Assembly: GCA_963797095.1 (NCBI GenBank)
Contig: CAWCNY010000006.1
Location: 832,001 to 896,000, forward strand
Origin: an uncultured Chloroflexia bacterium
GTDB lineage: Bacteria; Chloroflexota; Chloroflexia; QHBQ01; JADMIH01
Direction: 5' to 3'
Length of the DNA stretch: 64,000 nt
This document shows, piece after piece, positions 1-64,000 of this stretch. Below the pieces are notes generated by a model. It was not told the DNA's origin and ran no database searches. It saw nothing but the letters and a program-made list of their open reading frames with translations. The first letter of the stretch is position 1, and every line of letters starts with the position of its first letter. The position numbers and the translations under genes are program-made.

Positions 1-1092
1 TACGCTCAATCGCCAGGTCTGACCATTGTCGCTGGGTTTCCACTCCCAGGTGTGCTCGGCTCTCCTCAAACGTCACCTCGATAGTCCACCGCTTGATGAA
101 CCGGCTCACCACCTCCACTGCCTGCAAGCTCTGGTCAGTGCACAAGTAGGCTCGCGGTTCTCTGTTGCCTTGAGGGTCACGGGTGAGCACCCACCTGATT
201 GGCAACACCGCAGAGCCAATCCGATACCATACGCACGTGCCGCTTGCCACTTCAAGTTCTTGCTCCGATCCGTCATACCACCTTACCTTTATCTTCACCC
301 ACTCCGTGTTGGGGTCTGAGAGTACCTGGCTCAGTTTGGGCAAGGCTGCTCCTTTCACTCTCGGCCTGCCCATTGTGCCCGGTTTGCGAGGTGGCGCAGG
401 TTCATACAAGGCGCATTCCCAACGCATTGGCGCTACAAGCGTGATCTGGTGCTTGACACAGCACAACCCCAATTCCAAGATCGAATAGGCAGTGTCGCCA
501 ACCAACGAAACAGATATGTCTGGTAGCCAGCGCCTTACCATCATCACCATCTGCTGGGCTATCTCTCCTACCGTCTTGTGCGCCTTACCCAATTGCTCAC
601 TTACTTTAGGTGTGGTGGCCAGCACTGAGAAGAAAGGAAGCGCCCATGCCCTGCTTGACCAGGGTACTTGCACTACCAGCATCATTACCACCCAACGCAA
701 CCCACTTGTACTGACCGACTGCTCTTTGCTCGATTGCACCGAGTTCGGTAATGGCCGCGCTTGGAGATTTTGCGGCCCCATCTTCTTTCCAGCGTCTCGT
801 CAATAGCAATCTCGACGGTTGCACCTGCCGCAACAAACGTATTGACCAGCAATTGGAGAAGGAGCCGGCTCAACATTAGGCAAGACCAGCTTGCACGGTT
901 GAGCACCTGATGAAACAGGGTAAAGTCCTCACCATGTTGCAAGCCCATCTGCTTGAGGGCTGCCGTCACGGTCCGACGGCCTCTTGCCAGGATTGTGCCA
1001 ACCACCAGCACGAGCGCTTTGTCCCAGGTTGGACGGGTGAAAGCTGGCCTGAAATGGAGCAGCACCTGTATAATCGGGTTGGGTAGGGACAT
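1..1092 (-). pseudogene. IS701-like DDE transposase with a 1-bp frameshift near 740-748, running off the window
   Basis: ATG at 1092 after AGGAGAG gives MSLPNPIIQ...RRTVTAAL...IDETLERRWGRKI. A second frame continues SGLRWVVMML...LPIRWVLTRDP...KRWTIEVTFEESRAHLGVETQRQWSDLAIER. Confidence 0.8.
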
Positions 1093-1202
1093 CGCTTCTC
1101 TCCTTGTCGCAGATGGTGTTGTGGTAGACTTCCATCTTACAACAAAGGGTCTGCGGGTCCCTTTACCCGTTTTCACCTCCTTTCATTTTGTACAAAGTCG
1201 AG
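1..1202 (-). mobile_element. IS701/IS4-like insertion sequence, truncated by the window edge
   Basis: Contains a transposase. The putative terminal sequence CTCGACTTTGTACAAAATG on the minus strand begins at 1202, next to the ruvB stop codon (CTAAG context). The other end is outside the window. Confidence 0.75.
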
Positions 1203-1203
1203 C

Positions 1204-2241
1204 TTAGAATAGCTTGGGTTGCTCGGCCTCAACCTCTTCATTGCGCGACGGGTATTGCACTCCAATATGCTCATAAGCCCTGCGGGTAGCCACCCGTCCC
1301 CTGGGAGTGCGCGCCAGGAAGCCCAATTGAAGCAGGTATGGCTCATACACATCGGTGATGGCGTCGCTCTCCTCACTTATGGATGCCGCTATAGTGCCGA
1401 GCCCCACAGGGCCGCCATCGAACTTATCGATTATGGCGTGCAGCACGCGGCGGTCGGTCTCGTCCAGGCCGAGCATGTCGATCTCCAGCCTGCGGAGCGC
1501 CTCGTTAGCCACGTCCTGGGTGATTATGCCTTCGGCCCGTACCTGCGCGTAGTCGCGTACGCGCCTCAACAGGCGGTTTGCCACGCGAGGCGTGCCGCGA
1601 CTGCGACGGGCGATCTCGCTGGCCCCTTCTGACTCTATTACCACTCCCAGGATTGCCGCCGACCGCTTGATGATCTTCTCCATGGCACCCTGTGTGTAGT
1701 ATTCCAGGCGGAATGTGACGCCGAAGCGGTCGCGCAGAGGCGACGATAGCATGGCAAGCCGGGTGGTCGCGCCGATAATTGTGAATTGCGGCAGGTTGAG
1801 CCGCAACGAGCGTGCGCTCGGTCCCTTCCCGATCATCACGTCGAGCGCATAATCTTCCATCGCTGGATAGAGCACTTCCTCAACCGCCCGGTTGAGGCGA
1901 TGGATCTCATCGATGAAAAGGATTTCGTTGGCTTTGAGATTGGTGAGGACGGATGCAAGGTCGCCCGGCCTTTCAATAGCAGGTCCGGAGGTTGTCTTGA
2001 TCGGCACGCCCATCTCGTTAGCGATCACGGAGCTTATTGTGGTCTTACCGAGGCCGGGAGGCCCGTAAAAGAGTAGGTGGTCGAGCACTTCTGAGCGCGC
2101 TTTGGCCGCCTCCAACATGATCTCGATGTGCTCTTTCAACTTTTCCTGGCCGATGTACTCGGCCAAACGCCTGGGGCGTAACGTCTGCTCTATCTCTTCT
2201 TCGTTCTGCTTGGTCTTGGCCGAAACAAGTCGCTCTACCAT
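1204..2241 (-). CDS. ruvB: Holliday junction branch migration helicase RuvB
   Basis: [12 protein letters not shown], Walker [42 protein letters not shown]. Confidence 0.98.
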
Positions 2242-2268
2242 CTCATTGTCCTCACAACTACAAGTTTA

Positions 2269-2280
2269 GAACATATTTGC
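2269..2280 (-). promoter_or_regulatory. Degenerate LexA (SOS) box upstream of ruvB
   Basis: Minus strand reads GCAAatatGTTC, with one perfect GTTC half-site, just downstream of an extended -10 TGGTATAAT. Confidence 0.5.
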
Positions 2281-2379
2281 TACATTATACCACATAATGA
2301 GCAAGTTGGATCACCTAATATGGGCTGTCTTTAGAAACGGTGTAACAGATAATCGAGATGATAGAGGTAATCTCCAGGA

Positions 2380-2805
2380 CTATCGGCCAGGCAAGGGCAC
2401 AATCCCGAAAAGCTTACGCCTTTGTTTGGGAGCTTCAACAGGATTGTCTGAGGCGGCAACCTGGCGGGCCTTCTCCTCAGCCAATTGAATATAATATTCC
2501 TTCTGGATGGTCAGCTCCTTCTCCCAGGTCGTCAAAGCGACCAAGGCCGCCACCGGGGCGGCCAGCGATTGCCATCTTCCCAGCTTGTTCCACTCTTCTC
2601 TGGCCCATTTGAATAGCTGGTAAAGCTGGATCGGATTGGAATTGGGATATGGCGGGACTGGGTAACCCAGCTTCTTGCCTGCTTTCTTGGCCTGGGCCAT
2701 CGCCTTGCGAGGCGGCAGTGGCAGGCCCTCAGGCTTTTGCAGGAGTTTCAATGCGTCAAGGCGCGATTTGCGCCGAAGCTCGATCACTTTGTTCTTTCTA
2801 GCCAT
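2380..2805 (-). CDS. Hypothetical basic protein
   Basis: 141-aa ORF with a GGAG RBS, co-oriented behind the DUF4230 gene; no family recognised. Confidence 0.7.
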   Translation of the reverse strand: MARKNKVIELRRKSRLDALKLLQKPEGLPLPPRKAMAQAKKAGKKLGYPVPPYPNSNPIQLYQLFKWAREEWNKLGRWQSLAAPVAALVALTTWEKELTIQKEYYIQLAEEKARQVAASDNPVEAPKQRRKLFGIVPLPGR

Positions 2806-2847
2806 TGTTCCTCCGGGTTAAATAGAGATCCCTCATAGACCTGCCCG

Positions 2848-3858
2848 TCAGGGCCCTTCCGTGAACTCCACATCTTCGTATCCCAGGCCCGTGATAAGAG
2901 TGCGCAAGACCTGCTTGGCATTCTCGGTGGCTTTGTCGAGGATGCCATCTTCCATCGCGGTGTTTAGTATCTCTTGCTGGGCTACACGCCTTATATCAGT
3001 TTCCAGGTTGGGATCGGGCTTGCTGAATATGCCCGTCTGGCGGTCATACACATAGGTCCTGTCGTTATCAAGGGTGCTGACCAGGATCTCGGCATCAGGC
3101 AGGTTGATCGTCACGGTATCGCTTACAACAGTCACATCTCCCGGCTTTAGCTTTGAGAGGTCAACACCTGCCGTCACTTCGCCGTGGGCCACCAGGAGGA
3201 TTTTGTCGCTTGTCAGAAAATCGGGGAGAGGGCCGCTGCTCTTGCCGCTTACCACCTTCTCAAGCTCGTAATGCACCGTTTCCAGCTTACTCAGGGCGCG
3301 CACCTGGTCTATAACGGTCGGGCTGCTGGTGTCGATTGTGACCGTGGGCGTGGTCACCAGACTGGGGAACGAAGGTATCAAGCCGCCAAGCTTCCCCAGG
3401 CCATCCAGCCCTTTCCCGAAGGTGAAGAACCCTAGCGCCGCGCACGACAGCAGCAGCAGAGAAAATGTAGTGGCGACGATTGCGCAGGCTGAAGGCCCTT
3501 TGTGTATGTGTGTTACCTGCTGTTGGGCGGCTGCAGCATCTGCTCCCTGGAGGCTCCGGTCACTGGAGGTTGCAAGCTCTTGCGATTGATGTAGTGTGGG
3601 TTCGGTGACACTCTCGGCGACCGCCGGGTGTCGTCCCGGTTCGGCAGGCACGCGCGTATAAAGGGTGCCGCTGCGCACCACCGGGCGTTCGATGAGCCAC
3701 TCGCCATCGTCGGAGGCGGGGGCGCTGCGGGCCTCCTCTCGTGGGCCACCATCGGGAAGGATGCGCACGGTATCGGGGCCGTCGCCCCAGTTGCCCGGCC
3801 TTGCTTTCTGTCTATCCATACCGTCTGCTTTACCAATATCTTCGTCCATCTCTCTCAA
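2848..3858 (-). CDS. DUF4230 domain membrane-anchored protein
   Basis: Disordered N-terminus, one TM helix, then LSKLETV...LLVAHGEVTAGVDLSKL...LPDAEI...GILDKATENA. Confidence 0.88.
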   Translation of the reverse strand: MREMDEDIGKADGMDRQKARPGNWGDGPDTVRILPDGGPREEARSAPASDDGEWLIERPVVRSGTLYTRVPAEPGRHPAVAESVTEPTLHQSQELATSSDRSLQGADAAAAQQQVTHIHKGPSACAIVATTFSLLLLSCAALGFFTFGKGLDGLGKLGGLIPSFPSLVTTPTVTIDTSSPTVIDQVRALSKLETVHYELEKVVSGKSSGPLPDFLTSDKILLVAHGEVTAGVDLSKLKPGDVTVVSDTVTINLPDAEILVSTLDNDRTYVYDRQTGIFSKPDPNLETDIRRVAQQEILNTAMEDGILDKATENAKQVLRTLITGLGYEDVEFTEGP

Positions 3859-4054
3859 ACTCCAGTTATGGCACCCGTTCTACTCTCTGATTATACCACC
3901 CCATCTTGCCCATCTTGTGCCTGCTCGTCGTGCAAAGTTTGTAGGCTCGGAAAATGCTATGTTAGAATTAACCCGAACACAGGCACGACCTGCGCCACTA
4001 TCGTCTTCAGGGTGGCAGGCGTGTACTGGTAGAAACGCAAGATGGGAGATATTT

Positions 4055-5374
4055 TTGGCGACAGAGGCGCATGAGCTACAGAAGGTACACACGGACGAAG
4101 GAAGGCGCGAACCGCTAATACCGCGTTTCAGGGTGACGTCGCAGGAGCGTAACCGCCTGATCCTGGTTGGCCTCGCCGCCATCGTGTTGGGCTGGCTTCT
4201 GTACAACTCCTGGGATGCTCTAGGGCCTTTCATTATCGCGCTCGTGCTCGCCTACCTGATGGTTCCGTTGGTGGACCTCCTTTCGCGTTTCGTGTCCCGT
4301 ATCATTTCCATTTTCGCCGTCTATATCGCCTTCATCGCGGTGATCTGGGGCCTCATCGCCTGGATTACCCCTCTCGTTACCCACCAGGTCGGCGACCTTG
4401 TAGACGACATACCGATCTACCAGAAGCAGTTCGATGAGTGGTCTTCGCAGGCGACCCAGTGGTACAACAGCCTCCCGATCTCGCCCGAAGTGCGCCAATC
4501 GATAGAGAATGGCCTGCGCAACTCGATAGACGCTATAGGCTCCGCGATCCAGGGGGCTGCTGTTGGCTTGTTCCGCACCATCTCGCGGGCCATGGGCTTC
4601 ATCGTTGGGCTGTTCATCATACCGTTCTGGCTCTTCTACGTGCTGAAAGACAAGGACCGGGGGATTGCGGCCTTCAACAACATGCTCCCCATATCGTGGC
4701 GCGAGGATGTATGGCGTGTATTCAGGATCATAAACGGCGTCCTCAGTAGCTATATACGTGGGCAACTCTTCCTGGGTCTCGCGGTAGGGGTTGCCTCCAC
4801 TGTCGGCATGATTATCGTGGGCGCGCCTTTCCCGATAATCCTGGGGATCATTTCGGGCGTAACCGAGATCGTACCCGTGATCGGCCCCATCCTGGGCGCG
4901 ATCCCTGGCCTGATCCTGGCCGCGTTCCACCCCGAAGGGTGGGTGATGGTGCTCAAAGTGCTGGCGGTGTACGTGATCGTGCAGCAACTTGAGAACAACT
5001 TGCTCGTTCCAAAGATACAGGGCGATAGCGTCAAGCTGCACCCATCGATGATCATGGTTGCCCTGGTGGTGGGCAGCCAGGTGGGTGGGTTGTTCGGGCT
5101 GATCGTGGCGGTGCCGGTGGCCGCGATCCTGCGAGACATCTACCTCTATCTATACCGGCGGTTCACGGAAGGCTATACTGCATACGAGGCCGAAGCCAGC
5201 GTGCCCTCGCGCCAGGACGAGGGGTCGCCACCGGGCAAGGCCAAACTTCGGCTCGAGCTGGATAGAGAGGAGCGCATCCCAGGCATCCAGAGCGCCGATG
5301 AGATGATCGAGACTTTTGAGGAAACAAATCGGACGGCGACCACAAGTTCCGAATCAACCAAAAACCATAATTAG
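4055..5374 (+). CDS. AI-2E family transporter
   Basis: PFIIALVLAYLMVP, YIRGQL, IVPVIGP, QQLENNLLVPKIQGDSVKLHP. TTG start at 4055 after GGGAG is preferred to the track start at 3665. Confidence 0.92.
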   Translation: MATEAHELQKVHTDEGRREPLIPRFRVTSQERNRLILVGLAAIVLGWLLYNSWDALGPFIIALVLAYLMVPLVDLLSRFVSRIISIFAVYIAFIAVIWGLIAWITPLVTHQVGDLVDDIPIYQKQFDEWSSQATQWYNSLPISPEVRQSIENGLRNSIDAIGSAIQGAAVGLFRTISRAMGFIVGLFIIPFWLFYVLKDKDRGIAAFNNMLPISWREDVWRVFRIINGVLSSYIRGQLFLGLAVGVASTVGMIIVGAPFPIILGIISGVTEIVPVIGPILGAIPGLILAAFHPEGWVMVLKVLAVYVIVQQLENNLLVPKIQGDSVKLHPSMIMVALVVGSQVGGLFGLIVAVPVAAILRDIYLYLYRRFTEGYTAYEAEASVPSRQDEGSPPGKAKLRLELDREERIPGIQSADEMIETFEETNRTATTSSESTKNHN

Positions 5375-5430
5375 TGTACTAGCTAACAATCTCTCACTTA
5401 GCATCATCCAAAATCAGAAATCTACCCGAT

Positions 5431-6963
5431 ATGAGCCAGACAAGCAACAAACAATCCCCATCCAGCCCACCTAATGGCAAAGTGCCGCGATCAAATACGC
5501 GGCCCACCTACTCTCCCCCTCCCACCTACAGGGCGCGCCCTCCGGCCCCCACCTACCGGGCGAGGCCGGGCACCGGCCCTCAGCCGGTCCAGCGGTTCGA
5601 TCCGCAAACCGCCCTCCTTCGCGCCCGCTATCGCACCCAGGCGCGCCGCAACCGGATGCGCCTGATAGTGCTCACCATTGTCGGTATTATGGCTGTGAGT
5701 GGGATCGGCATCTATGCCTATGTATCAAATACCGTCGGCGTGCTCACGCAGGCTATCAGCAAGGTCTTCCAGACTCCCGTCCCACACCACGTAGACGCCA
5801 ATGGCAGCCCCGTGGTTGTGGAGTACCCACCGTGGGGAGAGCCGGTCAACATTCTGCTGATCGGCCTCGACTACCGTCCGGGGGATCAAGATACCCGCGC
5901 CGACACTCAAATAGTCGTGCACGTAGACCCCGTGTCGAAGAGCGCCGCTATGGTCGCAATCCCCCGCGACCTGTGGGTGCCTATACCTGGCTTCGGAGAG
6001 GGGAGAATAAACTCGGCGTACCAACTTGGCGAGAGCAACAAGGCGACCATAGAGGGCGGCGGCTCTGTGCTCGCCATGTCCACTATAGAGCAGAACCTGG
6101 GCATCAAAATACAGTATTACGCCAAGGTCGACTTCACCGGGTTCGAGAAGATCATCGATACTATGGGTGGGCTGACCCTCGATGTGCCGCGCCCGCTGGT
6201 GGACAACGATTATCCTCTCGGTAACTACGGAGTGACGCGCCTCTACATACCCGCTGGGCTGCAACACATGGACGGGCGTACTGCCCTCGCGTACGCCCGC
6301 TCAAGACACGCCGACAGCGACCTGGGGCGCAACTCGCGCCAGCAGCAAGTGCTGCTCGCTATCAAAGATCAAGGTCTCAACTTGAACCTGATCCCTAAAC
6401 TGAATGACCTGGCAGGCCAGTTGTCCGATGCGGTGGAGACCAATCTTTCGCTGACCCAGGTCGGCTCCCTCGCCACCCTGGCGAGGGAGATGGACCAGGA
6501 TTCGATCCAGACGGTCACGATCAGCGCCGATATGGTCACCGAAACGATCATACCTTCGACGGGGGCCGACGTCCTTATTCCCAACTGGGACCAGATCCGG
6601 CCTCTGATCTCGCAGGCGTTCGCGGACCCCGCGCTGGCTAAAGAAGCGGCCCGGCTGTCAGTTCAGAACGGCACCTCGGTGGGTGGGATCGGCAAGAAGG
6701 TACGCGACCTGCTGGTAGCCCAGGGCTTCTTCGTGCCCGACCTAAGCTCACGCCCGGGCGAGGAGCAGGGCACTTACCCTGTGTCCACCATCACCGATTA
6801 CACAGGCGGCAAGAAACCGCGCACCATCCAGGCCCTCTGTAGCGCCCTCGATATCGATTGTACTAAGGTCAAGCAGGGCGATCCCGCCGACGCACCTATT
6901 GCGCAGACCGACGGCAAGCCGGTTGACATAATGGTGATCGCCGGGGACGATAAGATAAAGTAG
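5431..6963 (+). CDS. LCP family cell-wall glycopolymer ligase with LytR_C domain
   Basis: NILLIGLD, RADT, IPRDLWV, INSAY, ALAYARSRHADSDLGRNSRQQ; C-terminal SVQNGT...DIMVIAGDD. Confidence 0.93.
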   Translation: MSQTSNKQSPSSPPNGKVPRSNTRPTYSPPPTYRARPPAPTYRARPGTGPQPVQRFDPQTALLRARYRTQARRNRMRLIVLTIVGIMAVSGIGIYAYVSNTVGVLTQAISKVFQTPVPHHVDANGSPVVVEYPPWGEPVNILLIGLDYRPGDQDTRADTQIVVHVDPVSKSAAMVAIPRDLWVPIPGFGEGRINSAYQLGESNKATIEGGGSVLAMSTIEQNLGIKIQYYAKVDFTGFEKIIDTMGGLTLDVPRPLVDNDYPLGNYGVTRLYIPAGLQHMDGRTALAYARSRHADSDLGRNSRQQQVLLAIKDQGLNLNLIPKLNDLAGQLSDAVETNLSLTQVGSLATLAREMDQDSIQTVTISADMVTETIIPSTGADVLIPNWDQIRPLISQAFADPALAKEAARLSVQNGTSVGGIGKKVRDLLVAQGFFVPDLSSRPGEEQGTYPVSTITDYTGGKKPRTIQALCSALDIDCTKVKQGDPADAPIAQTDGKPVDIMVIAGDDKIK

Positions 6964-7056
6964 GGCGAGTGGACGATCATGATATAATAGGGTGGGGTAT
7001 GCTGTGTGGCGGGATGGCCGCACAAATCCGGCCCTATTCTTTCTATTTGCTGCGAA

Positions 7057-7989
7057 ATGACACTTCTCATCAATAACGTTGGTGCGCTCGATGGACAGGA
7101 GCGACCGCCTGTGGCTGAGTGGCGCATGATCGTGGGATACGATCTGCCGGGCGACTACCTCATGGCGTTGGACGAGAGTTTGCTCGACTCGGTAATCGCG
7201 GGTGGCGCGCCCGTCGTGCGATTCTACACCTGGCAACCCGCCACTCTTTCATTGGGAGTGAACCAGTCTTTGCGCGAGATCGATCCAGACGAATGTGCAA
7301 GGCGCGGATTTGGGTTGGTGCGCCGTCTCACAGGCGGGCGCGCCGTACTCCACCAGCACGAACTCACCTATTCGGTGATTGCTCGTGAGAACGACCCGCG
7401 AGTGTCAGGTGGGGTGATCGAGTCCTACAGGAAGATAAGCGCCGCATTGGTCGATGGCCTTCGGTCGCTTGGTGTGGATGTGTCGCTGGCCGAGCCGAGC
7501 AAGGCGCTGTTCCGGGCGATGGTGTCCGGTCGGCACTCGAACATCCGGGAACCGGCCGAAAGTGAGGGCGTTGACAGCGAAAGCAGCCACGGCGCTGTAT
7601 GCTTTGACGTGGCCTCAGCTTACGAGGTCACAGCAGGAGGTCGCAAGCTTGTAGGGAGTGCTCAGGCCCGGCGGGGAGGAGCGATACTTCAACACGGCTC
7701 TATACTGCTCGATATAGATTGGGATGCATGGGTGTCAGTTTTCGTCTATGCGACCCCGGCGGGCAAGGATCGTGCTTACTTGAAGTTACCCACCCGTATG
7801 ACTTCCATGCGCCATGAACTAGGCGGGCAGGTCAGCACTGACGAAGTGCAAGCCACTCTAATTCACAGTTTCGAGCATACGATGAACATCAACTTGTCAC
7901 CCACAACAGTGACTGCACACGAAGAATCAGAGGCCATCCGGCTGGCAACCGAGAAGTATGGAGCGGAAAGCTGGACAGGGAAAACGTAA
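7057..7989 (+). CDS. Lipoate-protein ligase / octanoyltransferase (LplA/LipM family)
   Basis: MALDE, RFYTWQPATLSLG, VRRLTGGRAVLH, CF, GRKLVGSAQ, QHGSI. Confidence 0.92.
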   Translation: MTLLINNVGALDGQERPPVAEWRMIVGYDLPGDYLMALDESLLDSVIAGGAPVVRFYTWQPATLSLGVNQSLREIDPDECARRGFGLVRRLTGGRAVLHQHELTYSVIARENDPRVSGGVIESYRKISAALVDGLRSLGVDVSLAEPSKALFRAMVSGRHSNIREPAESEGVDSESSHGAVCFDVASAYEVTAGGRKLVGSAQARRGGAILQHGSILLDIDWDAWVSVFVYATPAGKDRAYLKLPTRMTSMRHELGGQVSTDEVQATLIHSFEHTMNINLSPTTVTAHEESEAIRLATEKYGAESWTGKT

Positions 7990-8102
7990 TGAGGAGAAAA
8001 GGCAAAGGACCAATCACGCGATAAGTATCAGCCACTCGTCACTCGTCACCTTCCGTCCTTCGTCTATCGTCCCAAATACTTGAGTGAGGTATAACGAACA
8101 AC

Positions 8103-9539
8103 ATGCCAGAGAATAACACAGAATACGATATAGCGATCATCGGAGGTGGGCCGGGCGGCTATGTATCCGCCCTCTATGGCGGGCTGAAAGGCGCTCGCAT
8201 CGCCATCATCGAGAAGGATCGCCGTTTGGGCGGCACCTGCCTCCTGCGCGGCTGCATCCCTTCCAAAGCCATGGTAAAGACGGCGGAACTGATGCTTGAA
8301 ATGCGTCACCCTGAGAAATATGGCCTCAGCCTCAACGGCACCGTGGCTATCGATTGGGAGGGCACCGTCGCCCGCAAAGATAAAGTCGTGGATGGGTTAG
8401 TGAACGGCCTCAATGGTCTGATGAAAGCCCGCAAGGTGGATGTGATCACCGGGCACGGTACTATCATGAACCCTAATACCGTCGTGGTTGAGGGCCGCGA
8501 GGTGCACGCCCGCAACATCATCATTGCCACAGGCTCCGGCACTTTGCTTCCTACAGACTTTCCTGGCGGCAATCTTCCAGGCGTGATTACCTCTGACGAG
8601 ATTTTAGATGCCGATTTGACAATGAAGGCCCTCCCCACGATGCCTGAGAGCATCATTATCGTGGGCGGCGGGATCGTGGGCATGGAGTTTGCTTCTATTT
8701 TCAACGGTTATGGTGCTAAAGTGACCGTTGTGGTCACTTCACCTCGCATCCTGCGCCTGGTGGACGAAGAGATCGCCCGCAGGTTCTCGATGGTAGCCAA
8801 GAACCACGGGATCGAGATTATCACCCGCACAGACGTGGTGAATATCGCTGAGGGCGATGGCGGCAAGGGACTCAAAGTGACCCTCAAGAACGCCGATTCC
8901 GGCGCGGAAGATGTGCGCCCCGTGACTTACCTCCTGTACGCCAAAGGCCGCTACCCTTACACCGACAAGTTGGGCCTCGAAAACATAGGATTACAGACGA
9001 AGCGTGGCAACATCATCGTGGACGAGCGCATGATGACCTCGGTCGAGGGTGTGTACGCCATAGGTGATGTGGTGCCCGGACCTATGCTCGCGCACGTGGC
9101 ATTCTATGAGGGCGAGGTGGCGATAGACAATATCATGGGCCACTACCGGGCCGCTGACTACGGTGCTGTGCCCGATGTGATCTTCACCATACCTGAGATT
9201 GCATCGGTCGGTATGCAGGAGAGTGAGGCCAAAGAGCGCGGCATCCCTGTGAAGGTGACCAAGTTCCCGTTCGCTGCCCTGGGTCGCGCTCAGGCAATTG
9301 GCGAGCCTGATGGTCTTGTGAAGATGGTGTGCGATCCCGGTTCGGGTGTGATCCTGGGCATGCAAGTAATGGGCGCGCACGCCACCGACGTTATTGCTGA
9401 GTGCACGCTGGCTGTGCAGCAAGGGATCACCGCCGAGGAACTGGCGCACACGATCCATGCTCACCCGACCATGCCGGAAGCGGTTCAGGAGACCGCCTTC
9501 TCGCAGCTATTCGGCGCGCCCCTCCACGCCAACCGGTAA
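8103..9539 (+). CDS. lpdA: Dihydrolipoyl dehydrogenase
   Basis: GGGPGGY, redox motif GGTCLLRGCIPSK, MLAH, HAHPTMPE. Confidence 0.96.
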   Translation: MPENNTEYDIAIIGGGPGGYVSALYGGLKGARIAIIEKDRRLGGTCLLRGCIPSKAMVKTAELMLEMRHPEKYGLSLNGTVAIDWEGTVARKDKVVDGLVNGLNGLMKARKVDVITGHGTIMNPNTVVVEGREVHARNIIIATGSGTLLPTDFPGGNLPGVITSDEILDADLTMKALPTMPESIIIVGGGIVGMEFASIFNGYGAKVTVVVTSPRILRLVDEEIARRFSMVAKNHGIEIITRTDVVNIAEGDGGKGLKVTLKNADSGAEDVRPVTYLLYAKGRYPYTDKLGLENIGLQTKRGNIIVDERMMTSVEGVYAIGDVVPGPMLAHVAFYEGEVAIDNIMGHYRAADYGAVPDVIFTIPEIASVGMQESEAKERGIPVKVTKFPFAALGRAQAIGEPDGLVKMVCDPGSGVILGMQVMGAHATDVIAECTLAVQQGITAEELAHTIHAHPTMPEAVQETAFSQLFGAPLHANR

Positions 9540-9551
9540 ATTAGAGTCGTG

Positions 9552-9588
9552 CGAACAAAATCGGGCGCGCCGCGCCCGATTTTGTTCG
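9552..9588. repeat. REP-like palindrome (18-bp arms)
   Basis: CGAACAAAATCGGGCGCG-C-CGCGCCCGATTTTGTTCG. Confidence 0.85.
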
Positions 9589-9599
9589 GGAGATCTGGC

Positions 9600-10754
9600 A
9601 TGAAGTATGAAGCGATCATTGTGGGCGGCGGTATCATGGGGATGTCAACCGCCTACTCCTTGTTAAAGCGAGGTGTGAAACGGCTAGCGCTGCTTGAGAG
9701 GCACGTGGTTGCCCACGACCGCGCGGCGTCTACTGATTGGACGAAGGCCATCCGCTACGAGTACGCCGGCGACGAGCAATATTCGCGGATGGTGGGGCGG
9801 GCGATTACGCTCTGGCGCGACCTCGAAGCCCGCACTAGCTCAGACCTGTATGTGAATTGCGGCGTCACCTGTTGGGGCCGGGGCGAGCTTAACCTCAGCC
9901 ACGCCCGCCATTCCTACCTGACGGTGAGCAAGATTGGCATCCCGATCAGAGAAGTCAGCCCCGACGAGCTATGCCGTATCTACCCGCAGTTCGCCAGGGC
10001 CGATATCAGCTACGCCACCGTCAACCCCGAAGGTGGATTCCTGCGCTCTGCTGAGTGCGTGCGCGCTACCGGGCAAATAGTGCGCGCCCTGGGTGGCGAG
10101 GTGCGCGAGGAGAGTCCGGTCGTTGCGGTGGATATGGGCGATGGTGGAATCACAATCCATCTCGCTGGTGGCGAAGCCATATCATCGGAGCGAGCGGTGC
10201 TGACACCAGGCGCCTGGGGCGCGAAACTACTCCCCCAACTCGGCTTGAATTTGCAACTGACCGCCAATCGCCAGCAGGTAGTCTACATTGAGGGACTTGG
10301 ACAGGAATTCGCTCCTGGCCCTTTCCCGGTCTATCTCAACCTGGATCACGACTTTTACGGTTTCCCTCTGGATGCCAATGGCCTCCTGAAGACATCGCTC
10401 CACATACCCGGCCCCGTAATCGACCCGGAGCAGGTGCAGACCCCCGACCCGCAGTTTGAGGAGATTATCCTCGACTTCCTGCGCACCTACAGCCCCCGCG
10501 CTGCCCAGGGTCGCCTGCGTATGTCGCGTATGTGCATGTACTCCATGACCCCTACCGAGGACTTCATTCTAGGCCGCTTCCCCGGCACGAACAATGTAGT
10601 ATTGGGAGCGGGCTTCTCGGGCCACGGTTTCAAATTCGGCCCACTCATCGGTGAGCTACTGGCCGACCTCTTGCTTGGCAACGAACCTGAGTTTCCGATG
10701 GCACGGTTTGGCATCGATGCCAATATCACCGCGAATAAGCGCCTGGATCCCTGA
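9600..10754 (+). CDS. Monomeric sarcosine oxidase / N-methyltryptophan oxidase-like flavoprotein
   Basis: GGGIMG, covalent-flavin Cys motif CMYSMTP.EDFILG, GFSGHGFKF. Confidence 0.88.
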   Translation: MKYEAIIVGGGIMGMSTAYSLLKRGVKRLALLERHVVAHDRAASTDWTKAIRYEYAGDEQYSRMVGRAITLWRDLEARTSSDLYVNCGVTCWGRGELNLSHARHSYLTVSKIGIPIREVSPDELCRIYPQFARADISYATVNPEGGFLRSAECVRATGQIVRALGGEVREESPVVAVDMGDGGITIHLAGGEAISSERAVLTPGAWGAKLLPQLGLNLQLTANRQQVVYIEGLGQEFAPGPFPVYLNLDHDFYGFPLDANGLLKTSLHIPGPVIDPEQVQTPDPQFEEIILDFLRTYSPRAAQGRLRMSRMCMYSMTPTEDFILGRFPGTNNVVLGAGFSGHGFKFGPLIGELLADLLLGNEPEFPMARFGIDANITANKRLDP

Positions 10755-10771
10755 TTCTGGCGCTCCTTTTG

Positions 10772-10800
10772 TGCAACACAAGACCCGATTCTTGCGTATA
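10772..10800 (+). promoter_or_regulatory. Putative ECF sigma promoter TGCAAC-N17-CGTATA
   Basis: Same hexamers and spacing recur at 18072-18100; resembles AAC/CGT-type ECF promoters. Confidence 0.55.
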
Positions 10801-10879
10801 ATACAGTAGACGCCCCCCACACGTTGGGACGTTTTCTAAGCGCACCTAAAAATGAGATATGACCGCATAGGAGCATATA

Positions 10880-11608
10880 ATGTTTTTTGACATCAGATAT
10901 CTGCTATTCGTACTTTTGCCCACGATGGCGCTGGCGGCGTTTGCCCAGTGGTGGGTCCGTAGCGCATTTCAGCAGGCTTCGCAAATACCAAACAGACAAA
11001 GATTAACCGGGGCCCAGGCCGCCCGCTCTATCCTCGACCATGCCGGCCTCACATACGTACCCATCCAGCCGACGCAATCGGCGGCCGTGAGGCAAGCTAT
11101 GGGTTCAACTGCCAGCCTTGACGACCACTACGACCCACGCGACAAGACACTCCACCTGTCGGGTGCCGTCTATGGCAGCGCGTCGATTGCCGCAGTTGCG
11201 GTGGCGGCGCACGAGGCAGGCCACGCAGTACAGGACGCGCAGGGCTACGCGCCGATGCGTCTGCGAGCAGCCATAGTGCCTGCCGCCAATATCGGCTCGA
11301 ACCTGGGCATCTTTATAGTGATCATCGGCGTAATCATGGGATCGATACAGCTCGCGTGGCTCGGTATCGGCGCGTTCTCGCTTGGCGTAATATTCGCCCT
11401 CCTCACCCTCCCGGTCGAGTTGAACGCCAGCTCGCGGGCACTGCAACTCCTTACCACCACGGGCATCGTAGACCAGGCCGAGATGCCCCAGGCCAAAGCA
11501 GTTTTGCGTGCGGCAGCTTTCACCTATGTAGCCGGTCTCGCCGCAGCCGTGCTCAACCTTCTCTACTGGGTTATGCTGGTGTCGGGAATGGGCGGACGCC
11601 GCAGGTAA
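10880..11608 (+). CDS. Membrane zinc metallopeptidase (YugP / Zn_peptidase_2 family)
   Basis: LDDHYDP, VAAHEAGHAVQ, TLPVELNASSRA, VLRAAAFTYVA. Confidence 0.93.
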   Translation: MFFDIRYLLFVLLPTMALAAFAQWWVRSAFQQASQIPNRQRLTGAQAARSILDHAGLTYVPIQPTQSAAVRQAMGSTASLDDHYDPRDKTLHLSGAVYGSASIAAVAVAAHEAGHAVQDAQGYAPMRLRAAIVPAANIGSNLGIFIVIIGVIMGSIQLAWLGIGAFSLGVIFALLTLPVELNASSRALQLLTTTGIVDQAEMPQAKAVLRAAAFTYVAGLAAAVLNLLYWVMLVSGMGGRRR

Positions 11609-11650
11609 CACAGGTTCGGCATTATGTTTGCAGAACTACACCCTGGTTCT

Positions 11651-11689
11651 AATAGAGAAATTGGCGGCGAAGCCGCCAATTTCTCTATT
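11651..11689. repeat. REP-like palindrome / possible terminator
   Basis: AATAGAGAAATTGGCGGC-GAA-GCCGCCAATTTCTCTATT; related to the palindrome at 16071-16120. Confidence 0.85.
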
Positions 11690-11760
11690 TTCGAGTAAAA
11701 TAGCGTAGGCACACATATTGCTCCACACCCGGTATTACCCCTGCAGGAGGGACAAATCGT

Positions 11761-13392
11761 ATGGACACCACATATAACGAGTTTGAAGGCACTGAGCTTG
11801 ATCCTTCAGTCGATTATGACTGGGAGGAAGACGAAGGCAACGATCTTTTGCCCATAATCGGTGCGTCGGCGGCGGTAGCTGCCGTAGCCGGAGGTTTGCT
11901 GGTGCTGGCCGGTCGCAAGCACAACCCTACTCCTCAGGAGCGAGTTGAGAAGGTGGTCGAGGAGGTACAAAAGCGCGGAAAGAAAGGCGCTAAAGCCGTG
12001 GCGCAGGCTGTCGAGGACGCCCAACTGGGAGAGCTTCTTTCCCAGGCAGTAGACAAAGCCCGCGACCTGTCAGGCTCTGCCGCCGAGGCGGTACAGGACG
12101 GCAAACTGGCGGGCCTCCTTGATGATGCCCTCGCGCAGACCCGCAAAGCTGTCAATCGCCTCGATATCGCCGACACTGTAGGAGAAACTGCTGCCGATGT
12201 CCGTAAGGACCTGGGTAAACGCGTCAAGAAGGCACGACACGCCATCTCCCGGATCGACGTGGGCGAGACAGTGAGTGTTACACGCAAGCGGGCCGAAGAC
12301 ATAGCTGGCAACTTACGCGACCTCGATGTGAACCGCGAGAGCGCGGTGAGCCTGCTTGACGCCCTCAAAGAGAAGTTGCTGGAGGCAGTCGAAGCGGTGC
12401 GTGAAGACCTCGCGCCGAAAGCAGTCGATGCCGTCCAGCAGGCCGCCGAAACAGTAAGCACTACCGTTCGTGAGGATCTGCTTCCTGCCGCCCAGGACAC
12501 CGTCGAGCACGTTCGTGACGAGATTCTTCCCGCCGCGAGCGAGCGAGTCTCGCAAGTAGTGGAAGATACCGAGCTGGATAAGAAGGCGCGCCAGCTGGCA
12601 AGCGCGGCCAAATCGGGCGCGGGTTCATTTACCGACCTGCTTCAAAAATTAGCGCTGGCGGTCCTTCACAAAGTGATGGACGAGCTATTGCCGGAGGCGA
12701 AAAAGGCCGGCAAAAAAGCCGCCGGCACTGCCCGCGATGATGTCGCCCCCGCAGTGGCCCAGAAGGTGCGTGAAGATGTGATGCCCAAGATCGGGGACGC
12801 GGCTACCTTCGCCCGTCATCGCGCAGGTGAAATTGCTTCTCAGGCCCCCGATGTGCTTGGCGATCTGCTCAAGCTGGCGCGCGAGCGCGTCGATGATATC
12901 ATAAGCAAGACGGAGCCGGTTGCGTCCGAGGCTGTCGAGCAGGGTAAGGCACGGCTGGCCGACCTTGCCGGAAGCACTAAGAACGGCGCTAGCGGCGCTG
13001 CCGCACGTGCCGGAGATGCCGCCGAGTATGCACGCCATCGAGCCTCTGACGCTGCCACCTTCGCCCGCCACCGCGCCGACGACGTGACGAGCGGCATCAA
13101 GCAAGGCAAAGATAATGTGACTGGTGCGGTGTCCTCGGTTGGGCAAGGAGTCACAGGCGCGGTCGGTACCGCCGTCGGCGCGACCGCTTCGGCCACCCGC
13201 GAGTTGACAGGTATCCTCTTCTGGCTATCGATGCTTGGCGGTCTCGTCCTGCTGGTGTTCGTGCCTGACCGCGAGAAGCAGAAAGAGTTTTGGAATAGCA
13301 CCCTCCAGTTCATGGGCGAGCTAAGAGAGATGTGGCGCGACCTGCAAGGCTCCGATTTCGAGGAGCTTCCCGAAGCAGACAATGGAAAGTAG
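11761..13392 (+). CDS. Apolipoprotein/LEA-like amphipathic repeat protein with hydrophobic segments near both ends
   Basis: GGAGG RBS; Ala/Asp/Lys-rich helical body with 11-residue repeats (DAATFARHRA). Confidence 0.8.
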   Translation: MDTTYNEFEGTELDPSVDYDWEEDEGNDLLPIIGASAAVAAVAGGLLVLAGRKHNPTPQERVEKVVEEVQKRGKKGAKAVAQAVEDAQLGELLSQAVDKARDLSGSAAEAVQDGKLAGLLDDALAQTRKAVNRLDIADTVGETAADVRKDLGKRVKKARHAISRIDVGETVSVTRKRAEDIAGNLRDLDVNRESAVSLLDALKEKLLEAVEAVREDLAPKAVDAVQQAAETVSTTVREDLLPAAQDTVEHVRDEILPAASERVSQVVEDTELDKKARQLASAAKSGAGSFTDLLQKLALAVLHKVMDELLPEAKKAGKKAAGTARDDVAPAVAQKVREDVMPKIGDAATFARHRAGEIASQAPDVLGDLLKLARERVDDIISKTEPVASEAVEQGKARLADLAGSTKNGASGAAARAGDAAEYARHRASDAATFARHRADDVTSGIKQGKDNVTGAVSSVGQGVTGAVGTAVGATASATRELTGILFWLSMLGGLVLLVFVPDREKQKEFWNSTLQFMGELREMWRDLQGSDFEELPEADNGK

Positions 13393-13405
13393 TTTGAATG
13401 ACAAT

Positions 13406-13459
13406 GGACGAAAGACGATGGACGAAGGCATGAGCACCTTCGTCCATCGTCTTTCGTCC
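13406..13459. repeat. 23-bp perfect inverted repeat built from GACGAAR/GACGATG heptamers
   Basis: GGACGAAAGACGATGGACGAAGG ... CCTTCGTCCATCGTCTTTCGTCC. Confidence 0.85.
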
Positions 13460-13511
13460 TTCGTCCTATGTTATAATTCCATTGTGCAATATTGAACGAC
13501 CGGAGTAATTG

Positions 13512-14501
13512 ATGTTCAACTGGCTCAAACGTAAAGAGCAACCAAAAACAGAAGAAGAGATCAGAGAAGAGCAGGAGAAAGTCGAGGAAGGGCTAACACG
13601 CACGCGTCGTGGCCTCTTCCGCCAGGTAGTCTCCCTTTTCGAGGTGGACGAGATCACGGAGGACATCTGGGAGGATCTCGAAACCCTCCTCATCCAGGCC
13701 GATCTGGGCGTGGATACCACTGTAGCCCTCGTAGAGAGTCTGAAAGAACAGACGCGCATCGATCGTCTCAAGAAGCCCAGGGATGTATACGAGCTACTGC
13801 AAGATGCTCTGGTAGACATCCTCACCAAGCCCGAGCGCGACCTGCAAGCCCGCCAGTCGGCCAACGGCGCTCAAGCACCCCAGGAACCACGTCCCTATGT
13901 AGTGTTGGTTGTAGGCGTCAACGGCGTCGGCAAGACCACCACCATAGCCAAGCTGACCAAGTATTACCGCGACCGTGGGCGCAACGTCGTGATCGCCGCC
14001 GGAGATACCTTCCGAGCCGCCGCCATCGACCAGCTACAGATCTGGGCCGACCGCGTGGGCGCGCCTCTCATCCGCCACGAGCACGGAGCCGATCCCGGCG
14101 CTGTGGTCTTCGACGCTGTAGAGGCCGCCAAGGCCCGCAACGCCGACATCCTGATCATCGACACCGCGGGTCGCCTCCACACTAAAACAAACCTGATGGA
14201 AGAGCTACGCAAGGTGAAGAAGATCATCTCTACCCGCCTCCCCGGTGCGCCCGATGAGACCCTGCTCGTCCTCGATGCCACCACAGGCCAGAACGGCCTC
14301 CAACAGGCCAAAGTCTTCACCGAGGTGGCCGAGGTGACCGACGTAGCGGTAGCCAAGCTAGACGGCACGGCCAAAGGCGGCATAGTGTTCGCCATAGCCC
14401 GCGAGCTAAAACTACCTATACGCTACGTAGGCACCGGAGAGAAGATCACAGACCTCGCCGAGTTCGACGCACGTGGATTCGTGAAGGCGCTGTTCGCCTG
14501 A
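13512..14501 (+). CDS. ftsY: SRP receptor FtsY
   Basis: GVNGVGKTTTIAKL, DTFRAAAIDQL, DTAGRLHTKTNLMEEL, KLDGTAKGG. Confidence 0.98.
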   Translation: MFNWLKRKEQPKTEEEIREEQEKVEEGLTRTRRGLFRQVVSLFEVDEITEDIWEDLETLLIQADLGVDTTVALVESLKEQTRIDRLKKPRDVYELLQDALVDILTKPERDLQARQSANGAQAPQEPRPYVVLVVGVNGVGKTTTIAKLTKYYRDRGRNVVIAAGDTFRAAAIDQLQIWADRVGAPLIRHEHGADPGAVVFDAVEAAKARNADILIIDTAGRLHTKTNLMEELRKVKKIISTRLPGAPDETLLVLDATTGQNGLQQAKVFTEVAEVTDVAVAKLDGTAKGGIVFAIARELKLPIRYVGTGEKITDLAEFDARGFVKALFA

Positions 14502-14553
14502 TCTGATAGTTGGTACTGAAAATCCGACTACCGACTACACGGAGTATCCTTGA

Positions 14554-15927
14554 ATGTTCGAAAACCTGACAGATAGACTAAACGGAGCCTTCGCCCGCCT
14601 GAGCAGCAAAGGCCGCCTCGACGAAGCAGATATAGATGAGGCTATGAAAGAAGTACGTCGTGCCCTCCTTGAGGCCGACGTCAACTTCAAAGTGGTCAAG
14701 CAGTTCGTGGACAGAGTCAAAGAGCGCGCCATGGGCGCAGAAGTGCTCAAGAGCCTCACCCCCGCGCAGATGGTGGTCGGCATCGTCCACGACCAACTTG
14801 TAGAGCTATTAGGCGAAGCCTCCAAGCTCAACATGGCAAAGACCCCGCCCACGATCATCATGATGGTGGGCCTCCAGGGGTCCGGCAAGACCACCACCGC
14901 CGCCAAGTTGGCCCTCCAACTCCGCAAAGCGGGCCAGAACCCTCTACTGGTCGCCGCCGACGTATATCGCCCCGCAGCCGTCCACCAGTTGCAGCAACTG
15001 GGCAAGCAGCTAGGCGTGATCGTCTACTCCGAGCCTGCGGGCGCTAACCCTGTCAACATCGCCGTCAACGGTGTGCGGCAGGCGCAGGCACAAAGCCACA
15101 CCCCCGTTATCATAGACACTGCGGGCCGCCTCCACATCGACGAAGCCATGATGCAAGAGGTCGCCAACATCAAAGCACGTCTCAACCCCACGGAAGTGCT
15201 GCTCGTGGTGGATGCTATGACTGGCCAGGATGCCGTACGCGCCGCGTCTGAGTTCAATGAAAAGGTCGGGATCACCGGCCTCATCATGACCAAGATGGAC
15301 GGCGACACCCGTGGCGGCGCGGCCCTCTCGGTGCGCGAAGTAACGGGCGTGCCGATCAAGTTCATGGGCACAGGCGAGAAGCCCGACGCCCTCGAACCCT
15401 TCTATCCCGATCGCCTGGCCTCCCGCATCCTCGGCATGGGTGACGTGATGACCCTGGTCGAGCGCGCCCAGCAGGAGTTTGACGCCGACCAGGCCAGGGC
15501 GATGGAGAAGAAGCTACGCACCGCCACCTTCAATCTTGAGGATTTCCTCGGCCAGCTACAGTCGATCAAGAAACTGGGGCCACTTGAGCAGGTCCTGGGC
15601 ATGATCCCCGGCGTAGGACAGGCCATGCGCCAGCAGCAAGTCAACGTCAACGAAGACGACCTCAAGCACATTGAGGCCATAATCCGTTCCATGACCCCCC
15701 AGGAGCGCCACAACCCTGAGGTGATCAACAGCAGCCGCCGTCACCGCATCGCCAGAGGAAGCGGCACCACCACCCAGGATGTGAACGCCCTCCTGAAGCA
15801 GTTCAAAGAAATGCAAAAGATGATGAAGATGCTCACAGGGGGCGGCCCGAAGGGACCGGGCGGTATGCCGAAGGGCATGAAGGGAAAGATGCGAATGATG
15901 CGCAACGTGCGTGGCATGATGAAATAA
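14554..15927 (+). CDS. ffh: Signal recognition particle protein Ffh
   Basis: GLQGSGKTTT, DVYRPAA, DTAGR, RLASRILGMGD, Met-rich M domain. Confidence 0.98.
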   Translation: MFENLTDRLNGAFARLSSKGRLDEADIDEAMKEVRRALLEADVNFKVVKQFVDRVKERAMGAEVLKSLTPAQMVVGIVHDQLVELLGEASKLNMAKTPPTIIMMVGLQGSGKTTTAAKLALQLRKAGQNPLLVAADVYRPAAVHQLQQLGKQLGVIVYSEPAGANPVNIAVNGVRQAQAQSHTPVIIDTAGRLHIDEAMMQEVANIKARLNPTEVLLVVDAMTGQDAVRAASEFNEKVGITGLIMTKMDGDTRGGAALSVREVTGVPIKFMGTGEKPDALEPFYPDRLASRILGMGDVMTLVERAQQEFDADQARAMEKKLRTATFNLEDFLGQLQSIKKLGPLEQVLGMIPGVGQAMRQQQVNVNEDDLKHIEAIIRSMTPQERHNPEVINSSRRHRIARGSGTTTQDVNALLKQFKEMQKMMKMLTGGGPKGPGGMPKGMKGKMRMMRNVRGMMK

Positions 15928-16070
15928 CCCCGGCCTCAAAATCGATAACATGGCATGAAACATCCCGAATTTCCGATGAATACTCATGAACATACTATCC
16001 GGTTCTAAGAAGAGCAAAAACATGAAGCATCCCGAATTTTAGATCCAGCTATGCAGGCGTGCAATCTGGT

Positions 16071-16120
16071 TCTAAAAAGAGCGAAAATGGCGGCTAGCCG
16101 CCATTTTCGCTCTTTTTAGA
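16071..16120. repeat. Perfect 50-bp palindrome downstream of ffh
   Basis: TCTAAAAAGAGCGAAAATGGCGGCT|AGCCGCCATTTTCGCTCTTTTTAGA. Confidence 0.9.
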
Positions 16121-16161
16121 AAGCCCCCCATTTTTATGGGGAGGGGTTGGGGTGGGGCCTT
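16121..16161 (+). repeat. Dispersed G-tract repeat, copy 1
   Basis: AAGCCCC...GGGGAGGGGTTGGGGTGGGGCCTT; core identical at 35260-35283. Confidence 0.85.
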
Positions 16162-16294
16162 GGATCATCCTGATGCTGCCTTACACACGACCTCAAAATT
16201 CGGGGTGACTCAGGTCTTCATTCTATACCACACCCCACATCCCGCATTAAAACCTCTAATTTCGAGCTTCAAACTAAGAAAACGGTACATCCGA

Positions 16295-16345
16295 ACACCT
16301 CAAGAATGTCCAGATTTGTCTCACCATTGCCATTTAGTATATGAG
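16295..16345 (+). repeat. Conserved 52-bp intergenic motif, copy 1
   Basis: ACACCTCAAGAATGTCCAGATTTGTCTCACCATTGCCATTTAGTATATGAG; aligns with 35391-35442 (+) and 48093-48144 (-). Confidence 0.8.
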
Positions 16346-16476
16346 GGCAAGTCCAACCTACCTCCAAACAGCCTTACAAAAATCGAATCATCGACCGTAC
16401 TAAAGTATGCATTCCCATAACAAACGATACATAGTAGAACAGGAGAAAAACAGAGCACAAAACCTACAACGTCTCA

Positions 16477-17106
16477 TTACGTCATTGGCGCTTCATCTCG
16501 AATACTGGTGAGAGGGTGCTTACGCAACAGGTAAACCATCGCAACCAGCGACAGCAAGTGGACTCCCAGCGTAATCCACGATGCAACCGGAGCGCGGAAC
16601 GAATAGATGCTATCCCAGTCGCCGTAGAAATCGGGGTCAAGACTGAGCAGCGGGTATACCACAAGAGTTTGTACCAATTCAAGCACACCCAACTGGTATA
16701 GCACCAGCCGTAGTGTTGGCCTAATCTTCCACATAAGCGCGGCGGCCAACGAGATAATACCCAAGACATAGCTGACGAAATTGCCCGCAAGCGCCACATA
16801 CCAATCGAGCAGCGGACTATTCGATGCTGGCAGATATACTACATATCCCCAGTAGATGAAATAGTGGAGGCCAAGTACCTGGCTGCCGGTACTCCAGGCG
16901 GCCAGCATATGCCCGAGTTCGTGTAAGAGCACACCTATCGGGATGAGCAGGAAGAATGCTACTCCACCCGCAAGTTGCTGATTGCGCGCTGAAAGCCCGC
17001 CTGTCCAGAACTCGCGCCAGGAAGTAACCAATCGGTATAGAGTGAACGCCCCGGCAAGCAGGTAGATGACGGTAAATCCCGATAATGTGTCGCCTATGCC
17101 GCCCAA
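16477..17106 (-). CDS. M50-like intramembrane metalloprotease
   Basis: Multi-TM protein with LLHELGH, VALAG and a late GD motif. Confidence 0.8.
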   Translation of the reverse strand: MGGIGDTLSGFTVIYLLAGAFTLYRLVTSWREFWTGGLSARNQQLAGGVAFFLLIPIGVLLHELGHMLAAWSTGSQVLGLHYFIYWGYVVYLPASNSPLLDWYVALAGNFVSYVLGIISLAAALMWKIRPTLRLVLYQLGVLELVQTLVVYPLLSLDPDFYGDWDSIYSFRAPVASWITLGVHLLSLVAMVYLLRKHPLTSIRDEAPMT

Positions 17107-17109
17107 GCT

Positions 17110-17463
17110 CTATTTGTCGCTCTCAGGGATTACCACTTCATATACAAGTGTGCTGCTGGCCGATGAGAGCGGACCTGTACGTCTGGCTTCTCCTTCCCCT
17201 GCCGGGTGGCCTCCCGTCTGAGGGACCTGTGGCCGTCCGTGTCCATGAGCCTGCGCGTGTGCCTGGCTCGATGTCCAGTTGTCGAGGGCTTGCTGATTAG
17301 CCCACCGCGTAACCGACATATATTCGTGCTCGCCCTTGAGTAGCTCGAAACCCATGAAGCCGGGTTGGTCGTCCACCAGCCCTGCTCTGTTGCGAAATCG
17401 CTCGGCGATCCTCTCGCCTTCCTCTGCCGACCCCACCGGGATGCGGACCATCACTACTATCAT
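17110..17463 (-). CDS. ABM-domain monooxygenase (IsdG/HmoA-like)
   Basis: ERFRNRAGLVDDQPGFMGFELL, TRW...WTSSQAHAQAH. Confidence 0.85.
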   Translation of the reverse strand: MIVVMVRIPVGSAEEGERIAERFRNRAGLVDDQPGFMGFELLKGEHEYMSVTRWANQQALDNWTSSQAHAQAHGHGRPQVPQTGGHPAGEGEARRTGPLSSASSTLVYEVVIPESDK

Positions 17464-17594
17464 AATATGCCTCGTCTTTCCTCGTGCTATCAGGAAAATG
17501 CCTATCAAGTGATTATATCACGTAGCGCGATATGTGCTATATTTACATCACTTTTCGGGAGGTTCTCAGGGTATTGTGACGTTGAGGTAGCAGT

Positions 17595-17999
17595 ATGGTC
17601 GAGCATGAGGGCCGACAACTGTCCGTTGAAGACCCGCCAGCCAATCATACACACAAGGGGTCACGAACGGCATGGCGGGTTGCGCGTATAGGCTGCCTGG
17701 GGGTGCTCGTGCTCATGTGCGGCCTGGTCTCGGCCCTGACTATCGCTCTGCAATCCGGCCCCGCAAATATCGCCCTACCTTTCGACAACTACCTGAAAGT
17801 CGGCTCGGACGATTTCGTCCTCTCAGACTATTCGTTCCAGAACGGCACCACTTATTACCTCGATCTGAACGGCGGAGGAGTCCGCAACATCCTTCAAGTG
17901 GAGTACCTGGAAGACAAGCATGAATTGCAATTGGTGCTACACCACTCAGCCAGGGGCGACCGGGACGAAAATAAGCTACTGGAGATGAAGCTGCCTTGA
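17595..17999 (+). CDS. Hypothetical single-TM protein
   Basis: GAGG RBS, one hydrophobic helix, then a small beta-rich domain. Confidence 0.65.
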   Translation: MVEHEGRQLSVEDPPANHTHKGSRTAWRVARIGCLGVLVLMCGLVSALTIALQSGPANIALPFDNYLKVGSDDFVLSDYSFQNGTTYYLDLNGGGVRNILQVEYLEDKHELQLVLHHSARGDRDENKLLEMKLP

Positions 18000-18071
18000 C
18001 AGAGAAAGGAAGAAAGCAGCAAAAAGCAGCAGGTTAGGTTCACTCGTCACTCGTCTTCCTTCGGCTGTCTA

Positions 18072-18100
18072 TGCAACCCATCCACCTCAACTCACGTATA
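18072..18100 (+). promoter_or_regulatory. Putative ECF sigma promoter TGCAAC-N17-CGTATA
   Basis: Second copy of the motif at 10772. Confidence 0.55.
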
Positions 18101-18139
18101 TGGAAATGATAGTGAAACCTACAGGTTAGGGGGAGCAAT

Positions 18140-18706
18140 ATGGCTTATCAGAGAGAAACAAAAGTGGGCGTTGGCACTCCGCCCAATCGCGTGAACGGCA
18201 CTCTGCCCGGCGGGCCGCTCACAACTACGCAGGAGCCGGTTGATTACAGTAACGGAGGCTCTCAAGCATCCAAAGTGGCGGGCACGGTCCGCCCACGCAC
18301 CGCACTCGAGCGCATCGGATTCTGGGTGATCGCTATCGCTGCCCTGGTCGTATTGATCGTGTTGGCGGGCGTGATCCTGCCTCCTCTGGTGGGTGGCCTC
18401 ATTTCAGCCACCTACATATCGGCCTTCGTGGCATTCCTCACGCTTATGAATCTAAAAAGACCTTCCGGTTGGGCCAATGCGGTGCTTGGACGCCGCGTCT
18501 TCCCTGTCCTGCCTCCAGGACAGGATAGCGACGTGTGGAGGCTGGCAGGCGTAAACGCTGTGCTTGTGTTCCTCTTCTCGTTCTTCTATCAGGTGATTGC
18601 CGCCACTTTCATCGGCCCATTCCTGGCAGGCATTATAGTCTTCGGCGGCCTGGTAGGCCTGGGCATTTTCTATAACCGCGCCCGCAAAGTGGTCGTCAAG
18701 CCCTAG
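18140..18706 (+). CDS. Hypothetical 4-TM membrane protein
   Basis: GGGGAG RBS; four hydrophobic segments. Confidence 0.75.
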   Translation: MAYQRETKVGVGTPPNRVNGTLPGGPLTTTQEPVDYSNGGSQASKVAGTVRPRTALERIGFWVIAIAALVVLIVLAGVILPPLVGGLISATYISAFVAFLTLMNLKRPSGWANAVLGRRVFPVLPPGQDSDVWRLAGVNAVLVFLFSFFYQVIAATFIGPFLAGIIVFGGLVGLGIFYNRARKVVVKP

Positions 18707-18829
18707 TGCATGATCAGGGAAGCAATTCGGGAAAGGGGGTGCAGGGGGCTTGTCCCATGCCGGGGTGTGGGGTGTCCCCACTCTCTCATCCCTATTCCCT
18801 ATCGTCTTCCCTGAAGATGCACTAGGAGA

Positions 18830-18871
18830 TAGTTTGGTAGCCGAATAAGTGTCTATTCGGCTACCAAACTA
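18830..18871. terminator. 18-bp inverted repeat overlapping the recQ stop codon, between convergent genes
   Basis: TAGTTTGGTAGCCGAATA-N6-TATTCGGCTACCAAACTA. Confidence 0.65.
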
Positions 18872-21256
18872 AGAATATCATCGCTGTACTTTTGCAAGTG
18901 ACTCTGCCCTATCCCTTTCACCGCAAGTAACTCTTCTTCGTTTCGAGGCCGGGCGCGGGCAATTCCCCACAACGTCTTGTCGTGCATGATCACGAATGGC
19001 GCGACGTTCAGCCTGTTAGCCGCTACCTTGCGCCAGGCGCGTAGACGCTCGAATAGGTCGGTCTCTTCCTGGGTGGGTGGTGCTTCTTCCACCTGGGCTT
19101 CCTGGATTAATGTGCGCGTATAAGGTCGCGCGTCGCCGCGTTCCCATCGTGGTTCTGGACGGGTTTCGCGTTCTTCCTGTTTGGGTTTAGGCTCCTTCTT
19201 CGGTTTGACCGTTATCGCACCTGCGGGCACCCCATCCTCTGCCTTTGCGGTGGCCCTGAGCAAGATGTATCCCTCCTCGGTCTTGACCGTCTCGATGTAG
19301 TTCTGCTCGACCAGGCTGTCGATAGCGGCCTCAAGTGAGCTTTTGACGGCCCCAGCCATTGTCCCGAAATGGCGCACCCGTCCGGAAGTGACGTTGCTGG
19401 CCGCCGATCCCATGAGCGCCTTCACGATACTCGGTTTGCCCGGCCTAAACGGGAAACTGGTCAGGCATTCCAGGATCGTCTGCCCGACGTTACCCGGTAG
19501 CTCTTGGGCCTCCACCTTTTTCTCCTGCACCGCCCTATTTGATCTGGGCGCGCAGTGGTCGCAACTTGTCCCACAGTTCTCTATCCCTTCGCCCAGGTGG
19601 GCCGCCAGCATCCTGTGCCTGCACCTGTTAGCGGTCGCATATTCGATCATCTGGTCGATCTGACGATTCTGGGCCTCATCCCTGCGAGCCAGCAGGTCGT
19701 TTATAGCTTGCGCCACGTCCCGGGGAGGCAACAGCCGTTCAATAACAGGTTCGCGCCTGCTCCCTTTCATGGTGAGTAGGCCGCGCTCCTGCCACAATAG
19801 CAGATTGCGCTCCAATTCATCAGGTGTGCTCCCCAATTCTAAGCTCACAGGCCCGACATCGACAGCCGATTGCCTTCCTGCCGGCAAATATGCCACTTTC
19901 CGAAAGCGCATGAAATCCGCATCACGCTCCCTGGCCCCGGCTTCTGTCAATCCGATCCACACCTGGCGCGGCGCGTCGAAGTGCCTGGCAATCAACTCCA
20001 CCTTTTCGAGCAAACTGATCGCTACGCGCACGGCGGTGCCGTCCATTTGCTTGCTGAACGTTGATTTCGATTGTCTCTCCAGCTCATCCAGATTGACGTA
20101 ACTTGTCTGGCCTGCGCGTATGTTTCCGGTGACTTTGCGGTAGATTTCGCGCAAGTCCTCCACTTTGAGCGCATCTTGCCGCTTCCAGCGAGTGAGATTT
20201 GCCCGGTCGCCTGCCGTCAGGAAAAGCATACACCTAGACGGCCTGCCATCGCGACCCGCCCGCCCCGACTCCTGCACGTAGCTTTCCAGCGAGTTCGGGC
20301 GGGCTGAAATGCACTATGAAGCGCACGTTGCTCTTGTCGATGCCCATCCCGAACGCGATAGTAGCCACGATCACCCGCACGCGATCCAGCATGAACGCTT
20401 CCTGAGTGGCCGATCGCTCGTCGGGGGACATGCCTGCGTGGTAGTGCGCCGCCTGGATACCGCTTCGTCGCAAAATGCCCGCGATCTGCTCGCACGCGTC
20501 ACGGCTTCTCGCGTACACCACTCCCGATCCGCGCTCCTCCTTGCACACCGCTATCAGCTTGCGCAGCTTGGCCTCTTTATCGGCCAAACTCTCTACCTCA
20601 TAGTACAGATTCGCGCGGAAGTTGCTGGCGGCCACCGGGCGCAGCGGCCTCCCAAGCTGTCGCGCTATCTCGTCGCGTATCTCTGGAGTGGCTGTGGCGG
20701 TGAGGGCCAGCAGAGTGGGGTCGCCTAGCATAGGAATGCACTTGCCGAGAAAAAGGTAGTCGGGCCGAAAATCGTGACCCCACATCGAGACACAATGTGC
20801 TTCGTCAACCACCAGCATCCGCACGTTGGCCCTTCTGAGCGCGTCAATGAATGGCTGTTGTCGCAATCTCTCAGGTGCGCAGTAAATCAGCTTGTACTGA
20901 CCTCTCAGTATCTCATCCATGCGCCCCGCCAGGGCATCGGCCTCAAGCGAAGAGTTAATGAACGTGGTCCGCTCGTACACGCCTGCCGGAAGCGAGTCGT
21001 ACTGGTCCTTCATGAGCGCGATCAGGGGTGAGATCACTATAGTAGTGCCCGGTAGAAGCATCGCAGGCAACTGGTAGCAAAGCGATTTGCCCGCGCCTGT
21101 CGGCATGACCGCGATAGTGTCCACTCCTGCCATCACCTGACGGATGACCGCCTCTTGCTTCTCCTTGAAATCGGCGTAGCCGAACAGCCGCTCAAGCTCA
21201 GAACGCAGATGGTCGGCTGGGTGAGATTGGATTGATGGACGGAAGGCAGTTGACAT
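18853..21256 (-). pseudogene. recQ: RecQ helicase with RQC and HRDC domains, split by a 1-bp frameshift near 20290-20298
   Basis: PTGAGKSLCYQ, VDEAHCVSMWGHDFRP and ATIAFGMGIDK lie in one frame. SLESYVQESGRAGRDG, CRH...CGTSCDHC and the HRDC (LFERLRAWRK...PFVIMHDKTL) lie in the next. May be a sequencing error. Confidence 0.9.
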
Positions 21257-21279
21257 GATTGAAAATGGCGGTGGAATTT

Positions 21280-21308
21280 GTAAGGGCGGGTTCCAAGCCC
21301 GCCCCTAT
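21280..21308. repeat. GTAG-type REP-like hairpin
   Basis: GTAAGGGCGGG-TTCCAAG-CCCGCCCCTAT. Confidence 0.6.
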
Positions 21309-21353
21309 ATCACATGGTCAATTCTACCACAGAGCATCTCTGGTAAATGGGCC

Positions 21354-22814
21354 TTACCCATCCACCATCCCGCCCTCACCCTTCTTTACAACTGCTGCTG
21401 TGGCACTGGCTATGGAGTCGTAACCGAATCGCTTCCTTATATCATCGATACTGCTGTTCAATTTCCTGTCGCGCTCAACGCGCGGCTCTACTATTGGCTG
21501 CTGACCTACATCTACCTTCGTCTCGGTGCGCACATTTGAATCTTCATCAATCTGACCAATACGAAACTGTCCTACCAGGTCGGCGGTGTGCAATAGGTTG
21601 GCGGTCCCGATGCCGATCAACCGCACAACCTCGCTACCGTTCCTCAAGCCGGTTGCTCGATGCGCTATTTCGAGCAGATGGCAGGCGGTCTCGCTTATTA
21701 TGCCCGCCGAGTCGATAGGCATGGGCAGGGTAGTACGCCGCGTGATCAATCTCCCGTACCCTTCGTCACCGCCGCCTTCACTTCTCGACCTCCTCCGCGA
21801 CGGCAATAGCCGCAGCTTGAGGATGACCACCCGTGCGCACATATCTTCGTTGCGCAGTGACCAGGCTAGATGGTCTGACAGAGTAACCAGCATGTTCTTC
21901 AGAGTGACCAGATCGGCTGTATCGTCGGGCATGGTGGTCTCCCGGCTGATCGACTTGGGATCGCCCGGTAGCTCAACCCGTCTGTGATCTATACCCAGCG
22001 CATGGTTCAACAGCGAATCCGCGTTGTCTCCACCCACATAGAACGCCAGCACTGCCCGGTTGGCCCGCGCGAGTTGCCCGACTGTGTGTATGCCCAGGCC
22101 ATCCAACATCGCTTCGGTGCGCTGTCCGACACCCTGCAAAGCCCTCACAGGCAGAGGCGCGAGGGTTGATGCTTCTTCCCCTGGCCTGACGATCACCAGT
22201 CCATCCGGCTTCTGTAGATCCGAGGCCACCTTCGCCACTAGCTTGTTCTGCGCTATACCAACCGAGGCGGTAAGGCCGGTCTCCGCGCGAATGCGCTCCT
22301 TCAGCTGCACCCCTATCTCATGGATCGGCCCGCCCGACAATTCGGCCCCTGTCATATCGAGATAGGCTTCATCGAGGGAAACAGGCTCTATGGTGGGGCT
22401 GAAATCGGACCAGATAGCGCGCAGGCGTTCGGCAACCTCCCTGTAGCGGTCGAACCTGCCCGGCAGCACCACGGCATCGGGGCAAAGCGCCAGCGCCCTC
22501 GCGAGCGGCATCGCCGAGCGTACGGAGAAAGCCCGCGCCTCATATGATGCAGACGCCACTACGCCCCTTACACCCTTGATATACTCCGGCATACGGGGCT
22601 GCCTTCGTAGTTCCTGCGCTAACTCGCGCAGGCGCTCCATTGTCATTGGCGAGTTGACGACAACCACCGGCTTGCCTCGCAACTCCGGGTTGTCGTGCTG
22701 CTCCACAGACGCGAAAAAGGCGTCCATGTCTACATGGAACACCCATCTTCGCGCCCCTTCCGGCCCCTGCGCGTGAGTCCACAACTCGCCCTGCCTGAAC
22801 TCGTTTCCGCCCAT
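21354..22814 (-). CDS. dinB: DNA polymerase IV
   Basis: HVDMDAFFASVEQ, ASYEAR, SLDEAYLD, NKLVAKVASDLQKPDG, KSISRETT. Confidence 0.96.
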   Translation of the reverse strand: MGGNEFRQGELWTHAQGPEGARRWVFHVDMDAFFASVEQHDNPELRGKPVVVVNSPMTMERLRELAQELRRQPRMPEYIKGVRGVVASASYEARAFSVRSAMPLARALALCPDAVVLPGRFDRYREVAERLRAIWSDFSPTIEPVSLDEAYLDMTGAELSGGPIHEIGVQLKERIRAETGLTASVGIAQNKLVAKVASDLQKPDGLVIVRPGEEASTLAPLPVRALQGVGQRTEAMLDGLGIHTVGQLARANRAVLAFYVGGDNADSLLNHALGIDHRRVELPGDPKSISRETTMPDDTADLVTLKNMLVTLSDHLAWSLRNEDMCARVVILKLRLLPSRRRSRSEGGGDEGYGRLITRRTTLPMPIDSAGIISETACHLLEIAHRATGLRNGSEVVRLIGIGTANLLHTADLVGQFRIGQIDEDSNVRTETKVDVGQQPIVEPRVERDRKLNSSIDDIRKRFGYDSIASATAAVVKKGEGGMVDG

Positions 22815-22834
22815 CATAAGCCGAGCATAGCACA

Positions 22835-22846
22835 GAACGTTTGTTC
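22835..22846. promoter_or_regulatory. LexA (SOS) box upstream of dinB
   Basis: Perfect GAACgtttGTTC about 20 bp before the dinB start. Confidence 0.8.
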
Positions 22847-22862
22847 AGTCAATCGCTTCCAC

Positions 22863-23996
22863 TTACCTCACTGTGATAATCCCACGATCGGCATTATTCA
22901 TCCTGACGGCTTTGCCATCCACCAGCGCCACAATATCCTCTATACGCACGCCAAAGCGACCTGGAATATAGATTCCCGGCTCGATGCTGAACACCATCCC
23001 ATCCTCCAAGTTGACCGTATTGCCCTGCACAAGATAGGGCGGTTCGTGCCCATCCAGGCCGAGGCCATGCCCAAGCCGATGCGTGAAATACTTACCATAC
23101 CCTGCCTGGCTGATGATGTCGCGGGCAATCGAGTCCAGAGCCTGGCACTCCATACCCACCCTGGCCTGCTGCACGCCCGCTTCCTGCGCTTGCGCCACGG
23201 TCGAATAAACCCTGCCCTCTTCCGAGTCTGGTGCCGGCGCTTGCCCTGCAAAGACGGTGCGTGTGCAATCACACCCGTAGTCCTCAAATGTGCCCCAGAA
23301 GTCAAGCACTATCGCATCGCCGGCCTGAACTATGCGCTGACCGGAGTGGTGGTGAGGAGATGCGCTGTTAGGGCCGGAGCCTACAAGCGGCGTATCGCCC
23401 ACCTTTAATCCCTGCGCTTCCAGCAGCCCTGCAAACTCGCGGGCGATTTCGACCTCGCGCCGCCCGATGAACGGCTTTGTCACCAACTCCGCGAATGCGG
23501 CATCTGAGCGTGTCCCCGCCTGGCTCACAAGGGAGATCTCGTCAGCCGATTTGATCTGTCGCGCACCTGATAGCACTGTCGTCGCGGGTGTGAAGCCTGC
23601 ACGTGGTAATTCTGCTTGCAAGCGCATCAGGAATATGGCCCACAGGCGCTCTGAGACACCAATAGTGCAGTTGGCCCCGCCCGGCTTACTATGAAGTCCC
23701 TCTCCGATAAGGCTAGCAACTAAGTTCGCGGGATTGTCGGTCTCCTCCCAGGTGCGCACTTGTATGCCCGACGGCACCTCAGGCAGTGATGGTGCCTCGA
23801 AGGCTGGTAAAACGAAATATAGGGGCCCGACCTGTGGCACGACGACTATCGCCAGCCTCTCACTCGGTCTCATATGAGCCCCCGTCAGATAAATCATGTC
23901 TGCTGATGGTCCCACCAGCAAATAATCGAGGCCGTTGGCGTGCATCAGCGCACGAACACGAGCCAACCGCGCCTCATAAGCGGTTGTGTTCACCAT
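22863..23996 (-). CDS. Xaa-Pro peptidase (M24B)
   Basis: SASPHH, DCTRT, FTHRLGHGLGLDGHEPP, FSIEPGIY, GVRIED. Confidence 0.94.
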   Translation of the reverse strand: MVNTTAYEARLARVRALMHANGLDYLLVGPSADMIYLTGAHMRPSERLAIVVVPQVGPLYFVLPAFEAPSLPEVPSGIQVRTWEETDNPANLVASLIGEGLHSKPGGANCTIGVSERLWAIFLMRLQAELPRAGFTPATTVLSGARQIKSADEISLVSQAGTRSDAAFAELVTKPFIGRREVEIAREFAGLLEAQGLKVGDTPLVGSGPNSASPHHHSGQRIVQAGDAIVLDFWGTFEDYGCDCTRTVFAGQAPAPDSEEGRVYSTVAQAQEAGVQQARVGMECQALDSIARDIISQAGYGKYFTHRLGHGLGLDGHEPPYLVQGNTVNLEDGMVFSIEPGIYIPGRFGVRIEDIVALVDGKAVRMNNADRGIITVR

Positions 23997-24049
23997 CTCC
24001 TCCTTTATCATAACCACGAAACACAAAACACAAGATCAAGAAGCAGCCC

Positions 24050-24099
24050 CTCGTCACTCGTCACTCGTCACTCGTCACTCGTCACTCGTCACTCGTCAC
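24050..24099. repeat. Heptamer tandem repeat (CTCGTCA)x7
   Basis: Read directly; shorter runs near 8033, 18041 and 63810-63857. Confidence 0.92.
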
Positions 24100-24122
24100 C
24101 TATCGTCTTCCGTCCTCACGCT

Positions 24123-25436
24123 TCACGTCCCTGCCGACTCCATTCGCGTCTCGGTCTCGCCACCTTTTTCATAGGCGACTACCAGTTCTCCTTCGTCTTC
24201 GCGGGTTTGCTCGGCGTTTTCGGTCGTTTCTTCGAACTTGCGCTCACTTTCGCGGGCTGCCTTCACGTCCGCCAGGATCACCTGGAGAGTACCTGCAAGC
24301 GGCACTGCCACCAGCGCGCCCGCCAGCCCTGCCAGGGTCGCCCCAAGCAGTATGCTTATTATAACAGTCAGGGGGCTTATGCCAACGGAATTCTTCATCA
24401 CACGCGGGATCAATACGTTGCCTTCCACCGTCTGGAGAACCACGGCGAACACCACCACCAGCAATACCCGTAGCAGAGGATTGATAGGCCCCATACCCAG
24501 GAGACCGGGCAATCCGTCGTTATCGCTCTGAGTGAGGGCCACGAGCACCGCCGGGGCTGTGCCGATATATGGCCCCACAAGTGGGATTGCTTCGGCCAGT
24601 CCAATGAAGAGGGCAAGAGCAGGCCAGAATCTGACGCCAAGCACAAAGTAGCCAACGGCGCTGGCAAGCCCCACGATCAACATCAGTGTGATCTGACCGC
24701 GTACCCAGCCGCCCACTTTGACTTCAATGTCGTCCCACACCCTGCGCACTCGGTTGGCCCGCTTTGCAGGCAACCACGACATCAAGCTTCTCTTGATCAG
24801 TGTGCGCTCGCTCAGCCAGTAGAAGGCGACCACGAAGATCGTTACTACAGCAAAGAAGATCTCGGCGACGGTCACAGCAGTACCTGTTACTGCTTCTACT
24901 TTATCTTGTTCACTCTGCGGCGTATTGCCGACCTGGCCCACGAAACCGTCCGCCACATCCAGAATGATTGTAGCCTGGTCGTGCAAGAAACGGTTATCTA
25001 TATCTTGCACGCTCTCGCGCATCTCGATAACGCTACGGCCAAGCCCGGTCTTGAAATCACCCAATTGAGTGAAAAAGACGGACACCATGATGTAGGCGAT
25101 GATGCCCAGCACGACGAAGAGCGCGCTGTAGACGACCAATATGCCTGCGCTTCGGCTGAATGGGCCTCGCCTCAGCCGGTTGACTAACGGCTCGATAGCC
25201 GTAGCTACTAAGAGTGCGATGAATAGCAGCAACAGTACAGCCAGCGACCGATAGATAGCGAAGGCCAGCACAAGCACCCCAAGCACCGCTGCTGCCCCTA
25301 ATGCCACCCTGCCCATTGGCGTTCCATTTGACTGGAAGCGGATATTTACGTCCTGATGCTCCGTCTTGTTCTCGATCTCAGCTTGCTCGACCTGTAGCGG
25401 CTGCGCTTTGCTGCCTGCTTCCTGGTTCACGGCCAT
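24123..25436 (-). CDS. AI-2E family transporter
   Basis: WVRGQ, EAIPLVGP, QTVEGNVLIPRVMKNSVGISP. Confidence 0.92.
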   Translation of the reverse strand: MAVNQEAGSKAQPLQVEQAEIENKTEHQDVNIRFQSNGTPMGRVALGAAAVLGVLVLAFAIYRSLAVLLLLFIALLVATAIEPLVNRLRRGPFSRSAGILVVYSALFVVLGIIAYIMVSVFFTQLGDFKTGLGRSVIEMRESVQDIDNRFLHDQATIILDVADGFVGQVGNTPQSEQDKVEAVTGTAVTVAEIFFAVVTIFVVAFYWLSERTLIKRSLMSWLPAKRANRVRRVWDDIEVKVGGWVRGQITLMLIVGLASAVGYFVLGVRFWPALALFIGLAEAIPLVGPYIGTAPAVLVALTQSDNDGLPGLLGMGPINPLLRVLLVVVFAVVLQTVEGNVLIPRVMKNSVGISPLTVIISILLGATLAGLAGALVAVPLAGTLQVILADVKAARESERKFEETTENAEQTREDEGELVVAYEKGGETETRMESAGT

Positions 25437-25553
25437 CAAATCCCCCTAACACGCAGGGTCCAACGAACGGATCGTGGAACCACGCCCGGTTCTTGTTCGA
25501 TCTATGAGCCTTACTCGGTTGAATAAATCCCTCTTGACGCCGCCCCAACGTTC

Positions 25554-26660
25554 CTAGAGAGCTATACTGTTGCGTCCTGCGTTCTTGGCTCTGTACAAAG
25601 CCGCGTCCGCCTTCGCAACCAGTGTTTCGGGATTGCGTGCTTCATCTGGGAACGATGCCATGCCAATCGACACGGTAGGCACTGGCACTACAAGCGGCGG
25701 CCCACCGGGATCGACACCATTCTGCGTGGATTGAGCAACTTTCGTGCCATTGCCTGCACCCACCAGCACAGTCACCGTGGCGAGACTTCGCATGAGACGT
25801 TCGGCGAACACTCTGCCCTGTAGCTTGGCTGTTTCCGGCAGGATGACGGCGAATTCATCACCTCCGATCCTGCATGGAACATCGCCACGCCTGCAAGTAT
25901 CGCGAATAGCGCCCGCGACAGCCTGTATCGCCATGTCACCCGCCGCATGCCCATGCGTGTCATTCACCTCCTTAAGCCTGTCCATGTCGATTATCATCAC
26001 TGTGACAGGTTCATCGGAGCGGAGCGCGCGGCGCAGCTCTTCTCCCAGGCGCTGGCCGAAATACTCTTTGTTGTATATCTGAGTCATAGGGTCGCGGATG
26101 GCCTTCTTCTCAAGGTCGCGCACCGATGCCTGGTGGAAATTCTCCACTGCGGTCAGCATCAGTTCGTCGAAAATAAGGTCGAAGGCAGGCAACGCAGTGA
26201 TCATGTTGGGGTGGGTGGCAGCTGTGCTATCCGCCAGCACCTTGCGCAATATCACCTGCCTGAGCTTGACGAATTCCAGCACAACCTCATGGAACTCATA
26301 TCCCTGAGTATGGCGAAGCTTCCCATGAGAGGCCGCGATATGGCCTGCGCGTATGAGAGGATTGGTGAGGGGAGCAGTTCCTTTGGGCCGTGTCTGCGCT
26401 AACCTTCCGTTTGCATCCAGGCTAGGTAGCCTCGGTACTGTAGGCATGGGCAAGGCAGTACCGGCTGTGTTCCGGTGGATCTCTTTGTCTACCAGCGTTT
26501 CAGCCAGGCTCGAGAGCATAGCCTTCACCCCGCTTACAATCTCGGCGGTGAGTAGTTGCTTATGTATCTCGGTCCTGTCCGAATTACGAAGTTCCTCAAC
26601 CCATTCGCGCGTAATCTCGTCAATATTCATCGCGAGCAGGTCTGCTATTCGATCTAGCAT
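25554..26660 (-). CDS. Diguanylate cyclase with RsbRD_N-like N-terminal domain
   Basis: DPMTQIYN, DMDRLKEVNDTHGHAAGD, I-site RRGD, RIGGDEF, ADAALYRAK; N-terminal HGKLRHTQGY...EFVKLRQ. Confidence 0.92.
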   Translation of the reverse strand: MLDRIADLLAMNIDEITREWVEELRNSDRTEIHKQLLTAEIVSGVKAMLSSLAETLVDKEIHRNTAGTALPMPTVPRLPSLDANGRLAQTRPKGTAPLTNPLIRAGHIAASHGKLRHTQGYEFHEVVLEFVKLRQVILRKVLADSTAATHPNMITALPAFDLIFDELMLTAVENFHQASVRDLEKKAIRDPMTQIYNKEYFGQRLGEELRRALRSDEPVTVMIIDMDRLKEVNDTHGHAAGDMAIQAVAGAIRDTCRRGDVPCRIGGDEFAVILPETAKLQGRVFAERLMRSLATVTVLVGAGNGTKVAQSTQNGVDPGGPPLVVPVPTVSIGMASFPDEARNPETLVAKADAALYRAKNAGRNSIAL

Positions 26661-26853
26661 TTACCTACTCCTCTCTAGGGGCCAGGCGTGGGAGGTGGCC
26701 GCCCGTGGAGAACATTTCAAAAAGCATACACCGGCAGGCGGGGCTACGTTTTTCAAATGGACGAGTCCTGCTATATTAAAGACGTTCAGAGAAGCTTGAA
26801 CGATGCAATATTCGTTGTAGTTAAAGCCAAATTTAGGAGAAAAGTACCATCCT

Positions 26854-27837
26854 ATGAACGGTGAAAACCCTGCTCTGACCGCTGTCCCCCTTCCCGACTG
26901 CGTCTCACAAACCACCCGTGGAATCGTGCTGGTGTTATTGTCGGCGGTCTCCTTCGGCTTGATGCCGATCTTCGCCAAGCTCGCTTACGCCGGGATGGAT
27001 TTCCCCCAGGAGCAGCGGGTGAAGACCGTCCTTGCCGTTCGCTTCGCCGTGGCGGCCATCTGCATGTGGACAATCTGGCTTATCGAACGGAAACGCTCTG
27101 CCCGACAATCCGCGCCATCCTCACACATTACCCCGGTGAAGATTCTGCCACTGGTAGCTATGGGTGCGCTTGGTTATGTTGGCCAATCATTTTCATATTT
27201 CACCGCCCTTGGCAGCATCTCCGCCTCGGCTACCGGCCTCCTTCTCTACACCTATCCGATCCTTGTTACCATCCTTGCCTGGCTGCTCCTTCGTGAGCAC
27301 CTCGACAGTCGTAAGCTCATAGCTTTGGGCGTTGCCATGGTCGGCGCGCTGATGGTGTTGGGCAGCTTTTCCTCTCTCATGGGAGGTACCGGGCTTGGCA
27401 CGCTCAACCCCGTTGGCGTGGCCTGGGGTCTAGCAGCCGCAGGTATTTATTCAGTATATATTATCGCAGGTGCGCGCTTCACGCCTGGCATCTCCCCAAT
27501 CTTCGCCAGCGCCGTGATCATAACCTCCGCGGCAGTTGTCTACGCCGTTTGGGGCTTACTGGCAGGTGACTTGCACTTCGATTTCAAATGGGAGTCATGG
27601 GTGTGGACGATCTCAATAGCGCTCATTTGTACCGTCTTCGCAATTATCACATTCTTTGCGGGCCTATCCAGAATCGGGCCATCCAGGGCAGCTATCATAA
27701 GCACTCTCGAACCTGCGGTAACTGTAGCCCTGGCAGGACTTGTCCTGTATGAGAACATTGCGTCTGAACAACTCATCGGCGGCGCACTCATTTTGGCGTC
27801 CGTGGTGCTACTTCAAGTTCGCCGCGCAGAACCTTGA
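26854..27837 (+). CDS. DMT/EamA family transporter
   Basis: About 10 TM helices, two EamA repeats, LLYTYP, RAAIISTLEP. Confidence 0.92.
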   Translation: MNGENPALTAVPLPDCVSQTTRGIVLVLLSAVSFGLMPIFAKLAYAGMDFPQEQRVKTVLAVRFAVAAICMWTIWLIERKRSARQSAPSSHITPVKILPLVAMGALGYVGQSFSYFTALGSISASATGLLLYTYPILVTILAWLLLREHLDSRKLIALGVAMVGALMVLGSFSSLMGGTGLGTLNPVGVAWGLAAAGIYSVYIIAGARFTPGISPIFASAVIITSAAVVYAVWGLLAGDLHFDFKWESWVWTISIALICTVFAIITFFAGLSRIGPSRAAIISTLEPAVTVALAGLVLYENIASEQLIGGALILASVVLLQVRRAEP

Positions 27838-27885
27838 CAAATATATGAACAAACTATTGACAAAGCCTGAGAACTATGCTATATT
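27834..27885 (+). promoter_or_regulatory. Sigma70 promoter of the crt operon overlapped by CarH/LitR-like TnnACA repeats
   Basis: -35 TTGACA 27857-62, N17, TGc-TATATT 27880-85; TnnACA-like boxes at 27834, 27846, 27857 and (weak) 27868. Confidence 0.65.
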
Positions 27886-28015
27886 GTCCTCACGGAGATC
27901 GAGGTCGTGATCCTCGCCCTCCACCAAAATCACGACCTTGATCAAACCGCCTTACTACCGGCAAGAGATACGCTAAGCCAAACTATCAACAGTAATTTAC
28001 TGGACGGAATCTCAC

Positions 28016-29443
28016 ATGGCTATAATCACTCTTGACAGTGACACAATCTCCCATACTCCCTTGCCTGCCCCTTCACCTAATGGTGTGGTAATAGCAGGGG
28101 CCGGCCTCGCTGGTCTCTCAGCAGCCAAGTACCTGAGCGACGCAGGCTACCGCGTGACCCTTCTCGAAAAACGGGAAGTGGCCGGGGGCAAGGCCTCTTC
28201 CTGGCAGGACGCCGACGGCGATTGGCTCGAAAGCGGCCTGCATGTCTTCTTCGGGGCCTACCGTAATCTCCTCGCCTTCCTGCGCGAGACCGACCTCCAC
28301 GACAACCTCGTCTGGATGCCCCACGCCCTCACCTTTTCCTCCGAGCATGGCAAACTCTCCCCTCTGGCTTTCCCTCAGTCTCTACCCGCCCCCTGGCATG
28401 GCCTGGTCGCCATAGCGCGCAGCCGGGGCGTGCTCACAGGGTTCGACAAACTACGAACAGGCATGGGCCTGCTCTGGCCTATCCTCTGCAAGCAAAGCTA
28501 CATCGATAGGCAAGATGCCATCTCCTGGGAAGCCTGGCACCACCGCCACGGCCTCAGCAGGCGCTCCCTGGGCGATTTCTTTGACACCATGGCCCTCGCC
28601 CTCAACTTCAACCCCGGCAGCGAGGTGTCGGCCAAGCTCCTCCTCACCGTCCTCAGCCACTTCGGCAAGGAGACCGACGCGTCGCGTGTGGCCTTCCTCA
28701 AGGGCGCGCCTGAGCTACGACTATTCCGTCCCCTTCTCAGCCAACTACAGGAGCGCGGTGTGGATGTGCGCCTCAACTCCAAAGTGCGCTCGATCCTCTA
28801 CAATTCCCACGAAAACACCATCGAGGGCTTTGAGATGGACGATGGCTCGGTCGTAAAAGGCGATGCCTACATATCGGCCATGCCGGTGCATAACCTCTGG
28901 AAGACCCTCCCACCCACCATGCGCTCCCTTGCGCCTTTCTCCGGCCTGCGCCACCTGCACGGCGTGCCCGTCATGACCGTCCAACTCTACTTCGACCGCC
29001 CCGTTACCGGGGTGGACAACCTCATCTTCTCCAGCCGCTCGCACATGTCGGTCTATGCCGAGCTAGGTGCCATCTGCCCCGACTTTCGGGAGAGCCTTGG
29101 CGGTCGCTCCATGGTGGAGCTAGTAATCGCCCCGGCAGCGGAATGGTTCAAGCTGGACGGCGCCTCCCTCACCGAACGCGTTATGAGCGAGTTCACCGCC
29201 CGCCACCCGAAGGCGTGCCAGGCAAAACTCCTCAAGAGCACTGTGGTGCGCATCCCGCAATCAGTCTACAAGGCCCGGCCCGGCACCGACCGCTACCGCC
29301 CCGACCAGGCAACGAGTGTGCCCAACTTCTTTCTCGCGGGCGACTACACCCGCCAGGACTATATGGCAAGCATGGAGGGTGCGGTGCTCAGCGGCAAACA
29401 GGCCGCAAGCCGCATCGCCGCCACCATCCCTGTTCGGGCATGA
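28016..29443 (+). CDS. crtP: 15-cis-phytoene desaturase, CrtP/PDS type
   Basis: GAGLAGLSAAKYL.DAG, GGKASSWQDADGDWLESGLHVFFGAYRN, ALNFNP, AGDYTRQDYMASMEGAVLSGK. Confidence 0.88.
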   Translation: MAIITLDSDTISHTPLPAPSPNGVVIAGAGLAGLSAAKYLSDAGYRVTLLEKREVAGGKASSWQDADGDWLESGLHVFFGAYRNLLAFLRETDLHDNLVWMPHALTFSSEHGKLSPLAFPQSLPAPWHGLVAIARSRGVLTGFDKLRTGMGLLWPILCKQSYIDRQDAISWEAWHHRHGLSRRSLGDFFDTMALALNFNPGSEVSAKLLLTVLSHFGKETDASRVAFLKGAPELRLFRPLLSQLQERGVDVRLNSKVRSILYNSHENTIEGFEMDDGSVVKGDAYISAMPVHNLWKTLPPTMRSLAPFSGLRHLHGVPVMTVQLYFDRPVTGVDNLIFSSRSHMSVYAELGAICPDFRESLGGRSMVELVIAPAAEWFKLDGASLTERVMSEFTARHPKACQAKLLKSTVVRIPQSVYKARPGTDRYRPDQATSVPNFFLAGDYTRQDYMASMEGAVLSGKQAASRIAATIPVRA

Positions 29444-30618
29444 ACCTCAACTCACTTATGTTCAAACACAGAAGCACGGGGGTCAAATTGGAGCAGCAGA
29501 ACATCCTCAGTTTCACAGGTGCAAGCGCCGGACACGCAACCTATCGCTGGCCTCGCGTCGCCCCCGTCAACCCGCCCTCCAGCCGGGGCGTATTGCAGCA
29601 GCTCCATGACTACCTCACTCCACCTATCACGTCGGCCATCCCCACGCGCCGCCAGATCAGGAGCGGCGCTTACGACCGAATGCTCGCTCACTGCATCGCC
29701 GAAGCGCAACGCCCCGACCCCCGCATGGCCTGGGCCTATCGCGCCTGCACAGACGTGATCCGTCAGCATTCCAAGAGCTTCTACTTCAGCGCCCGCCTCC
29801 TTCCCAACGGTAAGCGCCAGGGCATCATGGCCCTCTACGCCTTCTGCCGCCTCAGCGACGACCTTGTGGACCGTGCCGATCTCCATCGAAACAATAATAT
29901 CCACACAGCTCGCGCCGAAGCAGCCGCCGCCCTCAACTCCTGGGCCGAGCTAAATCGCCGCTCGACCGTCGCCCACGATAACGCTACAGTGGTCGCCTGG
30001 GCCGACACCCGCCTCCGCTGCTCCATCCCCGGCGAATTGGCCGACGACCTCCTGGCGGGCGTTCGGATGGACCTCACCGTCGACCGCTACGATACCTGGG
30101 ACGACCTGTGGCTTTACTGCTACCGCGTGGCAAGCACCGTCGGCCTTATGAGCATGTACATCACCGGTGCTGACACAATGGACGCCGTCCCATACGCTGT
30201 GCAGTTGGGTGTTGCCCTCCAACTAACCAACATCCTGCGCGATGTGGGCGAGGACCTTCAGGCCGGGCGCGTCTACCTGCCCCAGGAGGATATGGCCCGC
30301 TTCGGCTATACCTCCGAGATGCTTCATGCCGGGTTGGTCAACAGGCAGTTCATCGACCTCATGCGCTTCCAGATCGCCCGCGCCAACGCCCTCTACGACG
30401 CCGCCCTTCCAGGCATCTCCATGTTGCCCAGCGACAGCCGCGTAGCAGTGAGCGCCGCCGCCGCCGTCTATCGCGGCATCCTCGATAAGATCGCCTGCGC
30501 CAACTACGACGTATTCAATCGCCGCGCTCACCTCTCCCTTGGCGAAAAGCTAAAGGCGCTGCCAGGCATCTGGTGGGGTGCCAAACAACAAACACTAAAC
30601 GCAAATAAGCAAGCATAG
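29440..30618 (+). CDS. crtB: Phytoene synthase
   Basis: HSKSFYFS, YAFCRLSDD, YCYRVASTVG, LGVALQLTNILRDVGED...GRVYLP; ATGA overlap with crtP (start uncertain). Confidence 0.95.
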   Translation: MNLNSLMFKHRSTGVKLEQQNILSFTGASAGHATYRWPRVAPVNPPSSRGVLQQLHDYLTPPITSAIPTRRQIRSGAYDRMLAHCIAEAQRPDPRMAWAYRACTDVIRQHSKSFYFSARLLPNGKRQGIMALYAFCRLSDDLVDRADLHRNNNIHTARAEAAAALNSWAELNRRSTVAHDNATVVAWADTRLRCSIPGELADDLLAGVRMDLTVDRYDTWDDLWLYCYRVASTVGLMSMYITGADTMDAVPYAVQLGVALQLTNILRDVGEDLQAGRVYLPQEDMARFGYTSEMLHAGLVNRQFIDLMRFQIARANALYDAALPGISMLPSDSRVAVSAAAAVYRGILDKIACANYDVFNRRAHLSLGEKLKALPGIWWGAKQQTLNANKQA

Positions 30619-30663
30619 ATCGCACCAGCTACTTACAATAAATACAGACTGGAGACAACAAAG

Positions 30664-31368
30664 ATGGTCGCAACATTACAACAAGCCTCCTGGACAATAA
30701 AAGGCTACGAAAATACAAATACTCACAGAACAAAGGCAGCCGATCTCAGGCATGATCTTCCGCTTGCCTTCGACAATAGGCTGGAAAATAAAGCGGACGA
30801 AGAACTCGTGGGATCCATGGCGCATGGCAGTACGCAGGCCCTCGAAGAGCTTTACAACAGGCACGTGCGCAATTGCTACGGGCTTGCTATGAAGATAGTA
30901 CGCGACCCCCACCTCGCTGAGGAGGTCGTGCAGGATGTATTTGTCAAGCTCTGGAGCAAGCCATCCAGCTTCATCCCCGACCGTGGCAAGTTCGTCGGTT
31001 GGCTCATGACCCTGGTGCACAACCGCTCCGTGGACAAGCTCCGCCGCGCCAACGCTCAATCTACCGTGGCGACGATCACCCTCGACTTCGAGAACCGCCA
31101 TGGCGTGGCCCTCGCCGATGTTCTCCCCGACGAATCACCCTCGCCCGACGACCTTGCCTGGGCGCGGGAGCAGGGTGACGTGATCCGCGACGCCCTGCGC
31201 CGCCTCCCTGAGCCTCAGCGTCAGGCGATCTCGCTGGCCTATTTCGGCGGCCTGACCCAGAAAGAGGTAGCCGAGCGCCTGCAAGAGCCGCTGGGCACCA
31301 TCAAGACCCGCACGCGCACCGGCCTCCAACAACTCCGCCGCCTGCTGGTAGGGGCTGACCTCGAATGA
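30664..31368 (+). CDS. ECF sigma factor (SigK/LitS-like)
   Basis: AEEVVQDVFVKLW, WLMTLVHNRSVDKLRR, LAYFGGLTQKEVAERLQEPLGTIKTR. Confidence 0.93.
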   Translation: MVATLQQASWTIKGYENTNTHRTKAADLRHDLPLAFDNRLENKADEELVGSMAHGSTQALEELYNRHVRNCYGLAMKIVRDPHLAEEVVQDVFVKLWSKPSSFIPDRGKFVGWLMTLVHNRSVDKLRRANAQSTVATITLDFENRHGVALADVLPDESPSPDDLAWAREQGDVIRDALRRLPEPQRQAISLAYFGGLTQKEVAERLQEPLGTIKTRTRTGLQQLRRLLVGADLE

Positions 31369-32762
31369 AAGTGGTCGTAATAGGCGGGGGCCTTGCCGGC
31401 CTCACCGCCGCCGCCGACCTTGCTGCCTCCGGCGCGCAGGTGACCCTGCTCGAAAAGCGCCCTGTGCTTGGCGGTAAGGTCTCCTCGTGGGACGCCGATG
31501 GCTGGCCTGTCGAATCGGGCCTGCACATCTTCTTCGGTTGCTACACCGAGCTACTCGCCATGATGCGGCGCGTAGGTGCCTACCCCAATATCCTCTGGAA
31601 GGAGCATAGCATCCATGTCGCCCGCCCCGGCGGTCGCGAATCGCGCTTCCATTTCCCCTCCCTTCCCGCCCCCTTCAACGGCATCCTCGCCTTCACCACC
31701 AACGACCTTCTTTCCTGGCGCGAAAAGTTCACTAATGTGCGCGCCCTCATTCGCCCCTGGCTCCGCTCCCTCGACAAGGTCGCACAATGGGACGACCGCA
31801 CATACGCCCAGTGGCATCGCGCTTATGGCATCGACGAAGGTGTGCTCACCAAGTGGTGGAACCCCATCGCCCTCTCAATGGGCTTCCTGCCCGCCGACGA
31901 GATGTCGGCCCGTCCCATGACCACCGTCTTCCACCACTTCTCGCGCAAAGCCCAGGCATCCCGCGTTGGCTTCCTCGATGGCCCACCCGCCGAGCGCATG
32001 CATCGCTTCTTTGCTAACTACATCGAATCTCATGACGGCATAGTCCAACCCGACAGCCGCGTGTCCAAACTCCTGCTTTCCTGGCCTGAGTACCAGCCCC
32101 TCGTTGTCGGCGCGAAGCTAGAGACGGGCGAGGTAGTAGAGGCCGATGCCTTCGTGCTGGCGGCTCCTCTCCACAGCGCGCGCCGGCTGCTTCCGAGCAC
32201 TCTCAGGCAGATACCCTACTTCGACAACCTGTGGCGATTGAAGTCGGTCCCCGTAATGAACGTGCAGGTCTGGTTCGACCGCTACATATCGTCCACCGAC
32301 AACCTCCACTTCACAGCCGATGCCCCCTTCTCCGTCTTCGCCGACCTCGCCCTTACGAGTCCTATGTACGACCGCACCGGCGGCTCACTCGTTTCGATGG
32401 CTGTAGCCCCAGCCCGCCCACTCTGGCACCTGTCCGACGATGAGGTGGTGCAGGTATGTCTCGACGCTCTCCACAACCTGTGGCCCCGCACTCGTGGCGC
32501 AGGCATCCTCCACACCACCGTGGTCCGAATCCCCAACTCGATCTACCGGGAGGTACCCGGCAGCGATGCCCTCCGCCCCACCCAGCGCACTCCCATCCCC
32601 AACCTCGCCCTCGCAGGCGACTACACCCGCCAGGACTACATGGCCTCCATGGAGGGCGCTGTCCGGAGCGGCCATCGTGCCGCCCGCGCCCTGCTCGCCG
32701 GCCCGAGCGATGCGCTAGCCCCCAATCATGGTACAATGGACCAACTCGCCCTGACGCGATAG
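31365..32762 (+). CDS. crtQ: Zeta-carotene desaturase, CrtQ/ZDS type
   Basis: GGKVSSWD...GLHIFFGCY, WNPIALSMGF...MSAR, GFLDGPP, QDYMASMEGA. Confidence 0.82.
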   Translation: MKVVVIGGGLAGLTAAADLAASGAQVTLLEKRPVLGGKVSSWDADGWPVESGLHIFFGCYTELLAMMRRVGAYPNILWKEHSIHVARPGGRESRFHFPSLPAPFNGILAFTTNDLLSWREKFTNVRALIRPWLRSLDKVAQWDDRTYAQWHRAYGIDEGVLTKWWNPIALSMGFLPADEMSARPMTTVFHHFSRKAQASRVGFLDGPPAERMHRFFANYIESHDGIVQPDSRVSKLLLSWPEYQPLVVGAKLETGEVVEADAFVLAAPLHSARRLLPSTLRQIPYFDNLWRLKSVPVMNVQVWFDRYISSTDNLHFTADAPFSVFADLALTSPMYDRTGGSLVSMAVAPARPLWHLSDDEVVQVCLDALHNLWPRTRGAGILHTTVVRIPNSIYREVPGSDALRPTQRTPIPNLALAGDYTRQDYMASMEGAVRSGHRAARALLAGPSDALAPNHGTMDQLALTR

Positions 32763-32777
32763 CAGATTTACAAACCA

Positions 32778-33380
32778 ATGCAGACAACAGCCACCCTATC
32801 CAACACCAGACCCAAATCCACCGCCGTATCTACCGCAACCAGCCCATTCGTGCGCCCCTGGCTTCAAGACCTCTCGCTCTGGATCTTGCTGATCGGCCCA
32901 TTGACCGCGCCCTTCTTCGCCTGGCTCGGCTGGCCCATCCTCAAGCCCTTCGCCGATGCAATCTACCTGCTGGGCGCGATTGTCTGTCCCAAGCTGGGTG
33001 AGCACTTTATTGTGCTCGGCTACCCGATGTCGGTATGCGCTTCCTGCTGGTCGGCCGTCTTCGGTCTCTGGACAATACGTCTCCTCTATGGTCGCTCCGG
33101 TGAGGGTATGGGGCCTTTCGCCCATCTTGGCCTCGCGCCCTGGTGGCAGCGTTGGGCACAGACCTCCACACCCATAAAATTCGCCGTGCTGGTCGCCGGG
33201 TTCCTCCCCTGGGCCTTCGATGTAGCGGTGTGGGACCTCGGCCTCTGGGCAAGCCCCCAACCCTTCATGATGCTGGTCGGCTACATCGGCGGATTGGCAG
33301 CGGGCGCGCTCCTTCTACCCGCTGCATCTGCTATGCGGGCCACTCTGGCCGCAAAGCGCGCCCCGCACTACGCAACCTAA
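32778..33380 (+). CDS. DUF2085-like membrane protein
   Basis: AIY...IVCPKLGEHF..LGYPMSVCASC; about 4-5 TM helices. Confidence 0.7.
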   Translation: MQTTATLSNTRPKSTAVSTATSPFVRPWLQDLSLWILLIGPLTAPFFAWLGWPILKPFADAIYLLGAIVCPKLGEHFIVLGYPMSVCASCWSAVFGLWTIRLLYGRSGEGMGPFAHLGLAPWWQRWAQTSTPIKFAVLVAGFLPWAFDVAVWDLGLWASPQPFMMLVGYIGGLAAGALLLPAASAMRATLAAKRAPHYAT

Positions 33381-33385
33381 CCACC

Positions 33386-35062
33386 ATGTTGTCCCAGGTG
33401 GGCGCGATCCCCAACTCTCTCCGGTCCCTCCAAAGCCGCTATCCCCTCACAGTCCAGGCATTTGCAGAGATGCCCGCCGGTGCGCGCTCCCTCCAGGCCA
33501 TCCTCGACCTTGAGAACAGATGGATCGCCCTCAACACAAGCCATAATCACCTCCTTCCCTTTGCCCACGTGCCATCTCAGGCCGATCTACCAACCTGCTC
33601 TCCAGAAAACTGCTACGACATAGTGATAGCAGGCGGCGGACTGGGCTTGGTGGCGGGCGTCGCCTTCGCACGCCGCGGCCTGCGCGTGCTCGTCTTCGAC
33701 CGCGATAAAGTTGGATCTGCCCATCGCGAGTGGAATATCTCCGAGCGCGAGTTACAAGCCCTCACGCGCTGGGGCATATTCGCCCCAGGCGACCTCGCGG
33801 AGACGGTCGCCGCCCGCTACAATCGCGGCCTCATAGCTTTCCACCCCGACGGCACAGGTGTGCCGTCCTGCCCACTTACCACTCACGGCGTTCTCGACGT
33901 GGCCCTCGACGCTCAATCCGTGCTCGACCTCGCCCGCAAACGGTTCCTGGAGGCTGGCGGCACCATCCTCGAAGGTCGCGCTTTCCGCAAGCTGCACACA
34001 GCCACCACCGGCCCTGTTGCCTCCGTCTTCGAAGTCCAGGGTCCGAACGGCACCGAGTTCTATCGCGCCCGCCTCGCGGTCGACACCATGGGCTCTGTTT
34101 CCCCAATCGCGATGGGCTTGAACGGTGGCCTCCCATTCGACGGCGTATGCCCCACCGCGGGCACCATCATAGAGGGTCTCGACCACGACAGCACCACAGG
34201 CGATGTGCTGGTAAGCATTTCACGCGCCGGCGAGGGGAGGCAGTTGATCTGGGAGGGATTCCCCGGCACCCCCGGCGAAACCACCGTCTACCTTTTCTAC
34301 TACGACCGCACCGGGCGAGAGCAAGCCCCCAACCAGCGCCTCCTCGACCTCTTCGAGAGCTATTTCAAGCTCCTGCCCACCTATCGCCGGATGGGGCCAA
34401 ATGCGCGCCACCGAAAACCCGTCTTCGGCTACATCCCCGCCCGCCACGGGCGCACAGGCCACACCGCCGCCAGGGGCCTACTTTGCCTGGGCGACTCTGC
34501 CGCTGGGCAATCCCCTCTCACCTTCTGCGGCTTCGGCTCCTTCGTGCGCCACATTGGCCGCGTTGCCTATCTTATAGATTATGCCCTCAAACACGATCTG
34601 CTCGAACAAAAACATCTCCGCCTGATCAGCCCCCACCAGGCCAACCTGCGTGTTGCCTGGGTCTTCAGCAGGTTCATGCAGCCCCACCCCGGCGACGACC
34701 CCGCCTCGGTGAACCGCCTGATGAACGTCTTTTGCCGCGCTCTGGATCAGATAGGCCCGCACACCACCATGCGCTTCCTCCAGGACCGCTACACCTTCTC
34801 CGAATACCTCCGCATAATGCTGACCACCGCCCGCCACTACCCGTCTGTCTTCGCCCTCACCGCCCGCGTGCTGGGCCCCACAGGGCTAGCCCATTGGGCA
34901 GCCGACATAGCCCACTTCGCCACCGACGAAACCGCCCGCACGCTCTTTCAACTAGCAGGCAAGCGCCCCTGGCAATACCTGGAGCGCGCAACCTCCCACC
35001 TGTCACCCGCCCTATCCCTACGCCTCAAAGCCTCCCGCACCGGCTGGCAAGCCCTCCGTTGA
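33386..35062 (+). CDS. CruA/CruP-family lycopene cyclase
   Basis: YDIVIAGGGLG, HREWNISE.EL, DTMG..SPI, VCPT.G, QLIWE.FP, GYIP, GDSAAGQSPLTFCGFGS.VR, FLQDR. Confidence 0.85.
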   Translation: MLSQVGAIPNSLRSLQSRYPLTVQAFAEMPAGARSLQAILDLENRWIALNTSHNHLLPFAHVPSQADLPTCSPENCYDIVIAGGGLGLVAGVAFARRGLRVLVFDRDKVGSAHREWNISERELQALTRWGIFAPGDLAETVAARYNRGLIAFHPDGTGVPSCPLTTHGVLDVALDAQSVLDLARKRFLEAGGTILEGRAFRKLHTATTGPVASVFEVQGPNGTEFYRARLAVDTMGSVSPIAMGLNGGLPFDGVCPTAGTIIEGLDHDSTTGDVLVSISRAGEGRQLIWEGFPGTPGETTVYLFYYDRTGREQAPNQRLLDLFESYFKLLPTYRRMGPNARHRKPVFGYIPARHGRTGHTAARGLLCLGDSAAGQSPLTFCGFGSFVRHIGRVAYLIDYALKHDLLEQKHLRLISPHQANLRVAWVFSRFMQPHPGDDPASVNRLMNVFCRALDQIGPHTTMRFLQDRYTFSEYLRIMLTTARHYPSVFALTARVLGPTGLAHWAADIAHFATDETARTLFQLAGKRPWQYLERATSHLSPALSLRLKASRTGWQALR

Positions 35063-35139
35063 CAGACAACATCGGCAAGGGCTAATGTACGCTCTCTATT
35101 CAGATGTTGAGAACTCTAAGCGGGCATGCCATGTAGACT

Positions 35140-35208
35140 TGTGCTTGGCGACGTGGGCGTGTGCTTGGCGACGTGGGCGTGTGCTTGGCGACGTGGGCGT
35201 GTGCTTGG
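35140..35208. repeat. 20-bp minisatellite, about 3.4 copies
   Basis: (GTGCTTGGCGACGTGGGCGT)n. Confidence 0.92.
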
Positions 35209-35240
35209 AGATGTACAATCCGATCTCTTGCCTCTTTGTG

Positions 35241-35283
35241 AAGCCCCTCCCCGAATTTTGGGGAGGGGTTGGGGTGGGGCCTT
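35241..35283 (+). repeat. Dispersed G-tract repeat, copy 2
   Basis: AAGCCCCTCCCC-GAATTTT-GGGGAGGGGTTGGGGTGGGGCCTT. Confidence 0.85.
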
Positions 35284-35390
35284 TGCTCACCTCTCCAAGT
35301 TCCCAAGAAGAATCTCAACGATCGGAATGAACGCTTTCACCCACCGCCTCATGGGCCGCAAAAATGCAAAGAAAAGATCTGTACCAAAGT

Positions 35391-35442
35391 ACACCTCAAA
35401 ACCTGTCCAGTTTTGTCCCGCCTTTGCCATTTAGTATGTGAG
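35391..35442 (+). repeat. Conserved 52-bp intergenic motif, copy 2
   Basis: ACACCTCAAAACCTGTCCAGTTTTGTCCCGCCTTTGCCATTTAGTATGTGAG. Confidence 0.8.
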
Positions 35443-35541
35443 ACCGAAAATAACCATCCCACACAAAGGAGGTGACAACTTTAGATCCAATTCGTTTTCT
35501 GATATAATACGCACGCACAAGCAGTGCGCAGGAGGAACACT

Positions 35542-35736
35542 ATGACTTCCAGGATTCTCTTCGGAGGCCTGCTATTGCTGGTGGGCATACTCTATTTCTG
35601 GCTGGCTTATATGAGTATCTGGCCTTCATTGCAGACCCAGGACATCGTAAGCTGGATGGGAGCGGTTCTCTTTCTGGCCGCTGGAGTGGCCGCAGCCTTT
35701 GCAGGCATCAACCTCGTTCGACCGAAGCGCCGTTGA
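35542..35736 (+). CDS. Small 2-TM membrane protein
   Basis: AGGAGG RBS, upstream TATAAT, two hydrophobic helices, basic tail. Confidence 0.75.
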   Translation: MTSRILFGGLLLLVGILYFWLAYMSIWPSLQTQDIVSWMGAVLFLAAGVAAAFAGINLVRPKRR

Positions 35737-35807
35737 TACCCGGTTGGCAGAGATCGCCTAACCGCAATACATAACACACAACCAACCCATCTGGGGTACT
35801 GAACCCT

Positions 35808-37241
35808 ATGCAATACAAAGAAGCCCTCAACTACATCAACAGCTTCACTAACTATGAGACGACCCCAGGTGTGGGCCGCGACCTGAACCAGGATGGCCTG
35901 GAGCGCGTGCACCTGTTGTTGCGCTTACTTGGGCGCCCCCAGAATAGCTTCAACAACGTTGTGATTGCAGGCACCAAAGGCAAAGGCTCTGTGGCTGCCA
36001 TGATAGAGTCGGTGTTGCGCGAGGCGGGCTATCGCACCGGCCTATATACCTCGCCCCACCTGCACACCTTCCGCGAGCGTATCCGCTCAGGTGGATCTCT
36101 GATTTCACCCGCCGATATGGCTCGTCTTACCGAGAAGGTCGTGCCCGTGGTAGAGCGGATCAGGGCGTTGGGCGACCCAACGCTCCTCCCGACCACCTAT
36201 GAGCTTGCGACAGCCCTTGCGTTCCTCTATTTCCAGGAGCGAGGCGTGCAATATGCGGTGCTTGAGGTTGGCCTGGGAGGCAGGCTCGATGCGGTGAACG
36301 TGGTAACCCCCATGGTCTCAGTGATCACCTCTATCAGCCTGGACCATACGGAAGTGCTAGGCGATACTCTGCCCGAAATAGCAACCGAGAAGGCGGGCAT
36401 TATCAAGCCCAACGGCAGAGTGGTGAGCGCTCCCCAGCAGGACGAGGTTATGGAAGTGCTGTCGCGTGTCGCCGAGGGTCAGAAGGCGCGCATAACCGTC
36501 ATCGGCAGGGAAGTATATGTGGGCACCGGCCACTTGCCCGAAGTCGTTTCCGATGATGCCGGGGTGCCTATCTATCAGAGCTTCACCGTCAACTTCGAGG
36601 ATGAATGGGGCACGCCCGCTGGCAGGTTGCGAGTAAGGCTGCCCCTCCTCGGCAATCATCAGCAGGTAAACGCCGCTGTGGTCTTGGCCGTGCTGCAAAT
36701 ACTAAAAGAGGAAGGTGCAGACCTCGACAGAGATGCTATCGTGAATGGGTTGTCGGGCGTGCTATGGCCTGGTAGATTGGAAGTCGTGCGTCGCGAGCCT
36801 ATAGTGATGGCGGATGGCGCTCACAATGTCGAATCGATCGCCAAGATCGGCCAGGCCCTTGCTGATCTCTTTCCCAAGCGCCAGGTGATCGTGGTATTCG
36901 GTACTTCGCGGGAGAAGGATATCGCCGGAATGCTGAAAGAACTGCGTACCTGGACCGACGGCATTTCCGGCCCCAGTGTCGAGCGACTAATCGTTACAAA
37001 ATCGAAGCACCCACGTGCTGCCGATCCAAAGGAAGTGGCGCACCTGGCCGTTGGCACTGGCCTGACCGTCGAGCTAAGGGAAGATGTGCGCTCCGCCCTT
37101 TCCAGAGCCGAAACTTCTGTAAAGCAGCTCGCCCGCGCCGACCGGCTCGACCCTGTCGTACTGGCGACAGGCTCCCTCTTCCTGGTGGCCGAAGCCCGTG
37201 AGGTTTACGGCCTTGCGCCCGATCTCTCTGAAGAGGGTTAG
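35808..37241 (+). CDS. folC: Folylpolyglutamate synthase / dihydrofolate synthase
   Basis: IAGTKGKGS, YTSPHL..FRERI, EVGLGGRLDA.N, WPGRLE, DGAHN, TGSLFLV. Confidence 0.96.
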   Translation: MQYKEALNYINSFTNYETTPGVGRDLNQDGLERVHLLLRLLGRPQNSFNNVVIAGTKGKGSVAAMIESVLREAGYRTGLYTSPHLHTFRERIRSGGSLISPADMARLTEKVVPVVERIRALGDPTLLPTTYELATALAFLYFQERGVQYAVLEVGLGGRLDAVNVVTPMVSVITSISLDHTEVLGDTLPEIATEKAGIIKPNGRVVSAPQQDEVMEVLSRVAEGQKARITVIGREVYVGTGHLPEVVSDDAGVPIYQSFTVNFEDEWGTPAGRLRVRLPLLGNHQQVNAAVVLAVLQILKEEGADLDRDAIVNGLSGVLWPGRLEVVRREPIVMADGAHNVESIAKIGQALADLFPKRQVIVVFGTSREKDIAGMLKELRTWTDGISGPSVERLIVTKSKHPRAADPKEVAHLAVGTGLTVELREDVRSALSRAETSVKQLARADRLDPVVLATGSLFLVAEAREVYGLAPDLSEEG

Positions 37242-37244
37242 GGC

Positions 37245-38018
37245 TTAATCCAGCTTGCCTGACCTTGCCTTCTCAGGCGTAGTTCCGTTCGCCGGGGCAA
37301 GGGCGCCTTCGCTATCCAGGTAATAGGTCATACTCTGAAGGGCTACGATAGGATCGATATGCCGGATCCTGACGTGCGGCGGAACCTGCACCGTGATAGG
37401 CGCATAGTTGAGGATAGCGCACACACCGGCGGCTATTAGCGCATCCGCTGCTTCTTGTGCGCCCCTGGCAGGCACAGCCATGATCGCCATCTTAATGCCC
37501 ATGCGCGAGATTACTTTCGGCATATCGTCCATGCCGAGTATCTCCATATTGCCGATGCGCTGGTGCACCTTCTCAGGGTTATGATCAAAGAGGGCTTCTA
37601 TCTGGAAGCCCTGCTCGGCAAGGCCCTCATAATGGAGGAGAGCGCGCCCCAGGTGGCCCAACCCGACCAGTGCCACGGGCCAGTCACGATCCAGCTTAAG
37701 GATAGCTTTCACCTCGGCCAGCAGGTAGGCCACGTTGTACCCTTTGCCTTGCTTGCCGAACTCTCCAAAGTACGAAAGGTCGCGGCGTATCTGGGCCGCG
37801 CTTACGCCAAGCCTGTGGCCCAACTCGCCCGACGAGACCGTTTCGACCCCTTCGCTATACAGGTAATTGAGGCTGCGGGCGTAGATCGGCAAGCGCCTGA
37901 TCACAATATCCGGAATACCGTTCTGCTCCGCACCGGGACGCCTCCCAGCAGGTCCACCGGTTGTGGGTTCGGTCGTATCGATGTCGTCCATCATACTGTC
38001 AGCTATGTGTCTCTGCAT
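37245..38018 (-). CDS. rex: Redox-sensing transcriptional repressor Rex
   Basis: IRRLPIY, VSSGELG, QIRRDLSYFGEFGKQGKGY, GLGHLG, ILNYAP; start uncertain. Confidence 0.96.
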   Translation of the reverse strand: MQRHIADSMMDDIDTTEPTTGGPAGRRPGAEQNGIPDIVIRRLPIYARSLNYLYSEGVETVSSGELGHRLGVSAAQIRRDLSYFGEFGKQGKGYNVAYLLAEVKAILKLDRDWPVALVGLGHLGRALLHYEGLAEQGFQIEALFDHNPEKVHQRIGNMEILGMDDMPKVISRMGIKMAIMAVPARGAQEAADALIAAGVCAILNYAPITVQVPPHVRIRHIDPIVALQSMTYYLDSEGALAPANGTTPEKARSGKLD

Positions 38019-38080
38019 CTTGCTGCCCTGTTCCAGGTTCAAAATTCAAACGTGTGAAGCTTCCTGATATGAACCTTGAA

Positions 38081-38860
38081 CTACCCCTTCGTTCCCCAGT
38101 GCACAGCCACTGCGCCGAAGGTTAGCTGCTTCCAACAAACATTCCTTATGCCTGCTTTGCCCATTATGAGCGCAAGTTCTTCCGGTGGTGGGAATTTCCC
38201 CATCGAGTTCGGAAGATACGTGTAGGCGTCACTATCGCCTGCGATCAGTTTGCCCAGCAATGGGACGATCCGACGGGTGTACAAGTTGTGAAACGCCCTC
38301 GTTGCGGCGAGACGTGGCTTGCCAACTTCCAGGCACACAATCCTACCACCAGGCTTGACTACCCGGCGCATCTCGCGGAACACACCCTCTATATCGGTGA
38401 CATTGCGCATTGCAAAGCCGGTGGCAATGCAATCGAATGTGTCGTCATCAAAAGGGAGGTTGAGGGCATCTGCCCCCGCGAAGAAGACGGATTCTTTAGC
38501 GCCAACACCCTCGCTGCGGCCCTGTATCATCATCGGTGCACAAAAATCTATACCCACGGCCCGCGCGCCGCGATGTGCCATCTCCTGAGCGATAAGCCCT
38601 GTACCGGTCGCAACGTCGAGAGCCAGGTCACCTGGCCCGGGGCGTGCCTTGTTGACGGTGAAACGTCGCCACGCGCCATCGCGCCCGAAGCTCATAAGTG
38701 CGTTCATGAAATCGTACCGCTTCGCGATACGTGCGAACATGCCACTCACATAGCGGGCTTTTTGCTCACCTTGAAGGCTTGCATTGGGGTTAGCGGTGGG
38801 TTGCGTGGATGGGCTTATCCTCTGTCTGGTATGTACCTGTGAGAGATCTCTGGCGCTCAT
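38081..38860 (-). CDS. menG: UbiE/MenG demethylmenaquinone methyltransferase
   Basis: MFARIAKRYDFMN..MSFG, LDVATGTG, FAMRNVTD, EMRRVVKPGG, AYTYLPNS. Confidence 0.9.
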   Translation of the reverse strand: MSARDLSQVHTRQRISPSTQPTANPNASLQGEQKARYVSGMFARIAKRYDFMNALMSFGRDGAWRRFTVNKARPGPGDLALDVATGTGLIAQEMAHRGARAVGIDFCAPMMIQGRSEGVGAKESVFFAGADALNLPFDDDTFDCIATGFAMRNVTDIEGVFREMRRVVKPGGRIVCLEVGKPRLAATRAFHNLYTRRIVPLLGKLIAGDSDAYTYLPNSMGKFPPPEELALIMGKAGIRNVCWKQLTFGAVAVHWGTKG

Positions 38861-38929
38861 ATTCGTACCATGCCGTAAGAAAAAATGGGTCGCTAACCGC
38901 GAAAGGCCGTCCAGTGTACCCAGTGTACA

Positions 38930-38947
38930 TTGTAACAATCTTCACAA
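38930..38947. promoter_or_regulatory. Rex operator upstream of the menG-rex unit
   Basis: Minus strand TTGTGAAgattGTTACAA versus consensus TTGTGAA-N4-TTCACAA. Confidence 0.75.
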
Positions 38948-39004
38948 GATCAGGCAAGAAACGGTTTCTCATCTGCCTTACCGCTATGGTATCATAAAAG
39001 CCCG

Positions 39005-40078
39005 ATGCGAGTGTCCGTACCATATGACAAGCCGATTGTAGCCGAGGTGAAAGTGCGTGGCGGGTTGGGATCGTGCCTGCTGGCGCTGGCTCTCTGTGCC
39101 TACCCGACCTTCGTGGTGTTGCTCACAGTTATCTCGATCGTGTTTCCGGCGCGCGGCGGCTTGCGAGCGGTGGCACAGATCTTCGCGCCACATCTGTACA
39201 TACCTCTCTTGATACTGGTGCCGTTCGCGTTCAGGCGTGGACTGTTCGGTGTCGGCCTGCTGAGAGTGCTGTTGCTAGGGTGCGTAGGCCTTTTCTGCGC
39301 CCGCTATCTCCCTGCTTTTGCGGCCTCAGGGCCAGCACCCGATCCGGCGGCTCCTAAGTTCAGCGTATTGACCTGGAATGTATTCGCCGAGAACCGGCGC
39401 GAGGATAGTGTCCGCGGGTTGCTTCTGGAGAAGCCCGCCGATGTGATCGCTTTGCAGGAGGTGTCATGGACCTGGCTCGCGAACGACCAGATCGCGGCGG
39501 CCTACCCCTACCGCCTCGTACGCCCGGGCGAAACCGCCTCAGGCATGGCCCTCCTGAGCTCTTATCCAATCCTCGACAGCGGCGTGCTGGACGGGGACCG
39601 CGATCTGTGGGACATCCCTCGCCTGATGTGGGCGCGCCTGGATGTGCATGGCACTTCAGTGCTGGTGGTGAACGCGCATCCGATCTCACCCTACTATTCA
39701 GGCGCGGATTGCTCGCTCCCCATTTGCTACGATCCAACCCTGCGCGACAGGCAGATCGTGGCGATGAGGCAGGAGCTTAGTTCATCTCTTGTAGAAGATG
39801 GAGAGCCATTCGTGCTGGTAGGTGACTTCAACGTGACCGAGCGCGAACCCGCCTACGCAGACCTATCGGCGGGGTTGACAGATGCTTTCAAGGCAATTGG
39901 CTCAGGCTTAGGCACCAGTTGGCGGCCCTCTTTCATCATGAGCCAGCCTGTAGGCTTCCTTCAAATCGACTACCTGTTTGCCGGGCCTGGTATCGGTCCC
40001 GTTGGTGTGCAAACCGACTGTACGCCCCGCAGCAGCGATCATTGTGTGGTTATCGGGCGTTTCGAGATCAAAAGATGA
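39005..40078 (+). CDS. Membrane-anchored endonuclease/exonuclease/phosphatase family protein
   Basis: N-terminal TMs, LTWNV, DVIALQE, GDFN, IDYLF, SDH; start uncertain. Confidence 0.9.
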   Translation: MRVSVPYDKPIVAEVKVRGGLGSCLLALALCAYPTFVVLLTVISIVFPARGGLRAVAQIFAPHLYIPLLILVPFAFRRGLFGVGLLRVLLLGCVGLFCARYLPAFAASGPAPDPAAPKFSVLTWNVFAENRREDSVRGLLLEKPADVIALQEVSWTWLANDQIAAAYPYRLVRPGETASGMALLSSYPILDSGVLDGDRDLWDIPRLMWARLDVHGTSVLVVNAHPISPYYSGADCSLPICYDPTLRDRQIVAMRQELSSSLVEDGEPFVLVGDFNVTEREPAYADLSAGLTDAFKAIGSGLGTSWRPSFIMSQPVGFLQIDYLFAGPGIGPVGVQTDCTPRSSDHCVVIGRFEIKR

Positions 40079-40254
40079 TGCCCTACATCGGTTTCTCTCT
40101 GCCCGACGTTAATCATTGCGTAACCTCTGTAATACCGTCGCGCTTGCGGTCGTATTAGTATTGTAGTACAATTTCTGCATATAACTGGCGCCCAACGCCG
40201 GGGTGCCTGCCTTGTGCATGCCCGGCTCCCCTTCCCGTTCTACCAAGGAGTTTT

Positions 40255-43200
40255 ATGAAGACCCAGGGCCGTGGTAATACAGGCGGTCGTATTCCGCCCC
40301 CACACGACGATTACGACGACTACGAGGAAGTCGAATACTCACCTGAAGACGACCTCGAAGTTGCGGGCCTCGAAGATGACTACGAGGATGAGCAAATCGA
40401 CACTCCTGCCTCTTCCCGGCGGGCGGGCGCTCGATCAGGCTCCAACGGGAACAACAAGAATAAGCCCGGAAATGGCCGCTCTACACCTCCCCAGAGGGGC
40501 GGCACGCCTCGCGTGCGCCCGCCCCTGGCAGTAGGTCGCACAGCGGCTCCCCTCTTACCCAAGCGCCGACAACGTCCTGAAATAGAGGTCGAGCCTTCGG
40601 CGGCAGAAACTGCCCCTACTGGCAGGCCCGCCACTGGCAATGGCAAGCGCAAAGAGAGCAACGGCGCTACGTCGACTGCTGCACTGACCGCACCTGCTGC
40701 TTCCACTCCAACTCCCAGGTCCGGGTCCCGCGCTTCACAGTCCGCGATCGCCACAGAGACTCCTGCTCCACCTCAACCGGAGACTCTCTCCACGCGCGTT
40801 TTCAGGTTGATCGTCAACTATGAAACGTTGATCTACATGGGCATTTTTGCCCTTGCGTTCATTACGCGCTTCTGGGACATTGGCGACAGGGGCATACACC
40901 ACGACGAAAGCCTGCACGCCGTCTTCTCGCGCAACCTCTACACTGGGGCCGGTTACACTCATGACCCGATGATGCACGGCCCAGTCCAGTTCAACCTGAT
41001 CGCAGGTATGTACTGGCTCTTTGGCACTTCCGACGCAACCGCCCGCTTCGCCTCGGCTCTCTGTGGCATCTGGGTGGTTATGTCACCATTCTTCTTGCGC
41101 AGACAGATGGGGCGGTGGCCCGCTCTGATCGCTTCCTTCCTGCTCCTGATAGCGCCTGGCATCCTCTACTTCAGCCGCATGGCTCGTGAAGACTCGGTCT
41201 TCTCGGCGATGGAGATGATCATGATCGTCGGGCTGTGGCGCTTTATTTCAACGCGCAGGCCCGCCGATTTCTTCATCTTCTGCGCCGGTCTTTCGCTCAT
41301 GTTCACCATCAAGGAGTCGGCTTATCTGACGGTGGCCGTGCTCGGCAGTATGTTTGCTTTGCTCTTCGCATACCAGGCTGGGTGGGCTATCGTGGGCGCG
41401 TTCGCTGCCTATGGTGCGGCAATGGGCGGCATGCTCCTGGTAATAAGCGGCAAGATGAAGAGTGGCGAAATCGCAGGCCTCCCCAATATCCCCGCCCAGA
41501 ACCCCGACTACGGCACGATCACGAACTTTGCAAGTAATTTCCTGGGGCACCCGTTGGTGCAGTGGTCGGCAATCATCACTGTGCTCTTCATTGTCGGCCT
41601 GGTCTTCCTCCTGTGGTCTAAACGGCGTCAGGTGGTAATGGCGGACGCAGAAGCAGCCTACGAGATGGATGGGGAGTACAGCCGCCCGGTGCGCCCATCT
41701 CGCACTACTAGACCCTCTGGCCGTCCTGCACAGTCGCCGCTACCTACGCGCAGGCCGCGCCAGTCCTCGCCGGGTACAGATGAGGTTATCGAGGCGGCTC
41801 CGCCCCCGGCCTCCAATGGTCACGAAAATGGGGCTGCCGTGTTGCCGGCCGAAGAGTCCGCCTCCGTTGCCCCTCCTGCTTATGCCTATGAGGAGTCTTA
41901 TGAAGCAACCGAGGTATGGGATCCCAGGCGGCTCGACCCCAAGCCGGGGACATTGCTGGCCCACTACCAGCCCGGCTCCGTCCCCCACCTGATTGGCTCC
42001 CTTTTCGGAAGACCCTCGGTGCTGCTGATCGGCTTCCTGATTGCGGCTACCATCTTTATCGTCTTGTACTCGGTGTTCTTCACCGACCTGCCACGCGGCA
42101 TCGCATCCGGCCTGTTTGCCTCGCTTGGCTACTGGATGGCCCAGCAGGGCGTGGCACGCGGGGGCCAACCATGGTACTACTATTTCCTCATCATACCCCT
42201 CTACCAGCCTATCGCTGTCTTCTTCAGCGTGGTCGCCACGATCTTCTTCAGCGTGAAGGGTATCCGGGGATTCCTAAAGAACCGGGAAGATCGCCTGTAC
42301 GGCGAAACTGATCAGCCGCGCCTCGGCCTCTACAACACCGATCGGCCAGTGCCATTCGCCAAGTTCAGCGCCTTCCTGCCCCTATTTTCGATCTGGTGGT
42401 TGGGTGGGGCCTGGTTCATCTACAGTTGGGCGGGCGAGAAGATGCCCTGGCTTATCATGCACATGATCAGGCCCGCCATATTGCTGGCCTCCCTCTTCCT
42501 GGGCGCTCTTGTGGCCTCTATTATTGCTCGTAGGCAGGAGCGGATAGCATGGGCCAGGGCCTATTACAGAGAATACTACGGCGATGAACCGGATGCGCCC
42601 ACCATACCTCTCACAGAGAGCGGGCGCCGAGCCTCGGACGGTGGAAGGGGCGCGCCTCAGTCGAAAACCCAGGTAGCCCGCAACCCCAAATACCGCCGGG
42701 CACCGGTGGTTTTGCGGGAACAGGAGCCACCATGGATCAGCTGGAATCGCCCAGGCTCCAAGTTTCCGGCTCTCTCCTTCCTGACCATTCTTACCTTGCT
42801 TGCTCTGGCCTGGGGGCTGAAGCTCAATGCGCTCTCGTATGTCAGCGACTATACTGGTTGGGGCATTTCCTGGGTCTATCCTATGTTGGTAGTTATCCTG
42901 GTGGTGTCTTATTCCGTGTGGATCGGCCCATCTCGCGTGCTACGCTACCTGGCCCTGGGCATCTTTTCAATTTTCTTCCTCTATGAGTTCCGCTCGGCGA
43001 TCGACCTCACGTACCAGCACCCTGATGTGCCGATCGAGATGGCCGTCTACGTGCAAACGTCACCCGATGTGACGCGTACCGTCAAAGAGATCGATGATTA
43101 TTCTACCTATGCCACCGGTGGCCTCAATACACGGGTGACTTACGATAGCTTTGCATCGTGGCCTTTCGAGTGGTACTTCCGCGACTTCAAGAACAAGAAT

Positions 43201-43644
43201 TTCATAGCCGCCAACGAGGTTCCTACAGGACCCGATTATCCAATACTGGTCCTGGAATACGCCAAGCACAACAACGACCCGGCCCTCGCAGATTACCTGG
43301 TGCAGCGTTATGCTATGCGCTGGTGGTTCCCGGAGGACTGGTACAAGAGCCAACTCATCCAAGGCCAGGATTATCAGACAGCGCCTTTTGGTAGCCAACT
43401 TGGCGCGATCCTGGGAACGACCGCCGGCACATTCACTAACCCGCAGATGACTTCTACCCTTTGGAAGTACCTTATCTTCCGCCAGACTCCGGAGCCTTTA
43501 GGCTCGGAAGATATGGTCGTTGCCGTGCGACGTGACATAGCCCAGATATACCATTACCTGCAATATCAGCCGCCCGACAGGAGCGACGAACCACCACCCA
43601 CCGTTCGCACGCCGCCAGCGCCCGATGGCAGCTTCTATCGCTAA
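40255..43644 (+). CDS. TIGR03663/Agl23-like GT-C membrane protein with long disordered segments
   Basis: RFWDIGDRGIHHDESLHA, DPMMHGP, YFSRMARED, GEKMPW, VYVQTSPD, WPFEWYFRD. Confidence 0.85.
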   Translation: MKTQGRGNTGGRIPPPHDDYDDYEEVEYSPEDDLEVAGLEDDYEDEQIDTPASSRRAGARSGSNGNNKNKPGNGRSTPPQRGGTPRVRPPLAVGRTAAPLLPKRRQRPEIEVEPSAAETAPTGRPATGNGKRKESNGATSTAALTAPAASTPTPRSGSRASQSAIATETPAPPQPETLSTRVFRLIVNYETLIYMGIFALAFITRFWDIGDRGIHHDESLHAVFSRNLYTGAGYTHDPMMHGPVQFNLIAGMYWLFGTSDATARFASALCGIWVVMSPFFLRRQMGRWPALIASFLLLIAPGILYFSRMAREDSVFSAMEMIMIVGLWRFISTRRPADFFIFCAGLSLMFTIKESAYLTVAVLGSMFALLFAYQAGWAIVGAFAAYGAAMGGMLLVISGKMKSGEIAGLPNIPAQNPDYGTITNFASNFLGHPLVQWSAIITVLFIVGLVFLLWSKRRQVVMADAEAAYEMDGEYSRPVRPSRTTRPSGRPAQSPLPTRRPRQSSPGTDEVIEAAPPPASNGHENGAAVLPAEESASVAPPAYAYEESYEATEVWDPRRLDPKPGTLLAHYQPGSVPHLIGSLFGRPSVLLIGFLIAATIFIVLYSVFFTDLPRGIASGLFASLGYWMAQQGVARGGQPWYYYFLIIPLYQPIAVFFSVVATIFFSVKGIRGFLKNREDRLYGETDQPRLGLYNTDRPVPFAKFSAFLPLFSIWWLGGAWFIYSWAGEKMPWLIMHMIRPAILLASLFLGALVASIIARRQERIAWARAYYREYYGDEPDAPTIPLTESGRRASDGGRGAPQSKTQVARNPKYRRAPVVLREQEPPWISWNRPGSKFPALSFLTILTLLALAWGLKLNALSYVSDYTGWGISWVYPMLVVILVVSYSVWIGPSRVLRYLALGIFSIFFLYEFRSAIDLTYQHPDVPIEMAVYVQTSPDVTRTVKEIDDYSTYATGGLNTRVTYDSFASWPFEWYFRDFKNKNFIAANEVPTGPDYPILVLEYAKHNNDPALADYLVQRYAMRWWFPEDWYKSQLIQGQDYQTAPFGSQLGAILGTTAGTFTNPQMTSTLWKYLIFRQTPEPLGSEDMVVAVRRDIAQIYHYLQYQPPDRSDEPPPTVRTPPAPDGSFYR

Positions 43645-43707
43645 ACGTGATACGTGACGCGGTATTGACTACATCCGTTTTGAGAATGGAATGGTGAAAA
43701 GGAGACT

Positions 43708-46700
43708 ATGGACAATCGTAAATTGAGCGCACGCGCCGAGACGGGCGCGTCCAGGGCCGGATATGGGCGACGCGACGGCGGTGGAGCAACTACCGTATCG
43801 TGGCTTGATCGCGCTGTCGAGCTTACCCGCGTCAACTGGGAAGTAATCTTCTTCGTTGGATTGATGGTAGTTGCCGTACTAACGCGCCTGGTAGACCTCG
43901 GCTCGCGGGCATTCCACCACGACGAGAGCATCCACGCGTATTTCTCCAACTATTACCTGCTAACGGGTAACTTTACGACCACGCCAGGCTTTGGCGGCGG
44001 CTACGACCCGACTTATCATGGTCCTTTCCTCTACAACATAGTGGCTCTCGGTTTCTTCCTGTTTGGAACCAACGATGCCACCGCCCGTCTGATGCCGGCT
44101 ATCTTCGGCATCATACTGATCGGCCTCATCTGGCTGCTTCGTCCCTTTATAGGCAGGCTTGGTGCGTTGATCGCGGCCTTGCTGGTGATACTCTCACCCA
44201 GCATTACTTACTATTCGCGTTCGTTGCGCCATGACATCTTCGCGCTGACTGGATGCTTGCTCCTTTTCATCTCGATCCTGTGGTTCTTACGAACCCACCA
44301 GGCTCGTTGGGTTTACCTGGGAGCGTTAGGCTTCATAGTGGCCTATGCGAGCCACGAATTGACGTTCATCGTGGCTTTCATCTTCGCGCTCTTCCTGGCT
44401 ATCGCCGCGTTTACTTACAATGCCTTCTCCGGTGGCTCCCGGCGCTATGCGGACTCCGATGTAAATCCTGTGCGCAGCGCGTTGTCGGCTCTTGGCACGC
44501 AGCGCTGGACGTTGTTTGGCGCGCTTGCGCTGGCGGGTGGGGTGTATGTGGTACTTTACACCAATCTTCTGACCCATCTCGACTTGATCCTTTCCGGGAT
44601 CATCGAGGGCCTGAACTACTGGCTGATCCAGCAACGCGCAGCGCGTGGCAATCAGCCGATCTTCTACTACGTCATGATGATGCCGATTTATGAGCCGCTG
44701 GCTCTGCTGGCAGGGATCGGCACCACAGTGTACATGGTGGTCAAATACTTCAGGGGGGAGGGCGACACCGTAGCAGTAGATGACGGGGCCGACGCCTTCC
44801 CTACAAACACTGATGTGCCTGTTGAGGACGAATTTGGGCATCCGCTGCCGGGCATCGCCTCTATGCGTGGCCTCACCTGGGCTTTCCTCGTGTTCTGGTC
44901 ATTTGGCGCTTTCGTTGCCTTCTCTATCGCGGGCGAGAAGATGCCCTGGCTGACCATGCAGATGGCTCTCCCTTTCAGCTTGCTTGCTGCCGCAGGACTC
45001 GGCAAGTTGCTGACCGGCATGGAATGGCGTGAGGTGCGCAAGGGGGGCGGCCTCTTCCTGGGCGTGGGTGTTGTGCTCTTCATCTTCGCGGCCTTTATGC
45101 TGGTGTCCTACTTGAACGGCACCATGCCAAAGCCAGCAGGAGCAAGCGCCGACTTCCAGAACCTTGTTCGTGGTTTCCTGCTGATCCTCTTTACGGCAGG
45201 CCTGCTTGCCCTGTGCGGTTGGCTTGCATATAAGATGCTGCCCGGCAGGGCAGTGAAGGTGATCGGCTTCACTTTCGCCATTTTCCTGGGCCTGTACGGT
45301 ATCCGCTCGATGACCATCCTCAACTACAACAGGGGCGATATCCCCAACGAGATGATGGTTTACACGCAGTCGGCTCCTGATACGACGATTGTGGCCGATC
45401 TTGTGAAGCGGCTATCGCGTGACGAAACATCATTCGACGCCGACCGCAACGCCAACGACGTTACCGGCGGGCACGGACTAACTATTGCCCTCGACCAGAA
45501 CGAGGCTACAGAGTGGCCGTTCGACTGGTACTTCCGCGATATGAAGAACCTGATCTATCACAACCTGGCGGGCTGGCAGTCGAACAACGCGGGCGTGCCG
45601 CCTAACGAGGCGGTGATCATCGCCAGCGAAGCGACCGAGAACGAGCCGAACTTCCAGGCGTTCATCAAGGATAAGTACACCACCACCAAGTATGTGCATA
45701 ACTGGTGGTTCCCTGAAGAGACCTATCGAACGGGCAACGATGGCGATTTCGGTAAAGCCCTCAATCTAATGTTCGGTAACAACCTGCGGTACCTGCTGTA
45801 CCGCGACCCTGGCAAGCCGCTCGGTTCGCGCAACTTCTACCTGCACGTTCGCAACGACCTGGCGCCGAAGGCGGGCTTTGCCAGCGCGGGCACTGTCACT
45901 ACCCCGGCTGACCCAACCCACCCCGACGAGAGCACTCCTGTGCACGCGTTGTTTGACCTGGCTCCGAAGGGGACCGACCGGGGAGCGTTCGATCAGCCTC
46001 GCGGTATCGCCACCGGGCCGGATGGAAGCGTGTATGTGGTCGACACCAACAACTTCCGTATTCAGAAGTTCGATTCGACCGGTAAGTTCGTCAAGATCAT
46101 CGGCTCCGGCAAAGGCAGCGATGATGGAGAGTTTGCTCCATTGAGCGACCAGGCCAGCGGTACAGGCGCAGGCGGGATCGCGGTGGACAAGGACGGCAAC
46201 ATCTACGTGGCCGACACCTGGAACCACCGGATCGAAAAGTTCGACTCGAACGGTAACTTCCTCACCAAGTGGGGCGAGTTCGTCAACCTGGGCGACTCGG
46301 GTGGCTTCAGCGACGGCAACAAGAACGACAAGTTCTATGGACCGCGCGGGGTGGCTGTTGGGCCTGATGGTAATGTCTATGTTACCGACACGGGCAACAA
46401 GCGCGTTTCCATCTTTGCGCCGGACGGCAGCTACTTGCGCGAGATCAGCAGCGGTATGACCCCGGATAAGATCTCAGGGAATTACCCGTTCAACCAGCCG
46501 GGAGAGATGAACGAGCCTATAGGAATTACGGTTGACCAGCAGAGCAACGTGTATGTAGCCGATACGAACAACAAGCGCATCCAGAAGTTCGACTCAAGCG
46601 GCAAGTTCGTGACCCAGTGGCCCATTCCGAGTGGCGGGTGGGACCCAGGGACGACGATGGAGCCGTTCATGGCGACCGACGCCCAGGGTAATGTGTACGT

Positions 46701-46887
46701 TACCGGCCCCACCGCCGCTCTGGTATACAAGTTCAGCCCATCGGGTGAATTGCTGGGCAATCCGGGCAAAAGCCCTCAAAACGTGGTTCTCAAGACCCCT
46801 ACGGGCATTACGGTGGCCGCCGACGGTAAGGTGTACGTGGTTGACACCGGTGCTAACGGAGTGGTCAACATGGGCACCATACCCTGA
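43708..46887 (+). CDS. TIGR03663/Agl23-like GT-C membrane protein fused to an NHL beta-propeller
   Basis: RAFHHDESIHA, DPTYHGP, YYSRSLRHD, GEKMPW, MVYTQS; C-terminal NHL repeats (PRGIA..PDG.VYV.DT.N.RIQKF). Confidence 0.88.
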   Translation: MDNRKLSARAETGASRAGYGRRDGGGATTVSWLDRAVELTRVNWEVIFFVGLMVVAVLTRLVDLGSRAFHHDESIHAYFSNYYLLTGNFTTTPGFGGGYDPTYHGPFLYNIVALGFFLFGTNDATARLMPAIFGIILIGLIWLLRPFIGRLGALIAALLVILSPSITYYSRSLRHDIFALTGCLLLFISILWFLRTHQARWVYLGALGFIVAYASHELTFIVAFIFALFLAIAAFTYNAFSGGSRRYADSDVNPVRSALSALGTQRWTLFGALALAGGVYVVLYTNLLTHLDLILSGIIEGLNYWLIQQRAARGNQPIFYYVMMMPIYEPLALLAGIGTTVYMVVKYFRGEGDTVAVDDGADAFPTNTDVPVEDEFGHPLPGIASMRGLTWAFLVFWSFGAFVAFSIAGEKMPWLTMQMALPFSLLAAAGLGKLLTGMEWREVRKGGGLFLGVGVVLFIFAAFMLVSYLNGTMPKPAGASADFQNLVRGFLLILFTAGLLALCGWLAYKMLPGRAVKVIGFTFAIFLGLYGIRSMTILNYNRGDIPNEMMVYTQSAPDTTIVADLVKRLSRDETSFDADRNANDVTGGHGLTIALDQNEATEWPFDWYFRDMKNLIYHNLAGWQSNNAGVPPNEAVIIASEATENEPNFQAFIKDKYTTTKYVHNWWFPEETYRTGNDGDFGKALNLMFGNNLRYLLYRDPGKPLGSRNFYLHVRNDLAPKAGFASAGTVTTPADPTHPDESTPVHALFDLAPKGTDRGAFDQPRGIATGPDGSVYVVDTNNFRIQKFDSTGKFVKIIGSGKGSDDGEFAPLSDQASGTGAGGIAVDKDGNIYVADTWNHRIEKFDSNGNFLTKWGEFVNLGDSGGFSDGNKNDKFYGPRGVAVGPDGNVYVTDTGNKRVSIFAPDGSYLREISSGMTPDKISGNYPFNQPGEMNEPIGITVDQQSNVYVADTNNKRIQKFDSSGKFVTQWPIPSGGWDPGTTMEPFMATDAQGNVYVTGPTAALVYKFSPSGELLGNPGKSPQNVVLKTPTGITVAADGKVYVVDTGANGVVNMGTIP

Positions 46888-46905
46888 TAGTATCCGCTGG
46901 GTAAC

Positions 46906-46934
46906 GGGGCGGCCTGGCCGCCTCATTTTCTTTT
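46906..46934 (+). terminator. Intrinsic terminator-like hairpin between convergent genes
   Basis: GGGGCGGC-CTG-GCCGCCTC followed by ATTTTCTTTT. Confidence 0.55.
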
Positions 46935-46941
46935 AAGAGAC

Positions 46942-47994
46942 TCAGCGTTTCTTCGCGTAGGCAGCGATGGTTGCGCCCTTGCCGAGGGCGGCCATTATTG
47001 GTGCGTACACTACGCTGAATAGAGCCAGCGGTAAGGCTGTCAGCAGCGCGACCAGAGTCTGGCGGCGAGCCGATCCTACTTCGTTTCCTTCGGCGTCCAC
47101 CACTTTCGCCGAGCGGGTCCGCAAGTAGTTATAGAGCAGGTTGTGGCGGAGGCCCATCTTGTTCTGAACGGTCTGCACCAGGCTGAAGAAGTCGTACTCG
47201 GTCGAGAAGAAGTTGGTGTCGCTGATAGTAAGCCCGGCTTTGTCGAGGGCGTGCTGCAAGGTGGCCTTCGTGAAGTGAGTGCGGTGGCGCGGCACGTCGA
47301 GATGGAACCAGCGTTTGCCTCCCCACCTGGCTTCGGGGCTTCCGAAGTTGGGCACGGCCACCAGCAGAGTGCCGCCCGGTTTCAGTATCCGTGCCACCTC
47401 CTGAAGCATAGCCCTGGGCGATTGGACGTGCTCCAGCACGTGCCACAGGATTACAAGGTCGAATTCGTTGTCGGGAAACGCGGCCTCCTCCAGCATGTGA
47501 GTGGTGATGGGGAGGCCCAACCGCTCACGAGCGTAGGTGGCTGCCTCATCGTTCAGTTCGGTGCCTGTAGGGGTCCACCCACGCTCGCGAAGCTTGTTCA
47601 AAAGCAGCCCGCGCCCGCAACCGATGTCCAGTACTTTGCCCGGCTTCTGGTGTTGCTCGATCTGGTAGGCCCGGTAGGTGTAGAGGTTGTCCAGAAGCCA
47701 TTCGACTATTTTGTTGAAGCGTTTGCCGCTGCCGTAATATCCCTTAGGATAGTAATGGTCTATCCGGCGTTCCGACAGGATAGGTGATGTGACGTATAGC
47801 TGGCAGTCGTAGCAGTAGCCGACCGTGAACGGGTCGCCGGTGATGTAGTCGCGGGTGACGAACATGGGAGTAAACCTGTTGCGCGGGTGGGTGCATATCA
47901 GGGTCGAGTGATCTCTGAGCCGGTGGTAAGTATGGTGGGTACGCCGCGATCCATTGCGGTTGACCTTGATTGGCAGCTTGATTGGAGTTTGCAT
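46942..47994 (-). CDS. Class I SAM-dependent methyltransferase (glycan-locus type)
   Basis: CYDC, VLDIGCGRG, WHVLEHV, LKPGG, VPN, DVPRH..HF. Confidence 0.9.
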   Translation of the reverse strand: MQTPIKLPIKVNRNGSRRTHHTYHRLRDHSTLICTHPRNRFTPMFVTRDYITGDPFTVGYCYDCQLYVTSPILSERRIDHYYPKGYYGSGKRFNKIVEWLLDNLYTYRAYQIEQHQKPGKVLDIGCGRGLLLNKLRERGWTPTGTELNDEAATYARERLGLPITTHMLEEAAFPDNEFDLVILWHVLEHVQSPRAMLQEVARILKPGGTLLVAVPNFGSPEARWGGKRWFHLDVPRHRTHFTKATLQHALDKAGLTISDTNFFSTEYDFFSLVQTVQNKMGLRHNLLYNYLRTRSAKVVDAEGNEVGSARRQTLVALLTALPLALFSVVYAPIMAALGKGATIAAYAKKR

Positions 47995-48092
47995 TATTGA
48001 GAAGTCATGTAATAGAGCGTACTTCTGGCTAGCTCAATTCGATTTCCTGCGCTGTTTTTACGGTGTTTGTTTGAAGGGCGATTATTCTCCCC

Positions 48093-48144
48093 CTCAATAG
48101 CTATTGGGCATTGGTGAGACAAAACGGGACAGCTTTTGGGGTGT
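48093..48144 (-). repeat. Conserved 52-bp intergenic motif, copy 3 (inverted)
   Basis: Minus strand ACACCCCAAAAGCTGTCCCGTTTTGTCTCACCAATGCCCAATAGCTATTGAG. Confidence 0.75.
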
Positions 48145-48281
48145 ACTTTCGGGTGATTCTTTGTGCCGGTCTGGTGTGCAACGACCGGCGATTTGTTTGA
48201 CGCTGTTCTGTTGGGCGTGATACAATTACCTGCGATGATGCTCTATCCTGAAAACGAGCTTTCATAAGTATACCTTATTGA

Positions 48282-50267
48282 GTGGGTGTTTCTCCGGTCT
48301 TGTGTGACCAGCGCCCGCCGAGTAGCTTCTCTGTGGTCTCCCCTATAACTCCTGAAATCCCGGCCCAAACTGCTGACCCTAACGAGTCAGAAACCAGCGC
48401 TGCCACCTGGGCGGTCCCATCGCGGCGCACAGGGCGCGCACGCCCGACGGTACGTTTGTGGGAGCCGCTCGGTGTCTTCGCAATCACTTTCGTGGTGCTC
48501 GCTATCTTCGTGCCCCGCATCACAACTTACCTCAACCCGACCACCGGTGACGAGCCGTTCTATCTGATGACCGCCATCAGTTTGATCAGGGATGGCGACC
48601 TTAACGAGTGTAACAACTACATACAACATGACGAAGCGGCTATCTACCCGTCTTTTTACGGCGTAAGCAGCACGGGTAGCGGCTATGTGAACTTCCCGGC
48701 AGATTGGCGGGGGTGGCCGGGGTCGCCTTTCCCTCTGCCTCCGCACCCGGCTATTATATCGCCTGCAAGCAGGCAGTGTTCCAGCAACTATAACCAGTAT
48801 CCCGTCAATTACGACAATCCGAACGGTGAGCTTTATTCCAAGCATGGATTAGGGCTTAGCCTCCTGGTAGCGCCTGCTTTCGCTATCGGGGGCCGGATAG
48901 TGGTGGTGTTCTTCTTGTGCCTGCTGGGGGCTATGCTGGCTGCGAATGTCTATTTGCTGGCCCGCGAGTCGGTTGTGAATGTGGGGGCTGCGGTGCTTAC
49001 ATGGGTGGCCTTCGCTTTCACCGTTCCACAAATGCCGTACTCATTCTTGATCTTCCCTGAGCTACCAGCCGCGCTCCTGACGTTGTATGCGTTCCGGCGT
49101 ATCCGCCGGTGGAAGAATAATCTGTGGCAGGTGATCGGGATGGGGTTATGTGTGGCGTTCCTGCCGTGGCTGCACTATCGCTTCGCGCCTATCTGCGTGG
49201 GCCTGGCGATCTACTATATTTACCAGATGAGGCGGCATAGAAAGGATCCAGGCAGCAAGCTCATACGGAACAATGTGCTGCTGGGGGGGATCGTGGGTGT
49301 GTCGGCGGTGTTGCTGATGCTGCTCTTTTTTACGCGTTATGGCACGCCCTGGCCGAATGGATCGGACCACGCGGGGATCAACGACGTGGCGGGGACTTTG
49401 CGGGGGGCTGTGGGGCTGTTCCTCGACCAGCAATGGGGCCTGTTCGTGGCTTCGCCTATCTTCATCTTGCTGCTGGTGGGCATCATTCTGATGTGGGTTA
49501 TGCCAGGATGGCGGCGCGACCTGGGGTGGATCGCGGCGGTGTCGGTGCCCTATTTCCTGGTAATCGCCAACTACGCGCAGTGGTGGGGCGAGTGGTGCCC
49601 ACCTGGGCGCTACCTGGAGTCGATCCTGCCTTTGTTCGCCCTGCCCTTTGCTATTTCGCTGGATAATATCAAGGGCGTCATTTACCGGGGTATTTACGGG
49701 GTGCTGTTATTGCTATCGCTTCTTACGATGTGGGGTTTCCTGTACCAACCCCAGTGGATGTACAACCAGCCGGTGGTGTCGGGGGCGCTCAACGGCAAAG
49801 CGGAGTTGTTGGTACACGGGTTTCCCGCACTGGCAACTGCGCTGCATCTGTCTTTCCTGAGCAATATCGACCTGACGGGGTTCTTCCCGTCTTTTGTTTC
49901 GCCTTACTTTGCATATTATATGGGGCCGACATATGGGGATGCCGCGTCGGAGGCCGCCTGGCGCACCAGTTTCCTGCCTCTTGTCATAATCATACTGATC
50001 ATATTTGTGAGCCTGTTGCTGGCATGGTCGAGCGTTATGCGCAACACGACCACAGGCGGCAGCGCGAGCACAGGCGACGCGGGAGGGGATCAATCAGGGC
50101 GCGAGCGCGAGAGCACCCAGGGCCCACTGGAGCCTGCCCCGTTACCCACGCAGAATGCGACGGCGACCACCGAATCTTGCGAGGGTGCGCCGTATTTCGG
50201 TAAAATGTTGGCTGGCGCATATTTTCGGGCAGTTGTTCGGCGTGCCCGGCCCGTTCCCGGTAGTTAA
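48282..50267 (+). CDS. GT-C fold membrane glycosyltransferase-like protein
   Basis: TGDEPFYL...SLIRDGDL, YSKHGLG, IFPE, LPWLH.RF, GLFLDQQWGL, WWGEWCPPGRYL; start uncertain. Confidence 0.8.
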   Translation: MGVSPVLCDQRPPSSFSVVSPITPEIPAQTADPNESETSAATWAVPSRRTGRARPTVRLWEPLGVFAITFVVLAIFVPRITTYLNPTTGDEPFYLMTAISLIRDGDLNECNNYIQHDEAAIYPSFYGVSSTGSGYVNFPADWRGWPGSPFPLPPHPAIISPASRQCSSNYNQYPVNYDNPNGELYSKHGLGLSLLVAPAFAIGGRIVVVFFLCLLGAMLAANVYLLARESVVNVGAAVLTWVAFAFTVPQMPYSFLIFPELPAALLTLYAFRRIRRWKNNLWQVIGMGLCVAFLPWLHYRFAPICVGLAIYYIYQMRRHRKDPGSKLIRNNVLLGGIVGVSAVLLMLLFFTRYGTPWPNGSDHAGINDVAGTLRGAVGLFLDQQWGLFVASPIFILLLVGIILMWVMPGWRRDLGWIAAVSVPYFLVIANYAQWWGEWCPPGRYLESILPLFALPFAISLDNIKGVIYRGIYGVLLLLSLLTMWGFLYQPQWMYNQPVVSGALNGKAELLVHGFPALATALHLSFLSNIDLTGFFPSFVSPYFAYYMGPTYGDAASEAAWRTSFLPLVIIILIIFVSLLLAWSSVMRNTTTGGSASTGDAGGDQSGRERESTQGPLEPAPLPTQNATATTESCEGAPYFGKMLAGAYFRAVVRRARPVPGS

Positions 50268-50277
50268 GGAGTAGTTG

Positions 50278-53200
50278 ATGGCTTCGATTGGCGAAGTTGA
50301 TCCTACAACGCCCATAGCCGCTCCACCTGACCCAGCCCTTGAGCCGGAGATCATTCACCCTGCCGTGCAGCCGCCCCAGCAGGTGGTTATCGCGCCTGAG
50401 AGCCAGGCGCGAGAGCGCGTGATGGGTATTCTACGCCGGGTGTGGATGGCTCGCGGCTTCTTTGGCGGGTTGGTGGCGATGGTGCTGGCGTTCAACGCGC
50501 AACGAACGCTTATCGAACAGGGCGATTGGGTGACGGCTCAACGCTACTATTTGATCGCCTTTGTTATTTTGATCCTCAGCCTCATGCACCCGACTTTCGA
50601 GTTTTTCCGACGCGAGAGCAAGCGGGTAGAGGATAAGACCGGGGATACGGTGGCGTCTTCCGCCACAGTCGTGGATGTGCCTCCCGCTAACGGTGTGGAG
50701 GCCCTGACACCACTTGCTCCGCGCGCCCGCAGGGCGTACGGCACGAGCATCGATGGTAACGGTCATAGCAATGGTAACGGCGCTGGCGATCTGGCGACTC
50801 AGAAGCAGCTAACCGGCCTCGAAGTGATGGCCCCTCTTCCGACGCGCAGGGCTGGGAGCAAAACCGTGCTTGCTTCGCCTGCGCCGTCAATAGCGGAGAC
50901 GACGGTTATCGCGAAGCCGCAAGCTGCGGCTGAGGTAGCTGCTCCCGTTCGACATAAGACGAGGCCTTTGGACCTATCGGAACTGCCGGAGACGGCACAT
51001 CTCGCGGAGATCCCCAGGTTCCTGGTCAAAGTGAAGGCGTTCTACCTGGAATTGCGGGCGGACCTGGGTTGGAAGGTTACGCTGCCTTTATTCTTGATAT
51101 CGCTGGCGCTGGTTGTGTCGGCTTATCTCATGCTGCATGACAATCTCGCCAACGCGCTGGCAGGGTGGGTGTGGTTCGCGTCCATGAGCCTGATCATTGT
51201 GACGTTTTATGGCGCGCCGAAATGGCTCAGCAATCTGAAAGGCTTGCTCGATGGCCCGGACGATGGGTTCTTTGCCGGGGGCGTGCCGCAGATACCGATG
51301 CGGCTTGAGATATTTCTGGCGCTGGTGTTGATGGTGGGTGCGCTTGTAATACGGCTTTACAACCTTGATTATTTGCCCGGCATTTTTGGCGACGAAGGCG
51401 AGCGCGGTATTGACGCACGCGGAATCATGAACGGCAACACCGATGTGATCTGGGGAGCAGGGTGGTGGGTGGTGCCGAACGTCTATTTCTATGCTCTCTC
51501 GTGGACACTCCGCATGTTTGGGGACAACATGATCGGCGACCGGATGCTGAACGTTATCTCCGGCATGCTGATCATCTACTTTATCTACAGGATTGGCCGC
51601 CTGCTGTGGGGAGTGCGTGCCGGGCTGCTTGCAGGGGCGCTGCTGGCGGTGTCGCCTATCTGGATTCAGTTCAGCCGCCACGCCAGCGAAAGCACCCCCA
51701 CGATTGTAGGGTGGGCGTTGGGCTTTCTGTTCCTGTATCGCGCTCTGCGCTTCCGCTACTGGGTGGATTGGGCGCTTGCGGGGATGGCGTTCGGCTCAAG
51801 CCTCTACTTTTATGCGGCGGGCAAGCTGGTTGTGCCGCTGTTGGCCGCTGCCGGTGCCTATATGCTGGTGCGCTGGCGCTGGGAATTCGTCAAGAGGTAT
51901 CTCGCGGGTTATGTGCTGATGCTGGGTACATTCTTCCTGACCTTCATGCCGCATTTTATCTATTTGCAGGCGGGTAACTTCACCGCCATGTTTCAGCGGG
52001 CCAACGAGACCTCGATATTCTCGCCGGGCCTTGCCGCTATGATCTTCGGCAACCACGGGGTGCCGTACGATCCGAGCCTGGCGAACCTGTCGCTGGTGGA
52101 CAACCTGTTGAAAGCTCCCGGCGCATGGGCGCTTGTGATCTACAACCAGGCGCGTATCAGCTTCGATTCGCTGTACCGGGTGGGCGATACGACCTTCTTT
52201 TATCCAATTCGCGACCATAACGGCAGCCTTCTTACCCCATTACTGGCGAGCCTGTGCCTGCTCGGGGTGGTCTACTTCACGTGGAAATTGTGGGATGCGC
52301 GATACGGACTGGCCGTGATCTGGTTCTGGATAGGTCTGGCGGCGGTTATCTTTACTATCGATACCCCACACGTGCAGCGCATTGTGGGCGCGTGGCCCGT
52401 GTTGTTCTTGTTCCCGGCTGTGATGATCGACCGGGTTGCGGCCTCGGCCTGGCCCCTGAACATCAAGTTCGCCAGGCGATGGTTGGCTATTCCACTGGTG
52501 GGGTTGGTGATATTTGCGTCTGTGGAAGGCTTGAGAGAGTATTTCGTCATCTACGAAGCGCAGTGCTCGATCTGCGGCTCGACTGTGCAGGCGCGGTTTG
52601 TGGCAACGATGGGGCAAGATTACAAGGGCTACCAGTTTGGGGTGGGTGGTTACCCAGTTTACTTCAATTACGGGAGCACTCGGTTCACATCGCCCGATGT
52701 GGAGGGCGAGGACATGAACGTGCCGATGGACCATTTCCCGGTGACGGATAACAACGGCAAGGGATTGGCTTTCATTCTGTATCCGGCCAATCTCCAATAC
52801 CTACCAATATTGCATATGATGTACCCGGATGGAGTGCAGAAGGATGGGAAGGGGAACGATGGATCGTTCTGGTTCACAGCCTACGAGGTCAGCCAGGCGC
52901 AGGTCAATGACATACAGGTTAGCTTCGCGTCGTATACCGATGCGCGTGGCAACACCGTCCATCGCAACGAGCCTAACCTGGGTACGAGCCGTCAGCCTGG
53001 GGCCACCATCTGGAGCGCACCACCGCAATTGAGCTCCCCGATGAATGCTAGCTGGGAAGGGGGTCTGGTCGCGCCCGACTACGGCCAGTACACTTTCTTC
53101 CTGTCGGGCGATACAGATGCTACCTTCGAGATAGATGGCGAAACGCTGTTGCGTTCGAACAGCCAGGCGACCGTGGTGCTGGCGGGAGGCCCCCACACGG

Positions 53201-54648
53201 TGAAACTGAGCGGCACATTGGCCGATCAAAGCGCCAGGGTTGACCTGCGATGGGCGGGTGGCGGGGGCGCGCCTATGCCTATAGGATCTAACTTCCTCTA
53301 CAACGGCGTGCTGGGTGGCCTCACGGCTTCAATAGGATTTGATTCGAGCGCTCAGATCGATGCTCCCGATCCACTTGCCAGCCAGATACCTTACAAGTAC
53401 GAGATACACCCGTTCCTGTCGGTCAGGGACGCGGGCGCTCAGTCCACCAGCTTCGGTGGACGCCCGTCCTTCGTGCGGTGGCAGGGGACGCTTTATGCGC
53501 CAACCGACGGCCAGTACAGCTTCTCGATTGCCTCGAATGGGGCTTACGCGATGATGCTTGATGGGCAGATGGTGCTCGACAGCCAGGCTGCGGGCAGCGT
53601 GCAGAACCCAATAACCCTCACCGAGGGCGAGCACACTGTGGATGTGCGCTATGCCTGGCAGGGGCAGAGTGGGGGCGTGTTCGAGTGGTTCTGGGCACCG
53701 CCGGGAGGCCAGCAAGCGATAGTGCCTCCCAGCGTATTGACCCCGCTCAAGAGGATGTGGCAGCCCAACGAAGTAACCGCGCCAACGTCTGTTCCTAACC
53801 TCGCGCCGCCCGCACCCCCGGCTGTGGGCATCAAGGCCGATGCGCTGCTGGGAGCAGATGCAGACCTGAAGGAAGCACGTGGGCTGGGAGCAGATGCAGA
53901 GGGGAATGTGTATATAAGCGACAACGGCAACCACCGGATACTGGTGCTCGATTCGGTAGGTAGAACGGTCAGGGTCCTGGGTAGCGAGACCGACGCTTCT
54001 GCCGAAGGCAAGTTCAACGTGCTCAGCGACATCTATACAAGCCCCGATGGACACCTCTATACGTTGGACACGAAGAACGGCGATGTGCATGTATTCAATC
54101 CTGATGGGACGGTGCAACATTACTTCCAGGGTCTCACGCCTTCGTCGCTCGGTATTACGGCAGGGATCGATGGCAAGATATACATCGCGAATACTGTAGG
54201 GAGCGCCGTGCTGGTCTTCTCGCCCGATGGTGTGCTCTTGAACAGGTTCGTGGGAGGGCCGGATGGCACGCTCCAACATTTCGAGCAGCCGATCGATGTA
54301 GCGGTGGCTCCGGATGGGACGATATATACGGTGGATATGCGAAATCGTGTGGCGCAACTGGATGGGAATGGTTTTGTGGTGCGAGAGTGGCCTGTGCAGT
54401 GGGGTGGTGCTCTCGGGGGCAGTCACCTTGTATACCGGGAGAACAAGGTGGTTATGACCGACTCGGATCGCAACAGGCTGACTATTATTGACCCAACGAC
54501 TAACCAGATATCGTTCGTGGGGAAGGATGGCGGCAGCGATTCTCAGATGCACATCCCTGTGGGGATCGCCGTCGGTCCCAACGATAAGGTGTATGTGATG
54601 GACAGCGGCAACAACCGGGTGCTGGTGTTCAACGACCTGGAGCCTTAA
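50278..54648 (+). CDS. GT39/PMT_2-like GT-C glycosyltransferase with PA14-like and NHL domains
   Basis: RLYNLDYLPGIFGDEG, QFSR, multiple TMs; WEGGLVAPDYGQYTF and RWQGTLYAPTDGQYSF (PA14-like); C-terminal NHL repeats. Confidence 0.85.
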   Translation: MASIGEVDPTTPIAAPPDPALEPEIIHPAVQPPQQVVIAPESQARERVMGILRRVWMARGFFGGLVAMVLAFNAQRTLIEQGDWVTAQRYYLIAFVILILSLMHPTFEFFRRESKRVEDKTGDTVASSATVVDVPPANGVEALTPLAPRARRAYGTSIDGNGHSNGNGAGDLATQKQLTGLEVMAPLPTRRAGSKTVLASPAPSIAETTVIAKPQAAAEVAAPVRHKTRPLDLSELPETAHLAEIPRFLVKVKAFYLELRADLGWKVTLPLFLISLALVVSAYLMLHDNLANALAGWVWFASMSLIIVTFYGAPKWLSNLKGLLDGPDDGFFAGGVPQIPMRLEIFLALVLMVGALVIRLYNLDYLPGIFGDEGERGIDARGIMNGNTDVIWGAGWWVVPNVYFYALSWTLRMFGDNMIGDRMLNVISGMLIIYFIYRIGRLLWGVRAGLLAGALLAVSPIWIQFSRHASESTPTIVGWALGFLFLYRALRFRYWVDWALAGMAFGSSLYFYAAGKLVVPLLAAAGAYMLVRWRWEFVKRYLAGYVLMLGTFFLTFMPHFIYLQAGNFTAMFQRANETSIFSPGLAAMIFGNHGVPYDPSLANLSLVDNLLKAPGAWALVIYNQARISFDSLYRVGDTTFFYPIRDHNGSLLTPLLASLCLLGVVYFTWKLWDARYGLAVIWFWIGLAAVIFTIDTPHVQRIVGAWPVLFLFPAVMIDRVAASAWPLNIKFARRWLAIPLVGLVIFASVEGLREYFVIYEAQCSICGSTVQARFVATMGQDYKGYQFGVGGYPVYFNYGSTRFTSPDVEGEDMNVPMDHFPVTDNNGKGLAFILYPANLQYLPILHMMYPDGVQKDGKGNDGSFWFTAYEVSQAQVNDIQVSFASYTDARGNTVHRNEPNLGTSRQPGATIWSAPPQLSSPMNASWEGGLVAPDYGQYTFFLSGDTDATFEIDGETLLRSNSQATVVLAGGPHTVKLSGTLADQSARVDLRWAGGGGAPMPIGSNFLYNGVLGGLTASIGFDSSAQIDAPDPLASQIPYKYEIHPFLSVRDAGAQSTSFGGRPSFVRWQGTLYAPTDGQYSFSIASNGAYAMMLDGQMVLDSQAAGSVQNPITLTEGEHTVDVRYAWQGQSGGVFEWFWAPPGGQQAIVPPSVLTPLKRMWQPNEVTAPTSVPNLAPPAPPAVGIKADALLGADADLKEARGLGADAEGNVYISDNGNHRILVLDSVGRTVRVLGSETDASAEGKFNVLSDIYTSPDGHLYTLDTKNGDVHVFNPDGTVQHYFQGLTPSSLGITAGIDGKIYIANTVGSAVLVFSPDGVLLNRFVGGPDGTLQHFEQPIDVAVAPDGTIYTVDMRNRVAQLDGNGFVVREWPVQWGGALGGSHLVYRENKVVMTDSDRNRLTIIDPTTNQISFVGKDGGSDSQMHIPVGIAVGPNDKVYVMDSGNNRVLVFNDLEP

Positions 54649-55553
54649 TGAGAACAGAGGCGAATCGAGGGGCCGGGGAGGCTGAAGGGAGGGCTATGCC
54701 ACCTTCTTCATCGGGGGCGCAAACGCCGAAGGTGATAGTGGTGATGCCTGCGTACAATGCAGCGCGGACAGTAGCCAAAACGCACGGCGATATCCCCCCC
54801 GATCTCGTCTCGAAGGTGATCCTGGTGGACGATGCGAGCCAGGACGATACGCCTGAGATAGCGCGCCAGCTTGGGTTGGATGTGATCGTGCATGTCCAGA
54901 ATAAGGGCTATGGCGGCAACCAGAAGACGTGCTACATGGAGGCATTGGGCGCAGGCGCTGATATCGTGGTGATGCTCCACCCGGATAACCAGTATGATGC
55001 CACGCGCATCCCCGCTATGATCGCGCCGATAATGGACGGGCAAGCAGACCTTGTGCTTGGATCGCGCTTGCTTGGTGGGCGGTCAGCCACCCTTGAGGGC
55101 GGCATGCCAATCTGGAAATATATCTCCAACCGTTTCTTGACGGTGGTGGAGAATCTGGCGTTCGGGACGCACCTTTCGGAGATGCACACAGGGTTCCGCG
55201 CGTACTCGCGCCGCCTGCTTACTACGATACCGTTTTTGCTAAACTCCGACGATTTTGTGTTTGATAGCGAAGTGATAGCGCAGACCGCGGCGTTCGGCTT
55301 CTCTATAGTGGAAGTATCTGTGCCAACCCGATACTTTCCAGAGGCGTCCAGCGTGAACTTTCGCAGGAGCGTGGTGTATGGGCTGGCTACGCTCAACGTG
55401 GCGCGCAAGTACTGGTTGAACAAGATGGGCATACGCAAATACCCGCTCTTTCGCAAGAAGCTCGCGAATATCCTCAGCCGCGAGTACAAGACGCGCATCC
55501 TTGGGACGACCGGGGATGGCGGTAGCGGTACGAGTGGAAAGGGCATGAAATAG
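54648..55553 (+). CDS. GT2 polyprenol-phosphate sugar synthase-like glycosyltransferase
   Basis: VVMPAYNA, LVDDASQD, NKGYGGNQKTCY, MLHPDNQY, GSR, HTGFRAYS. Confidence 0.92.
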   Translation: MRTEANRGAGEAEGRAMPPSSSGAQTPKVIVVMPAYNAARTVAKTHGDIPPDLVSKVILVDDASQDDTPEIARQLGLDVIVHVQNKGYGGNQKTCYMEALGAGADIVVMLHPDNQYDATRIPAMIAPIMDGQADLVLGSRLLGGRSATLEGGMPIWKYISNRFLTVVENLAFGTHLSEMHTGFRAYSRRLLTTIPFLLNSDDFVFDSEVIAQTAAFGFSIVEVSVPTRYFPEASSVNFRRSVVYGLATLNVARKYWLNKMGIRKYPLFRKKLANILSREYKTRILGTTGDGGSGTSGKGMK

Positions 55554-55579
55554 AGGATTGTAGGGTTGAGGTCAAGGCG

Positions 55580-55608
55580 CAGAGGGCGACCCGCTGGGTC
55601 GCCTCTAC
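55580..55608. repeat. GTAG-type REP-like hairpin
   Basis: CAGAGGGCGACCC-GCT-GGGTCGCCTCTAC. Confidence 0.6.
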
Positions 55609-55629
55609 AATGCAACAAAAGGAATTATC

Positions 55630-56829
55630 TTGTTTAAATCCCGCCAACTCATAATCGGCCTCGTAATCAGCGTGATCTTCTTCGCGCTGGCAGTGCTTGA
55701 TATAGACCCTGCGCAAGTGTGGACGGCTTTCACACGTGCTAACTACCTGGCCTTGATCCCGGCGCTGCTGGTTTATTTCATCGGCGTGTGGGTGCGCGCT
55801 GTTCGATGGCGCATACTGCTGCGGCCCATATTGCCTGAGAAGAGCCGGAGCGGTCTGCTTCGTATCTTTGAGGTGGTCGTCATTGGGTATATGGGCAACA
55901 ACGTCTTTCCTGCTCGTATAGGAGAGCTTGTGCGAGCTTATGTGCTGAGCCTTCGGGAGAATGTGCGTAAGACCGCCACGCTGGCGACCATACTTGTCGA
56001 AAGAATCTTCGATGGGTTGACGATGATCGGGTTTGCGGCGGCAGTAGTGCTTTTTGTGCTGATCGTAGATAGCAAGGCGCTGACGACCGGGGCCGACCAT
56101 AAGCTAGGCACGCTCCTTATGAGCTTGAGCATTCCTATCGTGATCGGGGCGGTGGTGTTCCTGGGGGCGCTGGTGGTGTTCCTGGCGGTCGCTTCATCGC
56201 CGAACCTCATGCTCAGGCTGGCGAAAGTGGCGTTTCGTTTCTTGCCCAATCGCTTGCACCAGCGAGCCGACCGCCTTATGAGCTCATTCATTGATGGGCT
56301 GGCCTCGCTCAAAAGTCCCTCCAATATGGCGGCAGTGTTTGGGCTTTCTATTGTGGCCTGGCTTTTTGAGGCAAGTATGTACTACATAATAGGAGCATGG
56401 GGCTTTGACCTGCGCGGAAGCGATGGGCTGCCTCTGCCCTTTTATGTGTATGTGCTGGCAACGGCTGCGGTGAACCTGGGGACGCTGATACCGCAGGCTC
56501 CAGGTTATGCGGGGGTCTTTGAGGCGATTGCCAAGGGGGTGCTTGTGGGCGCGTTCGGGGTGGACGAGAACGCTTCTCTTTCTTATGTGCTTGTGCTGCA
56601 TGCAACTTTGTTGATCCCGATAACGCTGCTGGGCTTTTTCTATACGGCCCACCAGAGTATTACCTACAAACAGTTGGTGGAACTTGAGGAGACACGTGCC
56701 GAGGCCTCGGAGCAGGCCCATGAGTTTGAAGGCCCGCTTACGGATATAGACCTAGTACGAGAAGGTAAGATTACAGAAGGCGACACATCTGCCGAAGCAC
56801 GCCTGGAGCAAGCAGGCGAAGGAAGGTAA
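55630..56829 (+). CDS. LPG_synthase_TM (UPF0104) flippase-like membrane protein
   Basis: RAVRWRILL, GYMGNNVFPARIGE, VERIFD, PQAPGYAGVFE. Confidence 0.9.
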   Translation: MFKSRQLIIGLVISVIFFALAVLDIDPAQVWTAFTRANYLALIPALLVYFIGVWVRAVRWRILLRPILPEKSRSGLLRIFEVVVIGYMGNNVFPARIGELVRAYVLSLRENVRKTATLATILVERIFDGLTMIGFAAAVVLFVLIVDSKALTTGADHKLGTLLMSLSIPIVIGAVVFLGALVVFLAVASSPNLMLRLAKVAFRFLPNRLHQRADRLMSSFIDGLASLKSPSNMAAVFGLSIVAWLFEASMYYIIGAWGFDLRGSDGLPLPFYVYVLATAAVNLGTLIPQAPGYAGVFEAIAKGVLVGAFGVDENASLSYVLVLHATLLIPITLLGFFYTAHQSITYKQLVELEETRAEASEQAHEFEGPLTDIDLVREGKITEGDTSAEARLEQAGEGR

Positions 56830-56835
56830 ACTGAA

Positions 56836-57690
56836 TTGGATATATTCCAAGCTTTGGTCCTGGGGATTGTACAGGGCCTGACTGAGTTCTTGCCGATTTC
56901 ATCGTCGGCGCATTTGCTTATAGTACCCTGGCTGCTGAACTGGGACGACCCGGCGATCACCAGCATACAGTTCGATGTGTCGTTGCACATGGGCACGCTG
57001 GTCGCGGTGCTGATCTACTTCGCGGCGGATTGGCGGCGTATTATCGTGGCCTTCGTGCGTTCCTTGCTGGAGAGGCGCATCGGCGACGACCCGGACCGGA
57101 GGCTTGCGTGGTATGTGATCCTGGGTTCGATACCTGCCGCTATAGCCGGAGTGCTGGCCGAGAGCAAGATTAACGACATATTCCACCAGGCGGGCAATTT
57201 CACTGCCGGGATCGTTGTGATCGCGATTTCAATGATCGCACTAGCACTTGTTTTGTTGCTTGCAGAGCGTGTGGGCAAGCGCGTCTATGACATCCGCAAT
57301 TTGAGCATCGGCACTGCCCTGGCTGTTGGTTTCGCGCAGGCGCTGGCGTTGATACCCGGCGTATCACGCTCCGGCAGCACAATAACGGCGGGACTCTTCA
57401 TGGGCCTCAAGCGCGATTCCGCTGCGCGCTTTTCGTTCCTGCTGGCTACGCCCGTGATCCTGGGGGCGGGTCTCAAGGAGTTGTATGACGTATTGCAGGC
57501 CGGGAGCGTGGCGAGTACAGAAATACCCGGCTTTATCATAGGATTTCTGGCCGCTGCCATTTCCGGCTTCCTGTGCATCACCTTTCTCCTGCGCTACCTA
57601 CAGCGCAACAGCACACTTCCCTTTATTGTCTATCGCGTGGCGCTGGGGCTGTTCCTGCTCGTGCTGGTGTTTGCCGGGTTCAGATCTTGA
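56836..57690 (+). CDS. uppP: Undecaprenyl-diphosphate phosphatase
   Basis: GIVQGLTEFLPISSSAHL, PGVSRSGSTI, AARFSFLL. Confidence 0.97.
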   Translation: MDIFQALVLGIVQGLTEFLPISSSAHLLIVPWLLNWDDPAITSIQFDVSLHMGTLVAVLIYFAADWRRIIVAFVRSLLERRIGDDPDRRLAWYVILGSIPAAIAGVLAESKINDIFHQAGNFTAGIVVIAISMIALALVLLLAERVGKRVYDIRNLSIGTALAVGFAQALALIPGVSRSGSTITAGLFMGLKRDSAARFSFLLATPVILGAGLKELYDVLQAGSVASTEIPGFIIGFLAAAISGFLCITFLLRYLQRNSTLPFIVYRVALGLFLLVLVFAGFRS

Positions 57691-57865
57691 TCGCGACGCG
57701 TACCATGTAACACAATTCGGTGACAGGCATGGGCCACTCTGCTTTGCTATAGTGAAGTTGGGAGTATATGCCTGTTAGCTTGTCGATATGTACGTCGCAG
57801 GTGGGATTCCCGGTGTACAGGTTAGTATCTCCTTGCTTATTTGTTCGCAAATCGGAGGTACTGCA

Positions 57866-58804
57866 ATGCCTTTTATCACCATTCAGGGAACTTTCCACAT
57901 TTTGGGTATGGACAAAAACGGCCACCCCACAGGCTTCCAACCCGACGGCGATTCGATCCAATTCAAGCCCGATAATCCCGCTCTGCTAGACCAATTGGTA
58001 CGGCTTGGTCACCCTTACAAGTTGACCAGCATAGGGTCTCTGAACCTGCGCTTCGAGGGCATCGATGCGCTGGAATTACACTACGAAGCTACGGGGCCGC
58101 AATCTCACCAGCCTCGTCCATTGGCGGATGAGGCACGAGATTTCCTGACAGGCAAGCTGGGGATGAACCCGGTGCCGTATGCTCCACCCAAGAACCTCAC
58201 TGTGCGCCCGCCTGTGCCGGTTGACGGCGTGCCAGGTTATATATTGACGCGCAACCTCGAGTTCAATGGGCGTCCGGTTTCGTGGGTTTATACAGGCGCC
58301 CCTCCGGACCCCGATGGTACGCCTGTGTATCTCGATACCTGCCGCTTGCAACAAAGCCTCAATTACCAGTTGATGGCAGCGGGCCAGACTTATCCTTTGT
58401 TCTACGACACGCTATTCGTCGACCTACGCATGACGCTCGGGACCGCCGCACGGCAGGCACGCAGGAACGGCCTCGGTATATGGGCCAGCGATAAGACGAA
58501 TAGCGGGATCCAGGTTACGGCTGTGGCAGACCTCGAAACCAACGGAGTAATATTCCCCAAGCTCTTCCGGCGGCTTGTGAGCTACATGCGCACGCTTAAT
58601 ACGACCGACCTCGCGGGCTTTCCTCTCTGGGTGGCTACCGAAGAAGAGGAGCAGGTGCTGGACCTGGCCGAGTTGAACTTTACCCACTTTGATAATGTCA
58701 TCAATATAGTTGGGGACATCGTGAGCCTGGACCGGAGGCCCGAAGACATCATCTTCGTGAGCAAGAAGCGTATCGGCCTCGACTGGGTGCGCGCCATCTT
58801 TTAG
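57866..58804 (+). CDS. Staphylococcal nuclease (SNase)-like protein; last 6 residues come from the IS end
   Basis: PDGDSI.F, LRFEGIDALE, GRPV, LNYQL..AG, AR..GLGIW; GGAGG RBS; no obvious signal peptide. Confidence 0.75.
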   Translation: MPFITIQGTFHILGMDKNGHPTGFQPDGDSIQFKPDNPALLDQLVRLGHPYKLTSIGSLNLRFEGIDALELHYEATGPQSHQPRPLADEARDFLTGKLGMNPVPYAPPKNLTVRPPVPVDGVPGYILTRNLEFNGRPVSWVYTGAPPDPDGTPVYLDTCRLQQSLNYQLMAAGQTYPLFYDTLFVDLRMTLGTAARQARRNGLGIWASDKTNSGIQVTAVADLETNGVIFPKLFRRLVSYMRTLNTTDLAGFPLWVATEEEEQVLDLAELNFTHFDNVINIVGDIVSLDRRPEDIIFVSKKRIGLDWVRAIF

Positions 58805-58872
58805 GAAGGAAAGAAAAATGATACCCTCTAGGTGAAGACATCCCGGCTAAGGCCGAAATCCTGGAGGGTATC

Positions 58873-60384
58873 ATGCAGAGTAGCGAGTTTCAGGCCGTTT
58901 GCGACCTGTCACCTGCCCTCACTAGTATTGTGAAGGAATTTGAGGGGCTCGTCAAACAACTTTGGATATATGCTCAACGCAACCCGGATGCTACTTTGAG
59001 CAGTCTCGAAGAAAGAGCACGTCAACTGCGCTCGGACTGTTTCGCCTCAGCCTTAGAAGCCGCAGCCCAACTGCATCGTGCCATGATAGAGGAAGAATGG
59101 CTGCTTGGGCACAAGCAGTGTGACTGCGGGCAGACACCCCAGTACAAGGGTAAGCAGCGGCGCACTGTGCAAACATGGGTAGGCACGGTCACATTGGAGA
59201 GAGGTTACTTCTACTGTAAAGGGTGTGGCACCGGACGCTACCCGCTGGATGAGGCTCTAGGCATACCCGCACGGGAACACTTCTCGGACGGAGTGCAACA
59301 AGGAGTGTGCCTGCTGGGTGTGCAGATGCCTTTCGAGCAGGCTGCACATGCAGTGGAGGTACTCACTGGCATGTCGGTCTCTCCAAGAGAAGCCGAGCGC
59401 ATGACTGAACAGAGGGGGCTTACATTAGAGGGGAGCTTGCAAGAGGAGAGGAGAGCTTGCAAGAGGAGAGGAGAGCTTGCAAGAGGAGAGGAGAGCTTGC
59501 AAGAGGAGAGGAGAGCTTGCAAGAGGAGAGGAGAGCTTGCAAGAGGAGAGGAGAGCTTGCAAGCAGAAGATCAAACGCTAGGGGCAAGTCCCACCTCTCA
59601 GAAAGGTTCAAAGGTTGCAGATGGAGCATTGGGCTTGGGCACATGGGCGGCGACGCTGGACGCTGGCAAGGTGCGCTACGAAGATGGGTGGCATGACGCT
59701 AAAGCGGGAGTGGTGTTTTGGGCCGAGCCTGCATACAACGAAGCAGGAGAGATAGAGGGGGCAAGAGCCACCCATCAGAGCTATGTGGCGGAGGTCGGCT
59801 CGATGGAGCGGGCAGGAAAGCGGTTGAGTGCTGAAGCATGGAGGAGAGGGATAGGCCCTGAGGAGCAGGTTGTATGTCTGGGAGATGGGGCACCCACCAA
59901 CTGGATACAGTTCGATGAGCACTTTGCCAACAGGGTAGAGGTACTCGACTGGTATCACGCCATGGAGCACCTGTGGCAAGCAGGTAATGGTATCTTCGGG
60001 CAGGGCACACCAGACGCCGCAAGATGGGTGAAGCGTTGGGAGAAGGAATTATGGGAGGGAAGGGTAGAAGCAGTCATTGTGGCTCTACACAGAGAGAGCA
60101 AACGTGAAGGGGAGGCGGGAGAAGCGGCACGAGAGCAGATTTATTACTTCCAGACGAACAAAGAGAGGATGCGCTACTCCGAGTACCGGGCATTGGGCTT
60201 CCCAGTTGGTTCAGGCACGGTGGAGAGTGCATGCAAGCGGCTGATTGGTGCCCGTCTCAAGGGAGCAGGCATGTGTTGGAGCAAACCAGGAGCACAAGGG
60301 GTGCTGACACTGAGAGCCGAACTGCTCAGTGAGAGGTGGGAGCAATGCTGGCCCAAAACTCGCCCTCTCAGAAAAGTCGCCTAA
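58873..60384 (+). CDS. ISKra4-family transposase
   Basis: CDC...CKGC..GRYPLD, GDGA..NW, LDWYHA.EHL, RMRY..YR..GFPVGSGTVESACK...RLKGAGM.W. Confidence 0.93.
   Translation: MQSSEFQAVCDLSPALTSIVKEFEGLVKQLWIYAQRNPDATLSSLEERARQLRSDCFASALEAAAQLHRAMIEEEWLLGHKQCDCGQTPQYKGKQRRTVQTWVGTVTLERGYFYCKGCGTGRYPLDEALGIPAREHFSDGVQQGVCLLGVQMPFEQAAHAVEVLTGMSVSPREAERMTEQRGLTLEGSLQEERRACKRRGELARGEESLQEERRACKRRGELARGEESLQAEDQTLGASPTSQKGSKVADGALGLGTWAATLDAGKVRYEDGWHDAKAGVVFWAEPAYNEAGEIEGARATHQSYVAEVGSMERAGKRLSAEAWRRGIGPEEQVVCLGDGAPTNWIQFDEHFANRVEVLDWYHAMEHLWQAGNGIFGQGTPDAARWVKRWEKELWEGRVEAVIVALHRESKREGEAGEAAREQIYYFQTNKERMRYSEYRALGFPVGSGTVESACKRLIGARLKGAGMCWSKPGAQGVLTLRAELLSERWEQCWPKTRPLRKVA
59431..59563 (+). repeat. 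20-bp minisatellite (about 6.6 copies) inside the transposase gene
   Basis: (GAGAGCTTGCAAGAGGAGAG)n. Confidence 0.95.
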
Positions 60385-60416
60385 ACGATGGCGCGCACCC
60401 GCCTCGACTGACGCGC

Positions 60417-60446
60417 TTGACACTACCCGCGCTCGTGCCCTATAAT
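60417..60446 (+). promoter_or_regulatory. Consensus sigma70 promoter for yceD-rpmF
   Basis: TTGACA-N18-TATAAT. Confidence 0.85.
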
Positions 60447-60480
60447 GGTCAAGTTGACCTTCTTTTAGGGACGCGCGGAA

Positions 60481-61071
60481 ATGGAACATTCAGTCAACAA
60501 CGATCTCGTATATAATGTCGCCCAACTGCTCAAAGAGCGGGTCGGCTCAACGCGCCGATTGCCCATCGAGACGCCTTTGCTTACCCTTTACGATGAGGAT
60601 GGGAATGGCGTTGAAGCACACGATGTGAAAGGTGAGGTGAAGGTTACTCGCCTGAGCGATGGGGTGCTTGTGCAGGGAGAGGTGGAGGCGATGGTGGCTT
60701 TACAATGCAGCCGCTGCCTGGACGACCTTACTTTGCCGGTTGATGCGCGCCTGGAAGAGCAGTTCCAGCCGACGATCGATGTTGAGACCGGATATACTAT
60801 TCATCGTGCGGAGTACGAGCAGGACGACAACGCCTTCATGATTGACAGCAATCACTTGATGGACCTGTCGGAACCTGTGCGCCAGGCGCTACTGGTGGCA
60901 CTGCCGATGAGACCCGTTTGCCGTGAAGATTGCAAAGGCCTGTGCCCCGTGTGCGGAGCCAACCGTAACTATGTTGATTGCGGGCACGAAGAAGCGCAGG
61001 TAGACAGCCGTTGGGAAGGGCTGCGCGGGCTTGACCTTGCCGACTTCCCAGCCGACAGGAACATGAACTAA
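60481..61071 (+). CDS. yceD: DUF177 / YceD family protein
   Basis: CSRCL, DLSEPVRQ, PMRPVCREDCKGLCPVCGANRN, DSRW; upstream of rpmF. Confidence 0.93.
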   Translation: MEHSVNNDLVYNVAQLLKERVGSTRRLPIETPLLTLYDEDGNGVEAHDVKGEVKVTRLSDGVLVQGEVEAMVALQCSRCLDDLTLPVDARLEEQFQPTIDVETGYTIHRAEYEQDDNAFMIDSNHLMDLSEPVRQALLVALPMRPVCREDCKGLCPVCGANRNYVDCGHEEAQVDSRWEGLRGLDLADFPADRNMN

Positions 61072-61160
61072 GTTATTTCGTACGAATACTTCGTATTGCG
61101 TATTCTTGGAGATTATGTGATAAGAAGTAGGCAGTATAGTAGGGAGTAAGGAGACGAGCC

Positions 61161-61361
61161 ATGGGTGCCACACCCAAACAGAGAATATCAAATAAGCACC
61201 GTCATGACCGCCGCAGCCACCAGCATATCAAGCCGCTGCACCTTGTGGACTGCCCGCAGTGCCACAACCCGCGCCTGCCTCACCATGTCTGCCCGGTGTG
61301 TGGGACATATAGGGGCCGCCAGGTGTTGCAGATCAAGACGGCAGATACCCAGCAGAGCTAA
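61161..61361 (+). CDS. rpmF: 50S ribosomal protein L32
   Basis: PKQRIS...RRSH, CPQC...PHHVCPVCGTYRGR. Confidence 0.96.
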   Translation: MGATPKQRISNKHRHDRRSHQHIKPLHLVDCPQCHNPRLPHHVCPVCGTYRGRQVLQIKTADTQQS

Positions 61362-61560
61362 AACCGACGCATATATTCAAGACGTAAAACGTAAAGCGTC
61401 TGACGTAGTACAGCGTGGTGCTGCGCGCTACTTGTTTTTCATACCAATGAAACTTGTATGCAGCATAGAGTAAGCAGTACAATGTACGGGTCACGAGCCT
61501 TACGTTTCACGTTTTGTGCTTTCCGGCTCATCCGCCATATTCCAGGGGAGACAGCGCAGG

Positions 61561-62562
61561 TTGGGTAAATACGCAGCTATTACCGGCTGGGGGAGCACGG
61601 TACCCGAACGGGTCCTTACAAATTCCGATCTCGAAAAGATCGTCGAGACATCCGACGAGTGGATCACGTCGCGTACCGGCATAAAAGAGCGCCATGTGGT
61701 GGGCGAGGGTGAGTCGACGGTCACGTTGGCCGTGGCTGCTGCCCGCCAGGCACTGGAGTGCGCCAACGTATCACCCTGGCAGGTTGATCTGGTTATTTGC
61801 TGTACTGCCACGCCCGATTACCTCTTCCCGGCTACGGCATGCCTGGTGCAGCACGAAATCGGGGCCGAGAACGCCGGCGCTTTTGACCTCGAAGCCGCCT
61901 GTTCGGGCTTCATATATGGTTTGAGTGTCGGAAGCCAGTTTGTGAAGGCAGGATCATACAAGACTGTGCTGGTGGTTGCCGCCGAATCTCTGTCGCGATT
62001 TGTTGATTGGGAAGACCGCAAAACTTGCGTATTATTCGGAGACGGGGCGGGGGCGGTGGTGCTCCAGGCATCTGACCACAAGAGCGGGCTGCTTTCGTTC
62101 GTGCTTGGCTCGCACGGCGTGGGCGAGGACCTGATCAAGCTCCCTGCCGGGGGCGCTGCCTACCCTGCAACACCGGATACGATCCAGAACCGTGGGCATT
62201 TCATCAAGATGAACGGGCAAGAGGTATACCGGTTCGCGGTGCGGATCATGGGCAACTCGGCGGTTACAGCTCTCGATAAGGCGGGCCTCGAATACGATGA
62301 TATTTCGCTTTTCATACCGCACCAGGCCAACCTCCGCATTATTTCTTCAATTGCCGAGCGGCTCAAGCTCCCGCCCGACAAGGTGTTCCTGAATATTGAC
62401 AGGTACGGCAACACTTCTGCCGCCTCGATCCCGATTGCGTTGTGTGAGGCTGTGGATATGGGCAAAGTCCTGCCAGGAGACAACCTGCTCTTTGTGGCCT
62501 TTGGAGCCGGCTTGACGAGCGCTGCCTCTGTGATTCGATGGGGAGGGGCTGCAACCCCGTGA
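61561..62562 (+). CDS. fabH: Beta-ketoacyl-ACP synthase III
   Basis: TSDEWI..RTGI, AACSGF, LFGDGAGA, PHQANLRI, YGNTSAASIP; TTG start after GGGGAG preferred. Confidence 0.96.
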   Translation: MGKYAAITGWGSTVPERVLTNSDLEKIVETSDEWITSRTGIKERHVVGEGESTVTLAVAAARQALECANVSPWQVDLVICCTATPDYLFPATACLVQHEIGAENAGAFDLEAACSGFIYGLSVGSQFVKAGSYKTVLVVAAESLSRFVDWEDRKTCVLFGDGAGAVVLQASDHKSGLLSFVLGSHGVGEDLIKLPAGGAAYPATPDTIQNRGHFIKMNGQEVYRFAVRIMGNSAVTALDKAGLEYDDISLFIPHQANLRIISSIAERLKLPPDKVFLNIDRYGNTSAASIPIALCEAVDMGKVLPGDNLLFVAFGAGLTSAASVIRWGGAATP

Positions 62563-63491
62563 GCGCATTGTTCGGGCCGGAGGCTCGCGTGGCATGGGTC
62601 TTTCCGGGCCAGGGATCGCAGAGTGTGGGCATGGGCAAAGCACTGTACGATGCCTACCCGGACGTGCGGATTCTTTACGGGCGCGCCGACCAGGTGCTTG
62701 GATATTCTCTTTCGACGCTTTGTTTTGAGGGGCCGGCAGAGGAATTGCAGCAGACCAACAACGCGCAGCCTGCCTTGCTGGTGACTGAGGTGGCGCACCT
62801 GGAGGCGCTGAGGCTTGGCTATCCCGGCGAGTTCGACCATGCGAAGTTTGTGGCGGGCCACAGCCTGGGCGAATATACGGCGCTGGTGGCTGCTCATGCC
62901 CTCGACTTTGAGGCGGCACTCAAGCTGGTGGCCGAACGCGGCAGGCTAATGCAGGCGGTTGGTGAGGCCCTTGGCACGCCAACGGGGATGGTAGCGGTGC
63001 TGGGCATCCCTGATGATGTGCTGGCGGAAGTGTGCGAGGCGGTGGGTGTTGACATAGCGAACCTGAACGCGCCAGGTCAGGTTGTAATCAGCGGCCCGCT
63101 GGACGCTCTGGAAAAGGCGTCGGCGCTCGCGAAGGAGCGTGGGGCGCGGCGCGTAGTGCCATTACAAGTGAGCGCGGCCTTTCACTCGCGGTGGATGCGC
63201 GCTATGTCGGACGAGTTTGCGGCGTATATTGATGCGACACATGTTGCCGATCCGACGGTGTCTGTTGTGGCTAATGTGACCGCCCGCCCTGTTCGGCAGC
63301 CCGAAGTGATAAAGCGCCTGTTGCGTGAGCAAACGTACTCTTCCGTGCGGTGGATAGAATCGGTACAATATATGGTGGATCATGACATTGATACATTCGT
63401 GGAGATGGGGCCGGGCAAGGTGCTTTCGGGTTTGATAAAAAGGATCGCACCCGAAGCGCATATCTACTCTTCCGAAGACCTGCTGGCTTAG
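62559..63491 (+). CDS. fabD: Malonyl-CoA:ACP transacylase
   Basis: FPGQGSQ, AQPAL, GHSLGEY, VSAAFHS, GPGKVL. Confidence 0.96.
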   Translation: MSALFGPEARVAWVFPGQGSQSVGMGKALYDAYPDVRILYGRADQVLGYSLSTLCFEGPAEELQQTNNAQPALLVTEVAHLEALRLGYPGEFDHAKFVAGHSLGEYTALVAAHALDFEAALKLVAERGRLMQAVGEALGTPTGMVAVLGIPDDVLAEVCEAVGVDIANLNAPGQVVISGPLDALEKASALAKERGARRVVPLQVSAAFHSRWMRAMSDEFAAYIDATHVADPTVSVVANVTARPVRQPEVIKRLLREQTYSSVRWIESVQYMVDHDIDTFVEMGPGKVLSGLIKRIAPEAHIYSSEDLLA

Positions 63492-63502
63492 GGGCTGAGA
63501 GC

Positions 63503-63820
63503 GTGGTTAGAGTAATTGCTGAAGTAACGTTTTCCCCATTGGGTACGGCTACACCAAGCCTGAGTAGATATGTGGTCGCCGCGCTGGAGGTGCTCAAGCA
63601 TCACCCGGAAGTAGAGCACCAGTTAAATCCGATGGGCACAGTTCTTGAAGGGGAGCGTAAAGATATCCTGGCTGTGGTAGAAGCGATGAACGAGGCGATC
63701 TTTGCCGCAGGCGCACCGCGCGTGGGCACCACTCTCAAGATCGATGAGAGACGCGATAAGCCTGCTTCGATGCAGCACAAAGTGGATGTTGTCAAGGAGG
63801 GTTTGGAGCGTGACGAGTGA
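63503..63820 (+). CDS. MTH1187/YkoF thiamine-binding family protein
   Basis: PLGT..PSLSRYV, PMGTVLEG, RV.TTLKIDERRDK. Confidence 0.88.
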   Translation: MVRVIAEVTFSPLGTATPSLSRYVVAALEVLKHHPEVEHQLNPMGTVLEGERKDILAVVEAMNEAIFAAGAPRVGTTLKIDERRDKPASMQHKVDVVKEGLERDE

Positions 63821-63868
63821 TGAGTATTGAATACTGCTTATACTCGCCACTCGTCACGCATCAAGGTC

Positions 63869-64000
63869 ATGTTTGAGAGAATACTGATAGCCAACCGAGG
63901 CGAAATAGCCATGCGCATTATCCGCGCCTGCCACGAGTTGGGCATACAAGCTGTGGTGGCCTATTCGGAGGCCGACCGAGATTCGCTGCCTGTGCGCCTC
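63869..64000 (+). CDS. accC: Biotin carboxylase, 5' fragment
   Basis: [44 protein letters not shown]; runs off the window. Confidence 0.9.

Follow-up and report, generated by a model that had tools for sequence, protein, structure and literature searches.

In the 6.0-Mb genome of an uncultured Chloroflexia bacterium, the direction of a short repeat tracks the local C-rich strand of unusually strong skew patches. Three copies lie in the window, that is, the whole 64,000-nucleotide stretch of DNA that was analysed, where an earlier sequence-only reading had described them as an oriented 52-base motif that appeared to track the skew. That observation is confirmed and is larger than the earlier reading had it. 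We give a probability of about one half to the interpretation in which the motif forms the conserved core of a dispersed, lineage-specific repeat, non-coding and similar to MITE or REP elements, that is mobile or turning over and inserts or survives strand-specifically relative to a local strand-asymmetric DNA process.

The three motif copies lie where they had been placed and on the same strands, with identities of 44/52 between copies 1 and 2 and 38/52 between copies 2 and 3, as counted from the alignment. The earlier base counts were exact in the three lines that were recomputed (14881, C26/G14; 31621, C32/G11; 54361, C8/G30). Copies 2 and 3 form a convergent pair, 12.7 kb apart (Table 1). 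The C-rich patch upstream of copy 2 contains + strand carotenoid and sigma-factor genes, as identified by Pfam, and the third-position skew of the genes flanking copy 2 changes from -0.49 (33143-35062) to -0.10 (35808-37241). The interior of the pair contains housekeeping genes (Mur ligase, a Rex-type CoA-binding regulator, UbiE methyltransferase, Exo_endo_phos, and two PMT_2 glycosyltransferases), with no mobile-element genes among those named by Pfam. From 46 kb on, the GC skew of the G-rich patch lies mostly between +0.06 and +0.26 per kb, apart from three near-zero 1-kb windows (+0.007 to +0.027), and the third-position skew amounts to +0.23, +0.13, +0.10, and +0.15.

Table 1. Copies of the repeat and surrounding skew patches in the window
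Feature	Position	Strand	Remarks
Copy 1, conserved core	16273..16362	+	nhmmer C6:848276-848359; covariance model C6:848273-848362; contains motif 16295-16345
Copy 1, second box (CCGTACTAAAGTATGCA)	16395..16411	+	Repeats the 5' TGTAC-N4-GTACA-like box of the core in direct orientation
Copy 2, conserved core	35372..35457	+	nhmmer and covariance model; sits on the right-hand border of the C-rich patch
Copy 3, conserved core, inverted	48077..48165	-	nhmmer and covariance model
C-rich (on +) skew patch upstream of copy 2	28016..35062		GC skew -0.11 to -0.23 per kb; third-position skew -0.23 to -0.49
Near-neutral interior between convergent copies 2 and 3	35808..46887		Third-position skew -0.16 to +0.07
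G-rich (on +) skew patch	46942..64000		Begins ~1.2 kb inside the copy 2/3 pair and continues behind inverted copy 3

Two other origins of these patches had been considered in the earlier reading. Gene orientation does not explain the skew, as that reading had stated: throughout the genome, in which the third-position skew reaches -0.8, the third-position skew of a gene tracks that of its neighbours (r=0.74) regardless of its own strand. Inversions or HGT boundaries do not explain the patch edges in the window, since these edges lie inside a block of conserved gene order that is syntenic in seven congeners.

The 52-base motif is part of a conserved core of ~80 bp, for which an nhmmer profile (E<1e-4) found 93 copies in the genome. 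An independent sequence-only covariance model also yielded 93 copies in the same genome, a strict regular expression of the motif matched 24, and the occurrence in the genome scan was far above chance expectation. As is typical of MITEs, the repeat is short, non-coding, dispersed, and present in many copies, 84 of the 93 lying outside the genes predicted by a crude in-house gene caller. The core is A/C-rich (52/80 consensus bases). Exact TGTAC-N4-GTACA sequences occur 33 times in the genome, compared to 3.7 expected (23 at the box-1 position, 6 at the box-2 position, and 4 elsewhere), and 41 of the 93 copies represent a 5'-box variant that lacks the left hairpin arm.

The relation to skew was tested over all 93 copies, with the repeat masked by ±300 bp. 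In the 10 kb upstream, the all-site GC skew on the motif strand was negative in 67/93 copies (binomial p 2.5e-5) and the third-codon-position skew in 66/93 (mean -0.103), and from +10 to +30 kb the third-codon-position skew was positive in 60/92 (mean +0.073); 28/93 copies lay in patches of the wrong sign. The oriented skew noted in the window persists when averaged over all hits. The mean oriented profile is a sawtooth: the skew is level and at its strongest between -5 kb and +1 kb and then climbs to a sign change downstream. On average, the polar motif lies toward the 3' end of a C-rich stretch as read on the motif strand, as had been proposed. Skew-matched control sites gave a symmetric profile, and the downstream reversal sets the repeat apart from them (z +4.2 to +6.0). 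On the strand carrying the repeat, an excess of A over T goes along with the excess of C over G. The orientation rule is present in both 5'-box variants and in all three score tiers. Convergent pairs are over-represented (18/35 adjacent pairs <=25 kb apart, p 7e-4), with a negative left 5 kb in 17/18 (one at -0.00), a positive right 5 kb in 13/18, and near-neutral interiors. The strand orientation of the repeat follows the strand asymmetry, as expected for a polar replication or recombination site.

An A/C-rich core on an A/C-rich strand could also result from compositional survivorship, in which A/C-rich copies set against the mutation pressure decay and escape detection. However, the profile scores of right- and wrong-oriented copies are equal (63.2 vs 63.4, p 0.68), which largely refutes such an artefact, and the copy score does not correlate with the upstream skew (rho 0.07). 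The downstream sign reversal and the convergent pairs would be left unexplained. This origin of the rule is extremely improbable.

The orientation of the repeat shows no preference relative to adjacent genes: the 84 intergenic copies comprise 23 tandem-sense, 23 tandem-antisense, 23 divergent, and 15 convergent positions. As had been noted, copy 1 points at a convergent gene, and past copy 2 comes AAGGAGGTGA with no start codon; yet further on, at 35542-35736, lies a small conserved ORF that has a promoter-like site of its own. These positions bear on the possibility that the repeat is a portable promoter or a small-RNA gene, whose TAG..TGAG end would be the start site for an alternative sigma factor, and that the link to skew is a by-product, for example of selection against head-on collisions. 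The equal numbers of sense and antisense copies in tandem gene pairs and the 15 copies facing a convergent gene argue against it, whereas a co-oriented gene downstream in 51/93 copies counts in its favour. The sequence is strongly conserved, and the core ends in a T/A-rich block followed by GAGGG, with a short GAGGG...CCCTC inverted repeat seen by eye past the core in many copies; but the tail 3' of the core is just 40% alike among copies, and no sigma-70-type site (-35/-10 hexamers with proper spacing) recurs in the cores of the three window copies. No Rfam 15 family matched the window at the gathering score or five loci at E<=1, and RNAalifold, applied to 82 copies, gave no consensus structure for either strand. 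Thus, the alternative-sigma promoter that the earlier reading had offered as an alternative gains no support from the 51/93 co-oriented genes or the search for a recurring sigma-70-type site, and a promoter or small-RNA function appears highly doubtful as the explanation.

Among 26 family genomes, the covariance model found 93, 94, 42, 11, 3, 3, and 1 copies in seven and none in the other 19, and each species has its own subfamily of the repeat. In the block syntenic in seven congeners, none of the relatives examined carries a copy at any of the three window sites. The intergenic site orthologous to that of copy 2 has no copy in six congeners and, in the seventh (G004), corresponds to a gap of ~5 kb that was covered by the nhmmer scan alone; the site orthologous to that of copy 3 has no copy in G017, G014, G015, and G004. 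Conversely, G017, the closest relative, has a copy in another intergenic gap of the syntenic block, and the same gap is empty here. Such differences in presence and absence at orthologous sites are, again, as in MITEs. Similarity among the G017 copies reaches 99%, and repeat copies form the ends of some G017 contigs.

The orientation bias recurs in G017 at non-orthologous sites (26/34, p 0.003). In a post hoc split, 11/18 copies of the young full-length subfamily followed the orientation rule, compared to 15/16 diverged copies (Fisher p 0.043), a contrast that post-insertion filtering or a slow causal effect fits better than insertion bias. Core positions are invariant across the subfamilies of three species, indicating constraint, for which a host function could equally be responsible.

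The repeat is concentrated around upward skew switches, toward which its copies are directed. A copy lies nearby at 36/90 upward jumps, compared to 25.2±3.7 expected (P 0.0025), and at 19/84 downward jumps, where no clustering is seen. Nevertheless, the skew patches neither require the repeat nor follow from its presence. The repeat is not necessary, as strong patches occur at a distance from all copies, 54/90 sharp upward jumps have no copy within 10 kb, the strongest skew patch of the genome (C2:737-790 kb) holds zero copies, and G015, with three copies but none at the orthologous window site, shows the same C-rich skew in the same genes. It is not sufficient, as G014, with 94 copies, has weak patchiness (skew SD 0.045 vs 0.115 here) and no orientation bias (19/38).

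Plain orientation-biased insertion does not predict the clustering at upward jumps only, the excess of convergent pairs, the symmetric profile at skew-matched controls, or the copy-free strongest patch.

The earlier reading had gone further and inferred that the site could imprint the bias. In this explanation, the core would act in cis as a polar site (for nicking or transfer, for the start of strand-displacing synthesis, for lagging-strand priming, or as a fork barrier) that launches or bounds a strand-asymmetric process and thus writes the skew on nearby genes. The sawtooth profile that the matched controls lack, the near-neutral interiors bracketed by convergent pairs, and the patch edge at copy 2 in the window are consistent with such a site, as is G017, which lacks copies 2 and 3 and also both flanking patches. 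The more consistent orientation of the diverged G017 copies in the post hoc split and the core positions conserved among three species' subfamilies point the same way. A polar site, however, would coincide with the change it causes and be needed for it, whereas the best upward step lies within ±500 bp of the motif in 0/91 copies and mostly 1.5-10 kb downstream (mode +3 to +6 kb), and the copy-free jumps, G014, and G015 have been described above. The copy in the syntenic block of G017 has the opposite skew pattern (upstream +0.03, downstream -0.15), the 28 copies in wrong-sign patches do not fit, and the single-strand folding of the repeat is unremarkable (z -2.8 to +0.7). We therefore consider a skew-writing site unlikely. 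These comparisons leave the descriptive part of the earlier interpretation, a polar motif oriented to the skew, standing, and give no support to its causal part.

Selection could, alternatively, keep correctly oriented copies of a polar chromosomal site that does not cause the skew but functions in one orientation only, like Chi, KOPS, or a priming signal. Ter sites with the Tus/RTP fork traps, Chi, and KOPS are non-palindromic and strand-oriented, with a direction that follows the leading/lagging polarity, and Ter sites form convergent groups around the skew switch; the repeat resembles them in being non-palindromic and strand-oriented and resembles Ter in its convergent grouping. The orientation rule in two species, the stronger bias of diverged than of young G017 copies (post hoc), the invariant core positions shared by the subfamilies, and the lack of a relation to gene direction would all agree with a host-kept site. 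Ter, Chi, and KOPS sites, however, are conserved in position, short (8-30 bp), and served by known proteins, and 80 bp is long for a Chi- or KOPS-like site. The repeat differs from them in changing position between species, even within syntenic DNA, in its absence from 19/26 family genomes, and in lying off the skew step, and no candidate binding or nicking protein could be linked to it. In addition, G014 retains 94 copies without an orientation rule, and wrong-oriented copies show no more decay than those in the right orientation. Such a function is thus distinctly unlikely to explain the rule.

The repeat is like IS200/IS605 elements, their non-autonomous derivatives, and the REP/BIME sequences with Y1 (HUH) transposases in being short, non-coding, multi-copy, and intergenic, and in having a small hairpin-forming box that is directly repeated near both ends in part of the copies. 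Its orientation, tied to strand asymmetry, recalls the lagging-strand-template targeting reported for IS200/IS605-type elements (PMC5027513). In contrast to those systems, the repeat lacks a cognate Y1 transposase, the skew rule also applies to the 41/93 copies that have no left hairpin arm, and its single-strand folds are not exceptional, ~80 bp of primary sequence being conserved and not a palindrome. Mobilization by a cognate Y1 transposase, either as an IS200/IS605 derivative or as a REP with a RAYT, is not supported: none of the four Y1 transposase elements of the genome has the box at either end, and the distributions do not match, with Y1 genes in 18/26 genomes and the repeat in 7/26.

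The repeat core does not occur within any longer element, and no related autonomous element with a transposase was found; the sole interrupted copy (C5:539411) contains an unrelated insertion sequence. Plasmid and phage collections gave no match to the repeat. Visual inspection of the aligned flanks of 24 G000 copies and 20 G017 copies, whose ends are fuzzy and often adjoin heptamer arrays, revealed no terminal inverted repeats or target-site duplications. The lack of a transposase partner and of such termini among these results counts against a mobile repeat.

For insertion sequences, a family-specific orientation bias relative to replication, intrinsic to transposition, has been reported (Gomez et al. 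2014, PMC3971601). The repeat is similar in that its direction would be set by a replication-linked asymmetry and be intrinsic to the family. The reference described in that report is two oriC-ter replichores, whereas here the skew is patchy on a scale of tens of kb, a mosaic whose sign does not change at the DnaA-box cluster next to dnaA, and the copies cluster near one class of patch border. In cyanobacteria, irregular GC skew accompanies multi-origin, DnaA-independent replication (Ohbayashi et al. 2020, PMC7198777), providing a precedent for many origin-like switches in a chromosome without a two-replichore skew profile; the abstract of that study, in contrast to this genome, names no sequence element that marks the switches.

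It is conceivable, but rather improbable, that the chromosome is not organized as two replichores but as many domains, replicated by strand-displacing or multi-origin synthesis, in which the repeat is a working polar part, for example a priming element or a border element of initiation zones, with synthesis starting or stopping at a distance of a few kb from the arrowhead. In that case, convergent pairs would enclose origin-like zones, reset the single-strand exposure, and write the sawtooth skew, and the subfamilies would reflect co-evolution with a binding protein.

We favour, instead, a strand-specific dispersed repeat that responds to the patches. A local strand-asymmetric process, most simply one that exposes one strand as single-stranded, would produce the extreme and patchy G/C and A/T skew, and the repeat, moving by a strand-specific mechanism, would insert, or survive insertion, strand-specifically relative to this process, so that single-stranded exposure would be the common cause of both. 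On this view, the skew is not written by the repeat, which would instead mark the polarity of the patches, being concentrated around, and directed toward, the origin-like switches from C-rich to G-rich. It is most likely a marker of whatever makes the patches, not their cause.

The three motif copies in the window were placed exactly by the sequence-only reading; its hand-alignment identities (44/52 and 38/52) proved correct on recounting, as did the three of its per-line base counts that were recomputed. The 52 bases that it described form the central part of a longer conserved core. When the 24 genomic sequences matching a strict pattern were aligned, conservation spanned ~85 bp, comprising an A-run, a TGTAC-N4-GTACA-like box, CCCAAAACCTGTCC-GTTTTGTCCCACCAATGCCATTTAG, and GAGGG at the end, and part of the copies carry a second, similar box in direct orientation ~124 bp downstream. 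A profile search of the source genome (G000; 6.02 Mb, 8 contigs) yielded 93 copies at E<1e-4, and a covariance model built from three species likewise gave 93. The mean pairwise identity between copies was 74% for the core and 40% for the tail, and this contrast indicates that the core is the functional or recognisable unit. When a loose 26-base pattern was searched over genome contigs, the matches listed were mostly single chance ones in unrelated taxa, and the only multi-copy source among them was one Chloroflexia MAG. A lone TGTACCAAAGTACA box lacking the core follows the A-run of the repeat on contig C5; this solitary box may be a relic from the loss of the DNA between two boxes.

Coordinates of the repeat copies and of neighbouring or related features (window positions unless a contig is named; C2, C5 and C6 belong to the source genome)
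Feature	Position	Strand	Remarks
Repeat copy 1	16273..16362	+	
Repeat copy 2	35372..35457	+	
Repeat copy 3	48077..48165	-	
RecQ, two overlapping ORFs	18853-21256	-	DEAD/Helicase_C 20234-21256; RecQ_Zn_bind/RQC/HRDC 18853-20277
Predicted TTTAGA-17-TATAAT site	35480-35508		Small ORF's own site
Small ORF	35542-35736	+	64 aa from conserved ATG; two hydrophobic stretches predicted by eye
ORF with UPF0236 Pfam match	58873-60384	+	Poor score in our gene caller
Window's highest-GC-skew 1 kb	59-60 kb		+0.255
Lone box without core	C5:725617		
Interrupted repeat copy	C5:537988-539411	-	Broken after ...CACTTAG
Strongest skew patch of the genome	C2:737000-790000		Outside the window; third-position skew -0.5 to -0.8 (at 737-765 kb), genes of both strands; abrupt left edge at ~737.2 kb
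dnaA	C2:768124-769842		
DnaA-box-like words	C2:~770.0-770.6 kb		Clustered upstream of dnaA
Repeat-free stretch	C2:627.8-849 kb		
Near-perfect DnaA-box cluster	C6:341 kb		
Enlarged gap in congener G004	G004:C58 (L026 4902-9925)		5 kb

Relative to genes called with our own crude codon-usage caller (4,634 genes, 86% coding), 84 of the 93 copies are intergenic, lying in tandem-sense (23), tandem-antisense (23), divergent (23) and convergent (15) gaps, and a co-oriented gene follows 51 of the 93. The three cores in the window have no sigma-70-type site in common. Rfam gave no match at gathering scores for the window and none at E<=1 for five loci, and RNAalifold predicted no consensus structure for either strand of 82 copies. 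The single-strand DNA folds of four copies were ordinary on both strands (z from -2.8 to +0.7), two small hairpins alone recurring. No similar DNA was found in plasmid and phage collections, and a 9.9-kb query had a small share of its words in a single soil DNA run. Judged by placement, the sigma-70 search, Rfam, folding and the collections, the repeat is probably neither a promoter nor an RNA family, nor part of a known replicon. The option of an alternative-sigma promoter, raised together with the motif, likewise appears unlikely, gene orientation being unrelated to the repeat and the three cores sharing no sigma-70-type site. Six congeners keep the small ORF that follows copy 2 in the corresponding gap; the gene-less Shine-Dalgarno-like AAGGAGGTGA upstream of it is accounted for because this word is part of the repeat's tail.

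The window genes are ordinary housekeeping genes, and their order from the carotenoid genes to the Mur ligase, Rex-type regulator and UbiE genes is the same in seven congeners. The repeat was absent from the sites of copies 2 and 3 in every relative examined; at the copy 2 site in the congeners G014 and G015, the upstream stop codon directly abuts the conserved predicted promoter of the small membrane ORF. The closest relative, G017 (80% identity in the Mur ligase), has the repeat in a different gap of this syntenic block, a gap that is empty in G000. A covariance-model scan, with up to 150 candidates scored per genome, detected the repeat in 7 of the 26 genomes that make up the taxonomic family (G000, 93; G014, 94; G017, 42; G012, 11; G015, 3; G003, 3; G001, 1) and gave no match in the other 19, three of which (G016, G031 and G032) are unpublished. 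The subfamilies are species-specific, and a set of invariant core positions is common to them; in G017, copies are up to 99% identical and several contigs terminate in copies. These comparisons suggest that the repeat behaves as a mobile or fast-turning-over element.

No transposase partner was found. The Y1 transposase was rejected as a candidate: the box is absent at the ends of all four Y1 elements, and Y1 genes occur in 18 of the 26 genomes irrespective of the repeat. The sole interrupted copy in G000 is broken by an unrelated 1.3-kb insertion sequence. This insertion codes for a protein of 402 aa; its ends are short and inverted, and TTAG is apparently duplicated. In both G000 and G017, the repeat often adjoins heptanucleotide tandem arrays (e.g., at loci L042, L040 and L036), and several G017 copies lie between mutually reverse-complementary arrays (GTTGTCR... 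upstream, CGACAAC... downstream), where they would occupy the loop if the arrays paired into a long hairpin. The intergenic site occupied by copy 2 in G000 spans 5 kb in G004, between the orthologues of a 639-aa gene and the Mur ligase, compared with 0.37-0.74 kb in the other congeners examined.

Strand skew in bacteria is normally small and two-armed. The two-armed pattern is absent from G000, which shows a mosaic of patches, each tens of kb long, instead. Measured per 10 kb, the SD of the third-position GC skew is 0.21, and 34% of windows have absolute values above 0.2; a bacterial magnitude of ~2.5% is given in a skew database paper (PMC8941118). The patches are independent of gene direction, with third-position GC skew as low as -0.8, and the skew of each gene tracks that of its neighbours (r=0.74) whichever strand is coding. 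Genes in strong patches lean 58:42 toward the C-rich strand, opposite to the usual leading-strand rule, so that either switch type may be the origin-like one. The strongest patch fades slowly rightward through dnaA, and the skew keeps its sign at the DnaA-box-like words upstream of that gene, which are looser than near-perfect. DnaA-box clusters were rejected as markers of extra origins, since a single cluster of at least three near-perfect boxes was found genome-wide. Within the window, the UPF0236 ORF sits in the 1 kb of highest GC skew and may be foreign or mobile DNA; the RecQ ORF pair may reflect a frameshift or a sequencing error, or the gene may truly be split.

Among species with a common gene order, orthologous genes differ strongly in skew: the gene before copy 2, for example, has -0.49 in G000 and +0.07 in G017, and the gene behind copy 3 has +0.13 and -0.15, respectively. 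These results indicate that the patches were made in place and are not borders of inversions or imports. Thus, boundaries of inversions or horizontally transferred DNA, which the sequence-only reading had named as a possible explanation of the skew, do not account for it around the window copies, where gene order is conserved. Inversion between copies as a source of the switches is rejected on the basis of the same conserved order and also by reasoning, because an exchange of opposed copies across a switch would keep the polarity rule and make no new border.

With the repeat itself masked and the strand taken as that of the motif as written, the all-site skew over the 10 kb upstream was negative (C-rich) in 67 of the 93 copies (p 2.5e-5), and the third-position skew in 66 of 93 (mean -0.103), with AT skew of the opposite sign. 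The oriented skew suspected from the window therefore persists when averaged over all 93 genomic copies. In 1-kb steps, the profile is flat at -0.12 to -0.14 between -5 kb and +1 kb, and then rises to cross zero near +6 kb and reach ~+0.05. Control intergenic sites matched for the sign and size of local skew gave a symmetric profile, with which the repeat agreed upstream (z -1.2 to +0.8) and from which it departed downstream (z +4.2, +4.7, +6.0 and +4.8). The two 5'-box variants (45 and 41 copies) behaved alike, profile scores of right- and wrong-oriented copies in G000 were equal (63.2 vs 63.4), and orientation in G000 had no age trend. G017 shows the same rule at other sites, the upstream skew being negative in 26 of 34 copies (p 0.003). 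The recurrence of the rule in G017 and the equal scores favour a real physical link between skew and orientation over a compositional artefact. The rule is absent from G014 (19/38), a genome with little skew to follow: the SD of the 4-kb skew around copies is 0.045, compared with 0.115 in G000 and 0.091 in G017.

The repeat is also concentrated near one class of patch border. Jumps, defined as changes in third-position skew of at least 0.25 between adjacent 8-kb windows, numbered 90 upward (C-rich to G-rich) and 84 downward. Of the upward jumps, 36 have a copy no more than 10 kb away, compared with 25.2+-3.7 expected from random intergenic placement (P 0.0025), and 34 of the copies near them aim at the jump and 6 away. 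For downward jumps, the number was 19 of 84 (expected, 24.2+-3.6), with 2 copies aiming at the jump and 17 away. Adjacent copies form 35 pairs within 25 kb, of which 18 are convergent (binomial p 7e-4 vs one quarter), 10 tandem and 7 divergent. The 5 kb to the left of the convergent pairs is negative in 17 (one at -0.00) and the 5 kb to the right positive in 13, with interiors near neutral; copies 2 and 3 of the window form one such pair. No gene content is common to the 18 interiors, the best protein cluster occurring in 5. A search for a second motif by 13-mer counting at the 54 copy-free upward and 84 downward jumps gave mainly heptamer arrays. One 13-mer family, CGAAGGGCACGAA and its neighbours, has 21 non-coding copies genome-wide and is present in 7 of the 54 upward-jump regions that lack a repeat copy, above their genome share.

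The most economical account of these observations is that the repeat is a polarity marker. It would be a non-autonomous repeat, confined to the lineage, that is inserted or retained in a strand-specific manner relative to a strand-asymmetric DNA process, and the same process would also write the mosaic skew. The sequence-only reading had proposed that a polar cis-acting site writes the skew itself; its observation that orientation follows skew stands, but that the site causes the skew is unlikely. No copy lies within 10 kb of 54 of the 90 upward jumps or of the strongest patch in the genome. G015 has three copies and none at the corresponding site, yet the same genes are C-rich (-0.31 to -0.36), and G014, with its 94 copies, has little skew and no orientation bias. 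In addition, the skew step is displaced from the motif: when the best upward step was sought up to 15 kb on either side, none of the 91 copies had it inside +-500 bp and 45 had it between +1.5 and +10 kb, compared with 27% of 873 controls. Conversely, simple orientation-biased insertion would predict neither the excess at upward but not downward jumps nor the convergent pairing, nor a departure from the controls on one side only. Also against the marker account, the young full-length subfamily of G017 is less biased (11/18) than the diverged copies (15/16; Fisher 0.043 for a post hoc split), the G017 copy within the syntenic block is reversed relative to the rule, and genes lean toward the C-rich strand, as noted above.

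Orientation biases are known for insertion sequences (PMC3971601; PMC5027513), and the marker account would extend them to a genome whose skew is not of the replichore type. In cyanobacteria, irregular skew occurs together with multi-origin replication (PMC7198777). No description of a repeat that marks the polarity of skew patches was found in the literature searched, which took in few subscription journals and no supplements.

Because the direction of the repeat reads the polarity of the patches, it provides independent evidence that they arise from a physical process acting on DNA strand-specifically, as opposed to a drift in composition. Its inward-pointing concentration around one class of border offers defined sites and a probe sequence for experimental work. 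A site that itself imprints the skew would, if true, be the exciting outcome, and if the repeat does work in the process, this would point to a new way of organising bacterial replication.
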